This document shows, in pieces, positions 1 through 64,000 of a DNA stretch of 64,000 nucleotides (positions within the stretch are counted from its first letter, which is position 1; every line of letters begins with the position of its first letter). The notes under the pieces are model-generated. The model was not told the DNA's origin. It ran no database searches and was given only the letters and a program-made list of their open reading frames with translations. The position numbers were made by a program, and so were the translations under genes. The stretch covers positions 16,090 to 80,089 of the forward strand of contig JACRJV010000027.1 of NCBI GenBank assembly GCA_016215325.1, written 5' to 3'. The DNA is from Candidatus Uhrbacteria bacterium (lineage in GTDB: Bacteria; Patescibacteriota; Patescibacteriia; JACRJV01).

Positions 1-168
1 GGGGTACCCTTCGGAATATTTGTTTGTGCCGATGCACCCTAACGCATCTAAGACGGATCGCGAAACAAAATTTTCGGACGGAATCATTTCTAGCCCGTCG
101 CGTTGACGATGCAGTTCTGTTTCGAGCAATTGGGCGATCTCCAGGTCGCTCTGGGAAAGATGGGACAT
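1..168 (-). CDS. glyA: Serine hydroxymethyltransferase, N-terminal 56 aa only; the gene continues beyond the window start
   Basis: Minus-strand translation [56 protein letters not shown] matches the conserved SHMT N-terminus (ENF...TNKYAEGYP). Confidence 0.8.
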
Positions 169-293
169 ACACCGAGAGGTGAAGATATGAAGAGGCGAAG
201 GTATAGAGAAGAGAATGCGTTATTATCTTACGGGAGCAGCGTTGGATTGACAATGGGGATAAAATAGGTTGTGTCGATGGGCTCTGATTTGAT

Positions 294-2135
294 TCAGTCC
301 ATGATTTGTTTGACCATATAGGTTCCTTGGAGTTCGTAGCCGAGTTTTCGATAGTACTCGCGGACCCCAACGCCAGCGATCACGGTGACTTTTAGGATGC
401 CGTGTTCTTTGACGATATCTTCTGCTTTTTTCATGAGTTGCCGTCCTAGTCCGATGTGTTGCACATGCCCGTCCTCTGATTCATGATTTATAATTCCTGA
501 TTCCAGTCGGACAAGTTGCCCGTAGGTGTGGAGTTCGCGGATAAATGCGCAGTCGCGTATTTCGGGAAGGAGTTCGTACAATTGTTTCTTGCTCACTGGT
601 TCTTGTTCACTGTTTGTGGGTATCCGCAATCGGCAGAAGGCATACACCACTTCGCGATCTTCACTTTCGAAACTCAAAAAATATTCTTTGCCGTCACTCG
701 CTTCGTATTCTTCGACAAAGGGTTCAGTACGGTCTATACCCTGAACCCTATACCCCATACCTTTGTGATGACCAACTTCTCGGCACCGTAAACACTGGCA
801 TGTTAATCCGCGCTCCCTCATGATCTTTTGTACAGTTTCGCGTAAGTTTGTCACCGCATTGCCAGCAGCGATGTGTTGGGACGGAATATCGCGAATCAAG
901 CGTGAGATCCGGCAGTAGCGCGGAATAATTTGTGATTTGATCGTGATGAGCGTTTCGATAAGATCGTTGTCAGAGTACGGAGTGTACTTCCCGCTCTTCC
1001 ACCATTGGTAGAGTTCGGCCGAAGGCGTCACCACGCACGGGTAAATTTTGACCATGTCCGGACGGAATCGAGGGTCATCAAAGAGGAGTCGAAACATCTC
1101 AATATCCTTTTGAGCTGTTGCGCCTGGCAATTGCGGCATCATGTGAAGATCAACTTTGAAGCCAGCTTCGCGCAAGAGGGCTATGGCATGGGCAATACTG
1201 GCCACATCATGTCCGCGTTTAATCAACGTGAGGATGTCATCATCAATCGCTTGAGCGCCCAACTCCACCCGCGTGCACCCGAGCACTCGGAGTTGCCGCA
1301 CCTCGGCTTCGTTGATCCAGTCGGGTCGTGTTTCGAGGGTGAGCCCGATAATGCGGTGGGAGGCTGTTTCGTTCAAGTGTTGTTCCGATAGGACTTCTTC
1401 CTCTGTCGATTCTCCCGTGGCCCACCTTCCCTTTTTGTTGTAGGTCTCGACGAGTGCACGGTCGCCTTGGTTGAGTTGTTCGACATCCGAATACTGTTGA
1501 GAAGCATAATGCGAATATGCGAATGTATTCGAATACAACGAATTTGTTGTATTTGCATCAATTTGCATATTCGCATTATGATATTCGTTTGCGGCGCGAT
1601 AGCATTCTTTCAAAAACCACCGTTGGTACGCCTTGGGATACGCGCTCCAGGTGCCCCCTTTTACGATGAGTTCGATTTTGTCCGTTGGGTGGCCATTGCC
1701 CTCAAGCACCGCTAGTCGGCGAACCATTTGCTCGTACGGGTCAAAATTAAGGCGCAGTGCGCGTTGGGCGGCAGGCTCTGTTTCGATGTAACTTTTGGGC
1801 ATGCGTACTTCGGTGGGGCAATAGACGCATTGGCCCGGACACGCGTAGGGTTTGACCAGTACCGTGATGATCGCCACTCCGGAAAGGGTGCGTACTTCTC
1901 GTACGCGCAGGAGGCGCTCCAACGATGCGAGACCCGATCGTTCGGGCATCGAACGGATCCCATTCAAGAGTTGTTGATTGCTGATGATCCCGACTGCAAA
2001 TTCTTTTGCGACTCTCCGTTTCCATAACGAAAGCTGCCCAATAGTTTTTGGTTGAGTTTTGAGTAAATCTGCGATAAGCTCTGGAGGAAGCGCCATAGTA
2101 TTTATGCAGTCTATCAGAGATACTGAAATACTCAA
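294..2135 (-). CDS. elp3: Elp3-like tRNA uridine(34) acetyltransferase: radical SAM domain plus C-terminal GNAT domain, with an in-frame low-complexity insertion
   Basis: Radical SAM motif CPGQCVYCP; C-terminal GNAT motif QHIGLGRQLM; length 613 aa; alternative start at M14 (about 2096). Confidence 0.85.
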   Translation of the reverse strand: MSISVSLIDCINTMALPPELIADLLKTQPKTIGQLSLWKRRVAKEFAVGIISNQQLLNGIRSMPERSGLASLERLLRVREVRTLSGVAIITVLVKPYACPGQCVYCPTEVRMPKSYIETEPAAQRALRLNFDPYEQMVRRLAVLEGNGHPTDKIELIVKGGTWSAYPKAYQRWFLKECYRAANEYHNANMQIDANTTNSLYSNTFAYSHYASQQYSDVEQLNQGDRALVETYNKKGRWATGESTEEEVLSEQHLNETASHRIIGLTLETRPDWINEAEVRQLRVLGCTRVELGAQAIDDDILTLIKRGHDVASIAHAIALLREAGFKVDLHMMPQLPGATAQKDIEMFRLLFDDPRFRPDMVKIYPCVVTPSAELYQWWKSGKYTPYSDNDLIETLITIKSQIIPRYCRISRLIRDIPSQHIAAGNAVTNLRETVQKIMRERGLTCQCLRCREVGHHKGMGYRVQGIDRTEPFVEEYEASDGKEYFLSFESEDREVVYAFCRLRIPTNSEQEPVSKKQLYELLPEIRDCAFIRELHTYGQLVRLESGIINHESEDGHVQHIGLGRQLMKKAEDIVKEHGILKVTVIAGVGVREYYRKLGYELQGTYMVKQIMD

Positions 2136-2802
2136 CAGCGTTACCCAAACCTACGATGCCATCGCTGGCAGTTGGGATCGAGTGCGTCGTCGCCCCGGCA
2201 AGGTTTGGAACGTCCTGTTGCCGTATATTCACGAAGGTGATCGGGTGCTTGATATCGGATGCGGGAGTGGGCGACTCTACGAGTTTCTCCGATCGAAGAA
2301 TGCTGCGTACACGGGGATTGACGGCAGCCGTGAGTTGATTGAAATCGCTCGAGCGAGATATTCAATATCTCCGTCATTCCTCGTCTCTCCCATGCAATCG
2401 CTGCCGTTAGGGAACGCATCGTTTGATGTGATTTGCTGCCTTGCGGCATTCCATCATCTGCCCTCTGTAGCGATCCGGCAACACGTTCTTGATGAGTTCA
2501 GGCGGGTGCTTACACCGACCGGGGTTCTGTTGATGACCAATTGGAGCACATACCACCTCCTCTCTTCATGGCGGCTGCGACCATTGCCCATTCTTACCGG
2601 TCGGCGCGATGTGATGATCCCGTGGAAGCTCCCTGATGGCCGAGTCTATCAGCGCTTCTATCATGCATTCCTGCTTTCGGAACTTTCGGCGTTGCTTGAA
2701 GCTTCGGGATGGGAGATCAAAACGGCATGCTATATTGGCCAGCATGGAATGACGCGTTGGTTTCGATCGCTCTATTCTTTTGTGGTTGCGACACCTCAAT
2801 AA
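2104..2802 (+). CDS. Class I SAM-dependent methyltransferase
   Basis: Motif I VLDIGCGSGRLYEFL; start taken at the internal Met (MQSIRD) so it does not run through the elp3 5' end. Confidence 0.7.
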   Translation: MQSIRDTEILNSVTQTYDAIAGSWDRVRRRPGKVWNVLLPYIHEGDRVLDIGCGSGRLYEFLRSKNAAYTGIDGSRELIEIARARYSISPSFLVSPMQSLPLGNASFDVICCLAAFHHLPSVAIRQHVLDEFRRVLTPTGVLLMTNWSTYHLLSSWRLRPLPILTGRRDVMIPWKLPDGRVYQRFYHAFLLSELSALLEASGWEIKTACYIGQHGMTRWFRSLYSFVVATPQ

Positions 2803-2864
2803 TCACGGTATACTTGCCTCATTCCACATCTGCCATTGTACATCACATATTACCTATTATTGGT

Positions 2865-3974
2865 ATGAATCGTTTTCACTCAGGTATTATTATTGGGGTA
2901 GTCGCCATCACCGCGCCTCTTCTCGTTTGGGCGCAAGGCACAATTATTCACCCTGCTGACCAGGTGCATGAGGGCAATTATATCCGCGCTGCGCAGAGTA
3001 TCCAAATTCTAGGCAAGGTGACCAAAGACGTCGTGGTTATAGGGCGCGATATCGTGATAGACGGTCCGATCGAGGGCGACGCGATTATCGTGGGGCAGAA
3101 CGTCGTTATTCATTCTACGATTGGCGGCAATGTTCGGATTCTGGCGAGCACCGTATTGCTGGATGCCGCTGTCGCGAAGAATGCCACAATGCTTGCGGGG
3201 AATTTGGGCACCACCCCAACAGCTCGTGTCGGATGGGATTTGACCGTATTCGCTGATCGGGCAGACCTGCAAGGAACCATTGATGGATGGTTGTGGATCC
3301 GCAGCCGGCATGTCAATCTTGCCGCTACGGTTGGCAATGATGCGGATGTCCAAACGGGTTCCGCGTTGTCGGTTGCAAAAAACGCCCAGGTCAAGGGGAC
3401 GCTCAAGTACTCTGGCAAGCACACTGCTGCCATCGCAGAAGGATCATCGCTTGGGAATGTTGAGTATCGCCAAGCCGGGGCAAAAGACAATGGCCGTAGA
3501 TCGGGTCGGAATCGTCCGCCGTTGTTCTGGCCGCTTGTGTTCTTATTTGGCGCCTGGGTGGTGGGAGGGGTATTGCTGGTTCTGGCAGAGCCTTGGCTCG
3601 CTCAAAACGCACGGCGGTTGCAGCAGAAACCGCTGGCCACTATTGGATGGGGAGTGGTCGGACTCGTTGTCGCTCCCGTGTTGATTATGATCCTCGCAGT
3701 AACATTGATCGGCATCCCGTTGGCAGTCCTGTTGACGATGTTTTATGGTATGCTCGTCTACTGCGCGCGTGTGATTATTGGGTATAGCCTCGCCAGTATT
3801 ATCCAGACGCGTACAAATTCTAAACTCCCTCCCATGGCGCTTATGGTCGTCGGGATAGCTGCCTATGTGTTGCTCATTCGACTCCCGTTGATTGGCCCGG
3901 TGTTGGGCTTGCTCGGGACGGTCCTGGCATTTGGGCTCGTGATCCAGACAGTGACGAAGAGGTATGAGCATTGA
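2865..3974 (+). CDS. Membrane protein with an N-terminal beta-helical (bactofilin/polymer-forming-like) repeat domain and C-terminal transmembrane helices
   Basis: Repetitive V/I-G-x-N-V pattern (VVVIGRDIVIDGPIEGDAIIVGQNVVIHSTIGGNV...); about 4 hydrophobic helices at the C-terminus; start moved to the internal Met with an N-terminal signal/TM. Confidence 0.5.
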   Translation: MNRFHSGIIIGVVAITAPLLVWAQGTIIHPADQVHEGNYIRAAQSIQILGKVTKDVVVIGRDIVIDGPIEGDAIIVGQNVVIHSTIGGNVRILASTVLLDAAVAKNATMLAGNLGTTPTARVGWDLTVFADRADLQGTIDGWLWIRSRHVNLAATVGNDADVQTGSALSVAKNAQVKGTLKYSGKHTAAIAEGSSLGNVEYRQAGAKDNGRRSGRNRPPLFWPLVFLFGAWVVGGVLLVLAEPWLAQNARRLQQKPLATIGWGVVGLVVAPVLIMILAVTLIGIPLAVLLTMFYGMLVYCARVIIGYSLASIIQTRTNSKLPPMALMVVGIAAYVLLIRLPLIGPVLGLLGTVLAFGLVIQTVTKRYEH

Positions 3975-5364
3975 TCCCGCAATCTTTAAGGCATACGACA
4001 TCCGTGGGGTTGTCCCAAGCCAACTCAATGAAGAGATTGCCTATGCCATTGGTCGAGCTTTTGTCGTGTGGCTTGCGGGGCAGAGGGATCCGGCACCAAC
4101 GATTGTTGTTGCTCGTGATGGGCGGATTTCCGGACCATCATTATTCGAGGCGGTCAAACAAGGGCTCGCTGATCAAGGCGCATCCGTCATCGATGTGGGG
4201 GTTCTGGCATCAGAGCAGTTTTATTTCGCATGCGCCTATGTTGGTGCGCCAGGAGTGACGGTGACCGCCAGTCACAACCCCAAAGAGTATAATGGGATGA
4301 AGTTTGTAAAAAAAATTCCGTTCTTCTTGAGTGGGGACCAGGGCATTCAGGAATTACGAACATTGGTGGAGCAGAGCCAATGGCCGGAGGTGAGTAAGAA
4401 AGGCACCGTGCGCACAGAAGACATCCGGTCGCTGTATGTCGAAAAATTGTTTTCGATAATTCCGACCTCCGACCTCCGACCTCCGACTTCTCGGCCCCAA
4501 CCTCCGACAGTAGTGATCGATACTGCCAACGGCGTCGCAGGCCCGATTATCACCGATATTGCATCAGCGCTGCCCGTTACCGTCCGACATTTGTTTGCGG
4601 ATGTTGATGGCGCGTTCCCCAATCACCCTGCCGATCCGTTGCGTCCCGAGAATCGGATAGCGGCACAACAAGCGATCCACAACCACAAGGCACAGGCCGG
4701 ATTTTTGTTTGATGGCGACGGCGATCGATGTTTTGTGCTCGACGAAAACGGCGAGCTCGTCCCCAATGAATTTTTGGGAACTCTTTTTGCCCAGGATCTC
4801 CTGTCAGCGCATCCGGGAGCAACATTTATCTACGATGTGCGCAGCTCTTGGGCATTCCCGCGCGTTGTCGAAGCGGCCGGTGGGAAGCCGTTCATGAACC
4901 GCGTTGGGCACGCGTATATCAAACCCCGAATGATGGAGGAAGGTGCGGTCTATGGCATGGAAGTTTCAGGACACCATTACTTTAAAGATTTTTTCTGGTG
5001 TGATTCAGGGGTATTGCCCATGCTCTATACCCTCAAAATAATGAGTAAGACTGGTAAGTCTTTGTCGGAACTGGTAGCCCCCTTGCGTCAGCAATATCAT
5101 TTGAGCGGAGAGTTGAATTATGCTGTCCATGATGCGCCGGGGATCTTAAAGCGGCTCAAAGAGAAATTGGCGGATGCGCCAAAGAAATACGAACTCGATG
5201 GCGTTTCGTTTGAATACCCCGATTGGCATTGTAATGTGCGCAGTTCCAATACCGAACCCTTGTTGCGGTTGAATTTGGAATCCATGGTGAGTAAAGAGCA
5301 TATGGAGGAGAGAAAGAAGGAGATGGAATCAATTATCCTAGAACCTATTACCTCGTCATTATGA
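3964..5364 (+). CDS. Phosphoglucomutase/phosphomannomutase (alpha-D-phosphohexomutase)
   Basis: Active-site motif TASHNPKEYNG and Mg-binding motif FDGDGDR. Confidence 0.9.
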   Translation: MSIDPAIFKAYDIRGVVPSQLNEEIAYAIGRAFVVWLAGQRDPAPTIVVARDGRISGPSLFEAVKQGLADQGASVIDVGVLASEQFYFACAYVGAPGVTVTASHNPKEYNGMKFVKKIPFFLSGDQGIQELRTLVEQSQWPEVSKKGTVRTEDIRSLYVEKLFSIIPTSDLRPPTSRPQPPTVVIDTANGVAGPIITDIASALPVTVRHLFADVDGAFPNHPADPLRPENRIAAQQAIHNHKAQAGFLFDGDGDRCFVLDENGELVPNEFLGTLFAQDLLSAHPGATFIYDVRSSWAFPRVVEAAGGKPFMNRVGHAYIKPRMMEEGAVYGMEVSGHHYFKDFFWCDSGVLPMLYTLKIMSKTGKSLSELVAPLRQQYHLSGELNYAVHDAPGILKRLKEKLADAPKKYELDGVSFEYPDWHCNVRSSNTEPLLRLNLESMVSKEHMEERKKEMESIILEPITSSL

Positions 5365-6164
5365 TCGGCGTATTCGATTCTGGCATCGGCGGCCTCACCG
5401 TCGTCAAAGAAATCACCAAGCAGCTGCCGGGCATGCCAGTCTTATATTTGGGCGATACGGCCCGTACGCCCTATGGCAACAAGAGCCCCGAGACAATTGG
5501 GCAGTATGCACTCCAAGATGCAAGGTTTCTGATCGATCACGGCGCTACCGTGATCGTCGTTGCCTGTAATTCAGCCTCGTCGGTGGCTTCCAAAATTCTA
5601 AATTCTGAATTCGACAATCCAGTGTTTGAGGTGATCACGCCCGCCGCGCGACGTGCCGCAACGCTCACAAAGAAAAAACGTGTTGGAGTGATCGGCACAC
5701 GTGCAACGATTGGTAGTCGTGCCTACGAACAAGCAATACATGCGGTTGACGATCGTGTCAGTGTCATGGGTCAGGCGTGCCCACTGTTTGTCCCACTTAT
5801 TGAAGAAGGTTGGGCCAAGAAAGGGGAGACCACCCGGATTGTAAAATTGAGTCTTCAAGGCCTTAAAACCAAAAACATCGACACCCTGATTTTAGGCTGC
5901 ACGCATTACCCGATTATTCGCGACCTCATCCATGCCAAAATCGGAAAGCGGGTAACATTGGTAGACCCGGCTGAAGAGGTGGTGAAAGATCTGCGACAGT
6001 ATCTTGATGCACATCAGGCAGTGGCACAGTCATTGCGTTCCGCTGCAGACCATCGGTTTATGGTCACCGACGTCACGGAACATTTCCAATCTATTGCCCA
6101 GAGTTGGCTTAAGCGGAGTGTTCGGTTGGAGAAAGTGACATTCGGCGAAGGCCCAGGGGTATGA
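5361..6164 (+). CDS. murI: Glutamate racemase
   Basis: N-terminal GVFDSGIGGLTV, VVACNSAS and LGCTHYP motifs; 4-nt overlap with upstream and downstream genes. Confidence 0.9.
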   Translation: MIGVFDSGIGGLTVVKEITKQLPGMPVLYLGDTARTPYGNKSPETIGQYALQDARFLIDHGATVIVVACNSASSVASKILNSEFDNPVFEVITPAARRAATLTKKKRVGVIGTRATIGSRAYEQAIHAVDDRVSVMGQACPLFVPLIEEGWAKKGETTRIVKLSLQGLKTKNIDTLILGCTHYPIIRDLIHAKIGKRVTLVDPAEEVVKDLRQYLDAHQAVAQSLRSAADHRFMVTDVTEHFQSIAQSWLKRSVRLEKVTFGEGPGV

Positions 6165-6940
6165 ATGTTGTCCAAGCAAGTATCCTCGGTCTTGTTGAGG
6201 GGGTAACTGAATTCCTCCCGGTCTCTTCGACCGGGCATTTGATTTTGGCGAGCCGTTTTCTTGGCATCGTCCAGGATGAATTTGTCAAAAGCTTCGAGAT
6301 TATCATCCAGCTCGGCGCCATACTTGCGGTGGGGGTATTATATGCGCCCCGGTTTTGGTCACAACGGAGGCTCTTGCTGCCGGTGATCGTTGGATTTCTG
6401 CCCACGGCGGTGATCGGCCTCGTATTTTACAAGCTGGTCAAAACGTATCTATTAGGCAATACAATGGTGGTTGTCGCCTCGTTGGCGATTGGTGGCGTCG
6501 TGATGATTGTGGTGGAGGGCTGGCTGCCCAAGCACTTCGTGCGCGTTCGCGCGACGCCGGAGTCCATCAGTGTGCGGGATGCGGTGCTCATCGGAATATT
6601 CCAATCGATCGCGATCGTTCCAGGCGTTTCGCGTTCTGCGGCCACGATTATCGGCGGATTGTTGTTGGGCATTGAACGCAAGACTGCTGTTGAATTTTCT
6701 TTTCTGTTGGCCATCCCCACCATGGTGGCGGCCACTGCCTTAGATCTTTTCAAAAATCCGCAGATATTTTCCGGGGGAGATGCGGGAGTGCTTGCCGTTG
6801 GATTTATTTTTTCATTTATCACAGCGCTATTGAGCATTCGATGGCTCTTGGGGTATGTAAAACATCATACCTTCACCGCATTTGGGCTCTATCGGATTAC
6901 CCTGGCAGCGTTTGTTGCAGGTGTCATGTTGTGGTCATAG
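6161..6940 (+). CDS. uppP: Undecaprenyl-diphosphatase
   Basis: BacA/UppP motifs VSSTGHL and SRSAATIIGGLLLG; polytopic membrane protein. Confidence 0.9.
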   Translation: MNVVQASILGLVEGVTEFLPVSSTGHLILASRFLGIVQDEFVKSFEIIIQLGAILAVGVLYAPRFWSQRRLLLPVIVGFLPTAVIGLVFYKLVKTYLLGNTMVVVASLAIGGVVMIVVEGWLPKHFVRVRATPESISVRDAVLIGIFQSIAIVPGVSRSAATIIGGLLLGIERKTAVEFSFLLAIPTMVAATALDLFKNPQIFSGGDAGVLAVGFIFSFITALLSIRWLLGYVKHHTFTAFGLYRITLAAFVAGVMLWS

Positions 6941-7037
6941 TGCAGTCGTAGCAACGACGAGATTGTAAGGAAAGCAATCCTCCTGCGTCAACTGTCTTTA
7001 CCTTGGCAACGGCGCGCCCCTTTTTGAGCGTTTCCGC

Positions 7038-7056
7038 GAATACCATTGAGTATCTA
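7038..7056 (+). promoter_or_regulatory. Conserved 19-nt leader motif GAATACCATTGAGTATCTA, copy 1, abutting the start codon of the first GAF-ANTAR gene
   Basis: An identical 19-mer occurs at about 11247-11265 upstream of the paralogous gene. Confidence 0.55.
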
Positions 7057-7796
7057 TGCCACCAATCAACCGGGTATCGCGTGCCCATCCTGCGGGATGG
7101 TACGCAGAGCTTGATGTTCTTTACCAAGTGACCGAGATCATTGGCTCTCATCATGATTTGGATTTCATTTTCCAGCGGTTGACTGCGCTCATCGGAGAGA
7201 TCACAGAGTCTGATGCGTGCCTCTTGTTCGTGCGCATGGGGGATCATCTTGTCCTGCGGGCATCGCAGCGTGAGTACCACAGCATCGTTGGTCGACTCAA
7301 CGTCGCCGTCGGCCAGGGAATTACCGGTTGGGTTGCGCGGCATGGGGAGCCGGTGGTATTGAGCAATCGGGCATCCCACGACCCGCGGTTCCACCATGTG
7401 AGCGAAGTGCCGGACCACCAGTTTGAAGCGTTCACAGCGTTACCATTTTTTTTCCGCAGCACTGTTATTGGGGTCGTGAATATTTATCATGAACGCCGCT
7501 GGCATTGCCCGGAGCATATCCTCCATCTGCTGATGGTGATTGGCCGGCAAGTGGGTGCCGCGATCGAACATGCCCGCCAGTTGGAAGAGCGCAAGACGCT
7601 CCAAAGCGTGATCGCAACCCGAAAACAGGTTGATCGGGCGACGAAATTTTTATCCCACACCCTAAAAATGACAACGGAGCAAGCGTATGGTGTTCTTCTG
7701 TTGCAGAGCCGGAAAACCGGCCGCACTATCAAAGAATTGGCGAGAGCCTATGCTCTGGCCGGCCGGCAACAGACGTCAGTTCTTGATCGTTCGTGA
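7056..7796 (+). CDS. GAF-ANTAR RNA-binding antitermination regulator
   Basis: N-terminal GAF-like domain; C-terminal ANTAR-like helix region (QAYGVLLLQSRKTGRTIKELARAYA); paralog at 11278. Confidence 0.75.
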   Translation: MPPINRVSRAHPAGWYAELDVLYQVTEIIGSHHDLDFIFQRLTALIGEITESDACLLFVRMGDHLVLRASQREYHSIVGRLNVAVGQGITGWVARHGEPVVLSNRASHDPRFHHVSEVPDHQFEAFTALPFFFRSTVIGVVNIYHERRWHCPEHILHLLMVIGRQVGAAIEHARQLEERKTLQSVIATRKQVDRATKFLSHTLKMTTEQAYGVLLLQSRKTGRTIKELARAYALAGRQQTSVLDRS

Positions 7797-7835
7797 GTAT
7801 TACTCTCTCGCCATTTTTGTGTTATAGTCAGAACA

Positions 7836-8225
7836 TTGGCATCGTTTTCTATTTGTATGCTCGACCAAAACGACCTGCAACAAATCAAAGAGATCGTCTT
7901 GGAGTCCGAGAAACGGACTACGTCTCATATTATTGCCGCTGCGGGCGAAATGGTTGAGCAGCAAATATTGCCGAGGCTGGATCATCTAGAGCAAGAACTG
8001 GAACGTCTGCGAAAAGATGTTACGCGCCTGGAAAGTCAAATGGTCACCAAAGAATACTTGGATCGCAAATTCGCCGATGAATTTTCCGATTTTTATCAGC
8101 GACTGAAGCGCGAGTGGTGGAGTAAGGATGTGCAGTGGAAACAGCGTGTCATCACTATTTTACAAAACGCAAAAATCGCCAGTGGTGAGGATCTCCAAGA
8201 ACTCAAATCGTTGATTGGCGTGTAA
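7836..8225 (+). CDS. Hypothetical coiled-coil protein; paralog of 59462..59860
   Basis: MLDQNDLQQIKEIV / ESQMVTKEYLDRK matches MLDSNDLKLIGQEV / EATMVTKDYLDEK in the paralog; likely true start at M8 (about 7857). Confidence 0.6.
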   Translation: MASFSICMLDQNDLQQIKEIVLESEKRTTSHIIAAAGEMVEQQILPRLDHLEQELERLRKDVTRLESQMVTKEYLDRKFADEFSDFYQRLKREWWSKDVQWKQRVITILQNAKIASGEDLQELKSLIGV

Positions 8226-8293
8226 GAGTAGTATTGTCCATACGTCTACTATAAAATTGAGCCGCAAAGGGCGTTCCCCTTGCCGATGGCCAT

Positions 8294-11191
8294 TTGGCTT
8301 TTTCTTTTTATTTTATGATTCGCAATGTTTTTAGGGTAGCAATGGCCAGCGGGCTGATTCTGGGGAGTCTTTTTATGACTGGTCCGCTGAATGCTCAAAC
8401 TACGGTGGACAACGCGCAATACATGAGCGGCCCATTGCCACTGAGCACCACTCTTCATACCGGCGAAGCGCTCGGACCCCTTGTGGTTTCAGTAAAAAAT
8501 ACAGGGACTAGTGCTTGGCCTCAATATAATGGCGCGGGGTCAGAAGGTATCGTGATTGGCCCTTGGCCCGATGACAATCCGAGCAATAGAGCATTTGATG
8601 CTGGGGCAACTGTACATCGAAATATTTATCATAGTGTCGTTCCAGGAGAAACGGTCAGTATTGATTTACTTCAGACACTGGGAATGGTTGCGCCACAAAT
8701 TCCTGGCACCTATAACCTGCAATGGAAGATGTATCGCTACAATGATGCGACCAGAGCGAATGTGCCTTTTGGAGATCCGATCCCAACACAACCGCTCATC
8801 ATTACGGTTGTGGCAAACTATGACCCAACATTCAGCAGCATCGCCGCTCCAACGGCCCCAATACCCCTGAATCAAAATTTCTCTCTTTCATGGACTGTAC
8901 GTGACGCAGATTCCGATCGTCTGGAGTGGAGTGTCGATTGGGGGGATGGAACACCTGTATCGCACCCACAAGGAGGGTATATTTGTCAGGCTCGTGTTGA
9001 TTGCCCAGGGTCGCAGTCATTTTCATCGAACCATACATGGACGACGGCCGGAACCTATTCGGTCATCATCAAAGTCACGGATGGGAAGGGGGGAACGGCA
9101 AGGGATACTGTATCGGTGACCGTCGCTGCGCCGACGCTCCAAGACAACGCACAACTTTTAGAAGTGGGGTTTGATTCCTCTGGTAAGTCTGTATTTAAGC
9201 CAGGAGAAACGCCGAATGTATTTCTGAAATTCAAAAACACCGGAACAAGTGACTGGGAAATTGGGAAAGTATTTTTATATCCATTACCTTATAACGATGC
9301 CGATAATCGGGCATGGCAAGGCGGGGGAACCGTCGGTCGACCAGTTCCGCTTTGGGTTTCCCCCGGAGGCACTGCTGGTTTTAATCTTGGTGGGAATCTG
9401 GGTATTACCGCTCCACAGACACCCGGGACGTACAAACTTCAATGGAGGCTCTATCGAAAAATAGATCCGAATCGCGATGAAGTGACACCGTTTGGCGACG
9501 TAGCCCCCTCCAGTCCGCTCATGTGGACCGTCGCCGCTCCAACGGTTACACTCAATGCCCAGCCGGCTGGCGGTACATTCCCTACAAAAACCATTTTTGC
9601 TCCGGGAGAAATCGTGGAACCAAGGATTATCATGAGAAATACCGGCACACAGAATTGGCTCCCATGCAATCAGTTGCTGCTGGAGATATCCAAAGCGAAT
9701 TTAAATATCGGTGGACAGGCGAATGATTCGGATTGCTCCAGTGTCTATGCCAAGCCCGGAGAAGAGTATGCGTTTCAATCGCTCATGTCGTTGCCGACAA
9801 TGCAAGGGACGTACACTTATCAATGGCAGATGGCTAGTCGCGACCCCGGGCAAACCATCGACCAGGCTCGGAGATTCGGATCCGTGACATCACCATGGAC
9901 CGTGACGATTGCCGAGCCCACACCAAACAACCCCCCGGTCATTCAAGGCATCACTGCTCCGAGTGTGTTGAGCGTGCGCGAAGCAGGTACATGGAAGATC
10001 AGGGCCTATGATCCAGAAGGCAAACCCTTGAGCTACTACGCCACGTGGGGAGATGAGATGGTTGGGTCGCAACCCGCAATGACTTCAGCTCCGTCGTATG
10101 AGAAAACGCAAAACATCACATTCACGCACTACTACACCCAGCCCGGTGTGTATGAACCTCGGTTTACCGTGGTTGACAGCGCGAATCAGAAGGCCGATAC
10201 CAGCGCGAGTGTGACCGTTAACGAGTCAACGCGGCCGCCGGAACCAGTGCCAACGGGCTCCATGAAAGTTACCGTGGTTAACGGTGACATTCAGTGTATC
10301 AAAGCCCCTTGCGGCGTGCTCAAGAATGCCAAGGTCGCGGTATATGCTCTCAATGGCGACAGCCTTGGGGACTTTATTGGTAGTTCTGATACGAGCGGAG
10401 GCGCTGCGGGATTTTATGAAATTCCGGTCGGTCGGTATGTGGCTTATGCGAGCGCTCCAAACTTCAACGAGGCAAAGGGATTGTTTACCATCCGTCCCCA
10501 CCAAGGAGACTACCTCACCATTCGATTGTCCGCGGTCAGAGAAATATTAACCTGCCCGCCGGATTGCCCGGATGTTATCGATGATGTGTTTGAGCCGGAA
10601 TTTCCCAATGGCTCTCTTATTCAGCTCCAGCGCACGAAAGGTGTCTATTACATCGAGAATGGTCAAAAGCGTCCGATCCGCTCGCGCGCAGTGTTCGATG
10701 CCCGTGGGTTTGATATGAGCGACGTGATTGTGGTGGACAAGAAAGATTTTGATCGCTATCCCACAGGCCCAGAACTCACCGCATCCTCGACAACCACAAC
10801 AACGACGACGGGAGCGCTCCAAGAAGGATGGCTCGTGAAGGCATTGAATGATAAAGCAGTCTATCGGATCGAAAGTGGGAAACGTCGGCCGTTCCTCTCG
10901 GGCAGTGTTTTCGAGGCTCGAGGATATTATTGGAGTGATATTGTGGTGGTCAACCCTTCTACGCTCGAGGCATACTCGTTGGGAGACACCATTACTTACA
11001 GTCGCCTCGGCGATGGGTTCTTGATTAAATCGCCCCGTCACCCCGAGGTGTTTTGGACAGAAAATGGCCAAAAGCGCCATATCGCTAACGAATCCGTCTT
11101 TGCGGCGCACGCCTTCCGCTGGCAAGATATCCATGTCATCAGTGAAGATGAGGTTGCCAGCTATCCAACCGGCTCGGACATGGACCGATAA
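8294..11191 (+). CDS. Large secreted multi-repeat protein: signal peptide, three N-terminal beta-sandwich repeats (NTGT...W motif), two PKD-like domains, a carboxypeptidase-regulatory-like domain, and three C-terminal repeats of about 45 aa
   Basis: Hydrophobic N-terminus; WGDGTP PKD signatures twice; triple repeat G-x-KR-x-I-x-S-x-x-VF-x-A-x-GF-x-W-SD-I-x-VV...YP-x-G at the C-terminus. Confidence 0.7.
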   Translation: MAFSFYFMIRNVFRVAMASGLILGSLFMTGPLNAQTTVDNAQYMSGPLPLSTTLHTGEALGPLVVSVKNTGTSAWPQYNGAGSEGIVIGPWPDDNPSNRAFDAGATVHRNIYHSVVPGETVSIDLLQTLGMVAPQIPGTYNLQWKMYRYNDATRANVPFGDPIPTQPLIITVVANYDPTFSSIAAPTAPIPLNQNFSLSWTVRDADSDRLEWSVDWGDGTPVSHPQGGYICQARVDCPGSQSFSSNHTWTTAGTYSVIIKVTDGKGGTARDTVSVTVAAPTLQDNAQLLEVGFDSSGKSVFKPGETPNVFLKFKNTGTSDWEIGKVFLYPLPYNDADNRAWQGGGTVGRPVPLWVSPGGTAGFNLGGNLGITAPQTPGTYKLQWRLYRKIDPNRDEVTPFGDVAPSSPLMWTVAAPTVTLNAQPAGGTFPTKTIFAPGEIVEPRIIMRNTGTQNWLPCNQLLLEISKANLNIGGQANDSDCSSVYAKPGEEYAFQSLMSLPTMQGTYTYQWQMASRDPGQTIDQARRFGSVTSPWTVTIAEPTPNNPPVIQGITAPSVLSVREAGTWKIRAYDPEGKPLSYYATWGDEMVGSQPAMTSAPSYEKTQNITFTHYYTQPGVYEPRFTVVDSANQKADTSASVTVNESTRPPEPVPTGSMKVTVVNGDIQCIKAPCGVLKNAKVAVYALNGDSLGDFIGSSDTSGGAAGFYEIPVGRYVAYASAPNFNEAKGLFTIRPHQGDYLTIRLSAVREILTCPPDCPDVIDDVFEPEFPNGSLIQLQRTKGVYYIENGQKRPIRSRAVFDARGFDMSDVIVVDKKDFDRYPTGPELTASSTTTTTTTGALQEGWLVKALNDKAVYRIESGKRRPFLSGSVFEARGYYWSDIVVVNPSTLEAYSLGDTITYSRLGDGFLIKSPRHPEVFWTENGQKRHIANESVFAAHAFRWQDIHVISEDEVASYPTGSDMDR

Positions 11192-11207
11192 CATCAGTCA
11201 ATACACT

Positions 11208-11236
11208 TTGACCCCCCTGCGGTCACATGATATAGT
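11208..11236 (+). promoter_or_regulatory. Sigma70-like promoter: TTGACC, 17-nt spacer, TATAGT
   Basis: Hexamers and spacing read directly from the sequence; the 19-nt leader motif follows immediately. Confidence 0.5.
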
Positions 11237-11246
11237 CAAGGGAGAG

Positions 11247-11265
11247 GAATACCATTGAGTATCTA
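11247..11265 (+). promoter_or_regulatory. Conserved 19-nt leader motif GAATACCATTGAGTATCTA, copy 2, embedded in a GGGAGAGG...CTCTCCC hairpin
   Basis: Identical to the motif at 7038-7056; flanked by a 7-bp inverted repeat. Confidence 0.55.
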
Positions 11266-11277
11266 ACTCTCCCTACT

Positions 11278-12027
11278 ATGGCACTAACCGGCGCTCGCAC
11301 TCTTGCACGCCGCATGGTCGGCGTTTCTGCAAAACATCCGGCAGGACAGTACGACGAACTCGACATTCTTTACCGAATTAGTGATACGATTAGCACCAAT
11401 CTTGACCTTGATGACGTATTTTTACGCATCATTAAACTGGTCGAAATGGTGACAAAGGCAGATGCATGTCACCTTTTCCTGTTGATGGATAATGAATTGG
11501 TATTGCGCGCTTCGAGCAAATCGCGGAGTAAACTCATTGGCAAGCTAAAATTGAAACTCGGGGAGGGCGTGGCTGGTTGGGCCGCGGTCAATCAAGAGAT
11601 GGTCGAGATTCCCGAAAAAGCGTACGAGGATCCGCGTTATCGATTTGTGCAAGAATTGCCGGGGGACCAATATGAAGCGCTTTTGTCGGCCCCGCTATTT
11701 TTCCGTGATCGAGTGGTTGGGGTTATCAATATTCGCAGTAAGCAGCCGCGCCATTACCCCGATCATATTTGCAATCTTTTACGCGTGATTGGCCGCCAAG
11801 TCGGGGGTGCGATCGAAAACGCGCGGATGCTGGAAGGAACCAAGAGTTTCCGCAGCGTGGTGGCTACCAGGAAATTTATTGACCGAGCAAAAGAGTTGAT
11901 TTCGCGGAAGATGCATATTTCTTCTGACACCGCCTACGAAGTCCTTTTGCGCGAGAGTATGAAAAGCGGCAAGAGCGTGAAGGAAGTTGCCGAAGCCATG
12001 ATGATTGCCGATGAGATCGAAAAGTAG
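11278..12027 (+). CDS. GAF-ANTAR RNA-binding antitermination regulator (paralog)
   Basis: Aligns along its whole length with 7056..7796 (HPAGxYxELDxLY..., ANTAR region TAYEVLLRESMKSGKSVKEVAEAM). Confidence 0.75.
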   Translation: MALTGARTLARRMVGVSAKHPAGQYDELDILYRISDTISTNLDLDDVFLRIIKLVEMVTKADACHLFLLMDNELVLRASSKSRSKLIGKLKLKLGEGVAGWAAVNQEMVEIPEKAYEDPRYRFVQELPGDQYEALLSAPLFFRDRVVGVINIRSKQPRHYPDHICNLLRVIGRQVGGAIENARMLEGTKSFRSVVATRKFIDRAKELISRKMHISSDTAYEVLLRESMKSGKSVKEVAEAMMIADEIEK

Positions 12028-12042
12028 AGTGCGAATCGGTAC

Positions 12043-12070
12043 CCGAATGACGCCCGAATATATCCGAATC
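12043..12070 (+). repeat. 28-nt direct repeat CCGAATGACGCCCGAATATATCCGAATC, copy 1, downstream of trpS
   Basis: Near-identical copy at about 13146-13173 on the other side of trpS. Confidence 0.6.
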
Positions 12071-12076
12071 CTATGG

Positions 12077-12115
12077 AAAACCCGAAGCTTATGGCTTAGG
12101 GTTTTTCTGTTTGGA
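12077..12115. terminator. Bidirectional rho-independent terminator between the convergent GAF-ANTAR and trpS genes
   Basis: AAAACCCGAAGC...GCTTAGGGTTTTT hairpin flanked by an A-tract and a T-tract. Confidence 0.6.
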
Positions 12116-12141
12116 AAAGATTCGGATCAATTCGTACTGTT

Positions 12142-13128
12142 TTATTTCAGCAGCCCAATCTTTTCTCGCGCCTGCTCCATGGTTTTGGTCGCTACTGATC
12201 GTGCGCGATGGGCGCCGTCCTCCAAGATTTTTTTGAGCGTTTGGGGCGTTCCCATGAGTTTTTGGTATTCATTCTGCAAGGGGGCGAGGGACTCAATAAC
12301 CGTTTCGGCCAACTCTTTTTTGAATGCCGCATACCCTTTGCCTGCAAAGTGTTTCTCGAGCTGGGGGATGCTCTTGCTCGAGAGAACGCTCATGATGGTC
12401 AGCAGGTTTGTGAGCGCGGGCTTGTCCTTTCCGCTGATGACCTCGGTACCGGAATCCGTAACGGCCTTGGCAATTTTTTTCTTTATGGTTTCGGCATCAT
12501 CGGTGAGTGCAATATAGTTGTTCGGGGAGCTCGCGGACTTACTCATTTTTTTATTTGGATTATCCAAGCCCATAATCCGAGCGCCTTCTTTTTGGAGTCG
12601 GACCTCGGGAATCCGGAATGTTTCTCCGAAACGATGGTTAAAACGCTTGGCGAGTTCACGCGTGAGCTCGACGTGCTGTTGTTGGTCTTCCCCCACCGGA
12701 ACAATGTGGGGCTGGTACAACAGGATGTCCGCAGCCATCAGTACGGGATAGTCAAAGAGGCCAACCGTCACTGACCCCTGACCCTTGACTCCTGATGTCT
12801 TATCTTTGAACTGGGTCATCCGTTCCAACTCACCCATGGTGGCAATCGTATTGAGGATCCATCCCAATTCAGCATGTTCTTTGACATGCGACTGTACAAA
12901 TAATGTTGACTTCTGGGGGTCCAATCCCGCGGCAAGATACATCGCTGCTAAACTCAACGTATTCTGCCGGAGTTGCTCCGGCTCTTGCGGGACAGTGATC
13001 GCGTGCAGGTCAACGATACAATAATACGCATGGCCTTCGTTCTGGAGAGCAATGAATTGTTTAAGTGCGCCCAGATAATTGCCGAGGTGTAACACTCCAG
13101 AAGGTTGGATGCCAGAGAGGATGGTCAT
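12142..13128 (-). CDS. trpS: Tryptophanyl-tRNA synthetase
   Basis: HIGH-type motif HLGNYLG and KMSKS motif; 328 aa. Confidence 0.92.
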   Translation of the reverse strand: MTILSGIQPSGVLHLGNYLGALKQFIALQNEGHAYYCIVDLHAITVPQEPEQLRQNTLSLAAMYLAAGLDPQKSTLFVQSHVKEHAELGWILNTIATMGELERMTQFKDKTSGVKGQGSVTVGLFDYPVLMAADILLYQPHIVPVGEDQQQHVELTRELAKRFNHRFGETFRIPEVRLQKEGARIMGLDNPNKKMSKSASSPNNYIALTDDAETIKKKIAKAVTDSGTEVISGKDKPALTNLLTIMSVLSSKSIPQLEKHFAGKGYAAFKKELAETVIESLAPLQNEYQKLMGTPQTLKKILEDGAHRARSVATKTMEQAREKIGLLK

Positions 13129-13145
13129 AGTCAGTACGAATTAAT

Positions 13146-13173
13146 CCGGATGACGCCCGAATATATTCGAATT
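13146..13173 (+). repeat. 28-nt direct repeat CCGGATGACGCCCGAATATATTCGAATT, copy 2, upstream of trpS
   Basis: 25 of 28 identity with the 12043-12070 copy, same orientation. Confidence 0.6.
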
Positions 13174-13328
13174 TTCGCACAATCCATAGTGAATGACAAG
13201 GGTTTACGGGAGCTCTTGCCCAGCGGGCACTGATATGGTAGTCTAGAGGCATACTATTGGCGTTTATCCGCGTGTTGATCCCTGCCTACCGGCAGGCCAG
13301 GCGCGTTTTTCTGCTTCTACAAAAAAAT

Positions 13329-13694
13329 ATGGATGCCGCAACAATGGCCGAAATAAGCAAAAAACTCAACGAAGAAGAAAAGCGCCTCGAGCAAGATCTT
13401 GCCGATATCGGCCGACGCTCCGGTGTGGGGCGAATCTCCGAACCGGACTTCCCTTCGTTTGGAGACAAAGAGGATGAAAACGCTGCAGAAGTAGCACTCT
13501 ATGGCGACAATCTTTCGTTAGAGGAAACATTGGAGCGCGAGTTGCGGGATGTCAAGAATGCGATCAAGCGGATTGCCGACGGGGCCTACGGTATTTGCAA
13601 ATATTGCAAACAAGAAATTGCACTCCAGCGTTTGCTTGCTCGGCCGGAATCCAGTTCTTGCGTAACCTGTAAAGAGAAATTTTCACGGGGATAA
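13329..13694 (+). CDS. DksA/TraR-family C4-type zinc-finger protein
   Basis: C-terminal CKYCKQEI...CVTCK zinc finger and coiled-coil N-terminus; start moved to the internal Met at 13329. Confidence 0.7.
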   Translation: MDAATMAEISKKLNEEEKRLEQDLADIGRRSGVGRISEPDFPSFGDKEDENAAEVALYGDNLSLEETLERELRDVKNAIKRIADGAYGICKYCKQEIALQRLLARPESSSCVTCKEKFSRG

Positions 13695-13705
13695 TCCTTG
13701 CCGCT

Positions 13706-14098
13706 GTGGCATGGTGGTTGTTGATCGTTGGGATAGGCGTGCTGGATCGGTTGATCCGCACGTTTTTTGTTGGGGCGCATTTACAGATAAGTTCGGTGAC
13801 GGGATTATCGGGATACCGGTGGGCAATGATTTCATCCGTGTTGGTTGGTATGGCGGTCATTGCCACAATGCGATGGCAAACACAGCGTCGCCCGATACTC
13901 GTCGCATCCGGCGCAATGATTGTTGTGGGAGGCATCAACAACATCGTCGATCTCTTCATTTATCGCGGCGTTATTGATTACTGGACGATTAGCCACCCAT
14001 GGGGAATGTTTTGGTTTAATGCTGCGGATGGTATGATTATCAGCGGTGTTATTTATTGGTTTATTGATTTATTGCATTCGGATACAAAAATAAACTAA
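13706..14098 (+). CDS. lspA: Lipoprotein signal peptidase II
   Basis: Four transmembrane segments; conserved NNIVDLF and FNAADGMI motifs. Confidence 0.8.
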   Translation: MAWWLLIVGIGVLDRLIRTFFVGAHLQISSVTGLSGYRWAMISSVLVGMAVIATMRWQTQRRPILVASGAMIVVGGINNIVDLFIYRGVIDYWTISHPWGMFWFNAADGMIISGVIYWFIDLLHSDTKIN

Positions 14099-14127
14099 TA
14101 GATTTTAGTAAATTAATAAATCTCGCT

Positions 14128-15663
14128 ATGCCGTCATCGTTATGGACCGCAACGATGCAGGGGATTGATGCCATCCCTGTTGCTGTCGAGGTGGACGTGA
14201 GTCCCGGGCTGGGCGCTGTGACCGTTGTTGGGTTAGCGGATACCGCGGTGCAGGAAGCGCGCGAACGGGTGCGCGCGGCACTCAAGAACAGCAACCTCCC
14301 GTTCCCTCGGCAACGCGTTACGATCAATCTCGCTCCGGCAGACCTTAAAAAAGAGGGGCCGCGGTTTGACCTCCCCATCGCACTCGCGATTTTGGCCGCT
14401 GCCGACGAAACGCTCCCCCCGATTCCTCAAACATGGATGCTCTGCGGGGAGTTGGGCTTGGATGGGTCCATACGGCCGGTGGACGGCACCATTGCCATTG
14501 CGGTTGCAGCCCGGCAGCATGGGTGTACGCATCTCTTTATCCCCCAGGCCAACGCCCAAGAAGCGGCGTTGGTGGAAGGGATTTCGGTGATCGCTGTTTC
14601 GACCCTCGCGCAACTCCTCGACCATTTGCGTGGCGTATCCGAAATAACAACAACACCCACGACGATGGTGGGCGATACGGCGGCAACGGTTTCGTTGGCA
14701 ACAGACATGGCATTTGTCCGCGGGCAGGAATCTGCTAAACGCGCAATGGAAATAGCGGCCGCCGGCGGCCATAATATTCTACTCTCCGGTCCTCCGGGGT
14801 CTGGCAAGACCATGCTTGCGCGGTCGATTGTATCGATCCTGCCGCCCATGAGCCGGGATGAATTTTTGGAAGTCACACGGATTTACAGCGTCGCCGGGAT
14901 CCCCAATAATCGCCGACCCGCACTGCATGCGCGCCCCTTCCGCAACCCACACCATACCGCATCGGATATTTCGTTGATCGGCGGCGGAGCGCATCCGCGG
15001 CCGGGGGAGATTACACTCGCGCATCGCGGCGTATTATTCTTGGATGAATTACCAGAATTCGGCCGCGATGTTCTGGAAGCGTTGCGCCAACCCCTCGAGG
15101 ACGGCATGGTGACCGTGGCGCGTGCGCAGATGAGCGTGCAATACCCTGCAAAATTTATGTTTGTGGCAAGCTGTAACCCCTGCCCCTGCGGATTTTCTGG
15201 GACCGGGCAAAAACCGTGCATTTGTTCTGCCAGTCAAATCTTGCGGTACCAGAAGAAGCTTTCTGGGCCATTGTTAGATCGCATTGATCTCGTTATTGAT
15301 GTCCCCGCGGTGGAGACCGAAAAACTGTTGGCATCGACGGTTTTGGGTGAATCCAGCAGCCAAATTCGGCAGCGGGTGATTGCGGCGCGCTCCCGCCAGC
15401 AGGATCGATTCCAAGGGACCGGCCTTTTCAATAATGCCGAGATGACCACCCCGGATGTTGGCCGGTGGTGTGCCTTGGATGACGCGTGCCGCAGTATGCT
15501 TGCAAAGGCGGTGGATCGGTATCGGCTTTCTGCGCGTTCATACATGCGGATCCTGAAGGTGGGACGCACGATTGCCGATCTTGCGTCAGAGGAATCGATC
15601 GCTCTACCGCATCTTGCCGAGGCGCTCCAGTATCGGCCGCGGTTGGCGGAAACCATTGCATAA
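14128..15663 (+). CDS. comM: YifB/ComM-family Mg-chelatase-like AAA+ ATPase
   Basis: Walker A LLSGPPGSGKTM; N-terminal Lon-like domain; GC-rich (about 62%) relative to its neighbours. Confidence 0.88.
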   Translation: MPSSLWTATMQGIDAIPVAVEVDVSPGLGAVTVVGLADTAVQEARERVRAALKNSNLPFPRQRVTINLAPADLKKEGPRFDLPIALAILAAADETLPPIPQTWMLCGELGLDGSIRPVDGTIAIAVAARQHGCTHLFIPQANAQEAALVEGISVIAVSTLAQLLDHLRGVSEITTTPTTMVGDTAATVSLATDMAFVRGQESAKRAMEIAAAGGHNILLSGPPGSGKTMLARSIVSILPPMSRDEFLEVTRIYSVAGIPNNRRPALHARPFRNPHHTASDISLIGGGAHPRPGEITLAHRGVLFLDELPEFGRDVLEALRQPLEDGMVTVARAQMSVQYPAKFMFVASCNPCPCGFSGTGQKPCICSASQILRYQKKLSGPLLDRIDLVIDVPAVETEKLLASTVLGESSSQIRQRVIAARSRQQDRFQGTGLFNNAEMTTPDVGRWCALDDACRSMLAKAVDRYRLSARSYMRILKVGRTIADLASEESIALPHLAEALQYRPRLAETIA

Positions 15664-15718
15664 CAAAATCCCCGGCACATTGCCGGGGATTATTCCTCAT
15701 CTCTTCATCTCCGCATCT

Positions 15719-17107
15719 CTACTTATAGAACAACAGCGGGTTCAACCGTTGGCTTCCTTTGAGTACTTCAAAGTGGAGATGCGGCCCCGTCGATCGGCCG
15801 GTGGAGCCCACCAGGGCGATCACCTGTCCTTTGGCAACAGAATCACCCGCCTTAACTAAGAGTTTGCTCGAGTGCGCATAGCGCGTGAGGCTTCCGTTAT
15901 TATGCTTGACGATGACTTGCAGCCCATACCCCCCGCGGTTCCACCCTGCTAATGCCACGGTTCCGCTGTCAGCCGCATAAATAGGGGATCCTTTCGACCC
16001 TTTAATATCCAGTCCCGTATGCCGGCTTCCGCGGAAGTATTGGTTGATTTTTCGGCTGACGGTTGGCCATACTAATCCCACGATGTTACTGACATCCAGC
16101 CCCTTTGGGATCTGCGTGATAACCGGTTCGGATGTGCGGACCTTTGTGTTGGCGGGTCGCGTGGTAGCCACCACATGACCACGGGGGATAACAATCGTCG
16201 CCCCGGCCACGAGGCCATCGTCGCTCAAGGCATTGTAGGATTGAATCTCTTGAACATCGCTATTGGTAGACTTTGCGATCCGCGACAACGTATCGCCTTT
16301 TTTGACGATATATGAAATTCCGGATGTCGGCAGAATCTTCAAAATTTGACCAGGCCGAATCACACTATAGGCGCCCAAAGAATTTTCCCACAGTACCGTA
16401 TTGATCGAAATGCCAAACCGCTCGGCAATGGAACTCACCGTATCCCCATCGGTCACCACATATTCGATGGTGTTTTTACGGGTAGGGCCGATTGGTGCAG
16501 GGGGAATGATATCGCTACCCGGCAAACTCAACGGACTTTCGATCCCGGCATATTGTTCATCCGTAAAGTCACCCCCTTCATCCCCACCATTAGATGTTTC
16601 CTCATCGTATACGAACAAGTCGAGCAGTTCGGGATCAACCGCGCTCAAGTCTTCGCTCATGCTGTTGCCGGCGGGTTGGAGAATCGGCAGGGAAGAATCT
16701 TGGATGAGCGGCGTTGTCGGTTGAGGACGCAGAATTTGTGCGACAATATTCGGTTGCGCCGTGGGCGCCGTTGTTTGGTCTGACGCAAATAATACTCCGC
16801 GCGTACCCACAAGTGCCACTAACACCACCGCCCCTTGTACCAGCATCCGTTTTGGGCTCCAGAGGCTGGACATGGTATTGGAGCTATGGACAGATGATCG
16901 GATCATTTTGATCCCGGCGCTTCCGAATACAAACACGCGCACAAGCAACCGCTTGAGCATTGGCATTGCCCATCCAAAACTCCATCCAATGAATCGAATG
17001 AGTCGACGCACGCTTCCGCCAACGGCATGAATCATCATCAGCAGACTGCGTAGCGCCAGTGATTTGAGGGATCGAGACATGGGATTGTCTTTAAACGCCG
17101 AAACCAC
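15719..17107 (-). CDS. M23-family peptidoglycan metalloendopeptidase with LysM domains and an N-terminal membrane anchor
   Basis: LysM (YIVKKGDTLSRIAK); M23 motifs HTGLDI...GSTGRSTGPHLHFEV. Confidence 0.88.
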   Translation of the reverse strand: MVSAFKDNPMSRSLKSLALRSLLMMIHAVGGSVRRLIRFIGWSFGWAMPMLKRLLVRVFVFGSAGIKMIRSSVHSSNTMSSLWSPKRMLVQGAVVLVALVGTRGVLFASDQTTAPTAQPNIVAQILRPQPTTPLIQDSSLPILQPAGNSMSEDLSAVDPELLDLFVYDEETSNGGDEGGDFTDEQYAGIESPLSLPGSDIIPPAPIGPTRKNTIEYVVTDGDTVSSIAERFGISINTVLWENSLGAYSVIRPGQILKILPTSGISYIVKKGDTLSRIAKSTNSDVQEIQSYNALSDDGLVAGATIVIPRGHVVATTRPANTKVRTSEPVITQIPKGLDVSNIVGLVWPTVSRKINQYFRGSRHTGLDIKGSKGSPIYAADSGTVALAGWNRGGYGLQVIVKHNNGSLTRYAHSSKLLVKAGDSVAKGQVIALVGSTGRSTGPHLHFEVLKGSQRLNPLLFYK

Positions 17108-17305
17108 CCGAGAGGATCTCCACAGGTGGTTTTATATAGACTGCCCGTTTTTTTACTCGATGACAAACATCATACTGGTGCTCATTCTGCCAGAATAGGG
17201 GTCGGCTGTCAAGGGAAACTTGTACACAAGAAGTTTCTGGTGTATGCTATGAGATATATTATTTTATTTTAGTAGAGATAAAAAAATTCGATTTTTTTTA
17301 AATTT

Positions 17306-20300
17306 ATGTCCCAAGAGAGCCAAAAGTACAATCATGGAGAAATAGAGGAAAAGTGGCAGAAGCAATGGGTCGATCAGGGCATCTATCAACAGTACGATCG
17401 ACCGGAAAAGTTTTACGCGTTGGACATGTTCCCATACCCGTCCGGGGCGGGACTGCATGTCGGCCACCCCAAAGGCTATATTGCGACAGACGTGTTTACG
17501 CGCATGAAGATGCTCCAGGGCAAGAGCGTGTTGCACCCCATGGGGTGGGATGCTTTTGGATTGCCGGCCGAAAATTACGCGATTAAAAATAAGGTGCACC
17601 CCGCCAAGGCCGTTGCGGAGAACATCGTCGTGTTTAAACAGCAGCTCCAAAAAATCGGTTTTACGTATGATTGGGATCGCGAAGTGAATACCACTGATCC
17701 CGCGTATTATCGTTGGACGCAATGGATTTTTCTTAAGCTGTTTGAACACGGGCTTGCGTACGAAGCCGACGAACCCATCAACTGGTGCCCGTCGTGCAAG
17801 ACCGGGCTTGCCAATGAGGACCTGGAAGACGGCAAATGCGAACGGTGCAGCAGTGTCGTTGAGCAGAAGAAAATGCGGCAATGGAAATTGCGCATGACGG
17901 CGTATGCGGATCGGTTGCTCGAAGACTTAGACAAGACCAAGCTCCAGTGGGAAGAATCGATTAGAATCCAGCAACGCAATTGGATTGGCAGGAGTGAAGG
18001 GGCTATTGTAAAATTTTCAATTTCTCCGCCCAAGGCGGATCCGCCTCTGGCGGACAATTTCCAATTTCCAATTGACGTCTTCACCACCCGCATTGATACG
18101 ATTTTTTCTGGCACCTTTTTAGTGTTGGCTCCGGAGCATGAGTTCGTGGACGCAGTAAAGGAGCATATTCAGAATTGGAATGAAGTGGAAACATATCGTC
18201 AAACACTCCAAACCGTTTCTTTGATTGACCGCACTTCTGCAGGGCGAGAAATCACTGGTATTGAACTCAAAGGCATCACCGCGATCAATCCCGCGACCAA
18301 AGAATCGATGCCAGTCTGGATTGCCGATTTTGTATTGGCGCAATACGGTACGGGAGCTGTCTTTGCCGATGCGCACGATACTCGAGATTTTGCAATGGCA
18401 AAAAAATATCGTATTCCACTCAAGGTTTCTATCCAACCAGAGGATCCTGCATTGCTTGAGCAAGTGAAGGCCCTTGCTGTGTGTTATCCCGGCGAAGGAA
18501 AATTATTTAACTCCCAGCAGTTTGATGGAATGACTTCTGCTCAAGCGCGTCCAAAGATCGTTGAGTGGTTGTCGCAACAAGGGAGCGCGAAACCCACCGT
18601 CAACTACAAAATGCGCGACTGGGTGTTTAGCCGTCAACGGTATTGGGGCGAGCCGATCCCGCTCATTCATTGCGAACAATGCAAGAAGAAAAAATATCAA
18701 TATGTGTTTATCCATGGATTCACTGGGAGCTCTCAGGGTGTGTTTTTCCCGTGGCTTGCGCAAGAACTAAAACGTCAAGGACACACAGTGTTCTGCCCCG
18801 ATCTCCCCAACACCGAACATCCCAACATTCAAGAGCAAGTGGAATATATTTTGGACAATACCGCAATCAACGAAGACACGATCCTCGTCGGCCACAGTCT
18901 TGGGGGGGTTGTCATGATGAAATTATTAGAGCAGATCTCGGGCAGTGTCCGGCGCGCGGTATTTGTCGATCCGGTGGTATCCAAGACATTTAATGACCAT
19001 GCTCGGCCAGACGTGGAAAAGAGTAATGATTGGAAATTTGATTATGCAAAAATAAAATCAAACATTCGAGAAGTTGTTGTGTTGGCAGACGCTCGGCATC
19101 CTATTATTCGCGTCGAGGATATTGAGAAATTGCGAACAGTCTTGAATGCAAACCAGACGATCACCGTGCATCCGGAAGCAGACCATTTTACCGCCTCTCA
19201 AGAACCGGAAATTTTGCGGGCGATTGACAGCATCGGCACCATTGCGTTGTCGGAAGACGAGTTGCCGCTGAAATTGCCTGAGGTCGAGAAGTATGAACCC
19301 ACCGGCACGGGCGAATCACCGCTAGCGGGTATCCCTGAATGGGTGAATACAACGTGCCCGCAGTGCGGTGGGGCAGCCCGGCGCGAGACCAATACGATGC
19401 CGCAATGGGCAGGATCCAGTTGGTACTACCTCCGGTATATTGATCCGCGTAATGGTGCCGCACTGGTTGATTTGAACAAAGAAAAAGAATGGATGCCCGT
19501 CGATCTCTATGTCGGTGGCGCAGAGCATGCCACGCGACATTTGCTGTATGCGCGGTTTTGGCATAAGTTCTTGTATGATATTGGCTCGGTATCGACTATC
19601 GAACCCTTCAAGCGATTGATCAATGTCGGCCTTATCCTTGCCGAGGATGGCCGTAAGATGAGCAAGCGGTGGAGCAACGTCATTAATCCGGACGATATTA
19701 TCGAACACTACGGCGCAGACAGCTTGCGCTTGTACGAAATGTTCATGGGGCCGTTTACGCAAAGTATCGCGTGGAGCACCGATGGCGTTAAAGGTGTGCG
19801 GCGATTTTTGGATCGTGTCTGGAATTTGAAAGAGCGAACTCTGAACCCTAAACTCTCTACCCTGAACCCTAATATCGATCGCCTCCTCCACCAAACCATT
19901 AAAAAAGTCACGGACGACATCGAGGGTTTTAGATTTAATACCGCCGTATCTCAAATGATGATTTTAGTCAACGCAATGGAAAAAGCCGATTCTCTGCCCC
20001 TATCTCAATTCTCTATCTTGCTATTGTTGCTCAGCCCGTTCGCTCCGCACATGGCCGAAGAGTTGTGGCACCAGCTGGGAAACTCGGAATCGATTTTCGA
20101 AGCGCAGTGGCCACAGTACGATCCATCGCTTGCCAAAGAAAGCGAAGTGGAATTTGTGGTGCAGGTCAATGGCAAGGTGCGCGATCGGTTCGCGATTCCC
20201 GTGGGACTGCCAGAAGTCCAAGTCATTGCGCAATCGTTAGAACGCGATGCGGTCAGGGGGTGGCTGGAAGGCAAGCAAATCCGCAAGAAAATTTTTGTGC

Positions 20301-20332
20301 AGGATACGTTATTGAATATCGTCGTCTCATAA
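17306..20332 (+). CDS. leuS: Leucyl-tRNA synthetase carrying an inserted alpha/beta-hydrolase domain
   Basis: HIGH motif (HVGHPKGY), KMSKR motif, CP1 editing domain; 1008 aa, about 190 aa longer than typical LeuS. Confidence 0.92.
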   Translation: MSQESQKYNHGEIEEKWQKQWVDQGIYQQYDRPEKFYALDMFPYPSGAGLHVGHPKGYIATDVFTRMKMLQGKSVLHPMGWDAFGLPAENYAIKNKVHPAKAVAENIVVFKQQLQKIGFTYDWDREVNTTDPAYYRWTQWIFLKLFEHGLAYEADEPINWCPSCKTGLANEDLEDGKCERCSSVVEQKKMRQWKLRMTAYADRLLEDLDKTKLQWEESIRIQQRNWIGRSEGAIVKFSISPPKADPPLADNFQFPIDVFTTRIDTIFSGTFLVLAPEHEFVDAVKEHIQNWNEVETYRQTLQTVSLIDRTSAGREITGIELKGITAINPATKESMPVWIADFVLAQYGTGAVFADAHDTRDFAMAKKYRIPLKVSIQPEDPALLEQVKALAVCYPGEGKLFNSQQFDGMTSAQARPKIVEWLSQQGSAKPTVNYKMRDWVFSRQRYWGEPIPLIHCEQCKKKKYQYVFIHGFTGSSQGVFFPWLAQELKRQGHTVFCPDLPNTEHPNIQEQVEYILDNTAINEDTILVGHSLGGVVMMKLLEQISGSVRRAVFVDPVVSKTFNDHARPDVEKSNDWKFDYAKIKSNIREVVVLADARHPIIRVEDIEKLRTVLNANQTITVHPEADHFTASQEPEILRAIDSIGTIALSEDELPLKLPEVEKYEPTGTGESPLAGIPEWVNTTCPQCGGAARRETNTMPQWAGSSWYYLRYIDPRNGAALVDLNKEKEWMPVDLYVGGAEHATRHLLYARFWHKFLYDIGSVSTIEPFKRLINVGLILAEDGRKMSKRWSNVINPDDIIEHYGADSLRLYEMFMGPFTQSIAWSTDGVKGVRRFLDRVWNLKERTLNPKLSTLNPNIDRLLHQTIKKVTDDIEGFRFNTAVSQMMILVNAMEKADSLPLSQFSILLLLLSPFAPHMAEELWHQLGNSESIFEAQWPQYDPSLAKESEVEFVVQVNGKVRDRFAIPVGLPEVQVIAQSLERDAVRGWLEGKQIRKKIFVQDTLLNIVVS
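18683..19258 (+). other. In-frame inserted RBBP9/YdeN-like serine hydrolase domain within LeuS, between the CEQC and CPQC halves of the zinc knuckle
   Basis: YVFIHGF...FPWL...VGHSLGG...ADHF pattern of PF06821-like alpha/beta hydrolases; lower GC than the flanking leuS sequence. Confidence 0.7.
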
Positions 20333-20370
20333 GGCGCTGCAAACGTTCTGTTGGTTTTAGCGAGGATCCA

Positions 20371-20402
20371 AAAACACCGCTATCATCAGCGGTGTTTTTT
20401 GG
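20371..20402 (+). terminator. Rho-independent terminator after leuS
   Basis: AAAAACACCGCTATCATCAGCGGTGTTTTTT hairpin plus T-tract. Confidence 0.8.
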
Positions 20403-20499
20403 TATTAATTGAGGATTTGACGGAAACGGTGCGGGCCAGTAGGATCCCCGATAGTAGCTTCATACAAGAAGGAACCACGACATGGGAGGAGGTGACCTC

Positions 20500-20718
20500 A
20501 TGAAATTCCTTCTCACGGCCGTGTTATTCGGTGCCCTGTGTGCCGCGCTTTTTGCGCTGGGCACATGGCTGGCGTTTTGCGACCGGCTGGGCCGACTGGG
20601 GGCGTGGGTCCGCGACTTCCCCCTCAATGTCTTCCTGGCATTGGCGTGGATCGCGGTCCTGCCGGTGCGAGCGTTGCGCTATGTGATGGCGCTGGCTCGT
20701 GACGGGATTGAGTGGTAA
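20500..20718 (+). CDS. Small two-helix membrane protein, first gene of GC-rich segment A
   Basis: RBS GGAGGAGGTGA 6 nt upstream of the ATG; two hydrophobic helices; GC about 62%. Confidence 0.45.
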   Translation: MKFLLTAVLFGALCAALFALGTWLAFCDRLGRLGAWVRDFPLNVFLALAWIAVLPVRALRYVMALARDGIEW

Positions 20719-21012
20719 CTTCAACTTGCACGCAGAGTGGCTCCACTGGCCCTCACGAGGGATGCGCGCATCGACGATAAGGATGAGGAGGAACGGATGA
20801 AAAGACCGCAAACGGAACGCCGTGTCCGCAGCGATGGACGCGACGTGATCATATGTGTGGATTCGGACCCGCGGCGGCGGGGCCGAATGGGCGCGATCCT
20901 GGAGAAGGATTCGCGAAGCTCCGATCACCGCGAGGTGATCGGGATCCAATCGCTGGAGCCGGGGTTGCTGGAGAGCGAGCGGCTTCGGGCGCTGATCTTC
21001 AACATCATTTTC

Positions 21013-21051
21013 GCGGCCGGCACAGGGGTTCCCTCCCTCTGTTCCGGCCGC
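21013..21051. repeat. 39-nt palindromic repeat GCGGCCGGCACAGGGGTTCCCTCCCTCTGTTCCGGCCGC, copy 1
   Basis: Exact copy at about 22284-22322; stem of about 12 bp, then a T-rich tail. Confidence 0.7.
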
Positions 21052-21088
21052 TGCTTATTTTTGGGGATTAATGAGGACCGAATCGTTC

Positions 21089-21190
21089 GAGTCATCCTGA
21101 GCCCAAGCCAAGGATCTTACCGTTGAGGATTCCCCGCCTCGGGCGGGATCCCGCTGCGGCGGGACTTCGGCTCATGGCCTCAGAATGACG
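21089..21190 (+). other. Structured element of about 100 nt: long inverted repeat GTCATCCTGAG...CTCAGAATGAC enclosing two tandem GC hairpins
   Basis: Inner hairpins CCCGCC-TCG-GGCGGG and CCCGC-TGCG-GCGGG; followed by a T-run; no match to known RNA families. Confidence 0.35.
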
Positions 21191-21317
21191 ACTTTTTCAC
21201 AGCAAACGCGTACGTCCGGCGCAATAGCGTGTCGGCAGTTTTTTGTTTGTTTGACAAGGGGGGGGTGCAGTTTGCTAGCATAGGGCGACCATCAACATCG
21301 TGGAGAGGAGGACTACT

Positions 21318-21701
21318 TTGAAAATTGCGTGCGTGGGCTTCAAGGCCGAATTCGTCGTGCGCTTGCGCGACCATGGACTCAACGAGGAATTCCAGGATCC
21401 AGGGATCGTCTACGATTATGTCGACGATTCGACCACCGCGGCGCATCGAGGGACGCTGGAAGGGGCCGACCTGGTGCTTGCCACGTCCGGCAGCGCCATC
21501 AGTTTGATTGCCGATGCCAAACGGCATCGTGTGGCTGATCGCCTGGTGGTGATTACCAAGGACACCGCTGATCCCAATGCGCAGTTCGTGGTAGAGACTA
21601 CGGGCGGAACGACCTTTGTCTGGACGGACAAGGTCACCCACCCGCGCGATCTGGCCAAGCATGCGCGGATCCATCTGGAGAAGATTCGCCGCAACGGCTG
21701 A
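21318..21701 (+). CDS. Hypothetical protein in GC-rich segment A
   Basis: Strong RBS GGAGAGGAGGA 5 nt before a TTG start (alternative GTG at 21300); GC about 60%. Confidence 0.5.
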   Translation: MKIACVGFKAEFVVRLRDHGLNEEFQDPGIVYDYVDDSTTAAHRGTLEGADLVLATSGSAISLIADAKRHRVADRLVVITKDTADPNAQFVVETTGGTTFVWTDKVTHPRDLAKHARIHLEKIRRNG

Positions 21702-21797
21702 CAACCATCACCAGCGCGCAGAGGCTTTGCGTTCCGTCAGACGATGGGGCGGATGCTTCGCGAGGGATGCGTGCTTCTACCGAAATAGGAGGCAATC

Positions 21798-22265
21798 ATG
21801 CCGAGACCCCCTAAGGGTTGTAAGCAGGACCACTCGAGCGGCTGGTGGCTGCTCAACTTTGACAGCGATCCCGTCTTCCGGGGTCGCATTGACACGTTCG
21901 GCCACCTGGCGATGGGTGGCATGGACTACAACCGCAAGGATTCCGCTGACGTGGCGTTGGCGATCGCTGATGGTCGCCTCAAGAGCGCAACGCTCTGCTT
22001 CATTCCGGTGGAGCTTGGCGAAGCGGACTTGGGGCGCCTGCTGGCCGAGGCCAAGGTGCAGGGCTCCGCCAACCGCTGCGTGATCACCTACTTCGCGGCG
22101 GACCGCGACAAGGAGCACGCCGAATTCTGGGCCGGCAAGTTCGGTTCCGTCGCGCTTCACAAGAACATGGAGTCGACCGAGCCCAGCGCTGAAGCCTTCT
22201 TCAAGGCCGCCAGCAAGCAGCGCGAGAAGGCTGCCCTCCAGGGCGGCATGGGCTGCACGATCTGA
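21798..22265 (+). CDS. Hypothetical protein in GC-rich segment A
   Basis: RBS AGGAGG 6 nt before the ATG; 155 aa. Confidence 0.55.
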   Translation: MPRPPKGCKQDHSSGWWLLNFDSDPVFRGRIDTFGHLAMGGMDYNRKDSADVALAIADGRLKSATLCFIPVELGEADLGRLLAEAKVQGSANRCVITYFAADRDKEHAEFWAGKFGSVALHKNMESTEPSAEAFFKAASKQREKAALQGGMGCTI

Positions 22266-22283
22266 TTCCTCGGTTCACATTCA

Positions 22284-22322
22284 GCGGCCGGCACAGGGGT
22301 TCCCTCCCTCTGTTCCGGCCGC
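22284..22322. repeat. 39-nt palindromic repeat, copy 2, immediately after the stop of 21798..22265
   Basis: Identical to 21013-21051. Confidence 0.7.
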
Positions 22323-22354
22323 ATCTCTTTTATTGCGAGATAGATCGAGATAAC

Positions 22355-22440
22355 GATACGAAGATATGAAGAATTTTCGATCGCAAATTTCCAATAAATT
22401 TTTTTGCCCCTTCGTATCCTCATCTCTTTATATCTCATTT
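22355..22440. mobile_element. AT-rich MITE-like palindromic element with GATACGAAG / CTTCGTATC terminal inverted repeats, sitting in the GC-rich segment
   Basis: Related copies upstream of tmk (about 54391-54473) and upstream of glyA (about 172-215); sharp GC drop relative to its flanks. Confidence 0.45.
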
Positions 22441-22444
22441 CGGA

Positions 22445-22473
22445 TTGACACCCTCCTTGGCCTGCGATAGCAT
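22445..22473 (+). promoter_or_regulatory. Putative promoter: TTGACA, 17-nt spacer, TAGCAT
   Basis: Hexamers read from the sequence upstream of the 22567 ORF. Confidence 0.35.
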
Positions 22474-22566
22474 GGGGCCACGTTTCACATTCACAGAATT
22501 CCGGCGGGAGGGCGCTGGGATTCTCAAAACATCGGCCCGTTGTCCATCGGACCGAAAGGAGGCCAC

Positions 22567-22989
22567 TTGGCCGCTCGACGAGTACTCGCGGTCGGGAGCG
22601 AAGCGCTCCTCGACTGGTGCCGGCAACACGTCGGCAAAATCGTAGTAGAGCCGGGGCTCTACAGCGTGTTGGAGCCCGAGACTGTTCTTCGGAAGGGGTT
22701 GCTGGCAGGACTCGTCCTCGGATTCGTCGAGGCCGCACTCGAAGGCGCCGAGGACTTGCTTTCGGCCGCACGTCGGACTGGTTGCCACAAGGTTCTGATC
22801 TTCGTCCACAGCGGGAGCCAAGGTCAGCACGACGCAGAGCAGCTAGCAGGCCTGGCGGGCAGCGTCCACATCGACCTGGGGGCAGACCCCGACCATGCGG
22901 TCGAAGAGATCAACGAGCATCTCCAACGGCTCGTTCACCCGGAACCGGTCAGACGTGTCCCGGCGTCCGAGCGTCAGGGGGTGAATTGA
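22567..22989 (+). CDS. Hypothetical protein (GC-rich)
   Basis: RBS AAGGAGG 5 nt upstream of a TTG start; the listed ORF start at 22540 places the RBS inside the ORF, so the downstream start is preferred. Confidence 0.4.
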   Translation: MAARRVLAVGSEALLDWCRQHVGKIVVEPGLYSVLEPETVLRKGLLAGLVLGFVEAALEGAEDLLSAARRTGCHKVLIFVHSGSQGQHDAEQLAGLAGSVHIDLGADPDHAVEEINEHLQRLVHPEPVRRVPASERQGVN

Positions 22990-23152
22990 CCTTGCGGTCC
23001 GCGTAAGAGCCCTCCCTCTTGCCCGGACCGCGTTTCTTTTATAGGGCAGACGAGCAGATAAGCCTGCCTGCCGGTAGGCAGGGAGGTAAAGAGACAAAGA
23101 TATACGGGCGGATAATTGGATAAAGTATTGCGGTATGGTAGGGTGATGGTGT

Positions 23153-24256
23153 ATGGATTGGGATCAATTTGTTCAACGGCATGCCGGCGATGGAGGGCTG
23201 TTGCAGTCCAGTAGCTGGGCCAAGTTTCAGCGTGGGCTGGGAAGAACGGTAGATGCTATTGTCATTCCCGCGAAGGCGGGAATCCAGAAAATAAAAACTG
23301 ATCGTGGATCCCTGCCTATCGGGCGGGCAGGCCCGATCTCGGTCGGGGATGACACCGCAATGGTTGCGTTAATCATTGAACATAGATTCCCGTTTGGTCA
23401 GTCGTATGTGTATTCGCCGAGGGGGCCGGTCACAAAATTTCCAATTTCCCTGCCTTGCTGGCAGGCAGGCAATTTCCAATTTTCAATGAACGGTATTGTT
23501 AGTGAAATCCGCAAGAAATTCCCAAAGGCAATTTATTGGAGAGTAGAGCCACCATACGAAAATTTTCAATTTCCCTGCCTTGCCGGCAGGCAGGCAATTT
23601 CCAATTTCCAATTAAGGAGTGCTCCGCACAATGTGCAGCCAGCGACGACGCTCATTATCGATCTTTCAACATCCGAAGAAGAACTCTTGGCGCAGATGAA
23701 ACAGAAGACGCGATACAACATTAAGATTTCACAACGACATGGGGTGCGAGTTTCAGTAAACAGTGAACAAGAAACAGTAAACAACTTTCTGGATTTGTTG
23801 GAAGAAACGGCCAAACGCGATGGGTTCCGTGTTCATCCGCGGGGGTATTATCAGAAATTTCTCACCCTCACCCCAACCCTCTCCCAGGGGGAGAGGGGGT
23901 TGAGCATCGAACTCTTCGGCGCTTTCCACGGCGATCAGCTCCTCGCCGGTGCCATTGTCGCGTTCTACGGCAAGTGGGCGTATTACTTGCACGGAGCTTC
24001 GTCATCCGGGCGTCGCGACTTGATGGCTCCGTATTTCTTGCATTGGGAAATTATGCGGGAAGCCAAACGGCGTGGGTGCACGAAGTATGATTTTTGGGGG
24101 GCAGGGGATGAATGGCCGGGCGTTTCCAAATTTAAAACCGGCTTTGCGCCGGCAACTGCGTTGACTCACTATCCTGGAACGTTTGATATTGTCCTTGACC
24201 GGAAAAAATATTTCGTGTATCGTGCGTTTCAAACGATTCGACGCCTCGGGTCGTAG
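23153..24256 (+). CDS. FemAB-family peptidoglycan peptide-bridge aminoacyltransferase carrying three in-frame repeat-element insertions
   Basis: C-terminal YYLHGASSSGRRDLMAPYFLHWEIMREAKRRGCTKYDFWGAG...FKTGFAP is typical FemX/FemAB; the N-terminal half is interrupted by palindromic elements. Confidence 0.7.
   Translation: MDWDQFVQRHAGDGGLLQSSSWAKFQRGLGRTVDAIVIPAKAGIQKIKTDRGSLPIGRAGPISVGDDTAMVALIIEHRFPFGQSYVYSPRGPVTKFPISLPCWQAGNFQFSMNGIVSEIRKKFPKAIYWRVEPPYENFQFPCLAGRQAISNFQLRSAPHNVQPATTLIIDLSTSEEELLAQMKQKTRYNIKISQRHGVRVSVNSEQETVNNFLDLLEETAKRDGFRVHPRGYYQKFLTLTPTLSQGERGLSIELFGAFHGDQLLAGAIVAFYGKWAYYLHGASSSGRRDLMAPYFLHWEIMREAKRRGCTKYDFWGAGDEWPGVSKFKTGFAPATALTHYPGTFDIVLDRKKYFVYRAFQTIRRLGS
23262..23340 (+). 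repeat. Palindromic insertion (ATTCCCGCGAAGGCGGGAAT hairpin plus a CCCTGCC...GGCAGG variant) inside the FemAB-like CDS
   Basis: Perfect 8-bp stem; in-frame; encodes IPAKAGIQ... Confidence 0.5.
23434..23488 (+). repeat. Repeat element AAATTTCCAATTTCC-CTGCCTTGCTGGCAGGCAGG-CAATTTCCAATT inserted in-frame in the FemAB-like gene
   Basis: Near-identical copy at about 23549-23613; the CCTGCC-N8-GGCAGG palindrome also occurs at about 13281, 23063 and 36187. Confidence 0.65.
23549..23613 (+). repeat. Second copy of the TTCCAATTTCC-CTGCCTTGCCGGCAGGCAGG-CAATTTCCAATTTCC element in the FemAB-like gene
   Basis: As above. Confidence 0.65.
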
Positions 24257-24281
24257 AGTCTCCAGGAGGTGGAGAGTGATC

Positions 24282-24479
24282 ATGACCAAGCTCCGTCTGG
24301 TACCCAGCGGAGCGAAATTCAAGCTCAAGGATCGGCCGGAAATCTACACCAAGCTCCCCGAACCCGTTCAGCGCCAAGGGGAGTGGTGGGTGGCAGTCCG
24401 CACTGACGGGCTCTACTCCTTTTCAAGAGGACACCACGACGACAAGAAAGTCATCATGGTGTCAGTGCCCGAACGGTAA
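24282..24479 (+). CDS. Small hypothetical protein (65 aa, GC-rich)
   Basis: RBS GGAGGTGGAG upstream of the ATG; followed by a strong terminator. Confidence 0.45.
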   Translation: MTKLRLVPSGAKFKLKDRPEIYTKLPEPVQRQGEWWVAVRTDGLYSFSRGHHDDKKVIMVSVPER

Positions 24480-24497
24480 TGGCGCTATTCTACTCCC

Positions 24498-24540
24498 AGC
24501 CCTCTCCGGCGCTTCGCGCGTTCGGAGAGGGCTTCTTTCT
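24498..24540. terminator. Bidirectional terminator hairpin AGCCCTCTCCG...CGGAGAGGGCT
   Basis: 10-bp perfect stem plus T-tract; lies between the small ORF and the convergent prfA. Confidence 0.7.
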
Positions 24541-24558
24541 ATTGTTCATGAAAAAATA

Positions 24559-25635
24559 TTAACTGCTGAGCGGGGCAGGATTCGTACTTTTCTCCGTTTC
24601 TTGCAGCGCCTTGGAAATTCCCTCAATATCTCCATCCAGAATCGAGGGGAGCTGGTGCCAGCTTTGCCCAATGCGGTGGTCGGTGACCCGATCTTGCGGG
24701 AAGTTATACGTGCGGATCTTTTCGCTGCGATCGCCGCTGCCGATCTGGGATTTGCGGGCGGCGCTGTCGGCTTGCCGGCGCTTTTCTTGCTCAAGGGCAA
24801 ATAACCGCGTCCGCAGCACTTCCATGGCTTTTCCCCGATTTTGGAGCTGACTGCGTTCGTCTTGGCAACTCACAAAAATTCCCGTGGGCAAGTGTGTTAA
24901 ACGGATTGCGGAGTATGTCGTGTTCACACTCTGCCCCCCATGGCCGGATGATGTCGAGGTTTCGATTTTTAAATCTTTGGGGTCAATCATAATGTCGAGC
25001 TCCTCGGCCTCGGGCATGACCGCGACGGTCACCGTAGAGGTGTGCACGCGGCCGTTTTTCTCGGTCTCGGGCACGCGTTGCACGCGGTGGACTCCGGCTT
25101 CGAACTTGAGCCACTTCCAAACATTTCCCCCCTCAATCTTGATCACCACCTCTTTGTAGCCGCCAATGCCGATACGATTGGTAGAAAGGATGATTGTTTT
25201 CCAGCCCATCCGCTCCGCAAAGCGCGTGTACATGCGGTAGAGCTCTGCGCTGAAGAGCGCCGATTCATCGCCCCCGGCGCCAGCCCTGATTTCCATGATA
25301 ATATTGCGGCGGTCTAATGGGTCTGGGGGATTTAAGAGTTCATCCAGTTGCTGTTCAAGTTTGTTGCGTTCGTCCTCAAGGCCGGGGAGTTCTTGGTTGG
25401 CGAGCCCCGCGAGTTCGCTCGTGGAATCCTCCGCAATCAATGTTTTATGTTCTTTCAGTTCGTTCTCGATGCGTTCGAGCTCGGTGAGCAATTCATGTTG
25501 CTGCGAAATTTCGCGGAATTGTTTTGAAGTGGTTTTGAGTTTTTGAGCATCACTCAATACCGCCTCGCTGGAAAGTTCAGTTTGCAGGCGTTGATGGGTT
25601 TGGCGGATGTTTTGGCGCTGAGTTGGAGTGATCAT
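24559..25635 (-). CDS. prfA: Peptide chain release factor 1 (atypical PET tripeptide)
   Basis: GGQ motif (SGHGGQSVN); RF1-type recognition loop RVQRVPETE...GRVHTS; alternative start at 25683. Confidence 0.85.
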
Positions 25636-25701
25636 AGTGAGAGTATATCGGCGTTTTTGTTGAGCGTCAAAAAACTCCCCCAAGTGGGGGAGTTTTGAGT
25701 C

Positions 25702-26025
25702 TCAGTTTTGGGGTTGCTCAATCTTTGGTTCTGCCGTCTCCTTTTCTTTTGCCGCTTCTTTGCGCTTAAGGGTCCGGGCTGCTTGTTTGGCGCGCTTGCC
25801 TTTGCGTGTGCTAGCCACTTCGGCTTTCTGGGTCATGCGTTTTTGATATTTATCAACGCGTCGGGCGGTGTCGAGGATGCGTTGCGTACCCGTGTAATAC
25901 GGGTGGCATTTGGCGCAGACTTCGATGTGGATTTCGGGGATGGTGGAACCAACCTCCAGACGATTACCGCAGGAGCAGACGATCACGGCGTTGGTATGAT
26001 ACTTTGGGTGGACGTCGGATTTCAT
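25702..26025 (-). CDS. rpmE: 50S ribosomal protein L31
   Basis: MKSDVHPKYH...CSCGN...CAKCHPYYTG; the listed ORF runs upstream across noncoding sequence, the true start is at 26025. Confidence 0.9.
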   Translation of the reverse strand: MKSDVHPKYHTNAVIVCSCGNRLEVGSTIPEIHIEVCAKCHPYYTGTQRILDTARRVDKYQKRMTQKAEVASTRKGKRAKQAARTLKRKEAAKEKETAEPKIEQPQN

Positions 26026-26274
26026 AAATACATAACGCGAATACCGTTCAGCCGCAACGGCTAGTCGGGCATGCGAATACCGCGAATAATTTTTGTAGAA
26101 ATAGTATACCATCATGAGTCGTGCTTGACAAGGGAGGGGAATGGCCGGTAGGGTTGGGGGAGAATCATGTTTAGAGCGAGTCCATCGCCGCCCCACACGG
26201 GTGGCGATTGTTTTTTCCGGTGGCTCAACAGCGACCGGAGATCGGATCACCCGCACAGGGTGAGAGGAGCGGTC

Positions 26275-26700
26275 ATGCACGATCGGCAGATACTGCACGC
26301 AACGGTGCAGGGTCTCCTGCGCCAGGCCACGGAGATCAAGGGTCTGGACGTCAACTCCTGGCTCAGGGAGGAGGATGGGAGAGAGGCTGTCGTCGACCTC
26401 CTGACCACGACCCTGGGCAGGGTCTACAACAGCGCGCACGCGGTCAAGTTGACCAAGGCTTTCGCGGCCCTTCGTGCGTGCCAGAAGGACGACGGCCGGG
26501 GCACGATGTTCCTGCGCGCCTCCCTCCGTGGCCACCCCGAGATTGACTCCGAGCTCAAGAGGCTCGAGGCGATCCTGGCTGCCAGCGTCATGGAAGCGCC
26601 GCAGCCGCTCGCCAAGGCCTGCCCGGCCGGGATCCGGCATATCGCCGGCGAGTGCGACCAGGAATGCGATCGCATCGCCGGGATGTTCGCCCAGCGCTGA
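26275..26700 (+). CDS. Hypothetical protein in GC-rich segment B
   Basis: RBS GAGAGGAG before the ATG; GC about 65%. Confidence 0.5.
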   Translation: MHDRQILHATVQGLLRQATEIKGLDVNSWLREEDGREAVVDLLTTTLGRVYNSAHAVKLTKAFAALRACQKDDGRGTMFLRASLRGHPEIDSELKRLEAILAASVMEAPQPLAKACPAGIRHIAGECDQECDRIAGMFAQR

Positions 26701-26951
26701 TCTGGACGAGCTCAACTCACACGGGCAGACGGTCGCGCCTCATCGCGCTGCCGTCTGCCCGAGGGCCCTTACACTCCTCGATTGTTTGTTTGACAGATAA
26801 TCTGCGTTCCGCTAGGATAGAATCAATATGCATCGATCCCAACTCACCAGCCGTGTCGTCGTGGTCCGCCCCTTGAGGAAGCGGTGATCTTGGCATAGAA
26901 AAGAGTAGAGCCAAACGCCGCCTCCAAACGGGCGGTCTTTTTTATAGAAAA

Positions 26952-27062
26952 TGGTTGACGGAAGATGGAAATTGGTAATAGAAAATAGAAACTGGAAACT
27001 GGAATGATCTTCGAATTTCTGGTTTCCAACATCCATTACTATTTTCTGTCTTCCATCAACCA
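26952..27062. repeat. Imperfect palindrome of about 110 nt, GGAAATTGGTAATAGAAAATAGAAACTGGAAAC...
   Basis: Clearly related to the palindromic spacer at about 53628-53750 (GGAGATTGGTAATAGAGAGTAGAAAATAGAGGTTGGAAAC). Confidence 0.6.
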
Positions 27063-27235
27063 GTTTCCAATGCTAAGCGTTCTCTTGGGCATGCCGGAGA
27101 AATTTCGTCTCGAATATCGAGTATCGAATATCTTTTCTCTCGTGTGCCGAGGATGACGATTCAACTGGAGGAGAACCGATAGTATCGGTTCAAATCGTCG
27201 TTACTCTAGGATTGACAACAAGGAGGCCACCAACC

Positions 27236-27592
27236 ATGGTGAGCTGCGGATACCAAGATCGCGAGCAGGAGGCGTGCTACCCCGAATATGTTGCCCCGGA
27301 CACCAAGCACAAGCCGGGGTCCAAGCCCATCGGCTACCAGGACGTCCGCGTTCACGCCGGTCGCAGCCACGGCCGACACCGCATGAAGCGCATGCGCGTG
27401 TTCGCCTGTGAACACTGCGGGCACCAGGATGGACACCGCACGCTGCGGACCCACAACTGCCCGGTGCTGACCGGTACCTTGCGCATGCATACGCCGATGC
27501 TCCTCAGCCGGGACACCTGGGGCTGCGCAAACTGCTCCGCCACCGGCGAGGACGACTCACTGGATGGCCGGCACTGCTCGGCCACGTCCTAG
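27236..27592 (+). CDS. Cys/His-rich hypothetical protein (putative zinc-binding)
   Basis: RBS AAGGAGG; CEHCGH...HNCP...WGCANCS. Confidence 0.5.
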   Translation: MVSCGYQDREQEACYPEYVAPDTKHKPGSKPIGYQDVRVHAGRSHGRHRMKRMRVFACEHCGHQDGHRTLRTHNCPVLTGTLRMHTPMLLSRDTWGCANCSATGEDDSLDGRHCSATS

Positions 27593-27609
27593 GGCGACCC
27601 AAACTTCCC

Positions 27610-27677
27610 GCCCCCGTAGATCACGGTAGATCGTCCGCTCAACACGCGGGAGGTAGGGTTCAATTCCCCCGGGGGCT
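27610..27677 (+). pseudogene. tRNA-like element 1 (atypical; possibly a degenerate tRNA)
   Basis: Perfect 7-bp acceptor stem (GCCCCCG/CGGGGGC), D-arm GATC-ACGGTA-GATC, T-loop GGTTCAATTCC; but a weak T-stem and an anticodon loop TCAACAC with no U33. Confidence 0.3.
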
Positions 27678-27684
27678 CCGAATC

Positions 27685-27753
27685 CGCTCGCGTAGCTCAA
27701 CGTAGAGCGGCCCGACAACATCGGGCAGACGCGGTTCGAGTCCGCACGCGGGC
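27685..27753 (+). pseudogene. tRNA-like element 2 (atypical; possibly a degenerate tRNA)
   Basis: Acceptor GCTCGCG/CGCGGGC, D-arm TAGCTCAACGTAGAGC, anticodon stem GCCCG/CGGGC, T-arm CGCGGTTCGAGTCCGCA; anticodon loop ACAACAT is non-canonical. Confidence 0.3.
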
Positions 27754-27945
27754 ATCACCTCCACTCCCCGCATTCTGCGGGGCAAACCGGCTGGGGAGAG
27801 TGTCGTTCGCCTCATCGCGAACAACTCTCCCTGGCCGCCCTCCCTCAAAAACAAATCACTCTATAAAAGATAAAAATAAATTATTTTTGTGCACCCTCTT
27901 GACAGTGCAATTGAATTCCCATAAACTCGTCTGTTATACTAGGTC

Positions 27946-28089
27946 ATGAAGACTATGAACTTCTTCCAAACTCATACACTGTCCGCAAGCAAGTTGGGCG
28001 CCAAGCAGGAGCTCGTGCTTTGCCGTGTCATTGCAAAGAATATTTTTGGCCGGGCCAGTGGTGGGAAGAAGAAAAAAAGATCCTCGTAA
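27946..28089 (+). CDS. Small ORF (47 aa) with a basic tail (GGKKKKRSS), downstream of a promoter-like sequence
   Basis: TTGACA...TATACT upstream; not in the ORF track because it is under 60 aa. Confidence 0.25.
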   Translation: MKTMNFFQTHTLSASKLGAKQELVLCRVIAKNIFGRASGGKKKKRSS

Positions 28090-28461
28090 GTTTGTAGAAC
28101 AGATTCCCATGAGAACCACACACTGGCCCTAACCAACGGCCAGTGATTTATTATACGGGGATAATACGAATACTTAATCAGGAGCAACAGACAGTCGGGG
28201 ATGCGAATACTGCGAATGCTAAAGGTAGCTCTCGACTTCGCTCGAGCAATAATAAAAAGTAGCTATTCTTCGAGCAAGCCGCAGCGCAGTCGAGAAGTAC
28301 CTTTTCCAGAGCACATTAAAATCACAAAAGTTGACCGACCTGTTGAGGGGGAACTTCTAACTTTCCCTCTCGCCTGGTCGGTTAACACTTGTAGGGAGTA
28401 GCGAGTAGCACCCTACCAACTCGCAGTCGCGCGGCGCGTGACTGCACGGAGGACTCACCCT

Positions 28462-28830
28462 ATGTCCACCCCAATTTCCTCGAAGGAGCTGCTGTACCAG
28501 CAGATCCTCGTCGAAGCTCGAGCATTCGGCAAGCGCGGCGAGCGCTGGATCACAACACACGGAGGGGCGGCAGCCGCAAAGGCTGCTCTCGAGGGCGAAG
28601 TGGCGGGTCTCAACAACCTCCACACCCGCCACCTTCAGACACTGATTCAGGGTGCGGTTCTCGCGCGCAGCTTGCGCGAGAACTCCGAGGCCAAGGAGCT
28701 GGCCAAGAGGACCGTCACGGCCCTCTGCAAGCACGCTCCGAGTGCCTCCAAGGCCCTCCGCTCGGTGCCCCAGCTGGGTGGCGAGTACATCGGCGACGTC
28801 AGCGACGGTTCGACGGTCGGGCCGCGCTAG
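28462..28830 (+). CDS. Hypothetical protein in GC-rich segment B
   Basis: RBS GGAGGA before the ATG; 122 aa. Confidence 0.5.
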   Translation: MSTPISSKELLYQQILVEARAFGKRGERWITTHGGAAAAKAALEGEVAGLNNLHTRHLQTLIQGAVLARSLRENSEAKELAKRTVTALCKHAPSASKALRSVPQLGGEYIGDVSDGSTVGPR

Positions 28831-29141
28831 TATGGCGGCCGATCAAATCTGACAAGGAGGTGAGACCGTGAGCTGCGCAGCGCGCGTGCGGTGGTTCACG
28901 GCCGACCGGATCCTGTAGCCACCGAGGGTGTCGCGCCCTCCGGGGGTTCGGTGGAGTGTCGATCGAGGTTCCATTAGCCTACGAAGACACAGAAGCCGAG
29001 CTCGCTACGGAACCAAACGGCCGAGAATCAAGTATCTAGTAGAATGGCCACCGCGGTCCTCGAGCCCGCTTCTAGCTCGTGACCGCCCCACCCGTCCTCA
29101 ACGCATCCCCTGTGATGCAGCGAGGCGGCAACACTACCCAT

Positions 29142-29185
29142 GAGGGCTCCCGCACACCGCGTGCTGGAGCCCTCTCGTCTTTTTA
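29142..29185 (+). terminator. Rho-independent terminator GAGGGCTCC...GGAGCCCTC plus TCGTCTTTTT
   Basis: 9-bp perfect stem plus T-tract; ends a transcribed region of about 300 nt that has no long ORF. Confidence 0.65.
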
Positions 29186-29356
29186 TAGACTTTTGACAGA
29201 ATGAGGTTTTTTGAATATCGTGTGAGGCACCATTGATCTGCGAGGATTGGAGGCTTTTGGCCTATAGTCCTTGCCGATTAATATATGCAACGACCACGGC
29301 GGTCGGAGCAACCGTAACATCCGATGGGACGCCATCGGTGGTAGATTGGAGGATCG

Positions 29357-29545
29357 ATGTACTTCCACGACGTTGTACGAGTTGGCGGTTTGGTGGTCAG
29401 GGACGGCAAGCGGCACGTCTTCGAGTGTCGACGCTGCGGCAAATTGAGCCCGGGCAGTCGAAAGGACTGTCCGGTGCCGCCTGGGGGGAAGCGCCATGAC
29501 CACAAGGGGCCCAATCCGCCATCTGGCGGAGTGGTTGAGGTGTGA
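29357..29545 (+). CDS. Small zinc-ribbon protein (62 aa)
   Basis: RBS GGAGGA 6 nt upstream; ECRRCGKL...DCPVPPGGKRHDH. Confidence 0.5.
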   Translation: MYFHDVVRVGGLVVRDGKRHVFECRRCGKLSPGSRKDCPVPPGGKRHDHKGPNPPSGGVVEV

Positions 29546-29807
29546 TTCGGGAAGGAACGGAGGGCGGCTGCGCAATCCATGGTAGTTCGCGCAAACAACG
29601 GATCGCGCAGATCAGGGGGGCGCGATAGACTGCCCGCCGGAGGGCATGGGCGCGCTTCTAGGACAACGGCGATCTTGATTTAACCCCGCTTTCGAGACCT
29701 CAACGGCCCGCCCTCATCGGCGCGCCTGCGAGGTCTCTCTTCATTTCTGCAGAGTTCCCTCTCCCTGTGGGAGAGGGTCAGGGTGAGGGGATTAAGAAAA
29801 ATTCCGG

Positions 29808-29840
29808 GATGAAAAATCAAAAACCCGCCGTGTGGGCGGG
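29808..29840 (-). terminator. Rho-independent terminator for the minus-strand gene 29849..30154
   Basis: CCCGCCCACACGGCGGG hairpin followed by a T-tract on the minus strand. Confidence 0.7.
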
Positions 29841-29848
29841 CTGTCATC

Positions 29849-30154
29849 CTACCGTTTGTTCATCTCCTCCCATTGATCCTTAAGCGCACTAGAAAGTTCT
29901 GCGAGTTTTGTATTCGCAATCTTTTTGTTCTTCTTGTACTCCACCATTAGCTGGTCCACGAGCGCTTCGTAGGCTTTCTTGGAACGCTTTTTGAGCTTGG
30001 GATATTCGGTGGCAATCCGGTCCGAAAGTTCTTTGGCATATTCTGCAGTATCTTTGCGGAGCTTCTTGTTAGTTTTGTCCGGGAGCATCAGGACCACGGC
30101 GCTGGCCACCAGCGCCCCCAGGGCCGAACCGGCGATAAAGGATTTCTTGCTCAT
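29849..30154 (-). CDS. Small membrane-anchored coiled-coil protein (YtxH/DUF948-like)
   Basis: N-terminal transmembrane segment plus a charged helical region. Confidence 0.5.
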   Translation of the reverse strand: MSKKSFIAGSALGALVASAVVLMLPDKTNKKLRKDTAEYAKELSDRIATEYPKLKKRSKKAYEALVDQLMVEYKKNKKIANTKLAELSSALKDQWEEMNKR

Positions 30155-30349
30155 AGATTTTTAGAAGTTAATGACTCCGGATCAAGGATATTACGAATCC
30201 TTCAATTGATCTTTCATGGCCATGTTTTCCTTAAGCCAGAGAACAATTTCAAGGATTTTGTGGATCATTTCTTGATCATTCATAAGTTTGATCTCCATCA
30301 TTATAGCATAGAAAATAAATACCGCATCATTCTGGAGTTGTGTTCTCAA

Positions 30350-30420
30350 TCGGGCTGCCGGGAATTGAACCCGGTCTACATGCACCCCATGCATGCGTAC
30401 TACCGGTATACTACAGCCCG
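30350..30420 (-). tRNA. tRNA-Pro (anticodon GGG)
   Basis: Cloverleaf on the minus strand: acceptor CGGGCTG/CAGCCCG, anticodon arm CATGC-ATGGGGT-GCATG, T-arm CCGGGTTCAATTCCCGG. Confidence 0.85.
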
Positions 30421-30823
30421 TTAAATTAAAACGGCTTCTCGAAGGTGCTGACCCCGGGTTTCGGCTCTTGGGGAGGTGGGTGCCCGCAGCAGAAGATGTT
30501 CAGAAGTCCATTGTTGGTCCTCATCCCATCCCTGCGCTGTGAGGCTCGCTGAAACTCATGAATGAATCCCAACGAATTGATGGCGCTGGACTGCTGCCCG
30601 CCCATACGGGGACCGCACGGGTGAAGCAGTAGGTCGCGCGAACAACTCCCAAGTCGCCTTGTTGTCCCGAAACATGCGAGTATCAGCACTGTTCTGAAGC
30701 CAATCCTATTGTAGCATGGTCATCAGCGTCGTCAATATCAATATTGCGAAAACTAACATCCCTCCGAGTATATCGGAGGGATGTATCGTTTACCTGTTTA
30801 GTGCTAGACTGTAAGCGCGTTCG

Positions 30824-31000
30824 TTATGAACCTTGCTTGACCTGCGTCTTTAAACACGAGGTGCAATATTGGAGCGTCTCCCCATCGCGGCGCCGAGTCT
30901 GGAGATTGGGGTAGACAATCCGCTTGGTTGCTTGGTGGGAATGGCTTCGGTCAACAATGGTGCGCGGCCCTTTGCCGCAGAGATCGCATCGGCGGGACAT
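30824..31000 (-). CDS. rpmB: 50S ribosomal protein L28
   Basis: MSRRCDLCGKGP...RSHSHQATKR...PNLQ; start at the internal Met. Confidence 0.85.
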   Translation of the reverse strand: MSRRCDLCGKGPRTIVDRSHSHQATKRIVYPNLQTRRRDGETLQYCTSCLKTQVKQGS

Positions 31001-31127
31001 ACACGGCGAGTATAAGGTATAAAGTATTTTGAATACTAGCAAAATATTTTTCGTACGTCAATGTTAACGGAGCCAGGTACGGCGTGGAATACCTAATACC
31101 CTATACCTCATACTCTATACCAGCGTT

Positions 31128-31766
31128 ATGATTCTCTCTCAACTCTTTAGCAACCCGGCGCTGGTCATCGTTTGGATCACGGCCATCCTGTATGCCATGA
31201 CCGTGCACGAATTTAGCCATGCATTGGCGGCGAAGCTCCTGGGCGATGATACGCCCGAACGCGAAGGGCGGTTGAGTTTGAACCCTGCGGCCCATGTCGA
31301 TATGATGGGGCTCGTGCTGTTGGTGGTCGCTGGGTTTGGGTGGGGTAGGCCCGTGCAATTCAACGCTTCTCGGTTGCGTAACCCGCGACTGGATCCTGCG
31401 CTCGTGGGCTTGGCCGGGCCATTCGCTAATCTCTTGAGCGTCGTTGTCTTTGGGTTGCTTACTCGCCTTGCCATCAATGCAAATTATGCACCAGAGAATC
31501 TGATGGTGCAGTTTTTCCTCTACATTGCGTTGTTGAATACAACGCTCATGGTATTTAATTTGTTACCAGTGCCCCCGCTGGATGGGTCGCATTTACTCCT
31601 TGCGTTGTTGCCCGAGCGGTTCTGGAGGCTTAAAATTTGGCTCGTGACCCGCGGCGCCCTGTGGTTGATGGGGCTTGTGCTTATCGACATCGTTACCGGC
31701 GGCCTCCTTTTAGGCGGGATCCTCTCGTTCTTCCATAATCTTGTATTCAAGTTTGTCCTGTCTTGA
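31128..31766 (+). CDS. Site-2-protease-family (M50) zinc metalloprotease, membrane-embedded
   Basis: HEFSHA (HExxH) inside a transmembrane helix; LDGSHLL motif. Confidence 0.8.
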   Translation: MILSQLFSNPALVIVWITAILYAMTVHEFSHALAAKLLGDDTPEREGRLSLNPAAHVDMMGLVLLVVAGFGWGRPVQFNASRLRNPRLDPALVGLAGPFANLLSVVVFGLLTRLAINANYAPENLMVQFFLYIALLNTTLMVFNLLPVPPLDGSHLLLALLPERFWRLKIWLVTRGALWLMGLVLIDIVTGGLLLGGILSFFHNLVFKFVLS

Positions 31767-31805
31767 CCCCAGAGTAAAAGAGTGCTAGAGTACTGCCACC
31801 ATTCT

Positions 31806-32222
31806 ATGCCAACAATTAGCCAACTCATCCGGCATTCTCGCAAGCCGCTCAAGAAGAAATCCAAGACCCCGGCGCTTTCGCCGGTTCTTAATGTGCTCGA
31901 GCGCCGGCGTAAGGAAATGCCGTCCGGCAATCCTTTTAAGCGGGGAGTGTGCGTGAAGGTGACCACGATGACCCCGAAGAAACCGAATTCCGCGTTGCGC
32001 AAAATCGCCCGCGTGCGGCTCTCTAATGGCATGGAAGTGACCGCTTATATCCCCGGCGTTGGCCATAATCTCCAAGAACACTCGATTGTGATGTTAAGAG
32101 GTGGCCGTGTAAAGGATCTCCCGGGTGTGCGGTATCACATTGTTCGCGGTGTCTACGACACGCAAGGCGTGCAAGGCCGCAAGCAGGCACGCAGCCTGTA
32201 CGGAGCGAAACGGCCGAAGTAA
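31806..32222 (+). CDS. rpsL: 30S ribosomal protein S12, with an insertion of about 20 aa relative to canonical S12
   Basis: MPTISQLIR...[11 protein letters not shown]...[13 protein letters not shown]; 138 aa versus about 124 aa. Confidence 0.9.
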
Positions 32223-32274
32223 TTCAACAATAGCGAGTCTCTTCAGCTCGTCATCTCTTCACCTCTCGTTCATT

Positions 32275-32739
32275 ATGCGCGGTAAACAATCCCCAAAACG
32301 ATCAATATTGCCAGACCCCAAATATAGCAACGTGACTGTTGCCAAATTTACGCATTACCTCATGCGCAAAGGCAAGAAGAGCGTTGCGCAGAAAATTGTG
32401 TATGGGTGTTTTGACCAAATCCAACAAGCCGGCCAAGACCCGATGGCGGTTTTTGACGCCGCCATCCGCAATGTCTCTCCTATCCTTGAGGTGAAAAGCC
32501 GGCGCATTGGAGGCGCGAACTTCCAAGTACCCATTCCGGTGCGCGTCGAACGCAAAATGATGCTAGCCTCCCGTTGGATTATCGAAGCAGCGAAATCCCG
32601 CAAAGGTCAGCCCATGGCCAAAAAACTCGCACAGGAGCTTACCGAGGCGTCGCAAAACCAGGGTACTGCGATTAAAAAGAAGACCGATGTCCACCGCATG
32701 GCAGAGGCAAACCGCGCGTTCGCACACTTCGCCCGATAA
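32275..32739 (+). CDS. rpsG: 30S ribosomal protein S7
   Basis: S7 family sequence; str-operon order rpsL-rpsG-fusA. Confidence 0.9.
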   Translation: MRGKQSPKRSILPDPKYSNVTVAKFTHYLMRKGKKSVAQKIVYGCFDQIQQAGQDPMAVFDAAIRNVSPILEVKSRRIGGANFQVPIPVRVERKMMLASRWIIEAAKSRKGQPMAKKLAQELTEASQNQGTAIKKKTDVHRMAEANRAFAHFAR

Positions 32740-32847
32740 AAGCAAGATTAATTTTCAATTATCAATTTGCAATTTTCAGTGAATTTTCAATTGATCATTG
32801 AATATTGATTGAAAATTAGAAATTGGAAATTGAAAATTTTTTTGTTT
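32740..32847. repeat. AT-rich spacer element (AATTTTCAATTATCAATTT...TTGAAAATTAGAAATTGGAAATTGAAAAT) upstream of fusA
   Basis: An about 40-nt near-identical stretch also occurs at about 56022; the family is shared with the 36421, 40972, 56017 and 57223 spacers. Confidence 0.6.
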
Positions 32848-34941
32848 ATGCCTCGTGAATATTCCCTCCAACAAACTCGTAATATTGGTATCATCGCTCA
32901 TATTGACGCCGGCAAGACCACCGTTTCTGAGCGTATTTTATTTTACACCGGGAAAAAGCATAAGATCGGCGAAGTACACGAAGGGGAAGCCACTATGGAC
33001 TGGATGGATCAGGAAAAAGAGCGCGGCATTACGATTACTGCCGCTGCGACCACATGTTTTTGGAAAGATACCCGTATCAATCTCATTGATACGCCCGGGC
33101 ACATCGACTTTACCGTCGAAGTAAAACGCAGCCTCAGGGTGCTGGACGGCGGCGTGGTGGTGTTTGACGGTGTTGCGGGCGTTGAGCCGCAAAGCGAAAC
33201 CAACTGGCATTATGCCGATGACTACAATGTTCCTCGGCTGTGTTTCATCAACAAGATGGATCGCATGGGCGCTGATTTTTACAAGGACCTCGCCGGGATC
33301 CATGAACGGCTCACCAAAAAAGCCTATCCGATCCAGTTGCCCATTGGCGCGGAAGAGAACTTTTTAGGCATCGTCGATGTATTGCGCGAGAAAGCCGTGT
33401 ATTACAAAGACGATCTTGGCAAAGACTTCGAAGAGCGCGATGTGCCCGAAGACATGAAGGAGTTGGTCGCCAAGTACCGGCATGAATTACTCGAGGCCAT
33501 TGTGGAGAACGACGAATCGTTGATGAATGCCTACCTCGGGGGCAGCCCGATCGCATTGGACGACCTCAAGCGCGTATTGCGCATTGCGGTCATTAAAAAT
33601 GGCGTGGTGCCGGTGCTTTGTGGCAGCGCTCTTAAAAACAAAGGCGTACAATATCTGTTGGATGCGGTCGTGGATTATTTGCCGTCGCCGTTGGATCTGC
33701 CTCCCGTACAGGCCCATGACCCGGATCATTCCGAGACAGTGATTGAGCGCAACGCCAGCGACGCCGAACCGTTTACGGCCTTAGCATTTAAACTCGCCGC
33801 TGATCCGTTCATTGGAAAGTTGGTGTTCTTCCGCGTGTATTCCGGGACGTTGTCAGCAGGTTCGTATGTTCTCAATAGCAGCAACGGGGAACGCGAACGC
33901 ATCGGCCGTATTGTCCGGCTCCATGCCAACCATCGCGAGGATGTTGACGCGGTCTATGCCGGTGAAATTGCCGCCGCTGTCGGGCTCAAGTCGACCTTTA
34001 CCGGCCACACATTGTGTGACCCCGAACACCCGGTGTTGATGGAATCCATCACCTTCCCGGAACCGGTAATTTCCGTTGCGATCGAACCCAAGACCAAGCA
34101 GGACCAAGAAAAAATGGGCCTTGCCATCCAGAAGCTTGCCGAAGAAGACCCCACGTTCCGAGTGCGCACGGATGAAGAAACGCTCCAGACGATTATTTCC
34201 GGCATGGGAGAGCTGCATCTGGACGTGTTGGTGGAGCGCATGAAGCGCGAGTTTAAGGTCGAAGCGAATGTCGGCCAACCGCAAGTGGCTTATAAAGAGA
34301 CAATTAAGAAATCTGCTCACGCCGAAGGCAAGTATATTAAACAATCCGGCGGCCGTGGTCAGTATGGACATTGTTGGATTCGCGTGGAACCTCAGGAACA
34401 AGGGAAGGGATATGAGTTTGAGGATGAAATCAAGGGCGGCGTTATCCCCAAGGAGTACATTGGCGCCATTCAAAAGGGCGTGAAAGAAACGTTCGATAAG
34501 GGCGTGATCGCGGGCTACCCGATTATCGATGTGAAGGCAGTAGTGTATGATGGGAGTTATCACGAAGTGGACTCCTCCGAAATAGCATTTAAAGTAGCAG
34601 CCGGCATGGCGGTCACCGAGGCAGTCAAACGCGCAGAGCCAGTGATTTTGGAGCCGCTCATGAAAGTTGAAGTGATCACGGCCGAACAGTTTATGGGCGA
34701 CGTGATCGGCGATCTTAATTCCAAACGCGGCCAAATTCAAGAGATGCGCGATCGGACCAATGTTAAAGTGATTGATGCGCTGGTGCCGCTTTCCGAAATG
34801 TTCGGGTATGCCACGCAATTGCGCAGCATGAGCCAAGGACGCGCCAGTTACTCCATGGAATTTTCTCATTACTCCGAAGTTCCCCGTAACGTTGCTGAAA
34901 AGATTATCGCTGCCTCAAGAGGGGAGAGTCTGAAAAAGTAG
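32848..34941 (+). CDS. fusA: Elongation factor G
   Basis: [10 protein letters not shown]1 motif, DTPGH; start moved to [14 protein letters not shown]. Confidence 0.93.
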
Positions 34942-34971
34942 TGCGCGAGAGCGCGCCAGCGCTGGATACAA

Positions 34972-35004
34972 AAACCGTCCCGTTGTCCTCGGGGCGGTTT
35001 TTTG
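34972..35004 (+). terminator. Rho-independent terminator after fusA
   Basis: ACCGTCCCG...CGGGGCGGT hairpin plus a T6 run. Confidence 0.7.
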
Positions 35005-35063
35005 TCGTTTGAATAAGGGTTTTTGATTGTCTTGTCCAAATAGGAATTGATCCGTACAATACA

Positions 35064-36158
35064 TTGGCTATGACCTACACCGTCAGTCAGTTCAACGCGG
35101 CGATTTCGAGCTATCTTTCCGAGGGCCTCGGCACTGTGTCGGTTCGGGGCGAAGTGGTGGACCTCAAGATCGCGAAGGATCGACTCGTGTTTTTTGATCT
35201 CAAAGATGCGGCCGCACGCGTGGGATGTTTTATGATGCGGTGGGAACTGCCGGAGGGCATCCGTGACGGCATGGAAGTTGAGATTGCGGCTCGCGCGGGA
35301 TTGTTCAAGCAGTCGGGTCGTTTCCATTTGCGCGTGATCACGGTGGTGCCGGTTGGCGACGGTGCGCTCGCGGCGGCCTTGCGTCAGCTCAAGGAAAAAT
35401 TGGAACGCGAAGGATTATTTGCGGCAGAGCGCAAGCGTCCGATCCCGCGCTTCCCACAGACCATTGGCATCGTCACTTCCGCCCAAGCGGCAGCATTCAC
35501 GGACATTGTACGCATCCTTAATAATCGATGGGGGAACATTTCGGTTGTCCTTTCTCCTGCAGCCGTCCAAGGGGCCGCGGCGGCCGCTGAAATCGTTTTG
35601 GCGTTAGAGCGGCTCAATAGCAGGCCGGACATCGATGTGATTATTGTGACGCGCGGTGGAGGAGCAGCGGAGGAACTGAATGCCTTTAATAGCGAATCCG
35701 TCGCACGGGCGATCTTTGCCAGCCGCGTGCCCGTGGTGAGTGCTGTCGGCCATGAGCGTGACACAACGATCGCCGACCTTGTGGCGGACCTTCGGGCGTC
35801 GACGCCATCCAATGCGGCAGAGCGCGTTGTGTGCGATCGCCGGGAAACCTTGGTACTGCTCGATCATTTCACCGAAGTCATGCATCAAGCGCTCCATCGA
35901 CAGGTTGAACGATCTCATCACACTCTCGAAACATTTGTGCGAACGGGAGAATTTTGGTTCGCTGGGTTGGTAGAGCGTTTGGAGCACGCGCGATCTCTGC
36001 TGGAGCACTTAAATCCTCAAGCGATTCTCCAGCGTGGATTTTCGATTACCAAAGACCATACCGGTGCCATTGTGCGCAGTGTAAAAGCAATCCATTGCGG
36101 CGATGTGATCCGCACGACTGTTTCGGATGGACAGATCGTGAGTGAGGTTATACGGTAA
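35064..36158 (+). CDS. xseA: Exodeoxyribonuclease VII large subunit
   Basis: N-terminal OB-fold plus catalytic domain; family-level sequence match. Confidence 0.85.
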   Translation: MAMTYTVSQFNAAISSYLSEGLGTVSVRGEVVDLKIAKDRLVFFDLKDAAARVGCFMMRWELPEGIRDGMEVEIAARAGLFKQSGRFHLRVITVVPVGDGALAAALRQLKEKLEREGLFAAERKRPIPRFPQTIGIVTSAQAAAFTDIVRILNNRWGNISVVLSPAAVQGAAAAAEIVLALERLNSRPDIDVIIVTRGGGAAEELNAFNSESVARAIFASRVPVVSAVGHERDTTIADLVADLRASTPSNAAERVVCDRRETLVLLDHFTEVMHQALHRQVERSHHTLETFVRTGEFWFAGLVERLEHARSLLEHLNPQAILQRGFSITKDHTGAIVRSVKAIHCGDVIRTTVSDGQIVSEVIR

Positions 36159-36186
36159 AAATTACGGCTTCCTCGCCTCTTTATCC

Positions 36187-36207
36187 CCCTGCCTACCGGC
36201 AGGCAGG
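36187..36207. repeat. Copy of the CCCTGCCTACCGGCAGGCAGG palindrome between xseA and xseB
   Basis: Same palindrome as at about 13281 and 23063, and inside the FemAB-like gene. Confidence 0.6.
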
Positions 36208-36228
36208 CGTATCTCTTATCTCCCGTGT

Positions 36229-36420
36229 ATGAAAACATTTCAACAACAATTCGAAGAGCTCGAGAACATTGTCCGCACGTTTGAATCCGGCGATGTCGAT
36301 CTTGATGTGGGGCTCAAGGAATTTGAGAAAGGGATGAAACTCGCTGGCGAGCTTAAAAAGAAACTTGACGGGGCAGAAGTGAAGTTGGAGACGCTCAAGA
36401 AAGAATACATCAAATCGTAA
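36229..36420 (+). CDS. xseB: Exodeoxyribonuclease VII small subunit
   Basis: MKTFQQQFEELENIVRTFESGDVDLD...; immediately downstream of xseA. Confidence 0.85.
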   Translation: MKTFQQQFEELENIVRTFESGDVDLDVGLKEFEKGMKLAGELKKKLDGAEVKLETLKKEYIKS

Positions 36421-36518
36421 TTTCCAATTTCCAATGAATTTTCATTGTCATTATTCTTAAATTGAATCATTGTAAATTCAATGAAAATTGTTACTTGAAA
36501 ATTGAAAATTATATCGGT
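36421..36518. repeat. AT-rich spacer element (TTTCCAATTTCCAATGAATTTTCATTG...AATTCAATGAAAATTG...TTGAAAATTGAAAAT) upstream of dnaE
   Basis: Contains the 16-nt palindrome CAATGAATTTTCATTG; shares ATTCAATGAAAATT with the 56017 spacer. Confidence 0.6.
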
Positions 36519-39500
36519 ATGTCGTTTGTTCATTTGCATGTCCACTCCCATTATTCGTTGCTCGACGGCCTGGGCAAAATCCCTGACCTGGTCGCGGCAG
36601 CAAAAGCCCAAGGCGCAACAGCGCTTGCGCTTACGGATCATGGCACATTATACGGAGCGGTGGAGTTTTATCAGGAATGCTTGCGTGCCGGGATCAAGCC
36701 GATTATCGGGATGGAAGCGTACGTCGCCGTCGGCAGCCGCCACGATAAGCGCAGCCGCGTGGATAATGATTATACGCACCTCGTGTTATTGGCAGAGAAT
36801 AATACTGGATATCAGAATTTACTCAAGCTCACAACGTTGGGCCACATCGAGGGATATTATTATAAACCTCGTATTGATTGGGAGTTATTGCAGCAATTTC
36901 ACGAGGGCCTCATCGCGCTCTCCGGTTGCTTGCGCGGCGCCGTGTCCAGAGAGATATTGTCCGGCAGCGGTGACGAGCGGGCGGCGTTTATTATCCGCCA
37001 GTATCAAACGGTATTCGGGGCAGAGAACTATTTCCTCGAAATTCAGCATCGCCCGAGTCTGCCAGATCAGGCGCGGGTCAATGCAGCTCTCGTGCGCCTC
37101 TGCCAAGCCACGGGCGCTGGGCTGGTGGCCACCAACGACGCGCATTATATCAACCCGGATGATGCGGACGCTCAAGATGTATTACTGTGTTTGCAGACCA
37201 AATCCAAGCGCGATGACCCAAAACGGCTCAACATGATGGGAGAAAATCTATCGCTGATCGCACCGGAGACGATGATCCAGTTATTTTTATATGCCCCGGA
37301 CGCGATCGCCAACACCGCGAAGATTGCCGACCGGTGTTCGGTAGAGATCCCCTTGGGCAAGGTGATCCTGCCCGAGTTTGCCGTTGCGGGGGGCGCAAAC
37401 GCCATGGAGGAACTGGAACGACTCTGTCACGATGGGCTGGGGCGCATGTACGGGCAGGCTCCGGCCACGGACGTCGTCGAACGTTTGCAGTACGAATTAT
37501 CGGTGATCGCAAAGACCGGATTTGCATCGTATTTTTTGATCGTTGCGGATTTTGTCAATTGGGCCAAGCGCCACGGGATCATGGTGGGTCCGGGCCGCGG
37601 CAGCGCAGCGGGGTCGCTGGTGAGTTTTTTATTGAACATCACCAGCGTCGACCCGGTGCGGTACAAATTGTTTTTTGAACGGTTTTTGAATCCGGAACGC
37701 ATCAGCATGCCGGATATTGATTTGGATTTTGCCGACCGCCGGCGCGATGAAGTCATCCACTATGTGGAGCAAAAGTACGGCAAAGATCACGTGGCGCAGA
37801 TTATTACCTTTGGGACCATGGCAGCGCGGGCGAGTATTCGGGACTGCGGACGGGTACTCGGGATGAGTTACTCATTTTGCGATACGCTGGCCAAGCTCAT
37901 CCCAATGGGGTTGAGTTTGCACGAGGCCGTGGATCAAGTGCCAGAGCTCAAAGAATTAATCAAAAAAGACGAGCAGGCAAACGTGGTTATTGCCACTGCT
38001 CAAAAAGTCGAGAATGTGGCGCGCCACAGTTCTACGCACGCTTGCGGCGTGGTGATTACCGATAAGCCCCTAGTGGAGTACACGCCGATTCAATTTGCCT
38101 CCAGTTCGGACCAAACGATTATCACGCAATATGGACTCCATAGCATCGAGGCGCTGGGGTTGCTTAAAATGGATTTTTTGGGGCTCAAGAACCTCACCAT
38201 TCTCGAGGATGCCCTCGCCATCATCCAGCACACCCGATCGGTTACGGTTGATCTTGCGTCCATCCCGCTCGACGACGTCAAGGCCTTTACGCTGCTGCAG
38301 TGCGGGGATACCACCGGCGTCTTCCAACTCGAATCCAGTGGCATGAAGCGCTACTTGAAAGAATTAAAGCCAACCGGGCTGGAAGATATCATCGCCATGG
38401 TCGCTCTGTATCGGCCGGGCCCCATGGAGCTTATCCCGGATTTTATCGCGAGCAAACACGGGACAAAGCGCATTGAGTATTTGCATCCTAAGTTGCAACC
38501 GATCTTGGATTATACGTATGGCATCGCCGTATACCAGGAGCAGGTACTGCAAATTGCCCGAGATATTGCGGGGTTTACACTTGGCGAGGCGGACGTCTTA
38601 CGCAAAGCCATCGGCAAGAAAATCAAAACACTTCTGATGGAGCAGCGAGAAAAATTTATCGTTGGCGCAATCAAGCAAGGCGTTGAGCGCAGTATTGCGG
38701 AGCGGCTCTTTGACTTTACCGAACCGTTTGCGCGGTATGGATTCAATCGGGCGCATGCCACCTGTTACGGCTTCATTGCGTATCAAACGGCGTACCTTAA
38801 AGCCAACTATCCCGTGGAGTTTATGGCGGCCCTGCTCAAAAGCGAAGTGGGAGATGTTGAACGGATCGCGGTGCTGGTCGGGGAATGCAAAGGGATGGGG
38901 ATCCGCGTGCTAGCGCCCGATATCAACGAAAGTTTTGAGAGCTTTACCGTGGCGTCCGAAGACGCCACCGGAGCCTCGGTCATTCGGTTTGGTTTGGCCG
39001 CAGTAAAGAATGTGGGCGAAGGGATTGTGGATCGGATCGTCAGCGAGCGCAAAACCAACGGGCCATTCACGAGTTTAGAAAATTTTCTCTTGCGCGTGGG
39101 CAGCGAAGTGCTCAATAAAAAATCTCTGGAGAGTTTTGTAAAGTGTGGGGCGTTGGATCGATTTGGTGATCGATCGCAATTGGCAGGCAATATTGAGAAA
39201 ATGTTAAAATTCGCGCGATCGGCATCCAGCGGCCAAGAACAATCTGCTCAGTCATCCCTCCTTTCGATGATGGGAGCAAGCGTCGCCCCTCGCGTCATGG
39301 CCCTGGATCCCATAGCCCCAGAGCGTCCAGAGACATTGTTGTGCTGGGAAAAAGAATTACTGGGACTCTATGTATCCGAGCATCCGCTGACCGCATTTTC
39401 GGCCCAGTTGTCAATTATCAGCATCCCGATTTCAACGGTGAAGAACTTTGAAGAACGCCAGGAGGCGGTGGTGGGTGGGCTGGTACTATCCATCAAAAGC

Positions 39501-39779
39501 ATTTACACAAAGAAAGGAGAGAAGATGCTCTTTGCAAAAGTAGAGGATCCGCAGGACTCGATCGAAGTGATTGTATTTCCTGAAACATTCCAAAAAACGG
39601 CTGGTCTCTGGGCCGAGGGAGGATTAGTGCTGCTCAAGGGTACCGTGACGCAGCGCGGGGGGGCCGCTCAGATCGTCTGTTCAAAAGCCATCGCGCTCAC
39701 ACCGGAACGCATTCAAGAATTAATTGCGGCTATGCCAAAACGTCCGACTCCCGCCGTTGCAGCAACAGCCTCCCAATGA
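36519..39779 (+). CDS. dnaE: DNA polymerase III alpha subunit
   Basis: PHP domain HLHVHSHYSLLDG; polymerase core; 1086 aa. Confidence 0.92.
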   Translation: MSFVHLHVHSHYSLLDGLGKIPDLVAAAKAQGATALALTDHGTLYGAVEFYQECLRAGIKPIIGMEAYVAVGSRHDKRSRVDNDYTHLVLLAENNTGYQNLLKLTTLGHIEGYYYKPRIDWELLQQFHEGLIALSGCLRGAVSREILSGSGDERAAFIIRQYQTVFGAENYFLEIQHRPSLPDQARVNAALVRLCQATGAGLVATNDAHYINPDDADAQDVLLCLQTKSKRDDPKRLNMMGENLSLIAPETMIQLFLYAPDAIANTAKIADRCSVEIPLGKVILPEFAVAGGANAMEELERLCHDGLGRMYGQAPATDVVERLQYELSVIAKTGFASYFLIVADFVNWAKRHGIMVGPGRGSAAGSLVSFLLNITSVDPVRYKLFFERFLNPERISMPDIDLDFADRRRDEVIHYVEQKYGKDHVAQIITFGTMAARASIRDCGRVLGMSYSFCDTLAKLIPMGLSLHEAVDQVPELKELIKKDEQANVVIATAQKVENVARHSSTHACGVVITDKPLVEYTPIQFASSSDQTIITQYGLHSIEALGLLKMDFLGLKNLTILEDALAIIQHTRSVTVDLASIPLDDVKAFTLLQCGDTTGVFQLESSGMKRYLKELKPTGLEDIIAMVALYRPGPMELIPDFIASKHGTKRIEYLHPKLQPILDYTYGIAVYQEQVLQIARDIAGFTLGEADVLRKAIGKKIKTLLMEQREKFIVGAIKQGVERSIAERLFDFTEPFARYGFNRAHATCYGFIAYQTAYLKANYPVEFMAALLKSEVGDVERIAVLVGECKGMGIRVLAPDINESFESFTVASEDATGASVIRFGLAAVKNVGEGIVDRIVSERKTNGPFTSLENFLLRVGSEVLNKKSLESFVKCGALDRFGDRSQLAGNIEKMLKFARSASSGQEQSAQSSLLSMMGASVAPRVMALDPIAPERPETLLCWEKELLGLYVSEHPLTAFSAQLSIISIPISTVKNFEERQEAVVGGLVLSIKSIYTKKGEKMLFAKVEDPQDSIEVIVFPETFQKTAGLWAEGGLVLLKGTVTQRGGAAQIVCSKAIALTPERIQELIAAMPKRPTPAVAATASQ

Positions 39780-39834
39780 TATAGTAAGTCCATCCGCCCT
39801 GCGGCGTTCATTGGAAATTAGAAATTTCGTATCT

Positions 39835-40971
39835 ATGGCCCACGATCTTCCCCCCATTGCACTCTACCGACGGATCGCCGTTGGTTTGCTGGTATCGGTC
39901 GGTGTCGTCTTTCTTTCGATTTTGTACATCGCCATGGTGCGCGCAACCATATCGATTACGCTCAAGAAGCAATCATTCCCACTGAACCAATCTTTTGCGG
40001 TCAGCAGCCGCGTTCCAGCTCCGACGGCCTCGAGTACAACCATCCCGGGGCAAGTCACGGTCGTTGAGCGCTCCGCAACACGGGAGGTGGCGGCCACGAG
40101 CCTTACGCTGCAGGAAGGCAAGGCAGAAGGGGTTGTCACCATTACCAATCGGACCACCCGGGCGCAACCGTTAGTGCCGACTACGCGCCTATTGTCGCCA
40201 CAGGGGGTATTATTCCGGACCACGGAATTTGTCACGGTCCCCGGAGGCGGCGCGGTCGATGTCCACGTTGTTGCGGATCAGCCAGGCAGTGCCGGGGATA
40301 TTGGTCCGACCACCTTCATCTTGCCGGGGCTTTGGAAGGGGGCGCAAGAGCAAATCACGGGGGCGAATGCAAAGCCGATGAGCGGGGGGAAGAAGACCGC
40401 GACCAGTTTGAGCGCAGAGTCCCAAAAAGATGTGGAAGAGCAAGAGTCGGCAGCGATAAAAGAAGCAGTGCTCAATGAATACCGATCAAAACTCGCCAAC
40501 GCATCAGACGTGGTGATCGCTGCGGTGTCCCGGAAGAGTTCGACCATCGAGCCTGCAACTCCCGCGACCGTCCGTGTTGTCGTCAAAACGAGCATCGTGG
40601 TCGCGCAATTTAACCCGCAGCCGTTGGAGGAACCGCTCAAGGCATCGTTAAGCCAGGCGATCCCGAGCCCCTACGTCTTCGGCGGGTTGGATCAGTCGAA
40701 GGCATTCGAATACACACTCAAGCAGTTTGATGCAAAATCCAAGACCGCGCAGTTTGTGATCCATGCGTTTGCTTGGGCAGCGGTTTCGGGGGATGCGCTT
40801 CCGATTTCAAAAGATCAGTTCCTGGGGATGCGAGTTTCGGATGTATCGGCATTTGCGGCGAACATCAAAGATATTGAATCAATCCATGTCCAAACCTCAC
40901 CGTTTTGGCTGCGCACGATTCCCAAGCGCGCCGACCGCGTCACGCTGGATGTGGTCAGCCCAACCGAGTAG
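39835..40971 (+). CDS. Hypothetical protein with an N-terminal membrane anchor
   Basis: TM helix near the N-terminus; no recognised domain. Confidence 0.5.
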   Translation: MAHDLPPIALYRRIAVGLLVSVGVVFLSILYIAMVRATISITLKKQSFPLNQSFAVSSRVPAPTASSTTIPGQVTVVERSATREVAATSLTLQEGKAEGVVTITNRTTRAQPLVPTTRLLSPQGVLFRTTEFVTVPGGGAVDVHVVADQPGSAGDIGPTTFILPGLWKGAQEQITGANAKPMSGGKKTATSLSAESQKDVEEQESAAIKEAVLNEYRSKLANASDVVIAAVSRKSSTIEPATPATVRVVVKTSIVVAQFNPQPLEEPLKASLSQAIPSPYVFGGLDQSKAFEYTLKQFDAKSKTAQFVIHAFAWAAVSGDALPISKDQFLGMRVSDVSAFAANIKDIESIHVQTSPFWLRTIPKRADRVTLDVVSPTE

Positions 40972-41081
40972 TCCTTAAATTTCCAATATCTAATATCCAA
41001 TTTCCAATAAAATGTCCAATGCTCGAATGACAGAATAATTTGTTTATTCCGACATGTAGCATTGGATTTTTATTAGAAATT
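40972..41081. repeat. AT-rich spacer element (AAATTTCCAATATCTAATATCCAATTTCCAAT...) upstream of thrS
   Basis: Member of the GGAAATTGG/TTCCAATTT family. Confidence 0.55.
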
Positions 41082-42857
41082 ATGTCCAACCTCGATCATC
41101 TCCAGTCTATTCGTCATACGCTCGTGCACCTCTTGGCCGCGAGTGTAATTGAATTATACCCCGGAGCCCAAAACGCCATCGGCCCGGCTATTGAAGATGG
41201 ATTTTACCAAGATTTTTATATTCCAGTCGCAATCTCCGATAAAGACCTTGAAGCGATCGAGAAGAAGATGCGCGGCAAATTGAAAGTTTGGCAGAAGCTC
41301 AAGACGTCGGAAATGAAGACGGTCACCGTCGAACAAGCGCGAAAAGAATTTTCCTGGAATCAGTATAAATCAGAACTCATCAACGATTTTTCTAAGGAGA
41401 GCAAGGAAATTACCTTCTCGCTTACCGGGGATTTTCTCGACCTGTGCAAAGGCGGACACGCCCAAGATCTCTCCGAAATTAAACTCGATGCCTTCAAACT
41501 GGATCGGGTTGCGGGTGCGTATTGGAAAGGGGACGAACATAATATCATGCTTACACGCATCTACGGGCTCGCGTTCTTTACAAAAGAAGAATTAAAGGCG
41601 TTCCTCGCGCGGAGAGAGGAAGCCAAAAAACGCGATCATCGGAAAATTGCCCACGAGCAAGACTTGCTCATTTTTTCGGACTTGGTAGGGTCGGGAATGC
41701 CGCTCTATACGCCGCGCGGCAATGTCATCCGCAACGCTATCATTGGGTACTCCCGTGAACTGAATGCGCGGCTGGGGTTTGGCGAGGTCCACACCCCCAA
41801 TATCAACAAGGCGGAGTTGTTTAAGATTTCCGGGCACTATGATCTCTACAAGGCAGACATGCTGTCGGTCAAAAGCCAGTATGTGAGCGATGAGATGTTC
41901 TTAAAGCCCATGAATTGTCCGCAGCACACCCAGATTTACGCTTCCCGCCCTCGCAGTTACCGCGATCTGCCGATTCGTTTTGCGGATTTTGCGAACCTTT
42001 ATCGCGACGAGCAGCCGGGGCAACTGTCAGGGCTTACCCGATTACGATCGTTTGCCCAGGATGACGGGCATATCTTCTGTCGCCAGGATCAAATCGAAGA
42101 AGAGATCAGTAATATCCTTTCGGCGATTCAAGAAGCTCTTTCAACCTATAAAATTGGATACCGCATGCGGTTTTCGCTGCGCGACCCGGATAATTCGGCA
42201 AAATATTTAGGCAGCGACGACGTATGGGAGCATTCACAGGACATCATGCGTAAGTTGCTCCAATCCAAGGGCGTTGATTTTTGGCAAGCAGAAGGGGAAG
42301 CCGCGTTTTATGGTCCCAAGATTGATATTATGGCCGTTGATGCGCTGCAGAGGCAGTGGCAGATCTCCACGATCCAGCTCGACTTCAACATGCCGTCGCG
42401 TTTCAGGCTCACCTATACGGCCAGCGATGGCACAGAACAAACACCGGTGATGATCCACCGGGCGCTCATTGGCTCACCCGATCGGTTTTTAGGCGTTCTG
42501 ATTGAACACTATGCGGGCGCATTCCCGGTATGGATGGCCCCGGTGCAAGTTGCGGTGATCCCGGTGGGAGAAGACTTTATTCAGGCGAGCCAGACGCTTG
42601 CCAAAGAATTTGCGGGTGCTCGCATTCGCTGCGAGGTGCGCGATGAGAATGAAAGCGTCGGATACAAAATCCGGACAACAGCCAAAGAAAAAATACCCTA
42701 TGTCATCGTGATCGGAGAGCGTGAAGCACCGAAGGTCGGGACGTGGAAAAAATCGAGCACTTTGTCTGTGCGCGTGCGCGGGAAGGAAGAATTGCTTTCG
42801 ATTTCTCTCGGAGACTTCTTGAAACACATCCAGCAAGAGATACAAGAACGCAAATAA
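41082..42857 (+). CDS. thrS: Threonyl-tRNA synthetase lacking the N-terminal TGS domain
   Basis: Editing domain HLLAASVIELYPG...AIGP, class II core, anticodon-binding domain; 591 aa. Confidence 0.9.
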   Translation: MSNLDHLQSIRHTLVHLLAASVIELYPGAQNAIGPAIEDGFYQDFYIPVAISDKDLEAIEKKMRGKLKVWQKLKTSEMKTVTVEQARKEFSWNQYKSELINDFSKESKEITFSLTGDFLDLCKGGHAQDLSEIKLDAFKLDRVAGAYWKGDEHNIMLTRIYGLAFFTKEELKAFLARREEAKKRDHRKIAHEQDLLIFSDLVGSGMPLYTPRGNVIRNAIIGYSRELNARLGFGEVHTPNINKAELFKISGHYDLYKADMLSVKSQYVSDEMFLKPMNCPQHTQIYASRPRSYRDLPIRFADFANLYRDEQPGQLSGLTRLRSFAQDDGHIFCRQDQIEEEISNILSAIQEALSTYKIGYRMRFSLRDPDNSAKYLGSDDVWEHSQDIMRKLLQSKGVDFWQAEGEAAFYGPKIDIMAVDALQRQWQISTIQLDFNMPSRFRLTYTASDGTEQTPVMIHRALIGSPDRFLGVLIEHYAGAFPVWMAPVQVAVIPVGEDFIQASQTLAKEFAGARIRCEVRDENESVGYKIRTTAKEKIPYVIVIGEREAPKVGTWKKSSTLSVRVRGKEELLSISLGDFLKHIQQEIQERK

Positions 42858-42860
42858 CGT

Positions 42861-44042
42861 ATGCCTCGTTTGCCGGCATCCACAAAACGACGGGCCCTCC
42901 ACCGGATCCACCTGCTGATTTTTTTGTATTCTCTCGGCATCGCTCTTTCCACGTACGTTGGGTCCTCCTATCTTCAAGGCGTTGTGGGCACCGGGGCGGT
43001 AGAATCGATCTATATCGCATCGGCCGCGTTTACGATTATTGGCATGGTGTTGCTCCCGGCGTTCGTCCACCGCGTTGGCAAGCGGATGGGGTTTAGCGTG
43101 ATCGCGGTGTTGTTGTTCGCCTCGTCCATTCTGCTGTCCATGGTGGCTTTGCCGGTGATCGCGGTGCTTTCCTTCACACTCTATACCGCTGCGACTTGGA
43201 TGGTGTTGTTGGGGTTTGACGTGGCGCTTGAGCAGTATTCCTCCGATGGCAATACCGGGCGATTGCGCGGGTGGTATCTGACGATCATGAACGCCGGATG
43301 GGTTGTGGCGCCGCTGGTCATGGGCAGCATTGGCCAACGGTTTGGGATCCAGTGGGTGTTCGCCGCATCCGCAGTCGCGTTTCTGCCCATGAGCCTGTTG
43401 TTCCCCACAATGTTTCGTTCTTCCGACGACCGATCGTTCCATCATCACGAACACCTCCGCGACGCCCTACGGCGCATCATCCAGATCGATGGGCTTTGGA
43501 AAGTGACGCTCGTTGCGTTTGCGCTCCAATTTTTTTATGCATGGATGGTAATCTATGCGCCCCTCTATTTGCATGACACAATCGGATTTTCGTGGGGGAT
43601 GATCGGGTGGATGTTTTCTATTATGCTGATTCCGTTTGTCCTCACCGAATATCCTGCAGGAGTCATTGCGGACCGTTGGTGGGGAGAAAAAGAATTAATG
43701 ATCGTTGGTTTTGTCGTGATGGCGGTTGCGAGCATTGTTTTTGGGGTGATGAGCCCATCCGCATCGTGGCTTGCGTTTGCCGGAGTATTATTTTGTTCGC
43801 GCGTTGGCGCGAGTATTGTCGAGAGCATGCGCGATACGTATTTCTACAAACACGTGGACTCGGACGATATTGCCATCATCAGCGTATTCCACATGGTATG
43901 GATCCTCCCTTATGTCATCGCGCCGGTGTTGGGGGCAGCGATGCTCACCACGGTGGGGTATGCAGACCTGTTTGTCATGCTGGGGGGCTTGCTGGTAATA
44001 CTATCGGGGGCGGCCCTGTATCGGTTGTCGGACACCAAGTGA
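42861..44042 (+). CDS. MFS transporter
   Basis: About 12 predicted transmembrane helices; MFS-like pattern. Confidence 0.75.
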   Translation: MPRLPASTKRRALHRIHLLIFLYSLGIALSTYVGSSYLQGVVGTGAVESIYIASAAFTIIGMVLLPAFVHRVGKRMGFSVIAVLLFASSILLSMVALPVIAVLSFTLYTAATWMVLLGFDVALEQYSSDGNTGRLRGWYLTIMNAGWVVAPLVMGSIGQRFGIQWVFAASAVAFLPMSLLFPTMFRSSDDRSFHHHEHLRDALRRIIQIDGLWKVTLVAFALQFFYAWMVIYAPLYLHDTIGFSWGMIGWMFSIMLIPFVLTEYPAGVIADRWWGEKELMIVGFVVMAVASIVFGVMSPSASWLAFAGVLFCSRVGASIVESMRDTYFYKHVDSDDIAIISVFHMVWILPYVIAPVLGAAMLTTVGYADLFVMLGGLLVILSGAALYRLSDTK

Positions 44043-44123
44043 TTGGGGATAATTGGTATTGATAAAATAGTCTGAATATGATATAATAATAGAGTAAAAA
44101 TACAAAATAAACATCAATGAGTT

Positions 44124-45020
44124 ATGGAACCGCAACAACGCAGAATTCAACTGCGGAGATCGCATATCATCGCAATCTTACTCGCTGGTTTTGGCGGGTT
44201 TTTTGTTGCGCAAAAATTGACCGCTCCCACCCAATCGCGCACCCAAGCGCAGATTCAATTACAGCAGTCGGCAGCGGCGCGACCACAGGCTGCATCCGTC
44301 TCTGCCGAGGGGGAGAAGACGATCCGAGAGCGTCTGCGCGCGGTGCTGGCAGCGCTGCGCACGCAGGCGCAGCGAACGGAAGCAGAATCGGACACTCAAT
44401 TTTCTCTTGGGCTGTCGCAACAGAAACGGGCGGTCGTTCCAGCAGTTGAGCAGCCGAGCACTGTCGCCCAACCGAGTGCCTCGTTATTGCCGACCGCTGC
44501 GCCGACCGCTGTCCCAGCGGCTGCGGCAACGCTTTCCCCATTCATTCCATCGACTAAAGTTTCTATCACAGGGGTTGCGCGTATTCGTGTGGAGGATGTT
44601 CGCCTGGATGCGTCCGTCGATTCCCAAAATCGGAAGTCACTCACCGTCCAAATGCGTGCGCGCAACACCGGCACGGCGGCTTCGATCGCCAATACGCCGA
44701 TCAAATTGTTTATGACCATGGCCAGCGGGAACTCTCTGCTATTAGGCGAGCAGCTCGTCCCTCCGTTAGAACCCGGCGCGAGCGTTGAAAGGAAAGCAAC
44801 CTATCAGTGCCCGGAATCCGGGACAGCGCAAGTGTGTATCACGATCCCACCAGAATTTTCAGTTGCCTCGACAGGATCATCCCCAACGACCGTCTGTACT
44901 ACTGTAACAGTTCCAGAGTTGGCTGCTCCGGCGGCGTCTTCGACGGCACCGGCAGCAACGGGTACCACCGCAGGCACTGGTAGTGCAACTTCGAACGCTG
45001 ATTGCCTCTGTCACCGTTGA
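44124..45020 (+). CDS. Hypothetical membrane-anchored Ala/Thr/Pro-rich protein (GC-rich segment C)
   Basis: N-terminal TM helix, low-complexity A/T/P-rich regions; GC about 60%. Confidence 0.5.
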   Translation: MEPQQRRIQLRRSHIIAILLAGFGGFFVAQKLTAPTQSRTQAQIQLQQSAAARPQAASVSAEGEKTIRERLRAVLAALRTQAQRTEAESDTQFSLGLSQQKRAVVPAVEQPSTVAQPSASLLPTAAPTAVPAAAATLSPFIPSTKVSITGVARIRVEDVRLDASVDSQNRKSLTVQMRARNTGTAASIANTPIKLFMTMASGNSLLLGEQLVPPLEPGASVERKATYQCPESGTAQVCITIPPEFSVASTGSSPTTVCTTVTVPELAAPAASSTAPAATGTTAGTGSATSNADCLCHR

Positions 45021-45364
45021 TACTCGGTTCGACAGTAAATAATAGTGATGGGCCCTCATCGGAAACGATGGGGGTCTGGCGTTGTGGGCGGAAGCGTAGA
45101 CACGACCGCGGTATTCTTTTGCCTGGCTGCGGAATTCAGCTCCTCCGATTGCGATCGGAGGACCATCCCGACACGCATCAACAGCAATCTTTCCTCAGCA
45201 TGTCGGGATTGCCTCAAACAGTCCTCGCTATCAGCAAAAGAATATCACGGTCGTGTCTATCGTTTAGTAGATAAGAAAGTTGAGTTTTGTGGTTGGGTAT
45301 GGTAGGGTCGTAGCCAGAGGAAACGCGATGCCTGCGAGACCTCTCGAACGTGCGGAGGTGCACG

Positions 45365-46528
45365 ATGAAACAACGGACCATGCTCACGGTGGCCATCATC
45401 GGCATGTGGGCGTCTTTCGGCCTTTGGCGAGCGCTGCCGGCATACTCGGTGGCGTCCATCAACGGCGCTGCGTCTGGAGCGATCGCCATCAACCCGGTCG
45501 CCATGAGCGACCATGAGGTCATCGTGGGCGAGACGACTGTGTGGTTCAGCGACCATTTCTTCGATACCATGGACATCGACGACGAGGATGAATGTGAACT
45601 CCAGATCATCGATGATTGCATCCGGCACGTCATCCGCCGGTCGATCAACATTCTGGGGACCTTCCGGACACAGACACTGGTGCTTTGTTCGGTGGAGGAC
45701 TTCCGGTCCACGACGTACGCGGCCTGCGCCAGCGGAATGACCTCGGAAACTCCGGCCAAACTCTATTGGGATCAAGCCGAGGGGGTCGCGTACATCATCG
45801 CAAACGCCCGTCCGATTCCAGGGCCGCTGCTGGGGACCATGATTGCGACAACCGGTCTAGGGTACTCTCGAGTGCTCAAATGGCCGTTGCCCTCGGTGCT
45901 CCACCAAGCCATCATCGGCATGATCGCCGCTGACCGACCAGTGGATGGTTTGGCGTTGCGCGCTGATCCCCGCGGCCGGCAGTTCCTCGGGAGCCCCGCG
46001 TTCGCGACGATTGGCGGTCAACTGACAGACGGCATCAGCGGGTACCAGATTGTGGCTGCGAACGTCGCGCTCGACCAATTGTGGCGGGTCTCGCCCAGTG
46101 CCATCGCGACACTGGTCAGAGAATACGCTGACCGACACTGGAGGTACTACCAGTGTCTGGAGCGGCTGGACCAGTTTGCAAGAGCCGCAGGGTTGTCAGT
46201 CCGAATAGGAGAATGGACTTCAACCTACGGCTGCTTCCAGGTTCCGCAGGAAGGAGTGTGGGCGTTTAACCCCTGCGATCCGGCCGGTGTAGACCAGAAC
46301 CTGGTCTGCATTGTCGCTCGGGACGCAGACGGACGCCTGCCGGCCTTTAGTGCACGGTTCGTCGATGCGTGCCGTGTCAGCAACCCGCCGTTGGACGTGC
46401 CCTCCGGTGCGGTTGCGGGTATCAAGGTCGAGACGTTCCGCCGCGAGTGCGAAGCGGCTGACTGGGTCATTATCAAGGGGATGATTGGGCGCCGGACGTA
46501 CACCACTCAGGCCATCTTCCCGCCGTGA
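45365..46528 (+). CDS. Hypothetical secreted protein (GC-rich segment C)
   Basis: RBS GGAGGTG; signal peptide MKQRTMLTVAIIGMWASFGLWRALPAYS. Confidence 0.55.
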   Translation: MKQRTMLTVAIIGMWASFGLWRALPAYSVASINGAASGAIAINPVAMSDHEVIVGETTVWFSDHFFDTMDIDDEDECELQIIDDCIRHVIRRSINILGTFRTQTLVLCSVEDFRSTTYAACASGMTSETPAKLYWDQAEGVAYIIANARPIPGPLLGTMIATTGLGYSRVLKWPLPSVLHQAIIGMIAADRPVDGLALRADPRGRQFLGSPAFATIGGQLTDGISGYQIVAANVALDQLWRVSPSAIATLVREYADRHWRYYQCLERLDQFARAAGLSVRIGEWTSTYGCFQVPQEGVWAFNPCDPAGVDQNLVCIVARDADGRLPAFSARFVDACRVSNPPLDVPSGAVAGIKVETFRRECEAADWVIIKGMIGRRTYTTQAIFPP

Positions 46529-46545
46529 CCACAAGCGTTTCTATC

Positions 46546-46598
46546 GTCCCGACCGCGCTGCCGTTGGAGGGGGTGCGCGGTTGGGACACTGTTTTTTA
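46546..46598 (+). terminator. Rho-independent terminator GTCCCGACCGCGC...GCGCGGTTGGGAC plus T6
   Basis: 13-bp stem with one mismatch, then ACTGTTTTTT. Confidence 0.6.
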
Positions 46599-46660
46599 TT
46601 ATCAACACATCATTCTCACATTCTCAAGTTTGTAGGTATGTTGGAATTGTCTATAAAATA

Positions 46661-46705
46661 AGAAAAAACGCCGGCAGGGGAGGTGTCCCGTGCCGGCGTT
46701 TTGAT
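46661..46705. terminator. Bidirectional terminator CGCCGGCAGGGG...CCCGTGCCGGCG with an A-tract and a T-tract
   Basis: 12-bp stem; sits between convergent genes. Confidence 0.65.
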
Positions 46706-46717
46706 TTCGGGTATTCG

Positions 46718-47110
46718 TTAGGTTGGGGGAATTTGTGATGAATCGTCGTTTATCCCCTCCGTCAACCGTTCCTCGTACTCGATCCATTCACCCGAGGGAT
46801 GGGGTATGCGGTAGTATACGCGCATGTTCTCCCTGTCCACCCGCATGTTCATTGCCCAAAGCGAGTGGTAGGAGAGACCGAGGAGTTCCGCAAGGTGTTC
46901 GTCGGTACGGCGGTTATTGATATGCCACTTCCAGTCGCCCCAGAGCCTTGCTTCTCGTTGGGGGCGGATTTGTTCTTGCTCCGCTACCTCTTCCACCGTG
47001 ATGCCATTGCGACGACACAGTGACGATGTCTCGGCATCGAGGTTGCAAACGTACCATGCCCGCCGCAATGCAACGATCGTAAACAGAGATGAGTAATTGG
47101 TCGTATTCAT
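46718..47110 (-). CDS. Hypothetical protein with a possible helix-turn-helix
   Basis: RBS GGAGGG before the ATG; RRTDEHLAELLGLSYHSLW is HTH-like. Confidence 0.45.
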   Translation of the reverse strand: MNTTNYSSLFTIVALRRAWYVCNLDAETSSLCRRNGITVEEVAEQEQIRPQREARLWGDWKWHINNRRTDEHLAELLGLSYHSLWAMNMRVDRENMRVYYRIPHPSGEWIEYEERLTEGINDDSSQIPPT

Positions 47111-47242
47111 GGGTCCCTCCAAATTGTTAAGGTTCTTATCGCATGGTAGAGATCAAGTCAGAAAATGTACAGAAAAATCAACAATGATTGACATATAAGA
47201 TAATTTGTGATTTAATATTGGGCATAATATCGTAATCATTCG

Positions 47243-48004
47243 TTGTCGAAAAATATGTACGTTCATGAACTCCAGCACGCGGGGCTCACGGAAAAGCAAG
47301 CCAAGATCTACCTAGCGGCGTTGGAATTGGGTATGGCAAAAGCGCCGGAGATTGCCAAACAGGCCGGGCTCAAGCGGACTACTGCCTATGGCATTGTCGA
47401 TGAGCTGGTCCACAAGGGGTTGTTGAGCACGCAGAAAAAAGGATCGCGGATGCTGTTTCGAGCGCAAGATCCGCTGACCCTTTTGGGTTTGGTGGACCAA
47501 GGGCGACGTGCGGTGGCGCAGGTTGTCCCGCAATTGGCAGCCGTGTATGCTTCGAGTAATGTCCGACCACGCCTTGAGTTTTTTGAAGGCCGCGAAGGTA
47601 TCAAACGGATTTACGAAGATACCTTGCAATGCCGTTCGAAAAAAATTCTCCAGATTGTAAAGGTGGAGGACTTCAAGGAGTTCCCCGGTGGAGATTTTTC
47701 CCAGGAGTACATTCGGCGACGCGCCGAGAAGGGGATTATTGCCTTTGCGCTCCACCCGGCCAGTGGTGATACCTATGACCAGACGTATGGGCAAGAGAGC
47801 GCGCAATGGAAGCGGCACGTCCGGTATCTCCCCCCTTCGTTATTTTGCGCATCGATGATCATGATCTATGACCACAAGGTGATGATGATTTCGACCAAGG
47901 CAGAAAATTTTGGGTTCATTATTGAGAGTCAGGCATTTGCCAGCACTATGCGCTCGATGTTTGAGTTTCTCTGGAAGTTGGGGAGCGCCACTGCGCAAGA
48001 ATGA
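47243..48004 (+). CDS. TrmB-family transcriptional regulator
   Basis: N-terminal wHTH: LTEKQAKIYLAALELGMAKAPEIAKQAGLKRTTAYGIVDELVHKGLL. Confidence 0.7.
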   Translation: MSKNMYVHELQHAGLTEKQAKIYLAALELGMAKAPEIAKQAGLKRTTAYGIVDELVHKGLLSTQKKGSRMLFRAQDPLTLLGLVDQGRRAVAQVVPQLAAVYASSNVRPRLEFFEGREGIKRIYEDTLQCRSKKILQIVKVEDFKEFPGGDFSQEYIRRRAEKGIIAFALHPASGDTYDQTYGQESAQWKRHVRYLPPSLFCASMIMIYDHKVMMISTKAENFGFIIESQAFASTMRSMFEFLWKLGSATAQE

Positions 48005-48005
48005 T

Positions 48006-49070
48006 ATGGTCAGAAATATGAAAAAAATTGCTTTTATCATGGGATTGGTTGCGCTGGTAGTGGTGGCTATTACTGCGATGGCTACCGTGTACTCCCAGCA
48101 ACAACAACGGAAACGATCGACCGCCGCGGTGGTGTCTACACCGACACCAGAGGGGCGGTCGACGTTGGCGCCAGTGCCGCCAACGTCGCGGCGCGTGAGC
48201 TTTGCCATTGCCGGCGACATTATGTTGGCCCGGTCGGTTCGTCGGGCATTTGGGGCCAATGCATTTCGCGACCTACTCACATTTTTTGACGCCACAATAT
48301 TTGAGGGCGTCGATGCCGCCATTGCGAACTTGGAAGGGGCATTGAGTGATAAACCGGTTGCAAAAGAATCAAACCCCCATACCTTTGTCTTCCACTTCCC
48401 TCCGGAGGGGCTACGAGTTCTGGAAGACTTGCATCTTTCCGGCGTCAGTCTTGCCAATAATCATAGTTTGAACGCCGGCACCAAGGGCCTTGCCACAACG
48501 CGCCGGGTGGTGCAAGAAGCCAACATCAAGCCGATCGGCGATCCACAATCGGTCACCGAGGATCATGTCGGACAATTTGAAGGCAACGGCCTTACTTTGT
48601 ATATTATTGCGGTCAACGATATCGGCAACGGCCAACCGCATGATCCCATCCCGCTGATCCGGCGATTAACCCAGGATCCCAACGCGCGCGCGATCGTGTT
48701 CCCGCATTGGGGGGTAGAGTATGCGCCCCGGCATAGCAAACGGCAAGAGCAGCTCGCGCACGATTGGATCGACGCGGGCGCTGACGCAGTGATTGGGGGC
48801 CATCCGCATGTGGTCCAAGACATGGAGCTCTACCACAACAAACCGATTGTCTATTCATTAGGGAATTTTATTTTTGATCAGATGTTCTCGGCCGAAACGC
48901 AGCGCGGGCTCATTGTAAAAGGCGAGTTCATAGAAGATCAATTGGTTCTTGCAGTTCTTCCTATTGAATCGAATCGCATGCAACCCCGGATGGTCGAGGC
49001 TCCAGAATGGTTTGATCGTTGGCTCCAAGAGAACAAAAACGCTCTTGACGCGGTGGGCGGTATTCCTTGA
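48006..49070 (+). CDS. CapA/PGA_cap-family metallophosphatase-like protein (poly-gamma-glutamate synthesis family)
   Basis: N-terminal TM helix; FAIAGDIMLAR...NLEGAL...ANNHSLNAG...GGHPHVVQ. Confidence 0.75.
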   Translation: MVRNMKKIAFIMGLVALVVVAITAMATVYSQQQQRKRSTAAVVSTPTPEGRSTLAPVPPTSRRVSFAIAGDIMLARSVRRAFGANAFRDLLTFFDATIFEGVDAAIANLEGALSDKPVAKESNPHTFVFHFPPEGLRVLEDLHLSGVSLANNHSLNAGTKGLATTRRVVQEANIKPIGDPQSVTEDHVGQFEGNGLTLYIIAVNDIGNGQPHDPIPLIRRLTQDPNARAIVFPHWGVEYAPRHSKRQEQLAHDWIDAGADAVIGGHPHVVQDMELYHNKPIVYSLGNFIFDQMFSAETQRGLIVKGEFIEDQLVLAVLPIESNRMQPRMVEAPEWFDRWLQENKNALDAVGGIP

Positions 49071-49130
49071 TTTTGGGGCTGATTGTCTAGTATAGTGACC
49101 CTATCGCTCTATTTTTGGACCCCCGGCTGT

Positions 49131-50351
49131 ATGATTTTTTTAAGTTATCTATTGGGCGCGCGTGTTCGTGATGCGCAGGGCTCCGCGGTTGGGACCATTA
49201 TCGATGCCCTTGTCGACTTGCGCCGATCGGAGGACGTTCCACCCCTTGTTGGTTTGCTGTGCCGACGCAGTGCCGGCGAAGAAGCGGTTTGCTTATCACC
49301 AGATTCGTTAGAAAGTTGGGGGCCGGATTCTGTAATTTTGGATGCCCGTATTGACGATGCAATCATCACGACACCAACAGGGCCAGGGGTCGTAGCGCTC
49401 AAAGAATCCGTGATGGACAAGCAGATCGTTGATTTAAGCGGGCTTCGCGTGGTGCGGGTGAATGATGTGCAATTTAGCCGCGTCCGATCGGTTATGAGCC
49501 TGGTAGCGTTGGACATCAGCACGCGGGGGTTATTGCGCCGGATGGGATTTTCGCACCCGCGTTGGGATCGCCTGCTTAAGCCCAATTTTTTAGAGTGGAA
49601 GGATGTGAGTCTTGTAGAAAACCAGCTCCACTTGACTCAGCATGTCGAGGACATGGTCAAGCTCCACCCCGCGGACATCGCAAACCTCATCGAACACATG
49701 AATATTCGGCATGGATCCGTTGTTCTCCAATCCCTGGACCAGGCGACTGCGGCGAGAGTGCTGGAAGAAGTCCAACCCGAGATCCAAACAATTTTGGTGA
49801 AAAGTTTAGGTCCAGAGCGCGCTGCCAGCATTATGCAAAAAATGTCGGTCGACGAACTCGTCGACCTCATGCAGGCATTGCCCAACCCAGAGTCGGGAGA
49901 GATTATGCGTCGGCTCCCGGGCAATGAAAAGACCGAAGACCTTCGTTCGATCATCAAGTATGATGAAGATACGGCGGGCGGGCTTATGACCACCGAATTT
50001 GTTTCCGCGCAGCCCAACCTTACTGTACGGCAAGCCGTGGACCTCATCCGAAAAGTCTCTACCATCCATCATAGTCTCCCCTTTGTCTACATTGTCGACC
50101 AAAGAGAAAAATTTCTCGGGGTCGTTTCTACGCGGCGGCTACTGATTGCTGATCCGGACCAAACGCTCGCGGAGGTGATGAAGTTGAGCGAGCGACTCCC
50201 CACCGCTGGTGAGAATGATCGTCTCATGGATGTGGCAACATTGATGACAAAATATAACCTCTTTACGGTCGCGGTGTTGGATGGCAAAGGAAAGTTACTT
50301 GGCGTTGTCACCGCCGATGATATCATGCGTTCGCTCATACCGAACGCATAA
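49131..50351 (+). CDS. Soluble PRC-barrel-like, MgtE-N and tandem CBS domain protein (no transporter domain)
   Basis: MgtE_N-like helical region plus two CBS motifs; ends where MgtE transmembrane helices would begin. Confidence 0.6.
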   Translation: MIFLSYLLGARVRDAQGSAVGTIIDALVDLRRSEDVPPLVGLLCRRSAGEEAVCLSPDSLESWGPDSVILDARIDDAIITTPTGPGVVALKESVMDKQIVDLSGLRVVRVNDVQFSRVRSVMSLVALDISTRGLLRRMGFSHPRWDRLLKPNFLEWKDVSLVENQLHLTQHVEDMVKLHPADIANLIEHMNIRHGSVVLQSLDQATAARVLEEVQPEIQTILVKSLGPERAASIMQKMSVDELVDLMQALPNPESGEIMRRLPGNEKTEDLRSIIKYDEDTAGGLMTTEFVSAQPNLTVRQAVDLIRKVSTIHHSLPFVYIVDQREKFLGVVSTRRLLIADPDQTLAEVMKLSERLPTAGENDRLMDVATLMTKYNLFTVAVLDGKGKLLGVVTADDIMRSLIPNA

Positions 50352-50362
50352 ATCTTGTTTGT

Positions 50363-51616
50363 ATGGCGTTGCGTTGGAAAAACACTCTTTGGCCCAAGGT
50401 GTTATTTTTTTTGAGCGTGATCGGCCCTGGGATTATTGCGGCTAACGCCGATAATGATGCCGGCGGGATCAGCACGTATTCCATCGTTGGCGCCCACTTT
50501 GGCACCTCGATGTTATGGATCTTGTTTTTACTGACCTTTTCACTGGCGGTGACACAAGAGATGGGCGTACGCATTGGTCTGGTCACGCAACAAGGCTTGG
50601 GCGGGGTGATCCGGGAATACTTTGGCGTGCGCTGGACCGTCTTTGCCATGGTGGCAATGCTCATCGCCAATATGGGGACCATCGTCGCAGAGTTCGCCGG
50701 GATTGCGTCGTCGTTTGAATTATTTGGTATCACAAAATATCTTGTCGTTCCTATTGCCGCTGTGGTGGTCTGGACGGTGTTATACAAAGGATCGTTTCGC
50801 GCGGCTCAAAAAATCTTTTTGCTGTTTTCGATGTTCTACATTGTTTACATCATCAATGGGTTTATCGTCAAGCCGGATTTTGGGTTGGCATTCAAGAGCC
50901 TTATTACGCCGCAAATCCAATGGTCTGGCACATATTTACTCACCATGATTGCTCTGATTGGGACAACGATTACCCCCTGGGGACAGTTTTTCATCCAATC
51001 ATATGTGGTGGATAAGGGGCTTAATATTAAGCATTATTCTGTAGAAAAATGGGAAGTATTCATCGGGGCGCTGATTACGAATGTCGTCAGTTTCTTTATT
51101 ATTGTGAGTACGGCGTTTACATTGTTTCAAGCGGGGATTCGCATTCATGACGCGAAAGATGCGGCGTTCGCTCTGGAACCGTTAGCGGGGCATTTTGCCG
51201 AAGTCCTCTTCGCGTTTGGATTATTTAGCGCCTCGATGTTGGGAGCGTTTATCTTGCCGGTGGCGACATCGTATGCGGTGTGCGAGGCATTGGGCTGGGA
51301 ATATGGGTTTAACACCAATTGGAAGAACGGGCGGATGTTTTATAGCATCATTCTTTTTTCGATCATCCTGCCGGCGCTGATAGTGCTCATTCCGCGTTTG
51401 CCATTAGTCAATGTGATGCTCTTGAGCCAGGATATCAATGGGATCTTATTGCCCATCATCCTTATCTTCGTGATGCTCATTATCAACAACCCGCGCATCA
51501 TGGGAGCGCATACAAACAAGCGATGGGGGAATGCCATCGCTTGGTTGACTATTATCGGGATTATTTTCGCCACCGTGTTACTGGTCGTTGCCCCATTGAT
51601 CGGGCTTGCCCCTTAG
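50363..51616 (+). CDS. NRAMP-family divalent metal transporter
   Basis: GPGIIAANADNDAGGIST and further NRAMP motifs; about 11 transmembrane helices. Confidence 0.85.
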   Translation: MALRWKNTLWPKVLFFLSVIGPGIIAANADNDAGGISTYSIVGAHFGTSMLWILFLLTFSLAVTQEMGVRIGLVTQQGLGGVIREYFGVRWTVFAMVAMLIANMGTIVAEFAGIASSFELFGITKYLVVPIAAVVVWTVLYKGSFRAAQKIFLLFSMFYIVYIINGFIVKPDFGLAFKSLITPQIQWSGTYLLTMIALIGTTITPWGQFFIQSYVVDKGLNIKHYSVEKWEVFIGALITNVVSFFIIVSTAFTLFQAGIRIHDAKDAAFALEPLAGHFAEVLFAFGLFSASMLGAFILPVATSYAVCEALGWEYGFNTNWKNGRMFYSIILFSIILPALIVLIPRLPLVNVMLLSQDINGILLPIILIFVMLIINNPRIMGAHTNKRWGNAIAWLTIIGIIFATVLLVVAPLIGLAP

Positions 51617-52056
51617 GCCAGCAGTTGTTTGACCCGATCGCAGACGAGTTTGCCATCCGCGCGACCGCGAGTTTTGACACTCACTTCTTTCATCACTTTG
51701 CCGAAATCAGCAGTGGTTGAGGCTCCAGTGTTAGTGATCGTTTCACGGATGATTGCATCTACTTCCTCCGTTGTGAGTTGCTGCGGTAAATAGGATTCGA
51801 GAATCTGGAGTTCTTGTTGTTCGGATTGCGCGAGATCGGCACGGCTCGCACGCGTATATTCTTCGATTGCTTCTCTCCGGCGCTTTACTTCTCGCTGGAT
51901 AATCGAGACGGTCTCCTCTGGCGTTGCTTCGTGGAGATCCCCCTGACGTTCCGAAAGTTGGATGGCAGACAAGAGCAACCGGAGCGTTGAGACGCGGAGT
52001 TTTTCTTTTGCGATCATCGCTTGCTTTAATTGCAGTTGGAGGTCTTGTTTGGTCAT
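51613..52056 (-). CDS. yqeY: GatB/YqeY-domain protein
   Basis: YqeY-family sequence; 4-nt overlap with the NRAMP stop. Confidence 0.75.
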   Translation of the reverse strand: MTKQDLQLQLKQAMIAKEKLRVSTLRLLLSAIQLSERQGDLHEATPEETVSIIQREVKRRREAIEEYTRASRADLAQSEQQELQILESYLPQQLTTEEVDAIIRETITNTGASTTADFGKVMKEVSVKTRGRADGKLVCDRVKQLLA

Positions 52057-52071
52057 ACCGTAGAAATGAAT

Positions 52072-53622
52072 TTATTCAATACCTAACTTATCGCGGAGCA
52101 ATTGTGCAGCAATCTCCGGGTTCGCCCTTCCTTTAGTTTTTTTCATTACTTGGCCGACTAAAAATTGCAGTGCGGTCACCTTCCCACCTTTCACATCTGC
52201 CACCACCTTTGGGTTCTCTGCGACTACCGTGTCGACATGTTCTTGGATGCTTGCGGCATCCGAGACTTGTGCGAGCCCTTGTTCTTCGAGGATTTGGCTC
52301 GGATCGCCTCCGGAAACCACCATATGAGTGAGTAGTTGGAGCGCATTAGTGCCATTGACCTTGTTGGTTGCGATCATCGATAGTAACTCCGCGAGATTTT
52401 CCGCATCGAGTTTCATCGTCGACAATGTTCGTTTTTGTTCGTTGAGCACTCCGAGCAGCTTGCTGCCGATCCAGCCGGCGACAAGTTTTGTCCATTTAGA
52501 ACGTGTTTGCAATGCCGCATCACTCGCCTCTCCCACAGTATCGCGGATCCATGTGGTGAGCTCTGCCATCACTTGCTCCACAAAAGCGGCGAGTTCTTTT
52601 GAGTCGCAGAAGACCGCTGCATCAGAACTGGTAAAACCGTACTCTTGCTCAAATCGTTGCCGTTTTGCTGCAGGCAGTTCCGGGAGTTGCTGTACAATTC
52701 CGGCAATGCGTTCGGGCGTAAATGTTATTGGCGGTAAATCGGGTTCGGGGAAGTATCGATAGTCGTGCGCTTCTTCTTTTGTGCGTTGCTCGACCGTGAT
52801 ACCGCGAGCATCATCCCATCCGCGAGTGGATTGGAAATTGACTGGATTTCCTTCTTCCCAGAGTTTGGTTTGACGGATGATTTCGTATTCCAGGGCACGC
52901 TCCACCGATTTGAATGAATTCATATTTTTCACTTCTGTTTTTGGCCCGAGTTTCGAGTAATCCGTAATCCAGTCCTCCTGGTCCCTGGCCACTGGTCCCT
53001 GGCCACTGACCTCTCGCATGGAGATATTTGCATCACACCGCAGATGCCCCTTTTCCATATCTGCTTCGGAAACGCCGATGTACCGTGCGATGCGCTGGAG
53101 TTCTTGTAAGAAATTCTTGGCTTCCGCCGGGGAGCGGAAATCTGGTTCCGTGACGATCTCCATGAGCGGGGAGCCGGCGCGGTTAAAATCGACATAGGAT
53201 TCTTTATTTTTTCCATGCAGGAGTTTGCCGGCGTCTTCTTCAAGGTGGAGGCGAGTGATTCGGATTTTTTTCTGGTATTTCCCCTTGGGGGAGGCCACGT
53301 CAAAGACCACCGCGCCATTCGTGCATAACGGTTGGTCGTATTGGGAAATTTGATAGCCCTTGGGGAGGTCGGGATAGAAATAATTTTTTCGGTCAAACTT
53401 GGAGAACGCTGCAACGGTGCACCCTAACGCTGCACCCATGAGCGCCCCCTTTTCGAGTGCAATGCGGTTGATGATCGGCAGCGTCCCTGGCTGTCCGGTG
53501 CAGATCGGGCAGATGGCTGTGTTGGGGGCCTCGTCTTCGACCATGTTCGGGCAGCCGCAGAACATTTTGCTCTGGGTATTAGTGCGGATGTGGATTTCTA
53601 ATCCTATAATCGGCTGTAGCAT
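52072..53622 (-). CDS. gatB: Asp/Glu-tRNA(Asn/Gln) amidotransferase subunit B
   Basis: N-terminal GLEIHIRTNTQSKMFCGC...CPICTGQPG. Confidence 0.92.
   Translation of the reverse strand: MLQPIIGLEIHIRTNTQSKMFCGCPNMVEDEAPNTAICPICTGQPGTLPIINRIALEKGALMGAALGCTVAAFSKFDRKNYFYPDLPKGYQISQYDQPLCTNGAVVFDVASPKGKYQKKIRITRLHLEEDAGKLLHGKNKESYVDFNRAGSPLMEIVTEPDFRSPAEAKNFLQELQRIARYIGVSEADMEKGHLRCDANISMREVSGQGPVARDQEDWITDYSKLGPKTEVKNMNSFKSVERALEYEIIRQTKLWEEGNPVNFQSTRGWDDARGITVEQRTKEEAHDYRYFPEPDLPPITFTPERIAGIVQQLPELPAAKRQRFEQEYGFTSSDAAVFCDSKELAAFVEQVMAELTTWIRDTVGEASDAALQTRSKWTKLVAGWIGSKLLGVLNEQKRTLSTMKLDAENLAELLSMIATNKVNGTNALQLLTHMVVSGGDPSQILEEQGLAQVSDAASIQEHVDTVVAENPKVVADVKGGKVTALQFLVGQVMKKTKGRANPEIAAQLLRDKLGIE
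52979..53009. repeat. Tandem 14-mer repeat (CTGGTCCCTGGCCA, 2 copies) inside the gatB CDS
   Basis: Encodes VSGQGPVARDQ; the same CTGGTCCCTGG word recurs upstream of nusG and rplA. Confidence 0.6.
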
Positions 53623-53720
53623 AGTGGATGGTTGCTGGAATTGGAGATTGGTAATAGAGAGTAGAAAATAGAGGTTGGAAACATTTCTAATCTCTATACA
53701 CCAATTTCCATTACCAGTCT
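53623..53720. repeat. Palindromic AT-rich spacer (GGTTGCTGGAATTGGAGATTGGTAATAGAGAGTAGAAAATAGAGGTTGGAAAC...) between tmk and gatB
   Basis: Related to the 26952-27062 palindrome. Confidence 0.6.
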
Positions 53721-54389
53721 CTAATTTCTAGCAACCAATTTCCGTTTTACAACTGCCCATATCTTCTCATGGATCTCCTCCTTACTCAAGAGCGTTCCAT
53801 CGGGGGCGCAATTGATGAGGGAAATGTGGTTTTTTGACGTTGCGGCAAGTGTTTTGTAGAGAGCTAAGATATCGTTTTGGTGTCTTCGATTGCGTTCGAT
53901 ATGATCCAAACGCTGGTTTGTTTTTTTGGAGCGTTCGCGCAGGAGTTGCACTGAGATAGCCGTAGGAACCGTGAGAACAATCGTATGGTCTGCTCGGGGA
54001 ATGCCAAACACCCCATACTCCAATTGTTCGATCCAGCGCCAGAGCGGCTTGCGTTTTGCCGGCGGCAGCTTGGCGGCGGAATACACTAAACTACTGGTCA
54101 CATAGCGGCTGGAGATCACCGCTTCGCCGCGCTCTATCCATTTGCGAATCTGGGCACTGGCATCAAAGCGATCCACCGCATACAGGATACTGCTGACCTC
54201 GGCCTTGAGCTTGCCCGGATCGCCATAGCGGCCATGGAGGTATTGGTCAACCGCCCAAGCAGCAGAGTGTCCATGGCGAGGGAACGCAATCGTGCGAGTA
54301 GGAAAATGTTCTTTGCGCATACGGCGCGCCAGGAGCTTGAGCTGGGTGGTTTTCCCGGATCCATCAGTGCCTTCGATAACGATGAACAT
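53721..54389 (-). CDS. tmk: Thymidylate kinase
   Basis: P-loop IEGTDGSGKTTQ; start at the internal Met (54389). Confidence 0.88.
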   Translation of the reverse strand: MFIVIEGTDGSGKTTQLKLLARRMRKEHFPTRTIAFPRHGHSAAWAVDQYLHGRYGDPGKLKAEVSSILYAVDRFDASAQIRKWIERGEAVISSRYVTSSLVYSAAKLPPAKRKPLWRWIEQLEYGVFGIPRADHTIVLTVPTAISVQLLRERSKKTNQRLDHIERNRRHQNDILALYKTLAATSKNHISLINCAPDGTLLSKEEIHEKIWAVVKRKLVARN

Positions 54390-54390
54390 A

Positions 54391-54473
54391 CGATACGAGA
54401 TATGAAGATATGAGGATATGAAGGGATAGCGGATAATAGCACTCTTAATATCTACGTATCTGATATCTTCGTA
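54391..54473. repeat. GATACGAGATATGAAGATATGAGGATATGAAGG...ATATCTTCGTAT palindromic leader element upstream of tmk
   Basis: Terminal inverted repeat ATACGA(A)GATAT; related copies at about 22355-22440 and 172-215. Confidence 0.5.
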
Positions 54474-54477
54474 TTTT

Positions 54478-56016
54478 TTACCGTTCAAAAAATTCCCTTG
54501 GGAAATTCATCTTCACTGCGCGAAGGTCTCGCACCAGCAGGGGGTGAATAGCCTTCACTTTTTCGAACATCTCGTAACAGAGATCGCGATAGGAAAAATG
54601 TCCGCCGGATTTGGTGCGCAGTTCCACCATGTGGTAGAGTTCGCGCAAGTTCATTTTAAAGAGAGTTCGTTTTTTCCAACCAAGGGCAATCAGGTATTGG
54701 CTCGCGTACCCCACTGTTGAACGGAGTGTTTCGACACGGGCGCGATTGCGCTGCATGAATTGAGTATAGCGGTCCAGCAACCCCGCATCTTCAATATCGC
54801 GTGGAATTTCATATCCATGCAACGTGCTGACCCCCTGATTAATTTGGCTTGTGATGCGATGGCGTTGGAGGTCGCGGAATGCGCCGTAATCAAAGAGGGT
54901 ATCGAATAGGAGGCCTTGTCCGACTTCGAACTCCCGGCTTACCCAGTCATGGGACCCTCGTTTGTTCTGAACGCTGTCCAATATATCCTGCTTGGTTTCC
55001 AGCGGAAGCGGACGGACAGTTTCTACAATCGTGCGGAATGGGAGCGTTGATTCGGCGTAGAGCAGTGTCGCAATCAATTCATCCTCTGGTGTTATTTGGC
55101 CGCTGATGTAATCAACGCGGGGTTCCGGAATGCGAGATTCGGGGCTTGTGACGCCGGATAACAACCGTTCCGTCCATTGGCGCATGTTCTTACTTTTCTC
55201 CATGAGATATTGTTTGGGGTCGGTATGTTTTACGAGCGTCGGAGCGCCCTTGACTTGCAATGTCAGTTGCTGGCGCAATTCTTGAATCAGATGTGGCTCC
55301 GATGTTGATCCGAGCAAGCGTTCTAATAGTGGTTGGATTTTATTGAATTGCGGATTGTATGCGGCGGTGGTTGCTGCGTGTTGAAGCTCCTTTCCGATCG
55401 AATGCATTTCTAACAGTGGGTGCGCGAGCAGCTTTGAAATGCAATGCCGCAATTCCCGCGCGTTCATGATCATACCAAAATTAGTGAGCGTTGCTGTCGG
55501 CAATAGATACCGCGCAACATCCAAGGCTCGTGCGCAGCATTTGTTGGCATACGCTTTGTCGCTCATCTCCGCAGGCTTTGCGTAGGTCTTCTGATAGAAT
55601 GCGACCATCGCTTCCGTGATCGTCTGGTATCCTTCCATCAAGTCTCTGATCCCTTCAACATACAGGGCGCGCATGGCCGGGTCGGCGAGTTCTTCTGGGA
55701 CAAAAAAACGGTCGATGTGGAATGGTTGATACCGTGTTGATTTTTCTTGGAACGATGCCATGCGACAGTCCTCCACCACTTTGCTGGCAAGAATGGAGAT
55801 ATTCTCCAGCGCCATTGGGATCACCGCCATGTCGGCAACCGATGCATCCCCAAACCCCAACACCCATTTTTCGTGGAATTCGGCGCTTTTTTCCTCGGTC
55901 AACTCATCAATCGTTTCCTTGATCGATGCCCCCGATCGGCTGTATTTTGCCATAGCAACAGCCAAGACTTCGGGCGGGAGTCCTGCGATGGAGAAGATGG
56001 AGCGCTCAAAAGACAT
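54478..56016 (-). CDS. thyX: FAD-dependent thymidylate synthase, tandem-duplicated form (512 aa)
   Basis: ThyX signature RHRxxS (LQRHRITSQ) in the C-terminal half; length is about twice a canonical ThyX. Confidence 0.75.
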   Translation of the reverse strand: MSFERSIFSIAGLPPEVLAVAMAKYSRSGASIKETIDELTEEKSAEFHEKWVLGFGDASVADMAVIPMALENISILASKVVEDCRMASFQEKSTRYQPFHIDRFFVPEELADPAMRALYVEGIRDLMEGYQTITEAMVAFYQKTYAKPAEMSDKAYANKCCARALDVARYLLPTATLTNFGMIMNARELRHCISKLLAHPLLEMHSIGKELQHAATTAAYNPQFNKIQPLLERLLGSTSEPHLIQELRQQLTLQVKGAPTLVKHTDPKQYLMEKSKNMRQWTERLLSGVTSPESRIPEPRVDYISGQITPEDELIATLLYAESTLPFRTIVETVRPLPLETKQDILDSVQNKRGSHDWVSREFEVGQGLLFDTLFDYGAFRDLQRHRITSQINQGVSTLHGYEIPRDIEDAGLLDRYTQFMQRNRARVETLRSTVGYASQYLIALGWKKRTLFKMNLRELYHMVELRTKSGGHFSYRDLCYEMFEKVKAIHPLLVRDLRAVKMNFPREFFER

Positions 56017-56122
56017 AACAGTAAATTTTCAATTATCAATTTTTAATTTTCAATGAATGATTCAATTTAGAATTTTTCAACATTGAAAATTCAATGAAAA
56101 TTTTAAATTGGGAATTGGAAAT
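56017..56122. repeat. AT-rich spacer element (AAATTTTCAATTATCAATTTTTAATTTTCAATGAATG...TTGAAAATTCAATGAAAATT...GGAATTGGAAATT)
   Basis: About 40 nt nearly identical to the fusA upstream spacer; shares a motif with the dnaE spacer. Confidence 0.6.
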
Positions 56123-56557
56123 TTATACCGTGGTTCCCGTCGACCCATATCCACCACGGTCAGCGGCATCGATCTCTTCTTCGGAAAACTCCGCTTTGTC
56201 GATGCGGACAAACACTGCCTGGCCCAGGCGTTCACCTTTTTCAATGGTAACGGGATGGTCGGTAAAGTTATAGAATTGCAAAAGGATTTCGTCGTTTGGC
56301 CCGCAGTAATCTTGGTCGACCACCCCAATGCCTTGCGGGATGGACAAGCCCTTGCGTTTGGGAGTGGACGAGCGGGGGACCACCACGAGCATGTACTTCT
56401 CGGGAGTCTCGACAATAATATTGGTGGGGATCCGTTCTATTGCTTTTGGCGCAACGGTGGTATCAATGCGACTGTACAGATCAAACGCCACCGAACCCGG
56501 GGTGTGGTAGGCCGGCAAGGGCAGGGTGGGGTCGATGCGGTGGATGCGCACCATCAT
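56123..56557 (-). CDS. dut: dUTP diphosphatase
   Basis: dUTPase motifs PRSS and GxIDxDY (GVVDQDYCG); 144 aa. Confidence 0.9.
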   Translation of the reverse strand: MMVRIHRIDPTLPLPAYHTPGSVAFDLYSRIDTTVAPKAIERIPTNIIVETPEKYMLVVVPRSSTPKRKGLSIPQGIGVVDQDYCGPNDEILLQFYNFTDHPVTIEKGERLGQAVFVRIDKAEFSEEEIDAADRGGYGSTGTTV

Positions 56558-56631
56558 AGATCAGTAAGCAGTAAGCAGTAATGGTGCCATCGTTTACGAT
56601 TGCTTCTTGCTCACTGTTTCTTGTTTCTCAA
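56558..56631 (-). promoter_or_regulatory. Conserved leader element upstream of dut: GAAACAAGAAACAGTGAGCAAGAAGCAATCG then CTTACTG heptamer repeats
   Basis: About 30 nt nearly identical to the leader upstream of rplK (58516-58555). Confidence 0.5.
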
Positions 56632-57222
56632 CTAAGACTGGAAGTCTTCCGGCAGAAACTTCGTTGAGGTTTGTCCGGTTTGCTGTTTAAACCGTCCTTT
56701 TTGTTGATATGAAAACTCCACCGGAGAGCTTAACTCTTCGAAGGTGAAACTGCAAATGCGCATCCCGGGGTAGAGCGCCACGGGGATCCGGCCTTGGTTG
56801 CCGAGCTCGAGCATGGGGTTGCCGTCCCAGCCGGGGTCAAAGCGCGCTGCTGTTGAATGGACGATAATGCCGACTCGGGCAAGACTTGACCGCCCTTCCA
56901 GCCGGCCGATCAAATCATTGGAAAGCGTGAGTCGTTCGCGGGTGGCGGCGATAATGAGTTCCCCAGGGTGGATAATAAAACGTTCCCCATCCGGGATCTC
57001 CACGAGTCTCGTGACCGTATCAATCACGAGCTCCTGGAGGGGATCGATGATCGGGAGCTTGTTATAGTCAAATACGCGGAATGTATTGCCTAAGTGGAAG
57101 TCGACAGAGCACGGCCGTAAAATCGAGGACGTAAGGTCCGGGGAAGGTTCCATCTGGATTCGTCCAGCAGCAAACGCGCGGCGGATGTCACGGTCGGACA
57201 AAATCACAATGAAAATTTTCAA
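56632..57222 (-). CDS. dcd: dCTP deaminase
   Basis: ILSDRDIRR N-terminus, FDPGWDGNP motif; TTG start at 57222 or GTG at about 57207. Confidence 0.85.
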   Translation of the reverse strand: MKIFIVILSDRDIRRAFAAGRIQMEPSPDLTSSILRPCSVDFHLGNTFRVFDYNKLPIIDPLQELVIDTVTRLVEIPDGERFIIHPGELIIAATRERLTLSNDLIGRLEGRSSLARVGIIVHSTAARFDPGWDGNPMLELGNQGRIPVALYPGMRICSFTFEELSSPVEFSYQQKGRFKQQTGQTSTKFLPEDFQS

Positions 57223-57280
57223 TACCCAATTCCAATTCCCAATACACGTCGACTATTCATTGGAAATTAGGAATTGGGAA
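57223..57280. repeat. AT-rich spacer element (CCCAATTCCAATTCCCAAT...CATTGGAAATTAGGAATTGGGAATTAGAAATT)
   Basis: Member of the GGAATTGG/GGAAATT family. Confidence 0.55.
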
Positions 57281-57958
57281 TTAGAAATTAATTTTTATGC
57301 CCGGCCCCATGGTCGAGCTCAAGGTCACGGATTTGATAAACGTCCCTTTTGAGGAAGACGGTTTGAGTTTGGGTAAGACGCTCAAGAGTTCGCGAATATT
57401 TTCGATGAGTTTTAGAGCGTCCCAAGATACTTTTCCTACCGGCACGTGAATATTGCCGGTTGGGTCGTTCTTGATCGTCATTTTCCCCTTTTTAAGTTCT
57501 GCAATTGCAGCGGCGAGGTTGGGCGTAATCGTTTGATTCTTGGGGCTGGGCATGAGTCCTTTGGGCCCGAGTATTTTGGCAACACTGGCGAGCTTGGGCA
57601 TCATGGCGGGGGTTGCGATCGCAACATCAGCGTCGAATTTGCCCGTATTTTTAATTTCGGCAATCAGCTCTTCACCGCCAACAGTATCCGCTCCAGCGGA
57701 TTTTGCCTCTTCTTGTTTTGCCGATTCTGCGAAGACCATGATTTTTTTGGTTTTCCCAGAGCCGTGGGGCAACATTGTGCTCCCGCGCACGTTCTGATCG
57801 GATTTGCCCGTATCAATGCCAAGATTCACATGCACTTCAACGGTGCCGTCAAATCGTGCCGCGGACGTTGACTTGACGAGAGCAACCGCCTCATCAAGAG
57901 GGTAGGTCTTCTTTGCATCGACGGTTGCCTTCTTTTTGGTAAAACGGGTACTTGACAT
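57281..57958 (-). CDS. rplA: 50S ribosomal protein L1
   Basis: L1 family sequence; rplK-rplA order. Confidence 0.92.
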   Translation of the reverse strand: MSSTRFTKKKATVDAKKTYPLDEAVALVKSTSAARFDGTVEVHVNLGIDTGKSDQNVRGSTMLPHGSGKTKKIMVFAESAKQEEAKSAGADTVGGEELIAEIKNTGKFDADVAIATPAMMPKLASVAKILGPKGLMPSPKNQTITPNLAAAIAELKKGKMTIKNDPTGNIHVPVGKVSWDALKLIENIRELLSVLPKLKPSSSKGTFIKSVTLSSTMGPGIKINF

Positions 57959-57960
57959 AA

Positions 57961-57993
57961 GGTTCCAGGTTCCAGGTTCCAGGTTCCAGGTTC
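57961..57993. repeat. Heptanucleotide tandem repeat GGTTCCA (4.7 copies) immediately upstream of the rplA start codon
   Basis: GGTTCCAGGTTCCAGGTTCCAGGTTCCAGGTTC. Confidence 0.75.
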
Positions 57994-58053
57994 TCGATCG
58001 CTGAGGTGCGGTGCGATCTGGTCCCTGGGACCTATACCCCTGGCCCCTTCGTG

Positions 58054-58479
58054 TTAATCAACAATCTCCACGCCCATGCTTTTTGCAGACCCCTCCATCA
58101 TGCGGATTGCGCTTTGCAGACGCGTGGTGTTCAAATCAGGGAGTTTGCGTTTGGCGATTTCTTCCAATTGTTTGCGGCTGATTTTACCTATTTTTTCCTT
58201 TTGTGGCTTGCCAGAACCTTTTTGGAGATTCATCGCTTTCTTAATAAGTTCCGCCGCCGGGGGTGTCTTTGTGATAAAGTCGTAGCTGCGGTCTTCGAAG
58301 ACGGTGATCACCACCGGCAATACATCGCCGATTTGTCCTTTGGTTTTGTCATTAAACTTTTTGCAAAATTCCGCAATATTCAAACCATGTTGCCCCAACG
58401 CCGGACCAATGGGGGGCGCGGGGTTGGCTTGTCCCGCCGGGATTTGGAGTTTGATGGTTGTCTTCACTTTTTTGGCCAT
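58054..58479 (-). CDS. rplK: 50S ribosomal protein L11
   Basis: [32 protein letters not shown]; start at the internal Met. Confidence 0.92.
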
Positions 58480-58485
58480 ACGTTC

Positions 58486-58514
58486 AGTGAACAGTGAACA
58501 GTGAACAGTGAACA
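58486..58514. repeat. Heptanucleotide tandem repeat AGTGAAC (about 4 copies) upstream of rplK, nested in a 12-bp hairpin
   Basis: CAGTGAACAGTGAACAGTGAACAGTGAACA; the mRNA-sense hairpin is AACAGTGAACAA...TTGTTCACTGTT. Confidence 0.7.
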
Positions 58515-58555
58515 ATCGTGATTGTGCTTCTTGTTCACTGTTTCTTGTTTACTGA

Positions 58556-59101
58556 TTACAACTTCTTTATTTGTAAAAAGTCGAGTTCAACGGGGGTTTC
58601 ACGGTCAAACATCGATACCATGATTTTGACTTTGCCGCGGGTGTGGTCTACTTCGGCGACTTTGCCTTCAAAGTTCTTCATCGGACCGTCTACAATTTTT
58701 ACGCGGGATCCGACTGCAACATCGATATCATACTTTGGTTCTTCGACGCCCATGCGTTTTTGGAGTCCTCGGACTTCTTCATCGGATATCGGGATCGGTG
58801 TTGTCCCCGCGCCAATAAATCCGGTGACATTGGGCGTATTGCGCACCACATACCACGAGTCATCTGTGACGATCATCTCCACTAACACATAGCCAGGGAA
58901 AATCTTTTCTTCTACCACCTTGCGTTTCCCATTCTTGATTTTGATTCGTTTTTCTTTTGGCACGAGCACATGGAAAATCTTATCTTCCATGTCCATGGAT
59001 TCGATACGCTGTTTTAAATTGCGTTCCACGTTCTCCTCATACCCCGAATAGGTATGGAGCACGTACCAGCGTCGTCCTTGAGATAATGTTTGCTTAGGCA
59101 C
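58556..59101 (-). CDS. nusG: Transcription termination/antitermination factor NusG
   Basis: NGN domain plus KOW motif (GSRVKIVDGPMKNFEGKV). Confidence 0.92.
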   Translation of the reverse strand: MPKQTLSQGRRWYVLHTYSGYEENVERNLKQRIESMDMEDKIFHVLVPKEKRIKIKNGKRKVVEEKIFPGYVLVEMIVTDDSWYVVRNTPNVTGFIGAGTTPIPISDEEVRGLQKRMGVEEPKYDIDVAVGSRVKIVDGPMKNFEGKVAEVDHTRGKVKIMVSMFDRETPVELDFLQIKKL

Positions 59102-59163
59102 AAGATGCTCGGTGTCAGGTTATAGGTTCCAGGTCGCGGACCGTGCGCTCTGGTCCCTGGTCC

Positions 59164-59367
59164 CTATCGTAACGATAGTAGATACTCCAATCCTTTATTG
59201 AGTCCAAAATCGAACAATGCCAACACTAATCCAATTCCACCGCTGGCGCCAATGACCAAAAGAGTGAGTCGCGTGGCCTCCTTGCGTGTTGGCCATACAA
59301 TATGAGAGAGCTCTGAACGAGCGCCCTTGAAATATTGTACGAACGGGTTCAATTTTGCTTCAGCCAT
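59164..59367 (-). CDS. secE: Preprotein translocase subunit SecE
   Basis: Single C-terminal transmembrane helix; secE-nusG-rplK-rplA order. Confidence 0.85.
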   Translation of the reverse strand: MAEAKLNPFVQYFKGARSELSHIVWPTRKEATRLTLLVIGASGGIGLVLALFDFGLNKGLEYLLSLR

Positions 59368-59461
59368 ATCGCTGGTTTTTAAAATCCCCTCGCTGGGGGA
59401 TCAGGGCAATATACTCAATGATAGCCCTACTATACAGGGTTTGCGGGGCGCAGTCAAGCGT

Positions 59462-59860
59462 TTACATCAACTGGGCAAACGGTTCCATAGTAAAGAGCCG
59501 TTTGACATCATCATCGTTGAGCATGTTCTTGGAGCGGAGGATGTTCACCAGGGATCGAAGTTTCGTGTCTTCTTTGCGCATGAGCACGACAAGGTCTCCA
59601 CGGAGATCGCCGAGTTTCTCGTCCAGGTAGTCTTTGGTGACCATGGTGGCCTCTATTTTATTTAACCGCTGATGAACCTCTCTGAATTGCCCGTCTATTT
59701 TCTTGAATTGTTGATTTGCAGATTCAAATTGAGGATTAACGTTATCCTCAATGACTTTGGCAACTTCTTGGCCGATGAGTTTGAGATCGTTGGAGTCGAG
59801 CATAAAATGACTGGGGAGGTTCAATACAATAAGGATAGCACGGGAGGAACGAGCGGGCAA
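59462..59860 (-). CDS. Hypothetical coiled-coil protein; paralog of 7836..8225
   Basis: Shared MLDxNDL...MVTK(E/D)YLD(R/E)K pattern; likely true start at about 59803. Confidence 0.6.
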   Translation of the reverse strand: MPARSSRAILIVLNLPSHFMLDSNDLKLIGQEVAKVIEDNVNPQFESANQQFKKIDGQFREVHQRLNKIEATMVTKDYLDEKLGDLRGDLVVLMRKEDTKLRSLVNILRSKNMLNDDDVKRLFTMEPFAQLM

Positions 59861-59958
59861 ACACGAGCGGGCAAACTTTTTGACCGTCTGCCCAGTTGCT
59901 GTACAATAGTTCTTGACCAGTGGGTTGTTTTTGGGAACTCAGTAGCGTATTAAAATAT

Positions 59959-61728
59959 ATGGAAAAATCCGCAACAGACCAGTGGATGCCCGGGCCTGAA
60001 GACCCTGGAGTGCTCCAGAAGACAGCCATTTCGGAGCGCGGGCGTGAACAGCTCATCGCGGGGCTTAAAGAGGTGGCCCGCGGTTTGCGCTTGTTTGAAC
60101 GAGCGCGCGAGCAAGCAGAGCCCCTCCCACAGGACGATACTCCTACTGAACTTTCACCCCTGTCGGCCGTTGCCATCGCCCAGGCCGAAGCGGGATTGTT
60201 TGCGCAGGCTCTGAAGACACATCCCCCGTCAGTATCACCGTCAGAATCATGCTGGGATCTGGTAACCCCCCGCATTGCCAAGATCATGGCTGAATATGGG
60301 TTTGGCGGGTGGGCTCTCCCACTAATTGAGAAGATGGCACCTGCCGTCAAAGGGACCGAAGCAGAGAGCAATCGGTTATTGAACGTATTGCGGGTAATCG
60401 CCGACGCGCAACAACAGGCGGGTGAATCGACAGAACGGACGAGAACCCTTATGGTTCAGATTATCAAGGATGGCCGTGAGTCCTTCATGTCCCATTTAAA
60501 TCGTGTAGAGTGGTGCCTCCAGTATGGTTTGGCGGAGGAAGCGGGTCAATTTCTGGATGAAATTAAGGATCCAACCGAGCGAGAGTCTTTTTCTGTTCGT
60601 ATTGCGCTGGCCCAGTATGTTCGTAAACCTGGTAGTGGGGCGCTCAAGACGCTCATTGCAGCCATGAAACGCTCCAGTAATGCAATTGTTATTCGGGAGG
60701 CATTACATCAATTCGCAGAGGTGGGGGATACGTCAGCGATCCAAACCATTGAGAGTGCGCTCCTATATTCTGGATGGCTTACTTGGATAATAGGGGTCAG
60801 CGACACGAATATCGGGGTAAACGATGAGGATATTAACGCGGCGAGAGCGATCGCCGAAATGTATCGAGGTAATCGCAGTAAGGCCGATGACGCGCTCGGA
60901 TTGATTACCAACCCCGTTTATCAGCGGGATGTCCTACTAAAGATGGCGCGGATCGAACTCGCTAAAGGAGATATTGATGCTGCCAGCCAACGAATCCCAA
61001 CGATAGAAAAGCTCTCCCCCCTGGCTTACGAGGAGATTAAACAGTTGGAAATTGGTTGTGTCGCGAAGGCGATTGAGATAAAGCAGTTCGTTGTGGCGAA
61101 ATTATTACTGAACAAAGTTCATGACCCGTCGGCGCGGAGTACATTGCTACAACAATACGCTATTGCGTTTGGACAAAGCGGTGGAGAGATTGAAAATGAA
61201 CTCCAGCAATTGCGAGAACAAAGATGGCAGACCCTTGAAAGCAACAGAATAGATGTTTTAAATGTCTATTTAGCCATCGGTAGATTTAAGGATGCGGAAA
61301 CACTCATCGGTGCGTTGCTGCGTTTTAGGATGAATAAGGAAGACTATACTCATCGATTAGCGCTCGCATTTTTAGCGCATGATCAATTAGAGAGTGCAAC
61401 GCGGTTGCTCACCAAAATCCGTTCTTCGAAGTATCGAGACGCGGTGCTCGAAGGCATCGCGGAATTCCATGCCGAACACGGCGTAGAAATGGATATTTCT
61501 ACAGTGGTCGATGCGATGAGCGCTCCGGAAGCGAAATGCCGCGCATTGGCAAATGCCGGGAAAATTTTTGTGCACAAAGGGCTGGCGCCCGAGGAAATCT
61601 ACGAAATGACGATCGCTCAAGCCAAAGCCGTGGTGTTGGGGGGCGACACTGAGGCGATTGGGGCGCTCAAAATTCTCCGCCCTGATATTATCGAGAGATT
61701 AGAAAAGTCCCCGGATATCAAGAAATAA
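59959..61728 (+). CDS. Large alpha-helical repeat hypothetical protein
   Basis: 590 aa, helical-repeat-like composition; no recognised motif. Confidence 0.5.
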   Translation: MEKSATDQWMPGPEDPGVLQKTAISERGREQLIAGLKEVARGLRLFERAREQAEPLPQDDTPTELSPLSAVAIAQAEAGLFAQALKTHPPSVSPSESCWDLVTPRIAKIMAEYGFGGWALPLIEKMAPAVKGTEAESNRLLNVLRVIADAQQQAGESTERTRTLMVQIIKDGRESFMSHLNRVEWCLQYGLAEEAGQFLDEIKDPTERESFSVRIALAQYVRKPGSGALKTLIAAMKRSSNAIVIREALHQFAEVGDTSAIQTIESALLYSGWLTWIIGVSDTNIGVNDEDINAARAIAEMYRGNRSKADDALGLITNPVYQRDVLLKMARIELAKGDIDAASQRIPTIEKLSPLAYEEIKQLEIGCVAKAIEIKQFVVAKLLLNKVHDPSARSTLLQQYAIAFGQSGGEIENELQQLREQRWQTLESNRIDVLNVYLAIGRFKDAETLIGALLRFRMNKEDYTHRLALAFLAHDQLESATRLLTKIRSSKYRDAVLEGIAEFHAEHGVEMDISTVVDAMSAPEAKCRALANAGKIFVHKGLAPEEIYEMTIAQAKAVVLGGDTEAIGALKILRPDIIERLEKSPDIKK

Positions 61729-61740
61729 CCAAGGATCGTA

Positions 61741-61764
61741 AATAAGGTTCCAGGAACCTTATTA
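61741..61764. repeat. Perfect 23-nt palindrome AATAAGGTTCCAGGAACCTTATT between convergent genes
   Basis: Self-complementary; contains the GGTTCCAGG word that is repeated upstream of rplA. Confidence 0.6.
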
Positions 61765-64000
61765 AATATCCAAATTCTTGACGGTCTTGGCATGCACTTG
61801 GATAAAGTGTTTTCTGGGGGCCACTTCGGCGCCCATTAAGATGTCGAACATTTCGTCCGCTTTCTCGGCATCTTCTACCGTAACAGAGCGCATCATGCGG
61901 TGTTCGGGGTCCATGGTCGTGGTCCAGAGTTGTTCGGGGTTCATTTCCCCCAACCCTTTATATCGTTGGATCGTGATACCCCCAACGGTGGTGGTGGCGC
62001 CTTCCTCCGATCCCCCAGATTCAATTGTTTTTTCTTGTGGCGGTTGGGCTTTCTGCTTGATTGCGGTCTGGAGCTCTTGGAGTAATTTCAATTTTTCTTC
62101 TTCCGAATACGCGTATCGGATCTCTTTGCCGCGAGCGAGGCGATAGAGCGGGGGATGAGCAATGTAGAGGTATCCATCCGTAATGATTTTAGCAAAATGT
62201 CGCCAGAACAAGGTGAGTAACAATGTCCGAATGTGCGCGCCATCCACATCGGCATCGGTCATGATGATAATGCGGTGGTACCGCAGTTGTGTGATATCAA
62301 ATTGCTCTCCGAAGTTGGTGCCCATGGCAATGATAAGATTTTTAATTTCGTTATTGGCAAGAATCTTATCGATGCGCGCGCGCTCCACATTGAGAATTTT
62401 CCCCCGCAGAGGCAGCACCGCTTGGAAGTAGCGATTGCGCCCTTGCTTGGCACTGTTGTGCACAAAGATTCCGCTTGCAAGAGCAAAGTTGTGGGTGTTG
62501 GGCACCTCAAAATCGTACACATCCATCCGTTGCTGAATTTTTTGGACACGGGCAATTTTATGGTTATAGTTTGCAACGGCTGTCTGGGCGGCATGTGTAT
62601 TGCCATTAAAATACCTCTTTACAAAGGTGTCGAATCGTAGCAGTGTTTTGTCGTTGGTGGTTTTTCGAATCGTGTTATAGGCTGAGACATCAAGGTCGCG
62701 ATGTTTATCGAATACGACTTTCAACTGGGCGATCGTTTTTTTGAAATATGTTGTATTGTAAGCATTTTTGCGTTTCATGCGTTCACGCATCATTTTTTTA
62801 AATTCCGGTGTCTGTTTTACTAAACGAGACTTCTCTTTAACGTCCTCGCGGTGCAATGTTTTTGAAACATGATCACGATGCCATTGCAGATGTGCTTCTT
62901 TCGAGAGGCGCACGAGATTGGTAGGATTATTATTTGATTTATCAAAATCTTTATGGTGCCGATGTTCTCCGTCCTGGATTGCGTAAACGTCGTGTTGAAT
63001 ATTCCATTCGTCTGCCCGCATGTGAGTAAAGACCCATCGGTGTTCTTGGGGGTCAAAGAGTAATTCGTAATCTTTAATCGTAATACGTTTTCCGAGTCGT
63101 GATTTTTGTCGTCGCAGCGGCATGAGGGAATCGTAGGGGGTTAAATTTTTAGCCACGATATAGCTCCCATCACGAGTCATAAAACGGTGGTCCGGAGTAC
63201 AGGTGATTTCCTCGCCTGTATCAAGAATGATTTTGATCACCTCCGCTTGTTTTTTCGTCACGCGGGGGTTGCGGATCTCCTCGATGCCAATGGTCCCATC
63301 ATTGCGGACGGTATAGCAAAAGTTTTTCATCCCTTGTTTATCTTCGGCAATGAGTTGGCGGAAGTCCACGGATCGCCCATCGGCCAGTGCAATCTTGGTA
63401 TCACCGGAAAAACATCCACCGGCGCTGTCTCCCTCCACAATGTAGAGTTCGCTTTGCGCTGGGTCTTTGCTGGAGCAATCCGCGAGTTTACCGGGCAACG
63501 TCAGTCCATCGAGCACGCCTTTGCGCAAGACTGTTTCGCGGGCCGCTTTGGCTGCAAGACGGGCTCGGGACGTGAGCAGACACTTCTCTATAATGGCTTC
63601 GGCCGCCTTGGGCTGTTCTTCTAAAAACATCGCGAGCGCTTCTCCAAAGACGGTTTCGACAGCAGTGCGCACCTCGGGGTTGCCCAGCTTGGATTTGGTT
63701 TGCCCTTCAAATTGGGGGTTGGAGAGTTTAACACTGATGACGGCGGTCAAGCCTTCGCGCACATCATCACCCGTTAAATTTTCATCCTTTTCTTTGAGGT
63801 ACCCTTTGCCGCGGGCATAGGAGTTGAGGCTCCGGGTGAGCGCGGTGCGGAACCCCACTACATGACTCCCGCCTTCGGGGTTGTAAATGTTATTGGCAAA
63901 TGCCAAAATATGCTCTTTATATTCATCGGTGTATTGTAATGCGACTTCGACATGCGCTTCCGGAGCTTGTTTTGAAACATAGAACGGCGTCGGCTGCTGC
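61762..64000 (-). CDS. gyrB: DNA gyrase subunit B (5'-truncated at the window edge) containing an intein
   Basis: TOPRIM motifs EGDSAGG / SAKQGR split by the intein; PLRGKILNVE; C-terminal QRYKGLGEMNPEQLW; the frame stays open to the window end. Confidence 0.9.
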   Translation of the reverse strand, partial: QQPTPFYVSKQAPEAHVEVALQYTDEYKEHILAFANNIYNPEGGSHVVGFRTALTRSLNSYARGKGYLKEKDENLTGDDVREGLTAVISVKLSNPQFEGQTKSKLGNPEVRTAVETVFGEALAMFLEEQPKAAEAIIEKCLLTSRARLAAKAARETVLRKGVLDGLTLPGKLADCSSKDPAQSELYIVEGDSAGGCFSGDTKIALADGRSVDFRQLIAEDKQGMKNFCYTVRNDGTIGIEEIRNPRVTKKQAEVIKIILDTGEEITCTPDHRFMTRDGSYIVAKNLTPYDSLMPLRRQKSRLGKRITIKDYELLFDPQEHRWVFTHMRADEWNIQHDVYAIQDGEHRHHKDFDKSNNNPTNLVRLSKEAHLQWHRDHVSKTLHREDVKEKSRLVKQTPEFKKMMRERMKRKNAYNTTYFKKTIAQLKVVFDKHRDLDVSAYNTIRKTTNDKTLLRFDTFVKRYFNGNTHAAQTAVANYNHKIARVQKIQQRMDVYDFEVPNTHNFALASGIFVHNSAKQGRNRYFQAVLPLRGKILNVERARIDKILANNEIKNLIIAMGTNFGEQFDITQLRYHRIIIMTDADVDGAHIRTLLLTLFWRHFAKIITDGYLYIAHPPLYRLARGKEIRYAYSEEEKLKLLQELQTAIKQKAQPPQEKTIESGGSEEGATTTVGGITIQRYKGLGEMNPEQLWTTTMDPEHRMMRSVTVEDAEKADEMFDILMGAEVAPRKHFIQVHAKTVKNLDI
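62455..63414 (-). mobile_element. GyrB intein (320 aa) with an HNH homing-endonuclease domain
   Basis: Starts with Cys right after GDSAGG and ends with VHN followed by Ser (SAKQGR); internal HNH motif HHKDFDKSNNNPTNLVRLSKEAHLQWH. Confidence 0.85.

Follow-up and report, generated by a model that had tools for sequence, protein, structure and literature searches.

Hairpin and heptamer repeat blocks in frame within a FemAB/FemX-family gene of a Candidatus Uhrbacteria bacterium

The FemAB/FemX-family gene and its repeat blocks

Analysis of a 64-kb stretch of Candidatus Uhrbacteria DNA (referred to here as the window) revealed a gene for a FemAB/FemX-family protein, a predicted aminoacyl-tRNA-dependent peptidoglycan bridge transferase, on the forward strand (23153 to 24256). 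The deduced protein of 367 amino acids matched the Pfam family PF02388 (E = 4.2e-38) with 131.7 bits, above the cut-off of 24, which confirms the assignment to the FemX/FemAB type made in the initial annotation. An identical protein (P0001) carries the name FemA/FemB family, Candidatus Uhrbacteria, and the nearest orthologue in BLASTP showed about 56% identity. An AF2 structural model of the protein had a pLDDT of 89.8 and a pTM of 0.89. Searching the PDB with Foldseek returned the FemX structures 6snr, 1xe4, and 1ne9 (E values of about 1e-20; TMt of 0.75), and the model displayed the two-GNAT-domain FemX fold. A profile of 24 sequences matched the FemX chains of the PDB as well (6snr, 1e-44; 1ne9, 5e-31).

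The 367-codon reading frame contained neither frameshifts nor stop codons, and every repeat block described below lies in frame, as had been claimed for the insertions reported initially. In an alignment of 108 sequences, the protein retained 18 of the 18 invariant columns together with the near-invariant ones. Residues F327 and K328 were invariant in all 108 sequences and aligned with the motif vFKhvF of 1ne9 (VFKHVF, Weissella FemX), a stretch that contains the catalytic Lys305. The synteny of the gene with leuS, prfA, and rpmE was conserved. An Rfam scan detected no RNA family over the gene, and the sole match in the window was a tRNA. The FemAB gene is intact, and the protein that carries the repeat blocks is predicted to be an active enzyme.

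The repeat DNA of the gene comprised five blocks belonging to at least four repeat families. The initial annotation had described three palindromic insertions of a single family; all three exist, with slightly corrected coordinates, while a hairpin and a heptamer array farther downstream (sites 4 and 5) had been missed and the notion of one family did not hold.

Site 1 (23260 to 23352, forward strand) is a composite palindrome, roughly 91 nt long, that bears outward-facing TGTC/GACA tags and is translated as VIPAKAGIQKIKTDRGSLPIGRAGPISVGD. It contains an NTS-like hairpin at 23260 to 23287 (with ATTCCCGCGAAGGCGGGAAT at 23264 to 23283), a CCTGCC-type hairpin (CCTGCCTATCGGGCGGGCAGG, 23311 to 23331), and an overlapping hairpin of the form ATCGGGC..GCCCGAT (23318 to 23337). 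The ends of the composite are inverted (GTCATTCCC...GGGGATGAC), and the predicted RNA structure of all 95 nt was a single extended hairpin (-43.9 kcal/mol; z = -3.2). The corresponding residues 40 to 66 showed an occupancy of 0 to 30% among 107 homologues and a pLDDT of 47 to 53. In the orthologue P0003, arms that are homologous to site 1 at the DNA level are read in another frame.

Site 2 (23434 to 23490, forward strand) consists of AATTTYC heptamers in tandem, interrupted by the 21-nt hairpin CCTGCCTTGCTGGCAGGCAGG (23449 to 23469), and is translated as KFPISLPCWQAGNFQFS. It lies between the strand formed by residues 84 to 88 and the helix formed by residues 102 to 122, where pLDDT was lowered. 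In silico removal of the 21 nt left an array of four units, comparable to the (AATTTCC)4 array that orthologue P0014 carries there. Site 3 (23559 to 23615, forward strand) is a second copy of this composite with the hairpin CCTGCCTTGCCGGCAGGCAGG (23574 to 23594), and it is read in a frame that differs from that of site 2, giving NFQFPCLAGRQAISNFQL. The two copies, called near-identical initially, were 93% identical over 57 nt; their flanks proved to be direct, and not inverted, AATTTYC heptamer repeats around the 21-nt hairpin. Removal of the hairpin from site 3 in silico likewise restored a continuous array. Residues 141 to 150 at site 3 had a pLDDT of 58, and orthologues carried other heptamer repeats at this location, e.g., (CTTACAA)4 and (CTTACAG)4, a pair of units at one site that points to concerted evolution. 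The length of the 21-nt hairpin equals seven codons as well as three heptamers.

Site 4 (23860 to 23908, forward strand) is a hairpin with the structure CTCACCC...CCCTCTCCC-AGG-GGGAGAGGG..GTTGAG (CCCTCTCCCAGGGGGAGAGGG), which is translated in frame as LTLTPTLSQGERGLS. Orthologue P0009 possesses the same left arm at the matching site. In the alignment with S. aureus FemX (6snr), site 4 marked the point at which the S. aureus sequence is extended by roughly 66 additional residues. Site 5 (23754 to 23784, forward strand) is a degenerate CAGTRAA heptamer array (TRF period 7, 4.3 copies) that encodes SVNSEQETVNN. It forms an ordinary native loop that was confidently modelled and is not an insertion. 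At this position of the gene, as located approximately by coordinate arithmetic and alignment A1, orthologues carried (GATCAGG)4 (L004) and (CCAATTA)4 (L006).

Low pLDDT in the model was confined to blocks 1 to 4, which also had low occupancy among the 107 homologues and were located between secondary-structure elements. All four map to loops of the FemX-like model, a point that the initial annotation had proposed to check by alignment with FemX structures. The cores of the heptamer-hairpin composites were open in six of six frames, and sites 1 and 4 were open in four of six.

Distribution of the repeats in the window, orthologues, and metagenomes

The pattern CCTGCC-N(4-9)-GGCAGG occurred at six distinct sites of the window (13281, 23063, 23311, 23449, 23574, and 36188), compared with 0.03 in shuffled sequences. 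The recurrence at 13281, 23063, and 36188 had been noted correctly, while the spacer varied from N4 to N9 instead of being a fixed N8. Three of these copies, listed on the forward strand, lie at 23063 to 23082 (20 nt, intergenic, oriented the opposite way, with the FemAB start codon 70 nt downstream), at 13281 to 13301 (at the 5' edge of an open reading frame [ORF] for a DksA/TraR-type zinc-finger protein), and at 36188 to 36207 (20 nt, intergenic, 22 nt upstream of xseB). An intergenic relative of the site 4 hairpin family was located on the reverse strand at 29757 to 29795, with the related copy at 29757 to 29777. With at most one mismatch, AATTTYCAATTTYC gave 18 matches in the window versus 0.23 expected. 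Perfect hairpins with a stem of at least 7 bp numbered 50 in the window versus about 24 in shuffled sequences. Tandem repeats of period 7 were found 15 times versus 0.15 expected, an excess of about 100-fold, and those of periods 6, 8, and 9 were near zero. Perfect (CAGTGAA)4 arrays are intergenic (58485 to 58514).

Blocks of the same kinds were present in the window genes for LeuRS, Trp/TyrRS, a GlmM-like protein, and MurI and, outside the window, in those for TsaD, LigA, and LepA. The LeuRS block (18010 to 18073, forward strand) is an AATTTYC array in which two TCCGCC..GGCGGA hairpins are nested; it is translated in frame as KFSISPPKADPPLADNFQFPI and gave an RNA fold of -20.5 kcal/mol (z = -3.6). 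A search for the empty site of this block in the full-length orthologues L001 and L007 yielded a divergent LeuRS type with a shorter loop and no clean empty site.

In the orthologue comparison, a check suggested in the initial annotation, the hairpins were absent from the syntenic FemAB orthologues, and heptamer repeats, some of them degenerate, were found at the same loops with differing unit sequences. The loops were missing from most FemAB homologues and wholly deleted in some.

These data bear on the possibility, raised initially, that the gene is a decaying pseudogene which stays open by chance and in which repeats pile up under relaxed selection. Repeat density is indeed unusual, with five perfect hairpins in the 1.1-kb gene compared with a window mean of 0.8 per kb. 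Decay is contradicted by the full-length ORF, by the presence of every invariant and near-invariant family residue, including the FK motif, by the confidence of the AF2 model outside the blocks, and by the conserved synteny. It is further contradicted by the repeats that orthologues bear at the same loops and by the blocks in the seven genes named above, whose products are undoubtedly essential. We consider a pseudogene very improbable.

Outside the FemAB family, the gene for a NAD(P)H-hydrate dehydratase of Roizmanbacteria provided a pair of empty and filled sites, ATTAAG[CCTGCCTGCCGGCAAGGCAGG]AATTAAG, which corresponds to a clean 21-nt insertion with zero target duplication. An unrelated Roizmanbacteria gene (37% GC locus) contained the heptamer-hairpin composite with 54 of 55 nt identical, again in frame and with the third frame in use. 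The sharing of this composite by two lineages of the Candidate Phyla Radiation (CPR) could reflect convergent assembly of two very common modules and not transfer.

A metagenome scan retrieved at least 128 copies of the hairpin; among the matches listed, 70 fell within long ORFs and covered both orientations and all three phases. Among the matches listed, 32 of the 121 copies were bracketed by direct repeats of 7 nt or more, compared with 5.7% in permuted controls, and half of those 32 flanks had period 7. Arrays of (AATTTCC)n were found at 119 or more genome loci, including 68 that bore CPR lineage labels. Long ORFs contained 87 of 122 such arrays, and a crude ORF test assigned about 68 of them to the sense strand and 19 to the antisense strand only. 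The hairpin pattern was also found on 41 IMG/VR contigs. Nearly all of these had 61 to 70% GC, and many were recurrent coding matches with identical flanks; as they have no relation to the low-GC element of CPR bacteria, they were uninformative with respect to a phage vector.

Repeat-induced chimeric joins during assembly or binning would be another source of such architectures, given that the source is a metagenome-assembled genome and that the exact protein was found on a single contig. The repeats measure 21 to 91 nt, which is below sequencing read length, and both the frame and the flanking conserved residues run on exactly across each block. The same architectures also recur in many independent assemblies, e.g., P0121 on 10 contigs from several samples. 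An artefact is hardly credible on these grounds.

Proposed origin and consequences of the repeat blocks

The blocks most probably represent tolerated selfish or neutral repeat DNA in dispensable loops of a working FemAB gene. This reading is supported by the low confidence and low occupancy of the loops, by the dispersal of the repeat families, by the hairpin-free orthologues, and by the use of the same DNA in different frames.

Alternatively, the blocks could be functional, either as adaptive loops that provide, e.g., new binding surfaces for tRNA, lipid II, or a partner or as regulatory hairpins and arrays acting through mRNA structure, pausing, or phase variation by gain and loss of 7-nt units. 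Since 7 is not a multiple of 3, gain or loss of a unit would shift the reading frame in the manner of contingency loci. In favor of a function are the retention of heptamer repeats by syntenic orthologues at these loops, the sense-strand bias of the AATTTCC arrays, and the coincidence of site 4 with the long extra segment of S. aureus FemX. Against it stand the lack of peptide conservation, in that the same DNA is translated in any of three frames and in either orientation, the absence of the loops from most homologues and their complete deletion in some, and the unrelated housekeeping nature of the host genes. Moreover, the arrays are short (two to four units) and imperfect and therefore poor slippage substrates. 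A function of the blocks appears unlikely, although the strand bias suggests a degree of selection, which would not be expected under strict neutrality.

For tolerated repeat DNA, the following course can be proposed. Heptamer microsatellite arrays would occupy fixed loop positions of the FemAB family and turn over fast, most likely by replication slippage, so that syntenic orthologues differ in the heptamer unit at the same loops; slippage may also account for the origin of the arrays. Small GC-rich hairpin modules would be added as discrete units that cause no target duplication, with a preference for sites inside heptamer arrays. These modules would include a CGTC-tagged REP of the dRS3/NTS type, the untagged 21-nt hairpin CCTGCCT-N5-GGCAGGCAGG, and the TCCGCC and CCCTCTCCC hairpins. 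With few or no stop codons in the repeat cores, selection would leave as survivors only those insertions that keep the frame and lie in surface loops. The outcome would be extra peptide loops, probably neutral, of the kind known for Rickettsia palindromic elements.

The coupling of hairpin orientation to G-poor flanks suggests strand-specific insertion. Pfam analysis of 30 window ORFs detected no GIY-YIG, RAYT/IS200, or other transposase, the sole transposase trace being a sub-threshold IS1595 zinc-ribbon match in the ORF at 27212 to 27589. All-against-all blastp clustering of 1,508 ORFs at 120 metagenome hairpin loci yielded housekeeping families only, with no transposase, RAYT, or GIY-YIG gene enriched. 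Neither set contained a mobiliser gene, and the hairpins may spread through a transposase or nuclease acting on single-stranded DNA (IS200/IS605-RAYT-like or Ssn-like) or through copying driven by array homology. More speculatively, and with considerable doubt, the repeats might constitute a CPR-wide, modular, and still-active system. In such a system, the 21-nt and related GC hairpins would move between genomes into heptamer arrays, strand-specifically and without target duplication, with a single-strand-specific nuclease or transposase as putative driver. The arrays, which lie in loops that housekeeping proteins can spare, would offer the hairpins safe insertion sites and would allow protein loops to vary rapidly across the whole lineage.

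Essential CPR genes are widely affected by such blocks (FemAB, LeuRS, TsaD, LigA, LepA, and Nnr). The blocks inflate and distort CPR proteins with peptides such as VIPAKAGIQ, PALPAGRQ, NFQFPIS, and LTLTPTLSQGERG, which can cause errors in alignments, domain calls, and phylogenies; masking would help. The clean 21-nt pair, the preference for heptamer arrays, the lineage-specific units at the same loops, and the shared 55-nt composite offer a testable handle on the mobility of short hairpins and on the excess of 7-nt repeats in bacteria.

Comparison with known repeat systems

The initial annotation had suggested that the family is MITE-like and tolerated in surface loops. The second part, tolerated and dispersed repeats in loops, was borne out, and a classic MITE was rejected for sites 2 and 3, which have direct-repeat flanks and zero target duplication. 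The target-site duplication typical of MITEs was missing from the clean 21-nt Roizmanbacteria pair, and excision in the window restored the array exactly. Insertion of small hairpin units without target-site duplication is shared with REP/BIME-RAYT and IS200/IS605 elements. Unlike REP/RAYT systems, the CCTGCC hairpins are not flanked by GTAG, and no RAYT or TnpA gene was detected among the 30 window ORFs scanned or near the hairpin loci.

Heptamer tandem repeats of cyanobacteria are known as STRR. Other heptamer repeats are TAACTGA in Beggiatoaceae and GGGAATC in Xanthomonas (Mrazek 2007, as cited in PMC4679880 and PMC4692102). The arrays reported here resemble described heptanucleotide simple sequence repeats in their strong and specific period-7 excess, their many unit sequences, and the inverted intergenic array pairs. 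The described repeats are mainly intergenic, whereas many arrays here reside in housekeeping genes at conserved loop positions. They also differ in that the AATTTCC unit is common to many CPR classes and that the arrays host nested hairpins. The open-access literature searched contained no paper with the hairpin sequence or the AATTTCC array sequence and none tying heptanucleotide repeats to Patescibacteria.

Judged by its sequence, the first hairpin is a member of an already described class, the CGTC-type REP (dRS3/NTS). The dRS3 core ATTCCC-N8-GGGAAT is present at 23264 to 23283, and the stretch at 23260 to 23287 (TGTCATTCCCGCGAAGGCGGGAATCCAG) agrees in 27 of 28 positions with the 28-nt NTS consensus of Neisseria (CGTCATTCCCGCGMAVGCGGGAATCYRG) and matches the degenerate SRM pattern (PMC11893778). 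The hairpin further shows CGTC-1 REP traits, namely, a TGTC variant of the tag, an 8-bp stem starting with AT, a 4-nt loop, and a CCA tail. CGTC REPs inside genes have already been documented (PMC3733652), often as inverted dimers. Within the 64-kb window, the NTS/SRM match was found as one copy (0 to 1 in shuffled sequences) and not as many dispersed copies. The host is a CPR bacterium, a group that is unmentioned in PMC3733652 and PMC11893778, the term Patescibacteria being absent from the latter. For Ssn (GIY-YIG, cd10448), a nuclease expected to accompany NTS/SRM, Pfam gave no GIY-YIG match among 30 window ORFs scanned.

A closely comparable system is that of RPE, the palindromic elements of Rickettsia (Ogata et al. 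2000, as discussed in PMC3733652 and PMC10969869). Like RPE, the FemAB blocks are short palindromic repeat DNA that is inserted in frame in many unrelated and often essential genes, contains few stop codons, is thought to lie in surface loops and to add peptide without killing the protein, and has no associated transposase. In-frame palindromic insertions in unrelated genes and a loop placement compatible with the fold were both found here. RPE-1 measures 100 to 150 bp and is restricted to Rickettsia, while the units here measure 20 to 57 nt and reside in a CPR host. Also unlike RPE-1, several unrelated families are combined in one FemAB gene, and two of the blocks are hairpins nested in heptamer microsatellites. 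The first hairpin shares the CGTC-1 format that has been equated with RPE-6 (PMC3733652). With the repeat blocks of FemAB, the Candidate Phyla Radiation would join Rickettsia, the best-known case, as a group with "selfish DNA inside genes."

Repeat blocks in an intact femAB gene

Analysis of the region revealed a single long ORF, femAB (23153-24256, + strand), whose 367-aa product belongs to the FemAB family (Pfam, 4.2e-38) and is identical to a deposited protein of a Candidatus Uhrbacteria MAG. The three palindromic blocks reported in the initial annotation were all present. Their number was higher than reported, since a fourth in-frame hairpin (block 4, 23860-23908, +; CCCTCTCCC-AGG-GGGAGAGGG), which has a relative at 29757, and a degenerate CAGTRAA heptamer array called as a tandem repeat (block 5, 23754-23784, +) had been missed. 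Block 1 (about 23260-23352, +) is palindromic and contains ATTCCCGCGAAGGCGGGAAT (8-bp stem), CCTGCCTATCGGGCGGGCAGG, and an overlapping hairpin, ATCGGGC/GCCCGAT; its termini, GTCATTCCC...GGGGATGAC, are complementary to one another. When folded as RNA, this block forms one long hairpin (-43.9 kcal/mol), a stability that 200 shuffles all failed to equal. Blocks 2 (23434-23490, +) and 3 (23559-23615, +), described as near-identical, indeed share 93% identity across 57 nt. Their flanks are direct, not inverted, repeats of the heptamer AATTTYC, placed around a 21-nt hairpin, CCTGCCTTGC(T/C)GGCAGGCAGG. The window contained six distinct sites of this CCTGCC hairpin family (0.03 expected) and 18 AATTTYC dimers (0.23 expected). 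The hairpin measures 21 nt at sites 2 and 3 and in its site-1 variant, and 20 nt in two of the three copies outside femAB, which fits a frame filter.

The AlphaFold2 model of FemAB, generated from an alignment of 108 sequences, had a pLDDT of 89.8 and a pTM of 0.89, and was matched by the FemX structures 6snr, 1xe4, and 1ne9 (E of ~1e-20; TM of 0.75 on target). Blocks 1 to 4 coincide with query residues 40-66, 98-105, 139-143, and 242-248, where homologue occupancy was 0 to 30% (n = 107). These segments all lie between secondary-structure elements and were the sole low-confidence parts of the model, with pLDDT values per 10-residue bin of 53 and 47 (41-60), 80 and 69 (91-110), 58 (141-150), and 71 (241-250). 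Blocks 1 to 4 thus sit in loops. Block 5, unlike these, encodes an ordinary, well-modelled loop. In a profile alignment, block 4 fell where S. aureus FemX (6snr) has a long extra segment of ~66 residues, the coiled-coil arm of staphylococcal Fem proteins; the position of block 4 is a naturally permissive site.

The initial annotation had left a choice between a MITE-like family tolerated in surface loops and a decaying pseudogene. No sign of the latter was found: the ORF is open, all 18 invariant family columns and the near-invariant ones are kept, as is the F-K motif, whose counterpart in the alignment with Weissella FemX is the VFKHVF stretch, and the model is confident. Orthologous contigs share the order leuS ... 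femAB and then, on the other strand, prfA and rpmE. These results indicate that femAB is intact and that the repeat DNA in its loops is tolerated.

Other features were observed in the neighborhood. LeuRS (17306-20332, +; 1,008 aa) has, inserted in the synthetase at residues 467 to 628, an entire alpha/beta-hydrolase domain (Abhydrolase_1, Ser_hydrolase), which is also present in the L002, L003, and L004 orthologues and lacking from the LeuRS proteins of L001 and L007 (~815 aa). The 2.7 kb between leuS and femAB (20400-23150) has a raised GC content (0.56 to 0.58) and ORFs overlapping on both strands, with no Pfam matches; several small hypothetical genes occupy the corresponding interval in orthologous contigs. 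The ORF at 25702-26715 (-) is open for 337 aa, and its ribosomal protein L31 domain is confined to residues 231 to 293, and translation probably begins well downstream of the ORF's 5' end, leaving a long leader. ARAGORN called two adjacent tRNA-Val(AAC) genes (27610-27679 and 27686-27754). Neither matched the Rfam tRNA model at gathering score, and the pair may be degenerate or tRNA-like; tRNA-Pro (30350-30420) was the only window tRNA called by both tools.

Heptamer arrays in orthologues and in the window

A codon-threaded alignment was generated from the window femAB and six syntenic orthologues, named by contig. The CCTGCC hairpin was absent from all six; instead, most carried tandem heptamer repeats at sites 2 and 3, each with its own unit. 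L001 has (AATTTCC)4 and (CTTACAA)4, L006 has (ACGAATG)n and (CTTACAG)4, L002 and L007 have AGAATTY-type units, and L005 has TTTAGGG/TATAGGG units, its site-2 repeat being nearer 8 nt (TCTTCGTA). In L004, the site-3 repeat is weak, and no repeat is evident at site 2. At one site, (CTTACAA)4 and (CTTACAG)4 differ by the identical base in every unit, a signature of array turnover (concerted evolution). In silico excision of the 21-nt hairpin from window sites 2 and 3 restored uninterrupted four-unit AATTTYC arrays closely resembling the (AATTTCC)4 of L001 site 2. At site 1, the arms of the L005 gene (P0003) are homologous as DNA, GTCATTCC-stem-GGAATCCAGA.AAATAAA ... GGATGAC, with a different stem and a shifted reading frame relative to the window; the peptides thus differ and the DNA element is of the same kind. 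Another orthologue, P0009, shares the block 4 left arm with the window. At site 3 of the L005 gene, the heptamers are TTTAGGG/TATAGGG, and site 4 has them as the reverse complement, CCCTAAA/CCCTATA. TTTAGGG is the plant telomere repeat unit.

Period-7 tandem repeats numbered 15 in the window (0.15 expected), and repeats of period 6, 8, and 9 were essentially absent from it. Besides FemAB, in-frame arrays were located in a GlmM-like mutase (4458-4508; (TCCGACC)n, encoding 'IPTSDLRPPTSRPQPPT' between PGM domains I and II), MurI (5591-5613), Trp/TyrRS (12769-12791), and LeuRS (19837-19867, where L001 has (AATTTCC)4). Between genes, inverted array pairs such as (AATTTTC)n ... (GAAAATT)n form long AT-rich hairpins (26966-27075, 32750-32838, 36419-36510, 56024-56123, 57220-57290, and 58485-58555). 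These may act as terminators or represent MITE-like units composed of heptamers. A T-run follows the pair at 32750-32838.

Occurrence of the repeats across genomes and metagenomes

The heptamer-hairpin composite cores are open in all six frames, and the same DNA is translated in two of them at window sites 2 and 3 ('SLPCWQAG' and 'PCLAGRQA'). The repeats are thus DNA-level elements, not conserved peptides. Scanning one genome per species for AATTTCCAATTTCC-N(0-30)-AATTTCCAATT revealed at least 119 loci; among the matches listed, 68 bore the labels of CPR lineages from many classes, 87 of 122 arrays lay inside long ORFs, mostly in sense orientation, and two arrays (L109 and L100) held nested hairpins. 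L109 (Candidatus Roizmanbacteria; 37% GC locus) carries the window site-3 composite (54 of 55 nt identical) in frame in an NAD(P)H-hydrate dehydratase gene, using the third frame ('FPALPAGRQ'). In L100, a TCCGCC..GGCGGA hairpin lies within an AATTTCC array, mirroring the window LeuRS block at 18010-18073; its glycosyltransferase-like host gene looks like family 2 from its sequence.

The loop that follows GPGMVRGK in the Roizmanbacteria dehydratase family contains a different heptamer-derived peptide in most aligned homologues and is wholly missing from two. Comparison of the empty site of P0136 (...ATTACGAATTAAGAATTAAGAATTTTT) with the filled site of P0131 (...ATTACGAATTAAG[CCTGCCTGCCGGCAAGGCAGG]AATTAAGAATTTTT) revealed a clean 21-nt insertion, in the orientation opposite to the window copies and with no target duplication. 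Twenty-one nucleotides correspond to seven codons and three heptamers.

A metagenome scan for the 21-nt hairpin yielded at least 128 copies on at least 120 contigs, mostly of 34 to 48% GC. Seventy copies lay in long ORFs, in both orientations and all three phases; the hosts were housekeeping genes, e.g., LepA, Mur ligase, TsaD, LigA, and PheS. Direct repeats of at least 7 nt spanned 32 of the 121 copies listed, compared with 5.7% in permuted controls; half of these flanks are of period 7, and their units are diverse. Other copies occupy the centre of NTS-like arms or longer palindromes. The hairpin thus acts as a module, and hairpin families nest in one another. In L132 and L166, it takes the place of the loop in an NTS-like element (tgtcattccagc[hairpin]ttgtctggaatc); in L197 and L224, it is central to 'gattgccac...ctcgcaatgac' palindromes. 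L210 carries the hairpin with ~40 nt of shared flank twice (42-62 and 1995-2015), inverted and 1.9 kb apart, which could delimit an invertible segment; one copy is in frame at the N terminus of an ORF whose sequence resembles a large serine recombinase.

Comparison with known elements

Hairpin 1 (TGTCATTCCCGCGAAGGCGGGAATCCAG) agrees with the Neisseria Transformation Sequence (NTS) at 27 of 28 bases and fits the SRM pattern (PMC11893778). It has the exact CGTC-1 REP format (TGTC tag variant, 8-bp stem from AT, 4-nt loop, and CCA tail), which has been equated with dRS3 and RPE-6, with intragenic cases reported (PMC3733652). The CCTGCC hairpin has neither a GTAG nor a CGTC tag, and a search of the open-access literature did not find its sequence. 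Among the 30 window ORFs scanned with Pfam, none was identified as an Ssn-type or other nuclease or as a transposase, and such genes were not enriched near the hairpins elsewhere. An excess of heptamer SSRs is known in bacteria and has been ascribed to slippage of the polymerase (Mrazek 2007, cited in PMC4679880 and PMC4692102); those reports deal mainly with repeats between genes.

What is new is the combination: a CPR host, several repeat families within one gene, a 21-nt hairpin module that lies inside heptamer arrays in coding sequence, the persistence of arrays with lineage-specific units at homologous loops, and a composite common to distant CPR lineages. The window blocks were not classed as Rickettsia palindromic elements, because the likeness drawn here is one of behavior, in which the picture as a whole resembles these elements, and the architecture differs.

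What the first reader, a model, noticed from the sequence alone, without database searches (positions are those of the whole stretch)
32740..57280. Pervasive AT-rich GGAAATTGG / TTGAAAATTCAATG spacer-element family in intergenic regions
Most intergenic spacers between core genes (about 32740-32847, 36421-36518, 39805-39834, 40972-41081, 53623-53720, 56017-56122, 57223-57280, plus 26952-27062 inside GC-rich block B) are built from the same words. These are AATTTCCAATTTCC, TTGAAAATTGAAAAT, ATTCAATGAAAATT and GGTAATAGAAAATAG. They include an about 40-nt near-identical stretch at 32755 and 56022, and homologous palindromes of about 110 nt at 26952 and 53628. They look like a family of regulatory, REP-like or MITE-like elements, or dense binding sites for a global DNA-binding protein, in an organism otherwise short of canonical promoters and SD sites.
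Basis: seen in the sequence. Interest (0 to 1): 0.6.

Follow-up and report, generated by a model that had tools for sequence, protein, structure and literature searches.

The report
Heptamer-armed palindromic repeats between genes
The AT-rich spacers are real: they are small palindromic repeat elements whose arms are runs of 7-base units, and they have colonised the gaps between co-transcribed genes (and a few genes themselves) in a tiny-genome candidate-phyla bacterium, much like REP or Rickettsia palindromic elements elsewhere.

Summary
The listed spacers exist, are 18-38% GC in a ~52% GC window, and share AATTTYC/GRAAATT words far beyond chance. The unifying features are a strict 7-base period and near-complete palindromy, not the exact words.

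At least four colinear families sit in the window, plus a fifth, CGAAT-word family with a shared 27-nt core. All 11 high-periodicity spacers lie between co-directional genes. One hairpin fills each gap from stop codon to start codon.

The source is a Candidatus Uhrbacteria (CPR/Patescibacteria) genome. In relatives the same junctions are empty (2-12 nt), hold the same element, or hold an unrelated palindrome family. The same families recur at unrelated loci and in other genomes. Related arrays and palindromes sit in frame inside LeuRS, FemAB-like and Elp3-like genes. Folding shows no overall bias towards the mRNA strand.

Best reading: REP/RPE-like dispersed palindromic elements with STRR-like heptamer arms, tolerated at operon junctions. 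Some (rpsG-fusA) may have been co-opted as RNA hairpins. Canonical promoters and terminators do exist; Shine-Dalgarno sites do not.

A linked 30-bp GC double hairpin occurs in more than 120 metagenome contigs, mostly in frame in proteins.

The parts
32740..32847 (.). rpsG>fusA spacer. AATTTYC-family palindrome with arms 32750-32791 and 32797-32838, followed by a T-run and the ATG.
   Evidence: The arms are 42 nt and 83% complementary. MFE is -36 against -13 for shuffles. It is present with the same architecture in L082 and L085 and is sense-favoured there.
36415..36518 (.). xseB>dnaE spacer. AATTTYC-family element whose first unit overlaps the TAA stop codon.
   Evidence: alignment score 83 against 32740. 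There is no spacer in L196, and a different AT-rich palindrome in L082 and L085.
39805..39834 (.). dnaE>unknown gene. Short GGAAATTAGAAATTTC remnant next to a degenerate GC hairpin (ATCCGCCCTGCGGCG).
   Evidence: No significant fold. L081/L196 carry a 208-nt composite here that includes the 30-mer GC core.
40972..41081 (.). unknown gene>thrS spacer. AATWTCY heptamers plus a hairpin.
   Evidence: z = -5.4. The element is absent in L081 (3-nt junction) and L085 (8 nt), with no target duplication.
53623..53720 (.). tmk<gatB spacer. GGTAATAG/GGAAATTGG-type palindrome (opposite arm polarity).
   Evidence: z = -6.5. It is homologous to 26952 (73% over 88 nt) and to the orthologous spacer of L267.
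56017..56125 (.). dut<thyX spacer. AATTTYC-family palindrome.
   Evidence: 37-nt arms, 84% complementary. 79% identical to 32740 over 101 nt. L267 has the same family here, L265 an unrelated family, and L269 none.
56558..56631 (.). dcd<dut spacer. CAGTAAG-family heptamer hairpin.
   Evidence: 76% identical to 58481 over 71 nt.
57214..57292 (.). rplA<dcd spacer. AATTCCC/GGGAATT heptamer palindrome.
   Evidence: z = -6.5.
57959..58053 (.). rplK<rplA spacer. (AGGTTCC)5 paired with TGGTCCC-type units.
   Evidence: The junction is 3-4 nt in L267 and L269.
58482..58555 (.). nusG<rplK spacer. (CAGTGAA)4 paired with TTCACTG-type units.
   Evidence: The junction is 2-4 nt in L267 and L269.
59102..59170 (.). 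secE<nusG spacer. AGGTTMC/CTGGTCC heptamer inverted repeat.
   Evidence: 75% identical to 57959 over 56 nt.
26952..27062 (.). 111-nt near-perfect palindrome of the GGTAATAG family, in the ORF-poor 20-31 kb block.
   Evidence: MFE -47 against -19 for shuffles. Homologous to 53623.
18010..18075 (+). In-frame composite inside leuS: AATTTYC units flanking the 30-nt GC double hairpin at 18025-18054.
   Evidence: The loop is 26 aa, against 16 aa in 97 of 120 homologues, which is exactly +10 codons. It is also +10 aa relative to T. thermophilus LeuRS.
23435..23615 (+). Two in-frame composites inside a FemAB-like gene (23435-23490 and 23560-23615): AATTTCC units flanking a CCTGCCTTGCYGGCAGGCAGG hairpin.
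1505..1580 (.). 76-nt palindrome (ATGCGAAT units) at the start of a 59-aa insert in an Elp3-like gene.
12028..12141 (.). CGAAT-family palindrome downstream of a + strand gene and trpS(-). Its 27-nt core recurs at 13145 and in L265.
   Evidence: 93-96% identity.

Best explanation
The spacers are copies of small, non-coding, dispersed palindromic repeat elements. In behaviour they resemble REP/BIME and Rickettsia palindromic elements. Their two arms are tandem arrays of 7-nt (occasionally 8-nt) units, like cyanobacterial STRR repeats.

Several sequence families co-exist in this Candidatus Uhrbacteria genome.

Shown:
- Copies are colinearly homologous.
- They sit almost only in stop-to-start junctions of co-directional genes.
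- They are present, absent or replaced by other families at the same junctions in relatives.
- Related arrays and GC hairpins occur in frame inside genes.

Inferred:
- Copies spread by a DNA-level copy mechanism that leaves no target duplication. Candidates are a hairpin/ssDNA-dependent enzyme acting in trans, or template switching at replication forks.
- Arms then grow and shrink by replication slippage of the 7-nt unit and are re-symmetrised by intrastrand template switching.
- The elements persist because, in a compact Shine-Dalgarno-less genome, only insertions that fold back on themselves survive. Folding brings the upstream stop codon and the downstream start codon together again and so preserves translational coupling. 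The same filter allows only stop-free, in-frame insertions inside genes.
- A few long-lived copies, notably rpsG-fusA, may have been co-opted as mRNA hairpins.
For: Periodicity and palindromy:
- 15 period-7 arrays against 0.2 expected.
- Lag-7 identity 0.529 against 0.287, z = 17.9.
- MFE z-scores of -3.6 to -9.2 for 9 of the 13 window spacers folded, including most of the heptamer spacers.

Families by descent:
- Five pairs are 73-81% identical over 56-101 nt.
- The five window pairs tested each exceed 200 of 200 block shuffles.

Turnover at orthologous sites:
- unk>thrS is 107 nt here against 3-8 nt in L081 and L085.
- nusG>rplK and rplK>rplA are 74-95 nt here against 2-4 nt in L267 and L269.
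- dut>thyX holds the same family in L267, an unrelated family in L265 and nothing in L269.
- rpsG>fusA in the closest relative, L196, holds a period-8 GAGATAAG-type hairpin that is 81% identical to the one at thyX>tmk in L265.
- The CGAAT core is shared by window positions 12042 and 13145 and by dcd>dut in L265.

No target duplication at filled-versus-empty sites.

In-ORF copies: LeuRS +10 aa, a 59-aa Elp3 insert that starts with a palindrome, and two composites in the FemAB-like gene.

Location: 11 of 19 co-directional spacers of at least 40 nt carry the signal, against 0 of 4 divergent and 0 of 3 convergent spacers. One hairpin domain spans 75-100% of each spacer (over 80% in 16 of 20). The median distance from stop codon to stem is 0 nt and from stem to start codon 6.5 nt.

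No general mRNA-strand bias in folding: 9 sense-favoured against 16 antisense-favoured, Wilcoxon p = 0.37, over 27 elements.

The phenomenon is lineage-wide. Period-7 arrays are the commonest class in every CPR locus set examined.

Heptamer SSR excess in prokaryotes, and slippage as its proposed cause, are in the literature (PMC4679880, PMC4692102).
Against: - No mobilising enzyme was identified. No transposase was found among the window ORFs scanned. Only one IS200-like tnpA was found among 120 contigs that carry the associated GC core.
- No insertion polymorphism was seen within a population. The strain-level contigs available were identical.
- The restriction to co-directional junctions, and the fact that rpsG>fusA carries a hairpin in all four lineages even after the family was replaced, would also fit selection for an RNA hairpin.
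- The rpsG>fusA AATTTYC element is 7.7-12.8 kcal/mol more stable in the sense strand in all three species that have it, with five compensatory pairs.
- The stop-start 'bridging' tolerance argument is pure inference.
Confidence: 0.55

Rival explanations
1. The elements are selected intercistronic mRNA hairpins. Long stems between cistrons would act as RNase III processing or 3'-end stabilising sites (as between phage T7 early genes). Alternatively they would act as coupling or shunt structures that hand ribosomes from a stop codon to the next start codon in a genome without Shine-Dalgarno sites. Under this reading the sequence is free and only the fold is selected.
For: - All high-periodicity spacers lie inside apparent operons.
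- The hairpin spans the gap from stop to start.
- 0 of 26 starts has an SD.
- rpsG>fusA holds a hairpin in four lineages, of two unrelated families. The AATTTYC version shows a sense-strand advantage, U.G pairs and 5 compensatory pairs.
- 27 of 41 co-directional spacers in the window and its relatives fold with z < -3.
Against: - Close relatives run secE-nusG-rplK-rplA, unk-thrS and xseB-dnaE with 0-12 nt junctions and no hairpin. The hairpins are therefore dispensable.
- There is no overall sense-strand bias: 9 against 16, p = 0.37.
- The same repeat types occur inside ORFs.
- No Rfam family matches.
Confidence: 0.2
2. The elements are a pure mutational by-product. Heptanucleotide slippage by the replicative polymerase, plus template switching, builds arrays and palindromes locally at each junction. 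There is no copying between loci.
For: - Heptamer SSRs are the most abundant long SSR class in many prokaryotes, and polymerase slippage has been proposed as the cause (PMC4679880, PMC4692102).
- Unit sequences differ between loci and lineages.
- The first unit often overlaps the local TAA stop codon.
Against: - Colinear homology between unlinked elements goes beyond shared units: 0 of 200 block shuffles reach the observed score for each of five pairs.
- The same complex families occur at non-orthologous loci of different genomes.
- An exact 30-mer associated with the arrays is present in more than 120 unrelated contigs.
Confidence: 0.12
3. The arrays are binding sites for a global DNA- or RNA-binding protein (a nucleoid protein, a repressor, or a CSP-like protein with a heptamer footprint) that reads the AATTTYC/GRAAATT unit.
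For: - The strict 7-nt register.
- The AATTTYC unit recurs in distant CPR contigs.
- Cold-shock proteins bind one heptamer each (as discussed in PMC4679880).
Against: - Other families in the same positions use unrelated units (AGGTTCC, CAGTGAA, GAGATAAG).
- The elements are absent from divergent promoter spacers.
- They are dispensable in relatives.
- No candidate protein was identified.
Confidence: 0.06
4. The elements are promoters or intrinsic terminators of an unusual AT-rich type.
For: - 32740 ends in T7GT3.
- There are weak 9/12 promoter-like matches at 32809 and 56053(-).
Against: - Canonical promoters and GC-stem terminators exist elsewhere in the window.
- Most elements lack a T-run in the sense direction.
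- They sit between genes of conserved operons that relatives keep contiguous.
Confidence: 0.03

Closest known systems
REP / BIME / REPIN elements of proteobacteria
   Same: Short imperfect palindromes in many dispersed copies. They lie inside transcription units (between co-directional genes) and not in divergent promoter regions. Several families occur per genome, turnover between relatives is rapid, and there is no target duplication.
   Different: REPs are about 35 nt and GC-rich, with a conserved head recognised by a RAYT transposase. The elements here are 60-110 nt, mostly AT-rich, and built from tandem 7-nt units. No RAYT was found in the window.
Rickettsia palindromic elements (RPE)
   Same: Palindromic dispersed repeats of about 100 nt in a reduced genome. 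They are found both between genes and in frame inside protein-coding genes, without breaking the reading frame.
   Different: The organism and the sequences are unrelated. RPEs lack heptamer-repeat arms. Here the clearest in-frame insert is a 30-nt GC double hairpin flanked by the heptamer units.
STRR and other heptanucleotide SSRs (Calothrix/Nostoc STRR, Xanthomonas GGGAATC, Beggiatoaceae TAACTGA)
   Same: Tandem 7-nt units that are intergenic, often lie directly upstream of start codons, and are sometimes paired as inverted arrays. The hosts make little use of SD sites (PMC4679880, PMC4692102).
   Different: Those are mostly direct arrays of one or a few fixed units. Here the arrays are systematically paired into long hairpins, the units are different and mostly AT-rich, and the host is a CPR bacterium.
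Bacterial MITEs (Correia/NEMIS, ERIC, RUP, Nezha)
   Same: Small non-autonomous repeats with inverted ends, often in transcribed intergenic DNA.
   Different: MITEs have defined terminal inverted repeats, target-site duplications and a parent IS. No duplication and no parent IS were seen here.
Intercistronic RNase III hairpins of phage T7, and hairpin-mediated ribosome shunting (CaMV leader). These are 'works like' analogues only.
   Same: A long stem placed exactly between a stop codon and the next start codon.
   Different: No evidence here for cleavage or shunting. There is no strand bias, and the elements are dispensable in relatives.

Membership tests
REP/BIME/REPIN | Imperfect palindrome that can form a stem-loop | tested here: met
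   MFE z-scores of -3.6 to -9.2 for most elements. Arms are 79-92% complementary.
REP/BIME/REPIN | Many dispersed copies in transcribed extragenic positions, avoiding divergent promoter regions | tested here: met
   11 of 19 co-directional spacers, 0 of 4 divergent and 0 of 3 convergent. Families have 2-3 copies within 64 kb.
REP/BIME/REPIN | Conserved short head sequence (GTAG-type) plus a GC-rich stem of about 35 nt | tested here: not met
   The elements are 60-110 nt, mostly 18-40% GC, with no common head. Families share only period and symmetry.
REP/BIME/REPIN | Cognate RAYT (Y1 HUH transposase) in the genome | not testable with these tools
   Only 64 kb of the genome is available. No transposase domain was found in the ORFs scanned. 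One IS200-like tnpA was found in 1 of 120 core-bearing contigs.
MITE | Terminal inverted repeats | tested here: met
   The whole element is an inverted repeat.
MITE | Target-site duplication flanking the insert | tested here: not met
   The filled-versus-empty junctions unk>thrS, nusG>rplK and rplK>rplA show no duplicated bases.
MITE | Parent insertion sequence with the same ends | not testable with these tools
   The genome is not available beyond the window. None was seen in the fetched loci.
Rickettsia palindromic elements | Dispersed palindromic repeats that also occur in frame inside ORFs | tested here: met
   LeuRS carries exactly +10 codons. Elp3 has a 59-aa insert that starts with a 76-nt palindrome. 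The FemAB-like ORF stays open through two composites.
Rickettsia palindromic elements | Sequence homology to the RPE families | not tested
The host is a Patescibacteria member, not Rickettsia.
STRR / heptanucleotide SSR | Tandem 7-nt units, mainly intergenic | tested here: met
STRR / heptanucleotide SSR | The specific STRR unit sequences (recalled from memory as CCCCAGT, TTGGTCA, CAACAGT) | tested here: not met
   The units here are AATTTYC, AGGTTCC, GAACAGT, GGTAATA and others. GAACAGT differs by one base from the recalled STRR3 unit; this is a lead only.
Intrinsic terminator | GC-rich stem followed by a U-tract in the sense direction | tested here: not met
   The terminator scan does not pick the elements, and only 32740 has a T-run. 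True terminators are found elsewhere.
Any curated RNA family | Match to an Rfam covariance model | tested here: not met
   No match with E <= 0.5 in 31.2-60 kb. Only tRNAs were found in the window.

The most novel reading that the evidence does not exclude
CPR bacteria may carry a previously undescribed class of hairpin mini-elements. It would comprise two parts. The first is the heptamer-armed palindromes. The second is a 30-bp GC double hairpin (TCCGCCCAAGGCGGATCCGCCTCTGGCGGA) that inserts at TTY|RAA sites without target duplication.

The 30-mer is found as an exact copy in more than 120 contigs from very different organisms. In 60 of 75 in-ORF cases it is read in the one frame that gives a harmless F-SAQGGSASGG-K/E linker.

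Under this reading the elements spread horizontally through an ssDNA/hairpin-specific enzyme. They would be tolerated at operon junctions because folding restores stop-start proximity for termination-reinitiation in a translation system without Shine-Dalgarno sites.
Probability: 0.25. Interest if true: 0.8.

Novelty: new variant of a known kind. Interest (0 to 1): 0.6.

Why it matters
CPR/Patescibacteria genomes are regarded as streamlined and poor in mobile DNA. Finding that most longer operon junctions in one lineage are occupied by fast-turning-over palindromic repeats, some of them inside essential genes, changes that picture.

It also gives three practical or testable leads:
- Markers for strain typing.
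- Concrete sequences to look for when asking how heptamer repeats arise.
- A testable link between hairpin insertions and translation re-initiation in bacteria that lack Shine-Dalgarno sites.

The associated 30-bp in-frame insert is a simple signature that can be searched for across metagenomes.

Tried and rejected
- Cyanobacterial origin. I considered this because of the heptamers and 8 HIP1-like GCGATCGC sites. It is rejected: DnaE and ThyX are 100% identical to Candidatus Uhrbacteria proteins.
- Exact-protein look-ups of S7 and EF-G found nothing. The source record came up only through the homology searches.
- The sense-versus-antisense folding test for RNA-level selection gave no overall bias.
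- Orientation of the AT-rich family relative to transcription cannot be resolved, because both orientations align almost equally well.
- Arm-polarity census: 5 distinct class A cases against 1 class B. This is too few to use.
- The idea that heptamer arrays are target-duplication footprints of the GC core. Any insertion into a perfect array gives identical 7-nt flanks, so the 12 of 114 matching flanks prove nothing. The association of AATTTYC arrays with the core is modest: 9 of 120 against about 3% expected.
- A search for strain-level length polymorphism found only identical contigs.
- A LeuRS homology search with a partial query returned only relatives of 62% identity or less, so no empty-site allele from a close relative was obtained.
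- A TnpA probe recalled from memory hit one contig only, and that contig's IS ends are unrelated to the core.
- Pfam scans of the ORF-poor 20-31 kb block gave nothing useful.
- Literature searches for heptamers in Patescibacteria and for the 30-mer or its peptide found nothing.

Full report
**What is in the sequence**

The window averages about 52% GC.

Their exact long words are rare. AATTTCCAATTTCC occurs four times, and three of those copies lie inside ORFs. The degenerate family is far above chance. (CAATTTC)2 with up to three mismatches occurs 46 times, against 10.8 +/- 3.3 in dinucleotide shuffles.

The common denominator is a 7-nt period:
- 28 of 57 Tandem Repeats Finder rows have period 7 and nine have period 14.
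- A self-similarity scan finds 15 period-7 arrays against 0.2 expected, with 0-3 for periods 2-13 and 15.
- Inside 12 spacers, lag-7 identity is 0.529 against 0.287 in composition-matched shuffles (z = 17.9), with echoes at lags 14 and 21.

**Anatomy**

Each element is a long imperfect palindrome whose two arms are heptamer arrays. An example is AATTTTC AATTATC AATTTGC AATTTTC ... GAAAATT AGAAATT GGAAATT GAAAATT at 32750-32838. Predicted folds are far more stable than shuffles, at -18 to -47 kcal/mol against -8 to -19.

- CAGTGAA/CAGTAAG at 58482 and 56558.
- AGGTTCC/TGGTCCC at 57959 and 59102.
- GGTAATAG at 53623 and 26952.
- A CGAAT-word family at 12028, 13129 and 1505.

Pairs within a family are 73-79% identical over 56-101 nt. 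All five pairs tested beat 200 of 200 shuffles that keep the 7-nt blocks. The similarity is therefore colinear homology, not merely a shared unit.

**Genomic context**

Pfam annotation shows that the elements lie between co-directional genes:
- On the + strand: rpsG>fusA, xseB>dnaE, dnaE>unknown and unknown>thrS.
- On the - strand, every junction of secE-nusG-rplK-rplA-dcd-dut-thyX, and also tmk-gatB.

The ORF at 58006-58497(+) is spurious. L11 is on the - strand.

In a census of spacers of at least 40 nt, 11 of 19 co-directional spacers have lag-7 identity of at least 0.43. None of the four divergent and none of the three convergent spacers does.

A single hairpin domain covers 75-100% of each spacer (over 80% in 16 of 20). 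The median distance from the stop codon to the stem is 0 nt, and from the stem to the start codon 6.5 nt. Often the TAA stop codon is part of the first unit.

The organism does have ordinary promoters (44059, 35032, 59880, 59457 on the - strand). It also has GC-stem/T-run terminators at 34970, 15664, 20360 and 46665. It lacks Shine-Dalgarno motifs: 0 of 26 starts have one. No Rfam family matches any spacer.

**Source and relatives**

DnaE and ThyX are identical to proteins of a Candidatus Uhrbacteria MAG with a 106.6-kb contig. The nearest species representatives are Patescibacteria at no more than 58% DnaE identity.

I fetched syntenic contigs of closer relatives:
- L081/L196 (DnaE 84%), L082-84 (75%) and L085 (76%).
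- L265 (ThyX 83%), L267 (77%) and L269/270 (72%).

**Comparison of orthologous junctions**

- unk>thrS is 107 nt longer here than in L081 (3 nt) and L085 (8 nt), with no target duplication.
- nusG>rplK and rplK>rplA are 74-95 nt here but 2-4 nt in L267 and L269.
- xseB>dnaE has no spacer in L196 and a different AT-rich palindrome in L082 and L085.
- dut>thyX has an AATTTCC-type element here and in L267, an unrelated GCTGATC-type palindrome in L265, and overlapping genes in L269.
- tmk>gatB is homologous here and in L267 but different in L265 and L269.
- rpsG>fusA has the AATTTYC hairpin here and in L082 and L085. In the closest relative, L196, it has a period-8 GAGATAAG-type hairpin that is 81% identical to the one at thyX>tmk in L265.
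- The 27-nt CGAAT core of window positions 12042 and 13145 recurs at dcd>dut in L265 at 96% identity.

This is the pattern of dispersed repeat families that burst, decay and replace one another. It is not the pattern of conserved regulatory sites.

Period-7 arrays are the commonest class in every CPR locus set examined, at 8-17 per 100 kb, with period 8 second in close relatives. The window has about 23 per 100 kb.

**Copies inside genes**

- In leuS, AATTTYC units flank a 30-nt GC double hairpin at 18025-18054. The loop between the WIGRSEG and FTTR motifs is 26 aa here and 16 aa in 97 of 120 CPR homologues. That is exactly ten extra codons. A few homologues carry ISNFQF there, which is the translation of the AATTTCC array.
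- A FemAB-like ORF stays open through two composites with a CCTGCC...GGCAGG core.
- An Elp3-like gene has a 59-aa insert relative to solved Elp3 structures, and the insert begins with the 76-nt palindrome at 1505-1580.
- Heptamer arrays also sit in frame in a phosphomutase-like gene (4461) and elsewhere.

**RNA or DNA?**

Over 27 significantly structured co-directional spacers in the window and its relatives, the mRNA strand is not favoured. Nine are sense-favoured and 16 antisense-favoured (Wilcoxon p = 0.37).

The exception is the AATTTYC hairpin at rpsG>fusA. It is 7.7-12.8 kcal/mol more stable in the sense strand in all three species that have it. It contains several U.G pairs and five compensatory pairs, and it is followed by a U-rich tract. 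These three copies are homologous, so this counts as little more than one observation.

**Interpretation**

The evidence best fits REP/RPE-like dispersed palindromic elements whose arms are STRR-like heptamer arrays.

The following points are shown:
- Period, symmetry and family homology.
- Restriction to operon junctions.
- Gain, loss and replacement among relatives.
- In-frame copies inside genes.
- No target duplication, and no general strand bias.

The following points are inferred:
- The copy mechanism is either a hairpin/ssDNA-specific enzyme acting in trans or replication template switching.
- Arm length changes by slippage of the 7-nt unit. This is proposed for heptamer SSRs in general (PMC4679880, PMC4692102).
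- The elements are tolerated because a self-folding insert restores stop-start proximity in an SD-less genome with tightly coupled genes.

The main rival is that the hairpins are selected mRNA structures. It is favoured by their exclusive operon location and by the persistence of a hairpin at rpsG>fusA. It is disfavoured as a general explanation because close relatives do without the hairpins. The two readings can coexist, with most copies as passengers and a few co-opted.

**A linked observation**

The 30-mer TCCGCCCAAGGCGGATCCGCCTCTGGCGGA has these properties:
- It forms two 6-bp-stem hairpins and has no stop codon in any of the six frames.
- It occurs in 114-120 distinct contexts, depending on how edge cases are counted.
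- The host organisms are diverse: their proteins are 40-95% identical to the window's, and their GC content is 32-65%.
- The flanks follow ...TT(T/C)|core|(A/G)AA.... T is at position -2 in 95 of 114 contexts and A at +2 in 105 of 114.
- 75 of 116 contexts lie inside long ORFs. 60 of those 75 use the single frame that gives F-SAQGGSASGG-K/E.
- About a tenth sit inside heptamer arrays. AATTTYC arrays are about 2.5-fold enriched next to the core.
- L081/L196 carry the core in the dnaE>unknown spacer.
- Neither the DNA nor the peptide appears in the searchable literature.

I did not identify what mobilises it. Only one core-bearing contig has an IS200-like tnpA, and its ends are unrelated to the core.

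**Verdict**

I found no description of heptamers in Patescibacteria in the searchable literature. I rate the finding a new variant of a known kind, of moderate to good interest, mainly because of the host group and the in-gene insertions.

Noticed in passing
window 18025-18054; also L081 3160-3189 and loci L086-L205: The exact 30-nt GC double hairpin TCCGCCCAAGGCGGATCCGCCTCTGGCGGA is present in more than 120 metagenome contigs from diverse organisms. It is inserted at TTY|RAA sites, mostly inside ORFs, in the frame that encodes SAQGGSASGG. No literature hit was found.
   Followed up: partly
window 13281, 23063, 23311, 23449, 23574, 36188; also L010, L022, L028, L035, L082: A second GC hairpin module, CCTGCCTRCCGGYAGGCAGG, recurs in the window (some copies in ORFs) and in distant Patescibacteria contigs. 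It sometimes occurs in clusters with other small hairpins.
   Followed up: partly
window 17306-20332, about aa 460-641: LeuRS carries an inserted alpha/beta-hydrolase (Ser_hydrolase/Abhydrolase) domain of about 180 aa in its catalytic core. At least one homologue (P0241) shows the same Pfam combination.
   Followed up: no
window 61762-63906 (-): GyrB contains an intein (PF14890). The L269 relative also has one; L267 does not.
   Followed up: no
window 20400-31100: An 11-kb stretch of 55-60% GC has few convincing ORFs; only RF1, L31 and the FemAB-like gene were recognised. It holds two tandem tRNA-Val(AAC)-like genes at 27610-27754 and a duplicated hairpin (GCGGCCGGCACAGGGG...) at 21013 and 22284.
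   Followed up: partly
window 7038-7055 and about 11247-11264: The same 18-mer, GAATACCATTGAGTATCT, lies just upstream of two unrelated start codons.
   Followed up: no
window-wide: No Shine-Dalgarno motif was found at 26 of 26 start codons, and position -1 is almost always T. GCGATCGC (HIP1-like) occurs 8 times in 64 kb, against about 1 expected.
   Followed up: partly
window 45097-45122 / 45234-45259: A 26-nt inverted repeat (92% complementary), with 111 nt between the arms, lies in a 329-nt spacer that is not heptamer-based.
   Followed up: no
L269 6652-6760; L196 614-708 and 3993-4095; L265 3341-3433: Relatives carry period-8 versions of the same architecture, for example (AGCTTCCT)4 paired with (TAGGAAGC)n, and GAGATAAG-type hairpins with 28-bp perfect stems.
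   Followed up: partly
window 54478-56016 (-): ThyX is double length (512 aa, with two Thy1 stretches). This is conserved across many Patescibacteria homologues.
   Followed up: no

Follow-up and report, generated by a model that had tools for sequence, protein, structure and literature searches.

Dispersed heptamer-repeat modules in the operon junctions and gene loops of a Candidatus Uhrbacteria genome

The heptanucleotide repeats that adjoin start codons in this Candidatus Uhrbacteria DNA probably belong to a genome-wide set of STRR/REPIN-like heptamer-repeat modules that are tolerated where harmless and act neither as phase-variation switches nor as ribosomal-protein leaders. Such repeat DNA is possibly partly domesticated, and the hosts of known STRR-type or heptameric repeats now include Candidatus Uhrbacteria (CPR/Patescibacteria). 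The original prediction had listed six heptamer or 14-mer repeats, located upstream of rplA, rplK, dut and nusG and inside gatB and a phosphohexomutase gene. All six are present where they had been placed and are not due to chance, since the window (the whole 64-kb stretch of DNA analysed) contains 8 exact period-7 runs as compared with 0.05 expected from 20 dinucleotide shuffles. The six belong to a larger set of 32 distinct period-7/14 arrays in the window, which correspond to 37 of the 57 Tandem Repeats Finder rows, and each of the leader arrays is one arm of a palindrome.

Census and families of the repeats

The excess is restricted to period 7 and its multiples. Exact runs at periods 14 and 21 number 5 each (0.05 expected in the same 20-shuffle test), while the non-multiple periods within 2-20 give no exact run apart from one at period 12. 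Under a looser criterion, period 7 is represented by 10 regions and the other periods from 4 to 12 by 0-1. This specific excess of 7-nt units over other periods is a hallmark of heptameric SSRs/STRR, and the occurrence of one unit family at many dispersed loci, another such hallmark, is likewise found here. Per 100 kb, the window has 15.6 period-7 arrays, as compared with 4.8 for 65 CPR loci and 0.33 for 18 non-CPR loci. The units differ among CPR lineages.

The modules are about 20-35 nt in size and fall into three main dispersed families: AATTTCC (about 11 loci in the window), CAGTGAA/CAAGAAA (4 copies) and GGTTCCA/GGGACCA, with arrays of the last type at 57960, 58020, 59117, 59150 and 52977. 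Paralogous copies within the window share 91 % identity across 35 nt in one case and 96 % across 26 nt in another, and one element is present in both orientations relative to transcription. About ten arrays or pairs of arrays lie in operon junctions and about eleven in frame within genes, the remainder being in other non-coding DNA. Spacers rich in period 7 account for 10 of 26 between co-directional genes versus 0 of 20 other spacers (Fisher p = 0.0024). Copy numbers are low (2-5 units). An assembly artefact was rejected as an explanation, given that the arrays are only 16-48 nt long and that like arrays are found in independent assemblies from several sources.

Table 1. Positions, composition and predicted folding of the repeat elements in the window
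Feature	Position	Strand	Repeat composition	Fold, distances and context
secE>nusG spacer, 62 nt	59102..59163	-	palindrome; arms GGGACCA x2.3 (59150-59165 plus strand) and GACCUGGAACCUAUAACC (59117-59135)	CTGGTCC x2.3 (59150-59165) right after secE stop, ~48 nt upstream of nusG GTG; hairpin begins at stop codon, 14 nt to GTG; weak fold, z -1.45
nusG>rplK spacer, 76 nt	58480..58555	-	perfect CAGTGAA x4.3 (58485-58514, 30 nt); degenerate partner TTCTTGTTCACTGTTTCTTGTTTACTG (58528-58554)	array 5 nt from rplK ATG (58477-58479); 27 pairs, dG -24.3 kcal/mol, z -3.6; unpaired 0 nt after stop, 4 nt before ATG; paralogous copy at 56601-56626 (96 % over 26 nt)
rplK>rplA spacer, 95 nt	57959..58053	-	perfect AGGTTCC x4.9 (57960-57993); degenerate partner TGGTCCCTGGGACCTATACCCCTGGCCCCT (58020-58049); GC-rich core	array 1 nt from rplA ATG (57956-57958, minus strand); 30 pairs, dG -44 kcal/mol, z -4.25; unpaired 4 nt after stop, 0 before ATG
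rplA>dcd spacer	57208..57280	-	AATTTCC-family palindrome; arms 57220-57243, 57259-57290	stop-to-start fold of 25 pairs, dG -25.7 kcal/mol; UAA stop codon inside hairpin; z -4.1 (from slightly longer folded stretch)
dcd>dut spacer	56558..56631	-	CAGTAAG x2.9 (56562-56581); partner TTCTTGCTCACTGTTTCTTGTTTCTC (56598-56626)	array 4 nt from first dut ATG; z -3.2; hairpin ends at ATG; same family and like orientation as nusG>rplK element
dut>thyX spacer, 106 nt	56017..56122	-	AATTTTC/AATTTCC-family palindrome	40 pairs, z -5.7; paralogous copy at 32750-32784 (91 % over 35 nt)
tmk>gatB spacer, 98 nt	53623..53720	-	AATTTCC/GGTAATAGA-type palindrome	orthologous to L084 element
rpsG>fusA spacer	32740..32847	+	AATTTTC-family palindrome, stop codon to start codon	45 pairs, dG -37 kcal/mol, z -6.95
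xseB>dnaE spacer	36421..36518	+	AATTTCC-family palindrome	weak fold, z -0.9
thrS upstream module	40978..41009	+	single degenerate 32-nt AATTTCC module, without inverted partner	begins at TAA stop; unstructured
gatB 14-mer x2.2	about 52977-53008	-	sense heptamers CAGTGGC/CAGGGAC	in frame; GatB residues ~205-215
Phosphogluco/phosphomannomutase (PGM) array	4461..4508	+	TCCGACC x3.9 perfect, 6.9 with degenerate copies	residues ~166-182
LeuRS module	18012..18073	+	AATTTTC-AATTTCC, broken after nt 13 by 30-nt insert (18025-18054)	in frame
FemAB-family gene module	23561..23613	+	AATTTTC-AATTTCC with 21-nt GC hairpin inside (23574-23594)	in frame
ELP3-like radical-SAM/GNAT gene, three arrays	476-504, 586-612, 734-761	-		in frame; variable linker
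TrpRS array	12771..12795	-		in frame; encodes SGVKGQGSV; +3 aa vs solved TrpRS

Palindromes at the operon junctions

An imperfect palindrome is present in every spacer of the secE-nusG-rplK-rplA-dcd-dut-thyX operon, in which dcd was identified by Pfam PF22769, and also in the tmk>gatB, rpsG>fusA and xseB>dnaE spacers (Table 1). The arms of these palindromes are inverted heptamer arrays drawn from the three dispersed families, with the partner arm of the leader arrays being degenerate. Folded as mRNA, the junction elements give hairpins of 14-45 pairs that span nearly the whole distance from stop codon to start codon, starting 0-10 nt past the upstream stop, finishing 0-14 nt before the next start and leaving 0-15 unpaired nt between the two codons. 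Seven of the nine elements fold better than shuffles (z -3.2 to -7), and the 12-bp hairpin that had been predicted at the rplK repeat is real, being a perfect helix formed by AACAGUGAACAA and UUGUUCACUGUU. A scan for promoters and terminators found no terminator consisting of a GC-rich hairpin and a U tract at the junction hairpins, ordinary terminators being located in the convergent spacers instead. The start codons that adjoin arrays are not preceded by Shine-Dalgarno motifs. The single plausible promoter in the scan lies upstream of secE (59457-59429).

Comparison with relatives shows that the secE>nusG, nusG>rplK and rplK>rplA hairpins are recent lineage-specific gains, because the three closest genomes, whose RplA is 74-76 % identical, have only 2-18 nt at these junctions (3-12, 2-4 and 4-18 nt, respectively). 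The sister genomes bear like elements at other junctions. Exact-protein look-ups of RplA and RplK gave no further match; the sole identical RplA is on one NCBI contig and the next relative is 76 % identical. At the dut>thyX junction an element is present in the related locus L084 and only 9 nt in L081. Conservation of this element was rejected as a sign of constraint because the L084 element, at 70 % identity, is no closer to it than the paralogues are. Between the tmk>gatB element and its L084 orthologue, identity is 76 % for the whole element and about 90 % for the 3' arm; for non-orthologous members of the family it does not rise above 56 %. Synonymous sites between the two genomes are saturated (30-45 % identity), the 4-fold degenerate sites of gatB being only 32 % identical. 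That such identity persists despite saturation argues that the tmk>gatB element may have a function rather than being purely neutral, and this counts against the harmless-repeat reading.

The same conservation (76 %, with about 90 % in the 3' arm, as compared with 32 % at 4-fold sites) would fit junction hairpins that are selected cis-acting RNA elements, with the heptamer periodicity being only their mode of construction. Such a reading also draws on the length and stability of the stop-to-start hairpins, with z down to -7, and on the periodic palindromes of unrelated units that other CPR lineages carry at nusG>rplK and rplK>rplA (L014/L017, L023, L025, L026, L031, L038, L047 and L054). It is opposed by the absence of elements from the three nearest genomes at those junctions, by the occurrence of the same modules within coding sequence and in both orientations, and by a dut>thyX element that is as similar to paralogues as to its orthologue. 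Furthermore, no helix pair is changed on both sides between the window and L084 in the tmk>gatB elements, the sole orthologous pair. The sense and antisense strands of the junction elements fold about equally well and their G-U pairs have no consistent preference for the sense strand; selection on the sense-strand RNA was rejected on the ground that both strands fold alike. We regard selected RNA elements as unlikely. Their candidate roles would be RNase III intercistronic processing, stabilisation of the 3' end of the upstream cistron or tuning of translational coupling.

Arrays within coding sequences

The arrays inside the GatB, PGM, TrpRS, LeuRS, FemAB and ELP3 genes keep the reading frame and occupy variable loops or small insertions relative to solved homologues. 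The GatB array is within a 15-aa loop that is missing from Thermotoga GatB, and the corresponding 39 nt of gatB in L081 and L084 are made of an 8/16-nt repeat instead. The PGM array is a 7-aa (21-nt) insertion between domains I and II as compared with the solved Xanthomonas PGM. The 30-nt insert of the LeuRS module consists of two 15-nt GC mini-hairpins and lengthens the protein by 10 aa as compared with T. thermophilus LeuRS, and the FemAB module is broken at the same position as the LeuRS module. Rickettsia palindromic elements are inserted in frame in genes and resemble the elements described here in that repeat DNA is tolerated in frame within essential proteins; the window elements are smaller, their host belongs to a different phylum and their mobility is only putative. 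Small dispersed repeats of Nostoc were reportedly described by Elhai et al. in 2008. As far as these repeats are portrayed in PMC3116915 and PMC5861425, they are similar to the 15-21-nt GC-rich hairpins nested in the LeuRS and FemAB arrays.

The expectation that only steps of three units keep the reading frame is borne out by the size of the PGM insertion (+7 aa, 21 nt), by an exact 21-nt (3-unit) indel that separates 87-92 % identical genomes 9 nt before a start codon, and by metagenome (AATTTCC)n arrays within ORFs, whose lengths peak at 30-33 nt, i.e. one unit plus three. At least the AATTTCC, GGTTCCA, TCCGACC and CTGGTCC units have no stop in any of the six frames. One starting phase is used by 55 of 77 (AATTTCC)n arrays within ORFs, and neither this nor the same-length loop replacement in GatB and LeuRS is accounted for by simple slippage.

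An uninterrupted (AATTTCC)4.6 is present in L096, L101, L139 and L191 at the same LeuRS loop as the window module, and the nearest relatives of the carriers of this segment are without it. Divergent CPR lineages have acquired this identical segment at the one LeuRS loop independently of one another. In each of TsaD, LepA, PrmC, TrmD and Fmt, an (AATTTCC)n array likewise occupies what appears to be one and the same site in 2-4 contigs. We rejected the idea that AATTTCC is a special unit. Matches in viral contigs number 11 for (AATTTCC)3, 4 for a composition-matched control, 11 for (GGTTCCA)3 and 22 for (CAGTGAA)3, and the 30-nt, phase-0 form is absent from the arrays in viral contigs; the unit is therefore not globally exceptional. 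A conserved non-repeat tail beside the AATTTCC arrays was likewise rejected (flank consensus information of about 0.3; tail in 7 of 120 arrays). The peptide (NFQFPIS)6 gave 18 weak matches in a protein database, including small cyanobacterial hypotheticals.

These recurrences raise the prospect, which we consider doubtful, that CPR bacteria are home to a family of invasive DNA modules smaller than any others known, and that these spread not by random slippage but through a mechanism that is template-directed or target-specific. The modules would be heptamer arrays of about 30 nt together with 15-21-nt GC mini-hairpins nested at a fixed position; in lineages independent of one another they would overwrite the same surface loops of essential proteins again and again, and inverted doublets of them would fill operon junctions. 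Independent overwriting is shown for the one LeuRS loop, those in TsaD, LepA, PrmC, TrmD and Fmt being apparently shared sites. If true, such modules would drive the evolution of protein loops and operon spacers in otherwise streamlined genomes, and the LeuRS-loop recurrence, if directed rather than accidental, would be a new way of protein remodelling.

Uptake sequences build up at coding sites that tolerate them and in the form of inverted pairs, and the recurrence of (AATTTCC)n at the LeuRS loop and at the TsaD, LepA, PrmC, TrmD and Fmt sites recalls them. The arrays could in principle be multivalent protein sites of this kind, serving as a DNA uptake signal that would spread through biased uptake and recombination, or be bound by an RNA-binder (S1, Csp or CsrA) at starts that lack Shine-Dalgarno motifs, as has been proposed for TAACTGA repeats (PMC4679880). 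A single sequence-specific binder cannot explain the arrays, since the units along one operon switch among at least three unrelated families. The units also vary between CPR lineages and half of the hairpin copies are in the opposite orientation, so that protein sites are an improbable explanation.

Contingency, leaders and the origin of the modules

At a contingency SSR locus, a change in unit number switches a non-essential gene, typically one for a surface or restriction-modification function. The repeats described here resemble such loci of pathogens in being short tandem units beside start codons or within coding sequence, and perfect arrays of 4-5 units do adjoin start codons. Unlike in the contingency loci of host-adapted pathogens, the genes concerned are essential housekeeping genes and copy numbers are low; the genes that adjoin or contain arrays are rplA, rplK, nusG, dut, gatB, PGM, LeuRS and TrpRS, whereas such a locus would switch a non-essential gene. 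The contingency-like variability that had been suggested is unsupported. The arrays are short (2-5 copies) and lie between or in frame within essential housekeeping genes, with no surface or restriction-modification genes involved, and the two comparable orthologous arrays, which are from other CPR pairs, have identical copy number in genomes that are about 10 % diverged; copy-number variation is not seen in the available comparisons. One array in other CPR pairs differs by 21-nt presence or absence, an exact indel beside a start codon that separates L030 from L033. Together with the 7-nt indels between Cyanothece strains (PMC4679880), this last case is the type of change that slipped-strand switching or tuning of adjacent genes would produce. 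Against it, the genes are single-copy and in one operon, and a one-unit slip in the arrays in frame within aminoacyl-tRNA synthetases, GatB and PGM would be a lethal frameshift and not a switch. Three assemblies of a sister population are identical over a shared 6.4-20.7 kb, and at the junctions a one-unit change could be absorbed by re-registering of the helix because both hairpin arms are periodic. We consider contingency loci very improbable.

The suggestion that the repeats represent or include conserved ribosomal-protein autoregulatory leaders, to which L1 or L11 would bind, has next to no chance of being correct, even though the rplK>rplA hairpin occupies the exact site of the L1 leader in other CPR genomes and its core (GGGAC...GAUCGC...GCGAUC) loosely resembles that leader. 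The L1 leader is present in 53 of 85 related loci and consists of GUGGGAG, a covarying stem-loop and ACCAC, 8-12 nt upstream of rplA (or of rplK). A covariance model (R1) built from 44 leaders, whose helix 2 covaries (0 of 500 shuffles reach the observed score), recovers held-out leaders at 19-31 bits, but with filters off it has no match in the window and three sisters, the best score being 6.6 bits at an unrelated site, and none at the rplK>rplA spacer (57959-58053). Rfam searches of the whole window at the gathering threshold and of 53.5-59.5 kb at E <= 5 returned only meaningless hairpin matches resembling miRNA precursors. The rplK leader motif CUGGUCGC...GAAUCCAG of other CPR genomes is absent from the window. 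The clade of the window has lost the widely conserved L1 leader and the rplK leader common in other CPR genomes; with only 2-18 nt at the junctions of the nearest genomes and no match to the L1-leader model or Rfam, a conserved leader structure is refuted.

The closest known systems are the heptameric repeats of other phyla. To the extent that PMC4692102 and PMC4679880 cover the cyanobacterial STRR/heptameric SSRs (Calothrix/Nostoc; Mrazek 2007), these share with the window tandem 7-nt units in several dispersed families, a specific period-7 excess and an occurrence both in spacers, where those repeats mostly lie, and within genes, as with the intragenic GGGGAYT repeats of Nostoc (PMC4692102). 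In contrast to what those sources describe, the window comes from a streamlined CPR bacterium; its arrays are short, with 2-5 units, about one third of them are in frame in essential genes, and they are typically paired as stop-to-start palindromes. The GGGAATC heptamers of Xanthomonas (Rehm et al. 2015, PMC4692102) are also intergenic and mostly between co-oriented ORFs, where 70-75 cases per genome are convergent inverted pairs capable of forming stem-loops, and their length and sequence vary among related genomes with position kept. That system has one G-rich, quadruplex-prone unit, unlike the several non-G-rich units of the window, and its repeats lie closer to the ORF upstream and leave part of the spacer uncovered. 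The TAACTGA repeats of marine Beggiatoaceae, cyanobacteria and Bacteroidetes (MacGregor 2015, PMC4679880) are similar in their 2-6 copies directly upstream of start codons and only a few nt from them, ribosomal-protein operons included, in the absence of Shine-Dalgarno motifs and in having a few arrays within ORFs. Close strains differ by 7-nt indels in that system, which has one unit in forward orientation with a single inverted case, whereas in the window there are inverted partners and the unit varies by junction. REP/REPIN sequences (Bertels & Rainey 2011, PMC3116915) are likewise modules of about 20-35 nt found as singlets and inverted hairpin doublets in the intergenic DNA of operons, with paralogous copies scattered over the genome. 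Inverted doublets of a dispersed module that form extragenic hairpins are what we find in the window, with the addition that the modules also occur in genes; REPs are extragenic only, have no internal 7-nt periodicity and are tied to the RAYT (IS200/IS605-like Y1) transposase (PMC3116915). Among the approximately 55 ORFs scanned in the 64-kb window there is neither a RAYT nor another transposase, nor a reverse transcriptase.

The reading that we prefer, that of STRR/REPIN-like modules tolerated where harmless, would work as follows. Arrays would be generated by slipped-strand or fold-back replication at a 7-nt register and might spread among loci by copy-and-paste or gene conversion, persisting only where they are harmless. 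At junctions, two inverted modules and a short core make up the imperfect palindrome that occupies the whole spacer of co-transcribed genes. The closed hairpin would return the stop and start codons to approximately their ancestral distance and could thereby preserve translational coupling. Within genes, only frame-keeping insertions in tolerant surface loops would persist.

CPR genomes are about 1 Mb in size and tightly packed, yet nearly all of the unusually long operon spacers of the window and several of its essential-enzyme loops are built of repeat DNA. Streamlining is therefore compatible with invasive or slippage-generated sequence, and such hairpins should not be taken for regulatory leaders or phase-variation switches when genomes of this kind are annotated.

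Heptamer palindromes in the spacers of the window

All six heptanucleotide repeats of the original prediction were found in place, with gene identities at the arrays checked with Pfam. Dinucleotide shuffles served as the control for exact runs of each period in the window: period 7 yielded 8 runs where 0.05 were expected, periods 14 and 21 yielded five each, and every other period yielded about none. The repeats are real, specific to period 7 and not a product of chance. Tandem Repeats Finder returned 57 rows for the window, 37 of them with period 7 or 14 and representing 32 distinct arrays, so that the six sites are a sample of a window-wide feature. The window holds 15.6 period-7 arrays per 100 kb, against 4.8 in loci of the candidate phyla radiation (CPR; 65 loci) and 0.33 in non-CPR loci (18 loci), with period 8 the second commonest in this comparison, and the heptamer units vary between CPR lineages. 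In the Falkowbacteria locus L025, sense-oriented CTAAGGA arrays, a unit resembling a Shine-Dalgarno sequence, directly precede two divergently oriented genes 1.6 kb apart, one of them nusG.

Every array that had appeared to be a gene leader belongs to an imperfect palindrome, of which it forms one arm; facing it is a degenerate array of the same family in inverted orientation. Such elements make up all spacers of the minus-strand operon secE-nusG-rplK-rplA-dcd-dut-thyX, along which three families alternate: GGTTCCA/GGGACCA at secE-nusG and rplK-rplA, CAGTGAA/CAAGAAA at nusG-rplK and dcd-dut, and AATTTCC/AATTTTC at rplA-dcd and dut-thyX, the last family being found also at tmk-gatB, rpsG-fusA and xseB-dnaE. 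Folded on the transcribed strand, the junction elements give hairpins of 14-45 pairs, and seven of the nine fold better than shuffles (z -3.2 to -7), the weak folds being those at secE-nusG (z -1.45) and xseB-dnaE (z -0.9). The hairpins start 0-10 nt past the upstream stop codon, which is itself paired at four junctions, and finish 0-14 nt short of the following start codon, and therefore spacers of 62-108 nt collapse to 0-15 unpaired nt. The repeats are thus the arms of palindromes of dispersed families, which occupy the intercistronic spacers from the stop of one gene to the start of the next. Spacers rich in period 7 were found in 10 of 26 co-directional cases versus none of 20 divergent or convergent ones (Fisher p = 0.0024), the convergent spacers carrying ordinary terminators (a GC hairpin plus T) instead. 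No terminator-like site was found at any junction hairpin, and the sole promoter-like site of the operon region lies upstream of secE. Because the antisense strand folds about as well as the sense strand, the palindromes look like DNA-level features rather than RNA selected on the sense strand.

Coordinates of the repeats and other features, in the window unless a locus is named
Feature	Position	Remarks
AGGTTCC, 4.9 copies, perfect	57960-57993	1 nt from rplA ATG (minus strand)
CAGTGAA, 4.3 copies, perfect	58485-58514	5 nt from rplK ATG at 58479
CAGTAAG, 2.9 copies	56562-56581	upstream of dut
CTGGTCC, 2.3 copies	59150-59165	in secE-nusG spacer
14-mer, 2.2 copies	52978-53008	within gatB
TCCGACC, 3.9 perfect copies, 6.9 including degenerate copies	4461-4508	within phosphohexomutase gene
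AATTTCC module, LeuRS copy	18012-18073
Insert of two 15-nt mini-hairpins (tccgccNNNggcgga)	18025-18054	30 nt, in LeuRS module
GC-rich mini-hairpin CCTGCCTGCCGGTAGGCAGG, 20-21 nt, four copies	13281-13300; 23063-23082; 23574-23594; 36188-36207
GC-rich hairpin GCGGCCGGCACAGGGGTTCCCTCCCTCTGTTCCGGCCGC, 39 nt, perfectly duplicated	21013-21051; 22284-22322	T-rich tract after each
18-mer GAATACCATTGAGTATCT, identical copies	7038-7055; 11247-11264	immediately upstream of paralogous GAF-ANTAR regulator genes (7056-7796; 11278-12027)
LeuRS gene	17306-20332 (+)	1008 aa
ThyX gene	54478-56016 (-)	512 aa
GyrB gene	61762-63906 (-)	contains intein
tRNA-Val(AAC), tandem ARAGORN predictions	27610-27679; 27686-27754	without Rfam tRNA support at gathering threshold
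tRNA-Pro	30350-30420	only tRNA in window found by both ARAGORN and Rfam tRNA model
GUGGGAG...ACCAC leader, examples	L014:6760-6793; L019:9962-9995	among related loci L002-L067
CTAAGGA arrays, about 5.5 copies	L025:7067-7105; L025:8699-8736

Recent gain of the elements and the missing leaders

The window's RplA is identical to a protein annotated 'Candidatus Uhrbacteria bacterium', and the relatives found through RplA are Uhrbacteria, Magasanikbacteria, Falkowbacteria and other Patescibacteria; the window belongs to the CPR. The three nearest genomes, L081 (L082 and L083 having the same sequence), L084 and L085, show an RplA identity of just 74-76 %, and no second strain of the window's species is on record. 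These three sisters have spacers of 3-12 nt at secE-nusG, 2-4 nt at nusG-rplK and 4-18 nt at rplK-rplA, where the window has 62, 76 and 95 nt, and the hairpins at these three junctions, which can be compared directly, are therefore recent, lineage-specific gains. The dcd-dut junction has no counterpart in the sisters, in which another gene precedes dut. At dut-thyX the same kind of element is present in L084 and L081 has just 9 nt, and at tmk-gatB both carry one. Paralogous copies point to dispersal by copying and not by independent slippage alone: 32750-32784 and 56024-56058, in opposite orientation relative to transcription, are 91 % identical over 35 nt and agree in the irregular succession of their variant units, and 56601-56626 matches 58525-58550 at 96 % over 26 nt.

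The suggestion that the repeats form a conserved leader structure is refuted by the short spacers of the sisters and the following searches for leaders. At 53 of 85 related loci, a GUGGGAG motif, a stem-loop and ACCAC stand 8-12 nt before the rplA ATG, presumably as the L1 autoregulatory site. In the inner helix each of the four pairs covaries, and none of 500 shuffles reached the observed score. Carriers include CPR, Lachnospiraceae, Desulforadius and Chloroflexaceae, and the leader of L014 went unreported in an Rfam 15 scan. A covariance model built from 44 leaders recovered held-out leaders at 19-31 bits and, with filters off, gave no match in the window and its three sisters (best score 6.6 bits, at an unrelated site); the motif is not found at 57959-58053. 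In many CPR genomes rplK is preceded by a second conserved, leader-like motif, CUGGUCGC-hairpin-GAAUCCAG, or (C/G)UGGU(C/U)GC - hairpin - GAAUCCA(G/C)U (nusG-rplK spacers of L017, L020, L021, L023, L028, L030, L039, L041-L043, L047 and L051-L054), which neither the window nor its sisters contain, and Rfam gave no leader match in the window. Canonical leaders are missing from the window, and since models and motifs find nothing, its clade (window, L081, L084 and L085) has lost them. Judged by sequence and predicted structure, the heptamer hairpins are not a recognisable substitute. In several other CPR lineages, periodic palindromes of unrelated units lie immediately 5' of the rplA and rplK leaders, at the same two junctions. 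In many CPR relatives (L003, L005, L009, L010, L012, L029, L030, L032, L033, L036, L038-L040, L042, L043 and L047) a small additional gene, whose product starts M(S/T)KGGS(I/V)ILRIYF and looks membrane-associated, separates rplK from rplA and is followed by the L1 leader.

Contingency-like variability, the other reading that had been proposed, is unlikely: these are essential genes, their arrays have few copies and apparently stable copy numbers, and because the arms are periodic they can take up a one-unit change by shifting register. L030 and L033 (87-92 % identical) do not differ in the array that precedes nusG, and an array shared by L014 and L017 is likewise identical, which argues against hypermutability on this timescale. 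A further array, 9 nt ahead of a start codon, is present in one of L030 and L033 and absent from the other, a difference of exactly 21 nt, and from such comparisons arrays would seem to be gained or lost in three-unit steps. The tmk-gatB element appears to be constrained, since the copies in the window and in L084 are 76 % identical (about 90 % in the 3' arm) despite saturated 4-fold degenerate sites (30-45 % identity), above non-orthologous elements of the same family (at most 56 %) and shuffles (at most 63 %); no pair was altered on both sides in the two sequences compared. The dut-thyX orthologue was no closer than paralogues.

Heptamer arrays within genes

The intragenic arrays of the window are all in frame and lie in variable regions, in tolerant loops. 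The GatB array codes for residues about 205-215, within a 15-aa loop that Thermotoga GatB lacks; L081 and L084 have an 8/16-nt repeat in these 39 nt, so sequence was replaced and length kept. Between domains I and II, PGM is longer by 7 aa (21 nt, the length of three units), TrpRS has 3 additional aa at its array, and an ELP3-like gene has three arrays, all in a variable linker. The LeuRS and FemAB-family genes share a module of one AATTTTC, three AATTTCC units and a final AATT, broken after nt 13 in both by a GC-rich hairpin insert, which in FemAB is the 21-nt CCTGCCTGCCGGTAGGCAGG, with close variants at three further places in the window. The hosts of CCTGCCTGCCGGTAGGCAGG are the N-terminal parts of xseB and a DksA/TraR-like gene, a small ORF and the FemAB module. 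The nested hairpins recall the small dispersed repeats of Nostoc, which, as Elhai reportedly described in 2008 (cited through PMC3116915 and PMC5861425), are embedded in heptamer arrays.

At least 120 metagenome contigs, with GC of 28 to 64 %, contain the exact 21-mer (AATTTCC)3. Among the matches listed, 77 of 120 arrays are situated well within long ORFs, and translation of the arrays uses all three frames (NFQFPIS, ISNFQFP or FPISNFQ). Many housekeeping genes of contigs L086-L205 carry them in frame. Among these matches, 53 of the 77 measure 30-33 nt and 55 of the 77 share a start phase, and 13 clearly non-coding arrays show neither mode. The length mode, not the start phase, fits selection for frame, as one native unit plus three. 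Other heptamer units also have a second length mode, at 30-34 nt; in viral contigs AATTTCC is not exceptional as a unit and has no 30-nt mode.

In LeuRS the array occupies the loop between WIGRSEGA and VFTTRPDT, in the window, contigs L096, L101, L139 and L191 and proteins P0211 and P0232. Among 89 readable CPR orthologues, 67 have a 30-aa segment there and 2 are clearly array-coded. The nearest neighbours of each carrier are without the array (P0232 is 81 % identical to three array-less proteins), which makes recurrent origin more parsimonious than descent. Among the matches listed, the array is also found at apparently identical positions of TsaD (4 contigs) and of LepA, PrmC, TrmD and Fmt (2 each).

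The window's LeuRS contains an alpha/beta-hydrolase domain at residues about 467-628 that splits the halves of the catalytic core, as in one relative, P0141. The window's GyrB has an intein (Intein_splicing domain, residues 206-484), as does GyrB of L081; L084 has none. ThyX has two stretches matching the Thy1 family and looks like a tandem-domain (pseudo-dimer) form, common to the sister genomes. The region of the GCGGCCGGCACAGGGGTTCCCTCCCTCTGTTCCGGCCGC duplicates contains hypothetical genes with no Pfam matches.

Precedents and a possible origin

Heptameric simple-sequence repeats generally, and the short tandemly repeated repetitive (STRR) sequences of cyanobacteria, are among the closest precedents. 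So are the GGGAATC repeats of Xanthomonas, whose inverted pairs are common between co-oriented ORFs (PMC4692102), the TAACTGA repeats that adjoin start codons without a Shine-Dalgarno sequence, ribosomal-protein operons included (PMC4679880), and REP/REPIN doublets (PMC3116915). New features are a host from this phylum, a single operon in which several unit families alternate, elements that reach from stop to start, and the large proportion of copies that lie in frame within essential genes; a literature search of limited scope found no description of such heptamer elements in CPR.

We suggest that slipped-strand or fold-back replication at a 7-nt register could build the arrays, which may then spread by copying or conversion. 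Their persistence at junctions could be explained if the closed hairpin restores the ancestral proximity of stop and start codons needed for translational coupling, and some of the elements may have been co-opted as structural parts of the mRNA.
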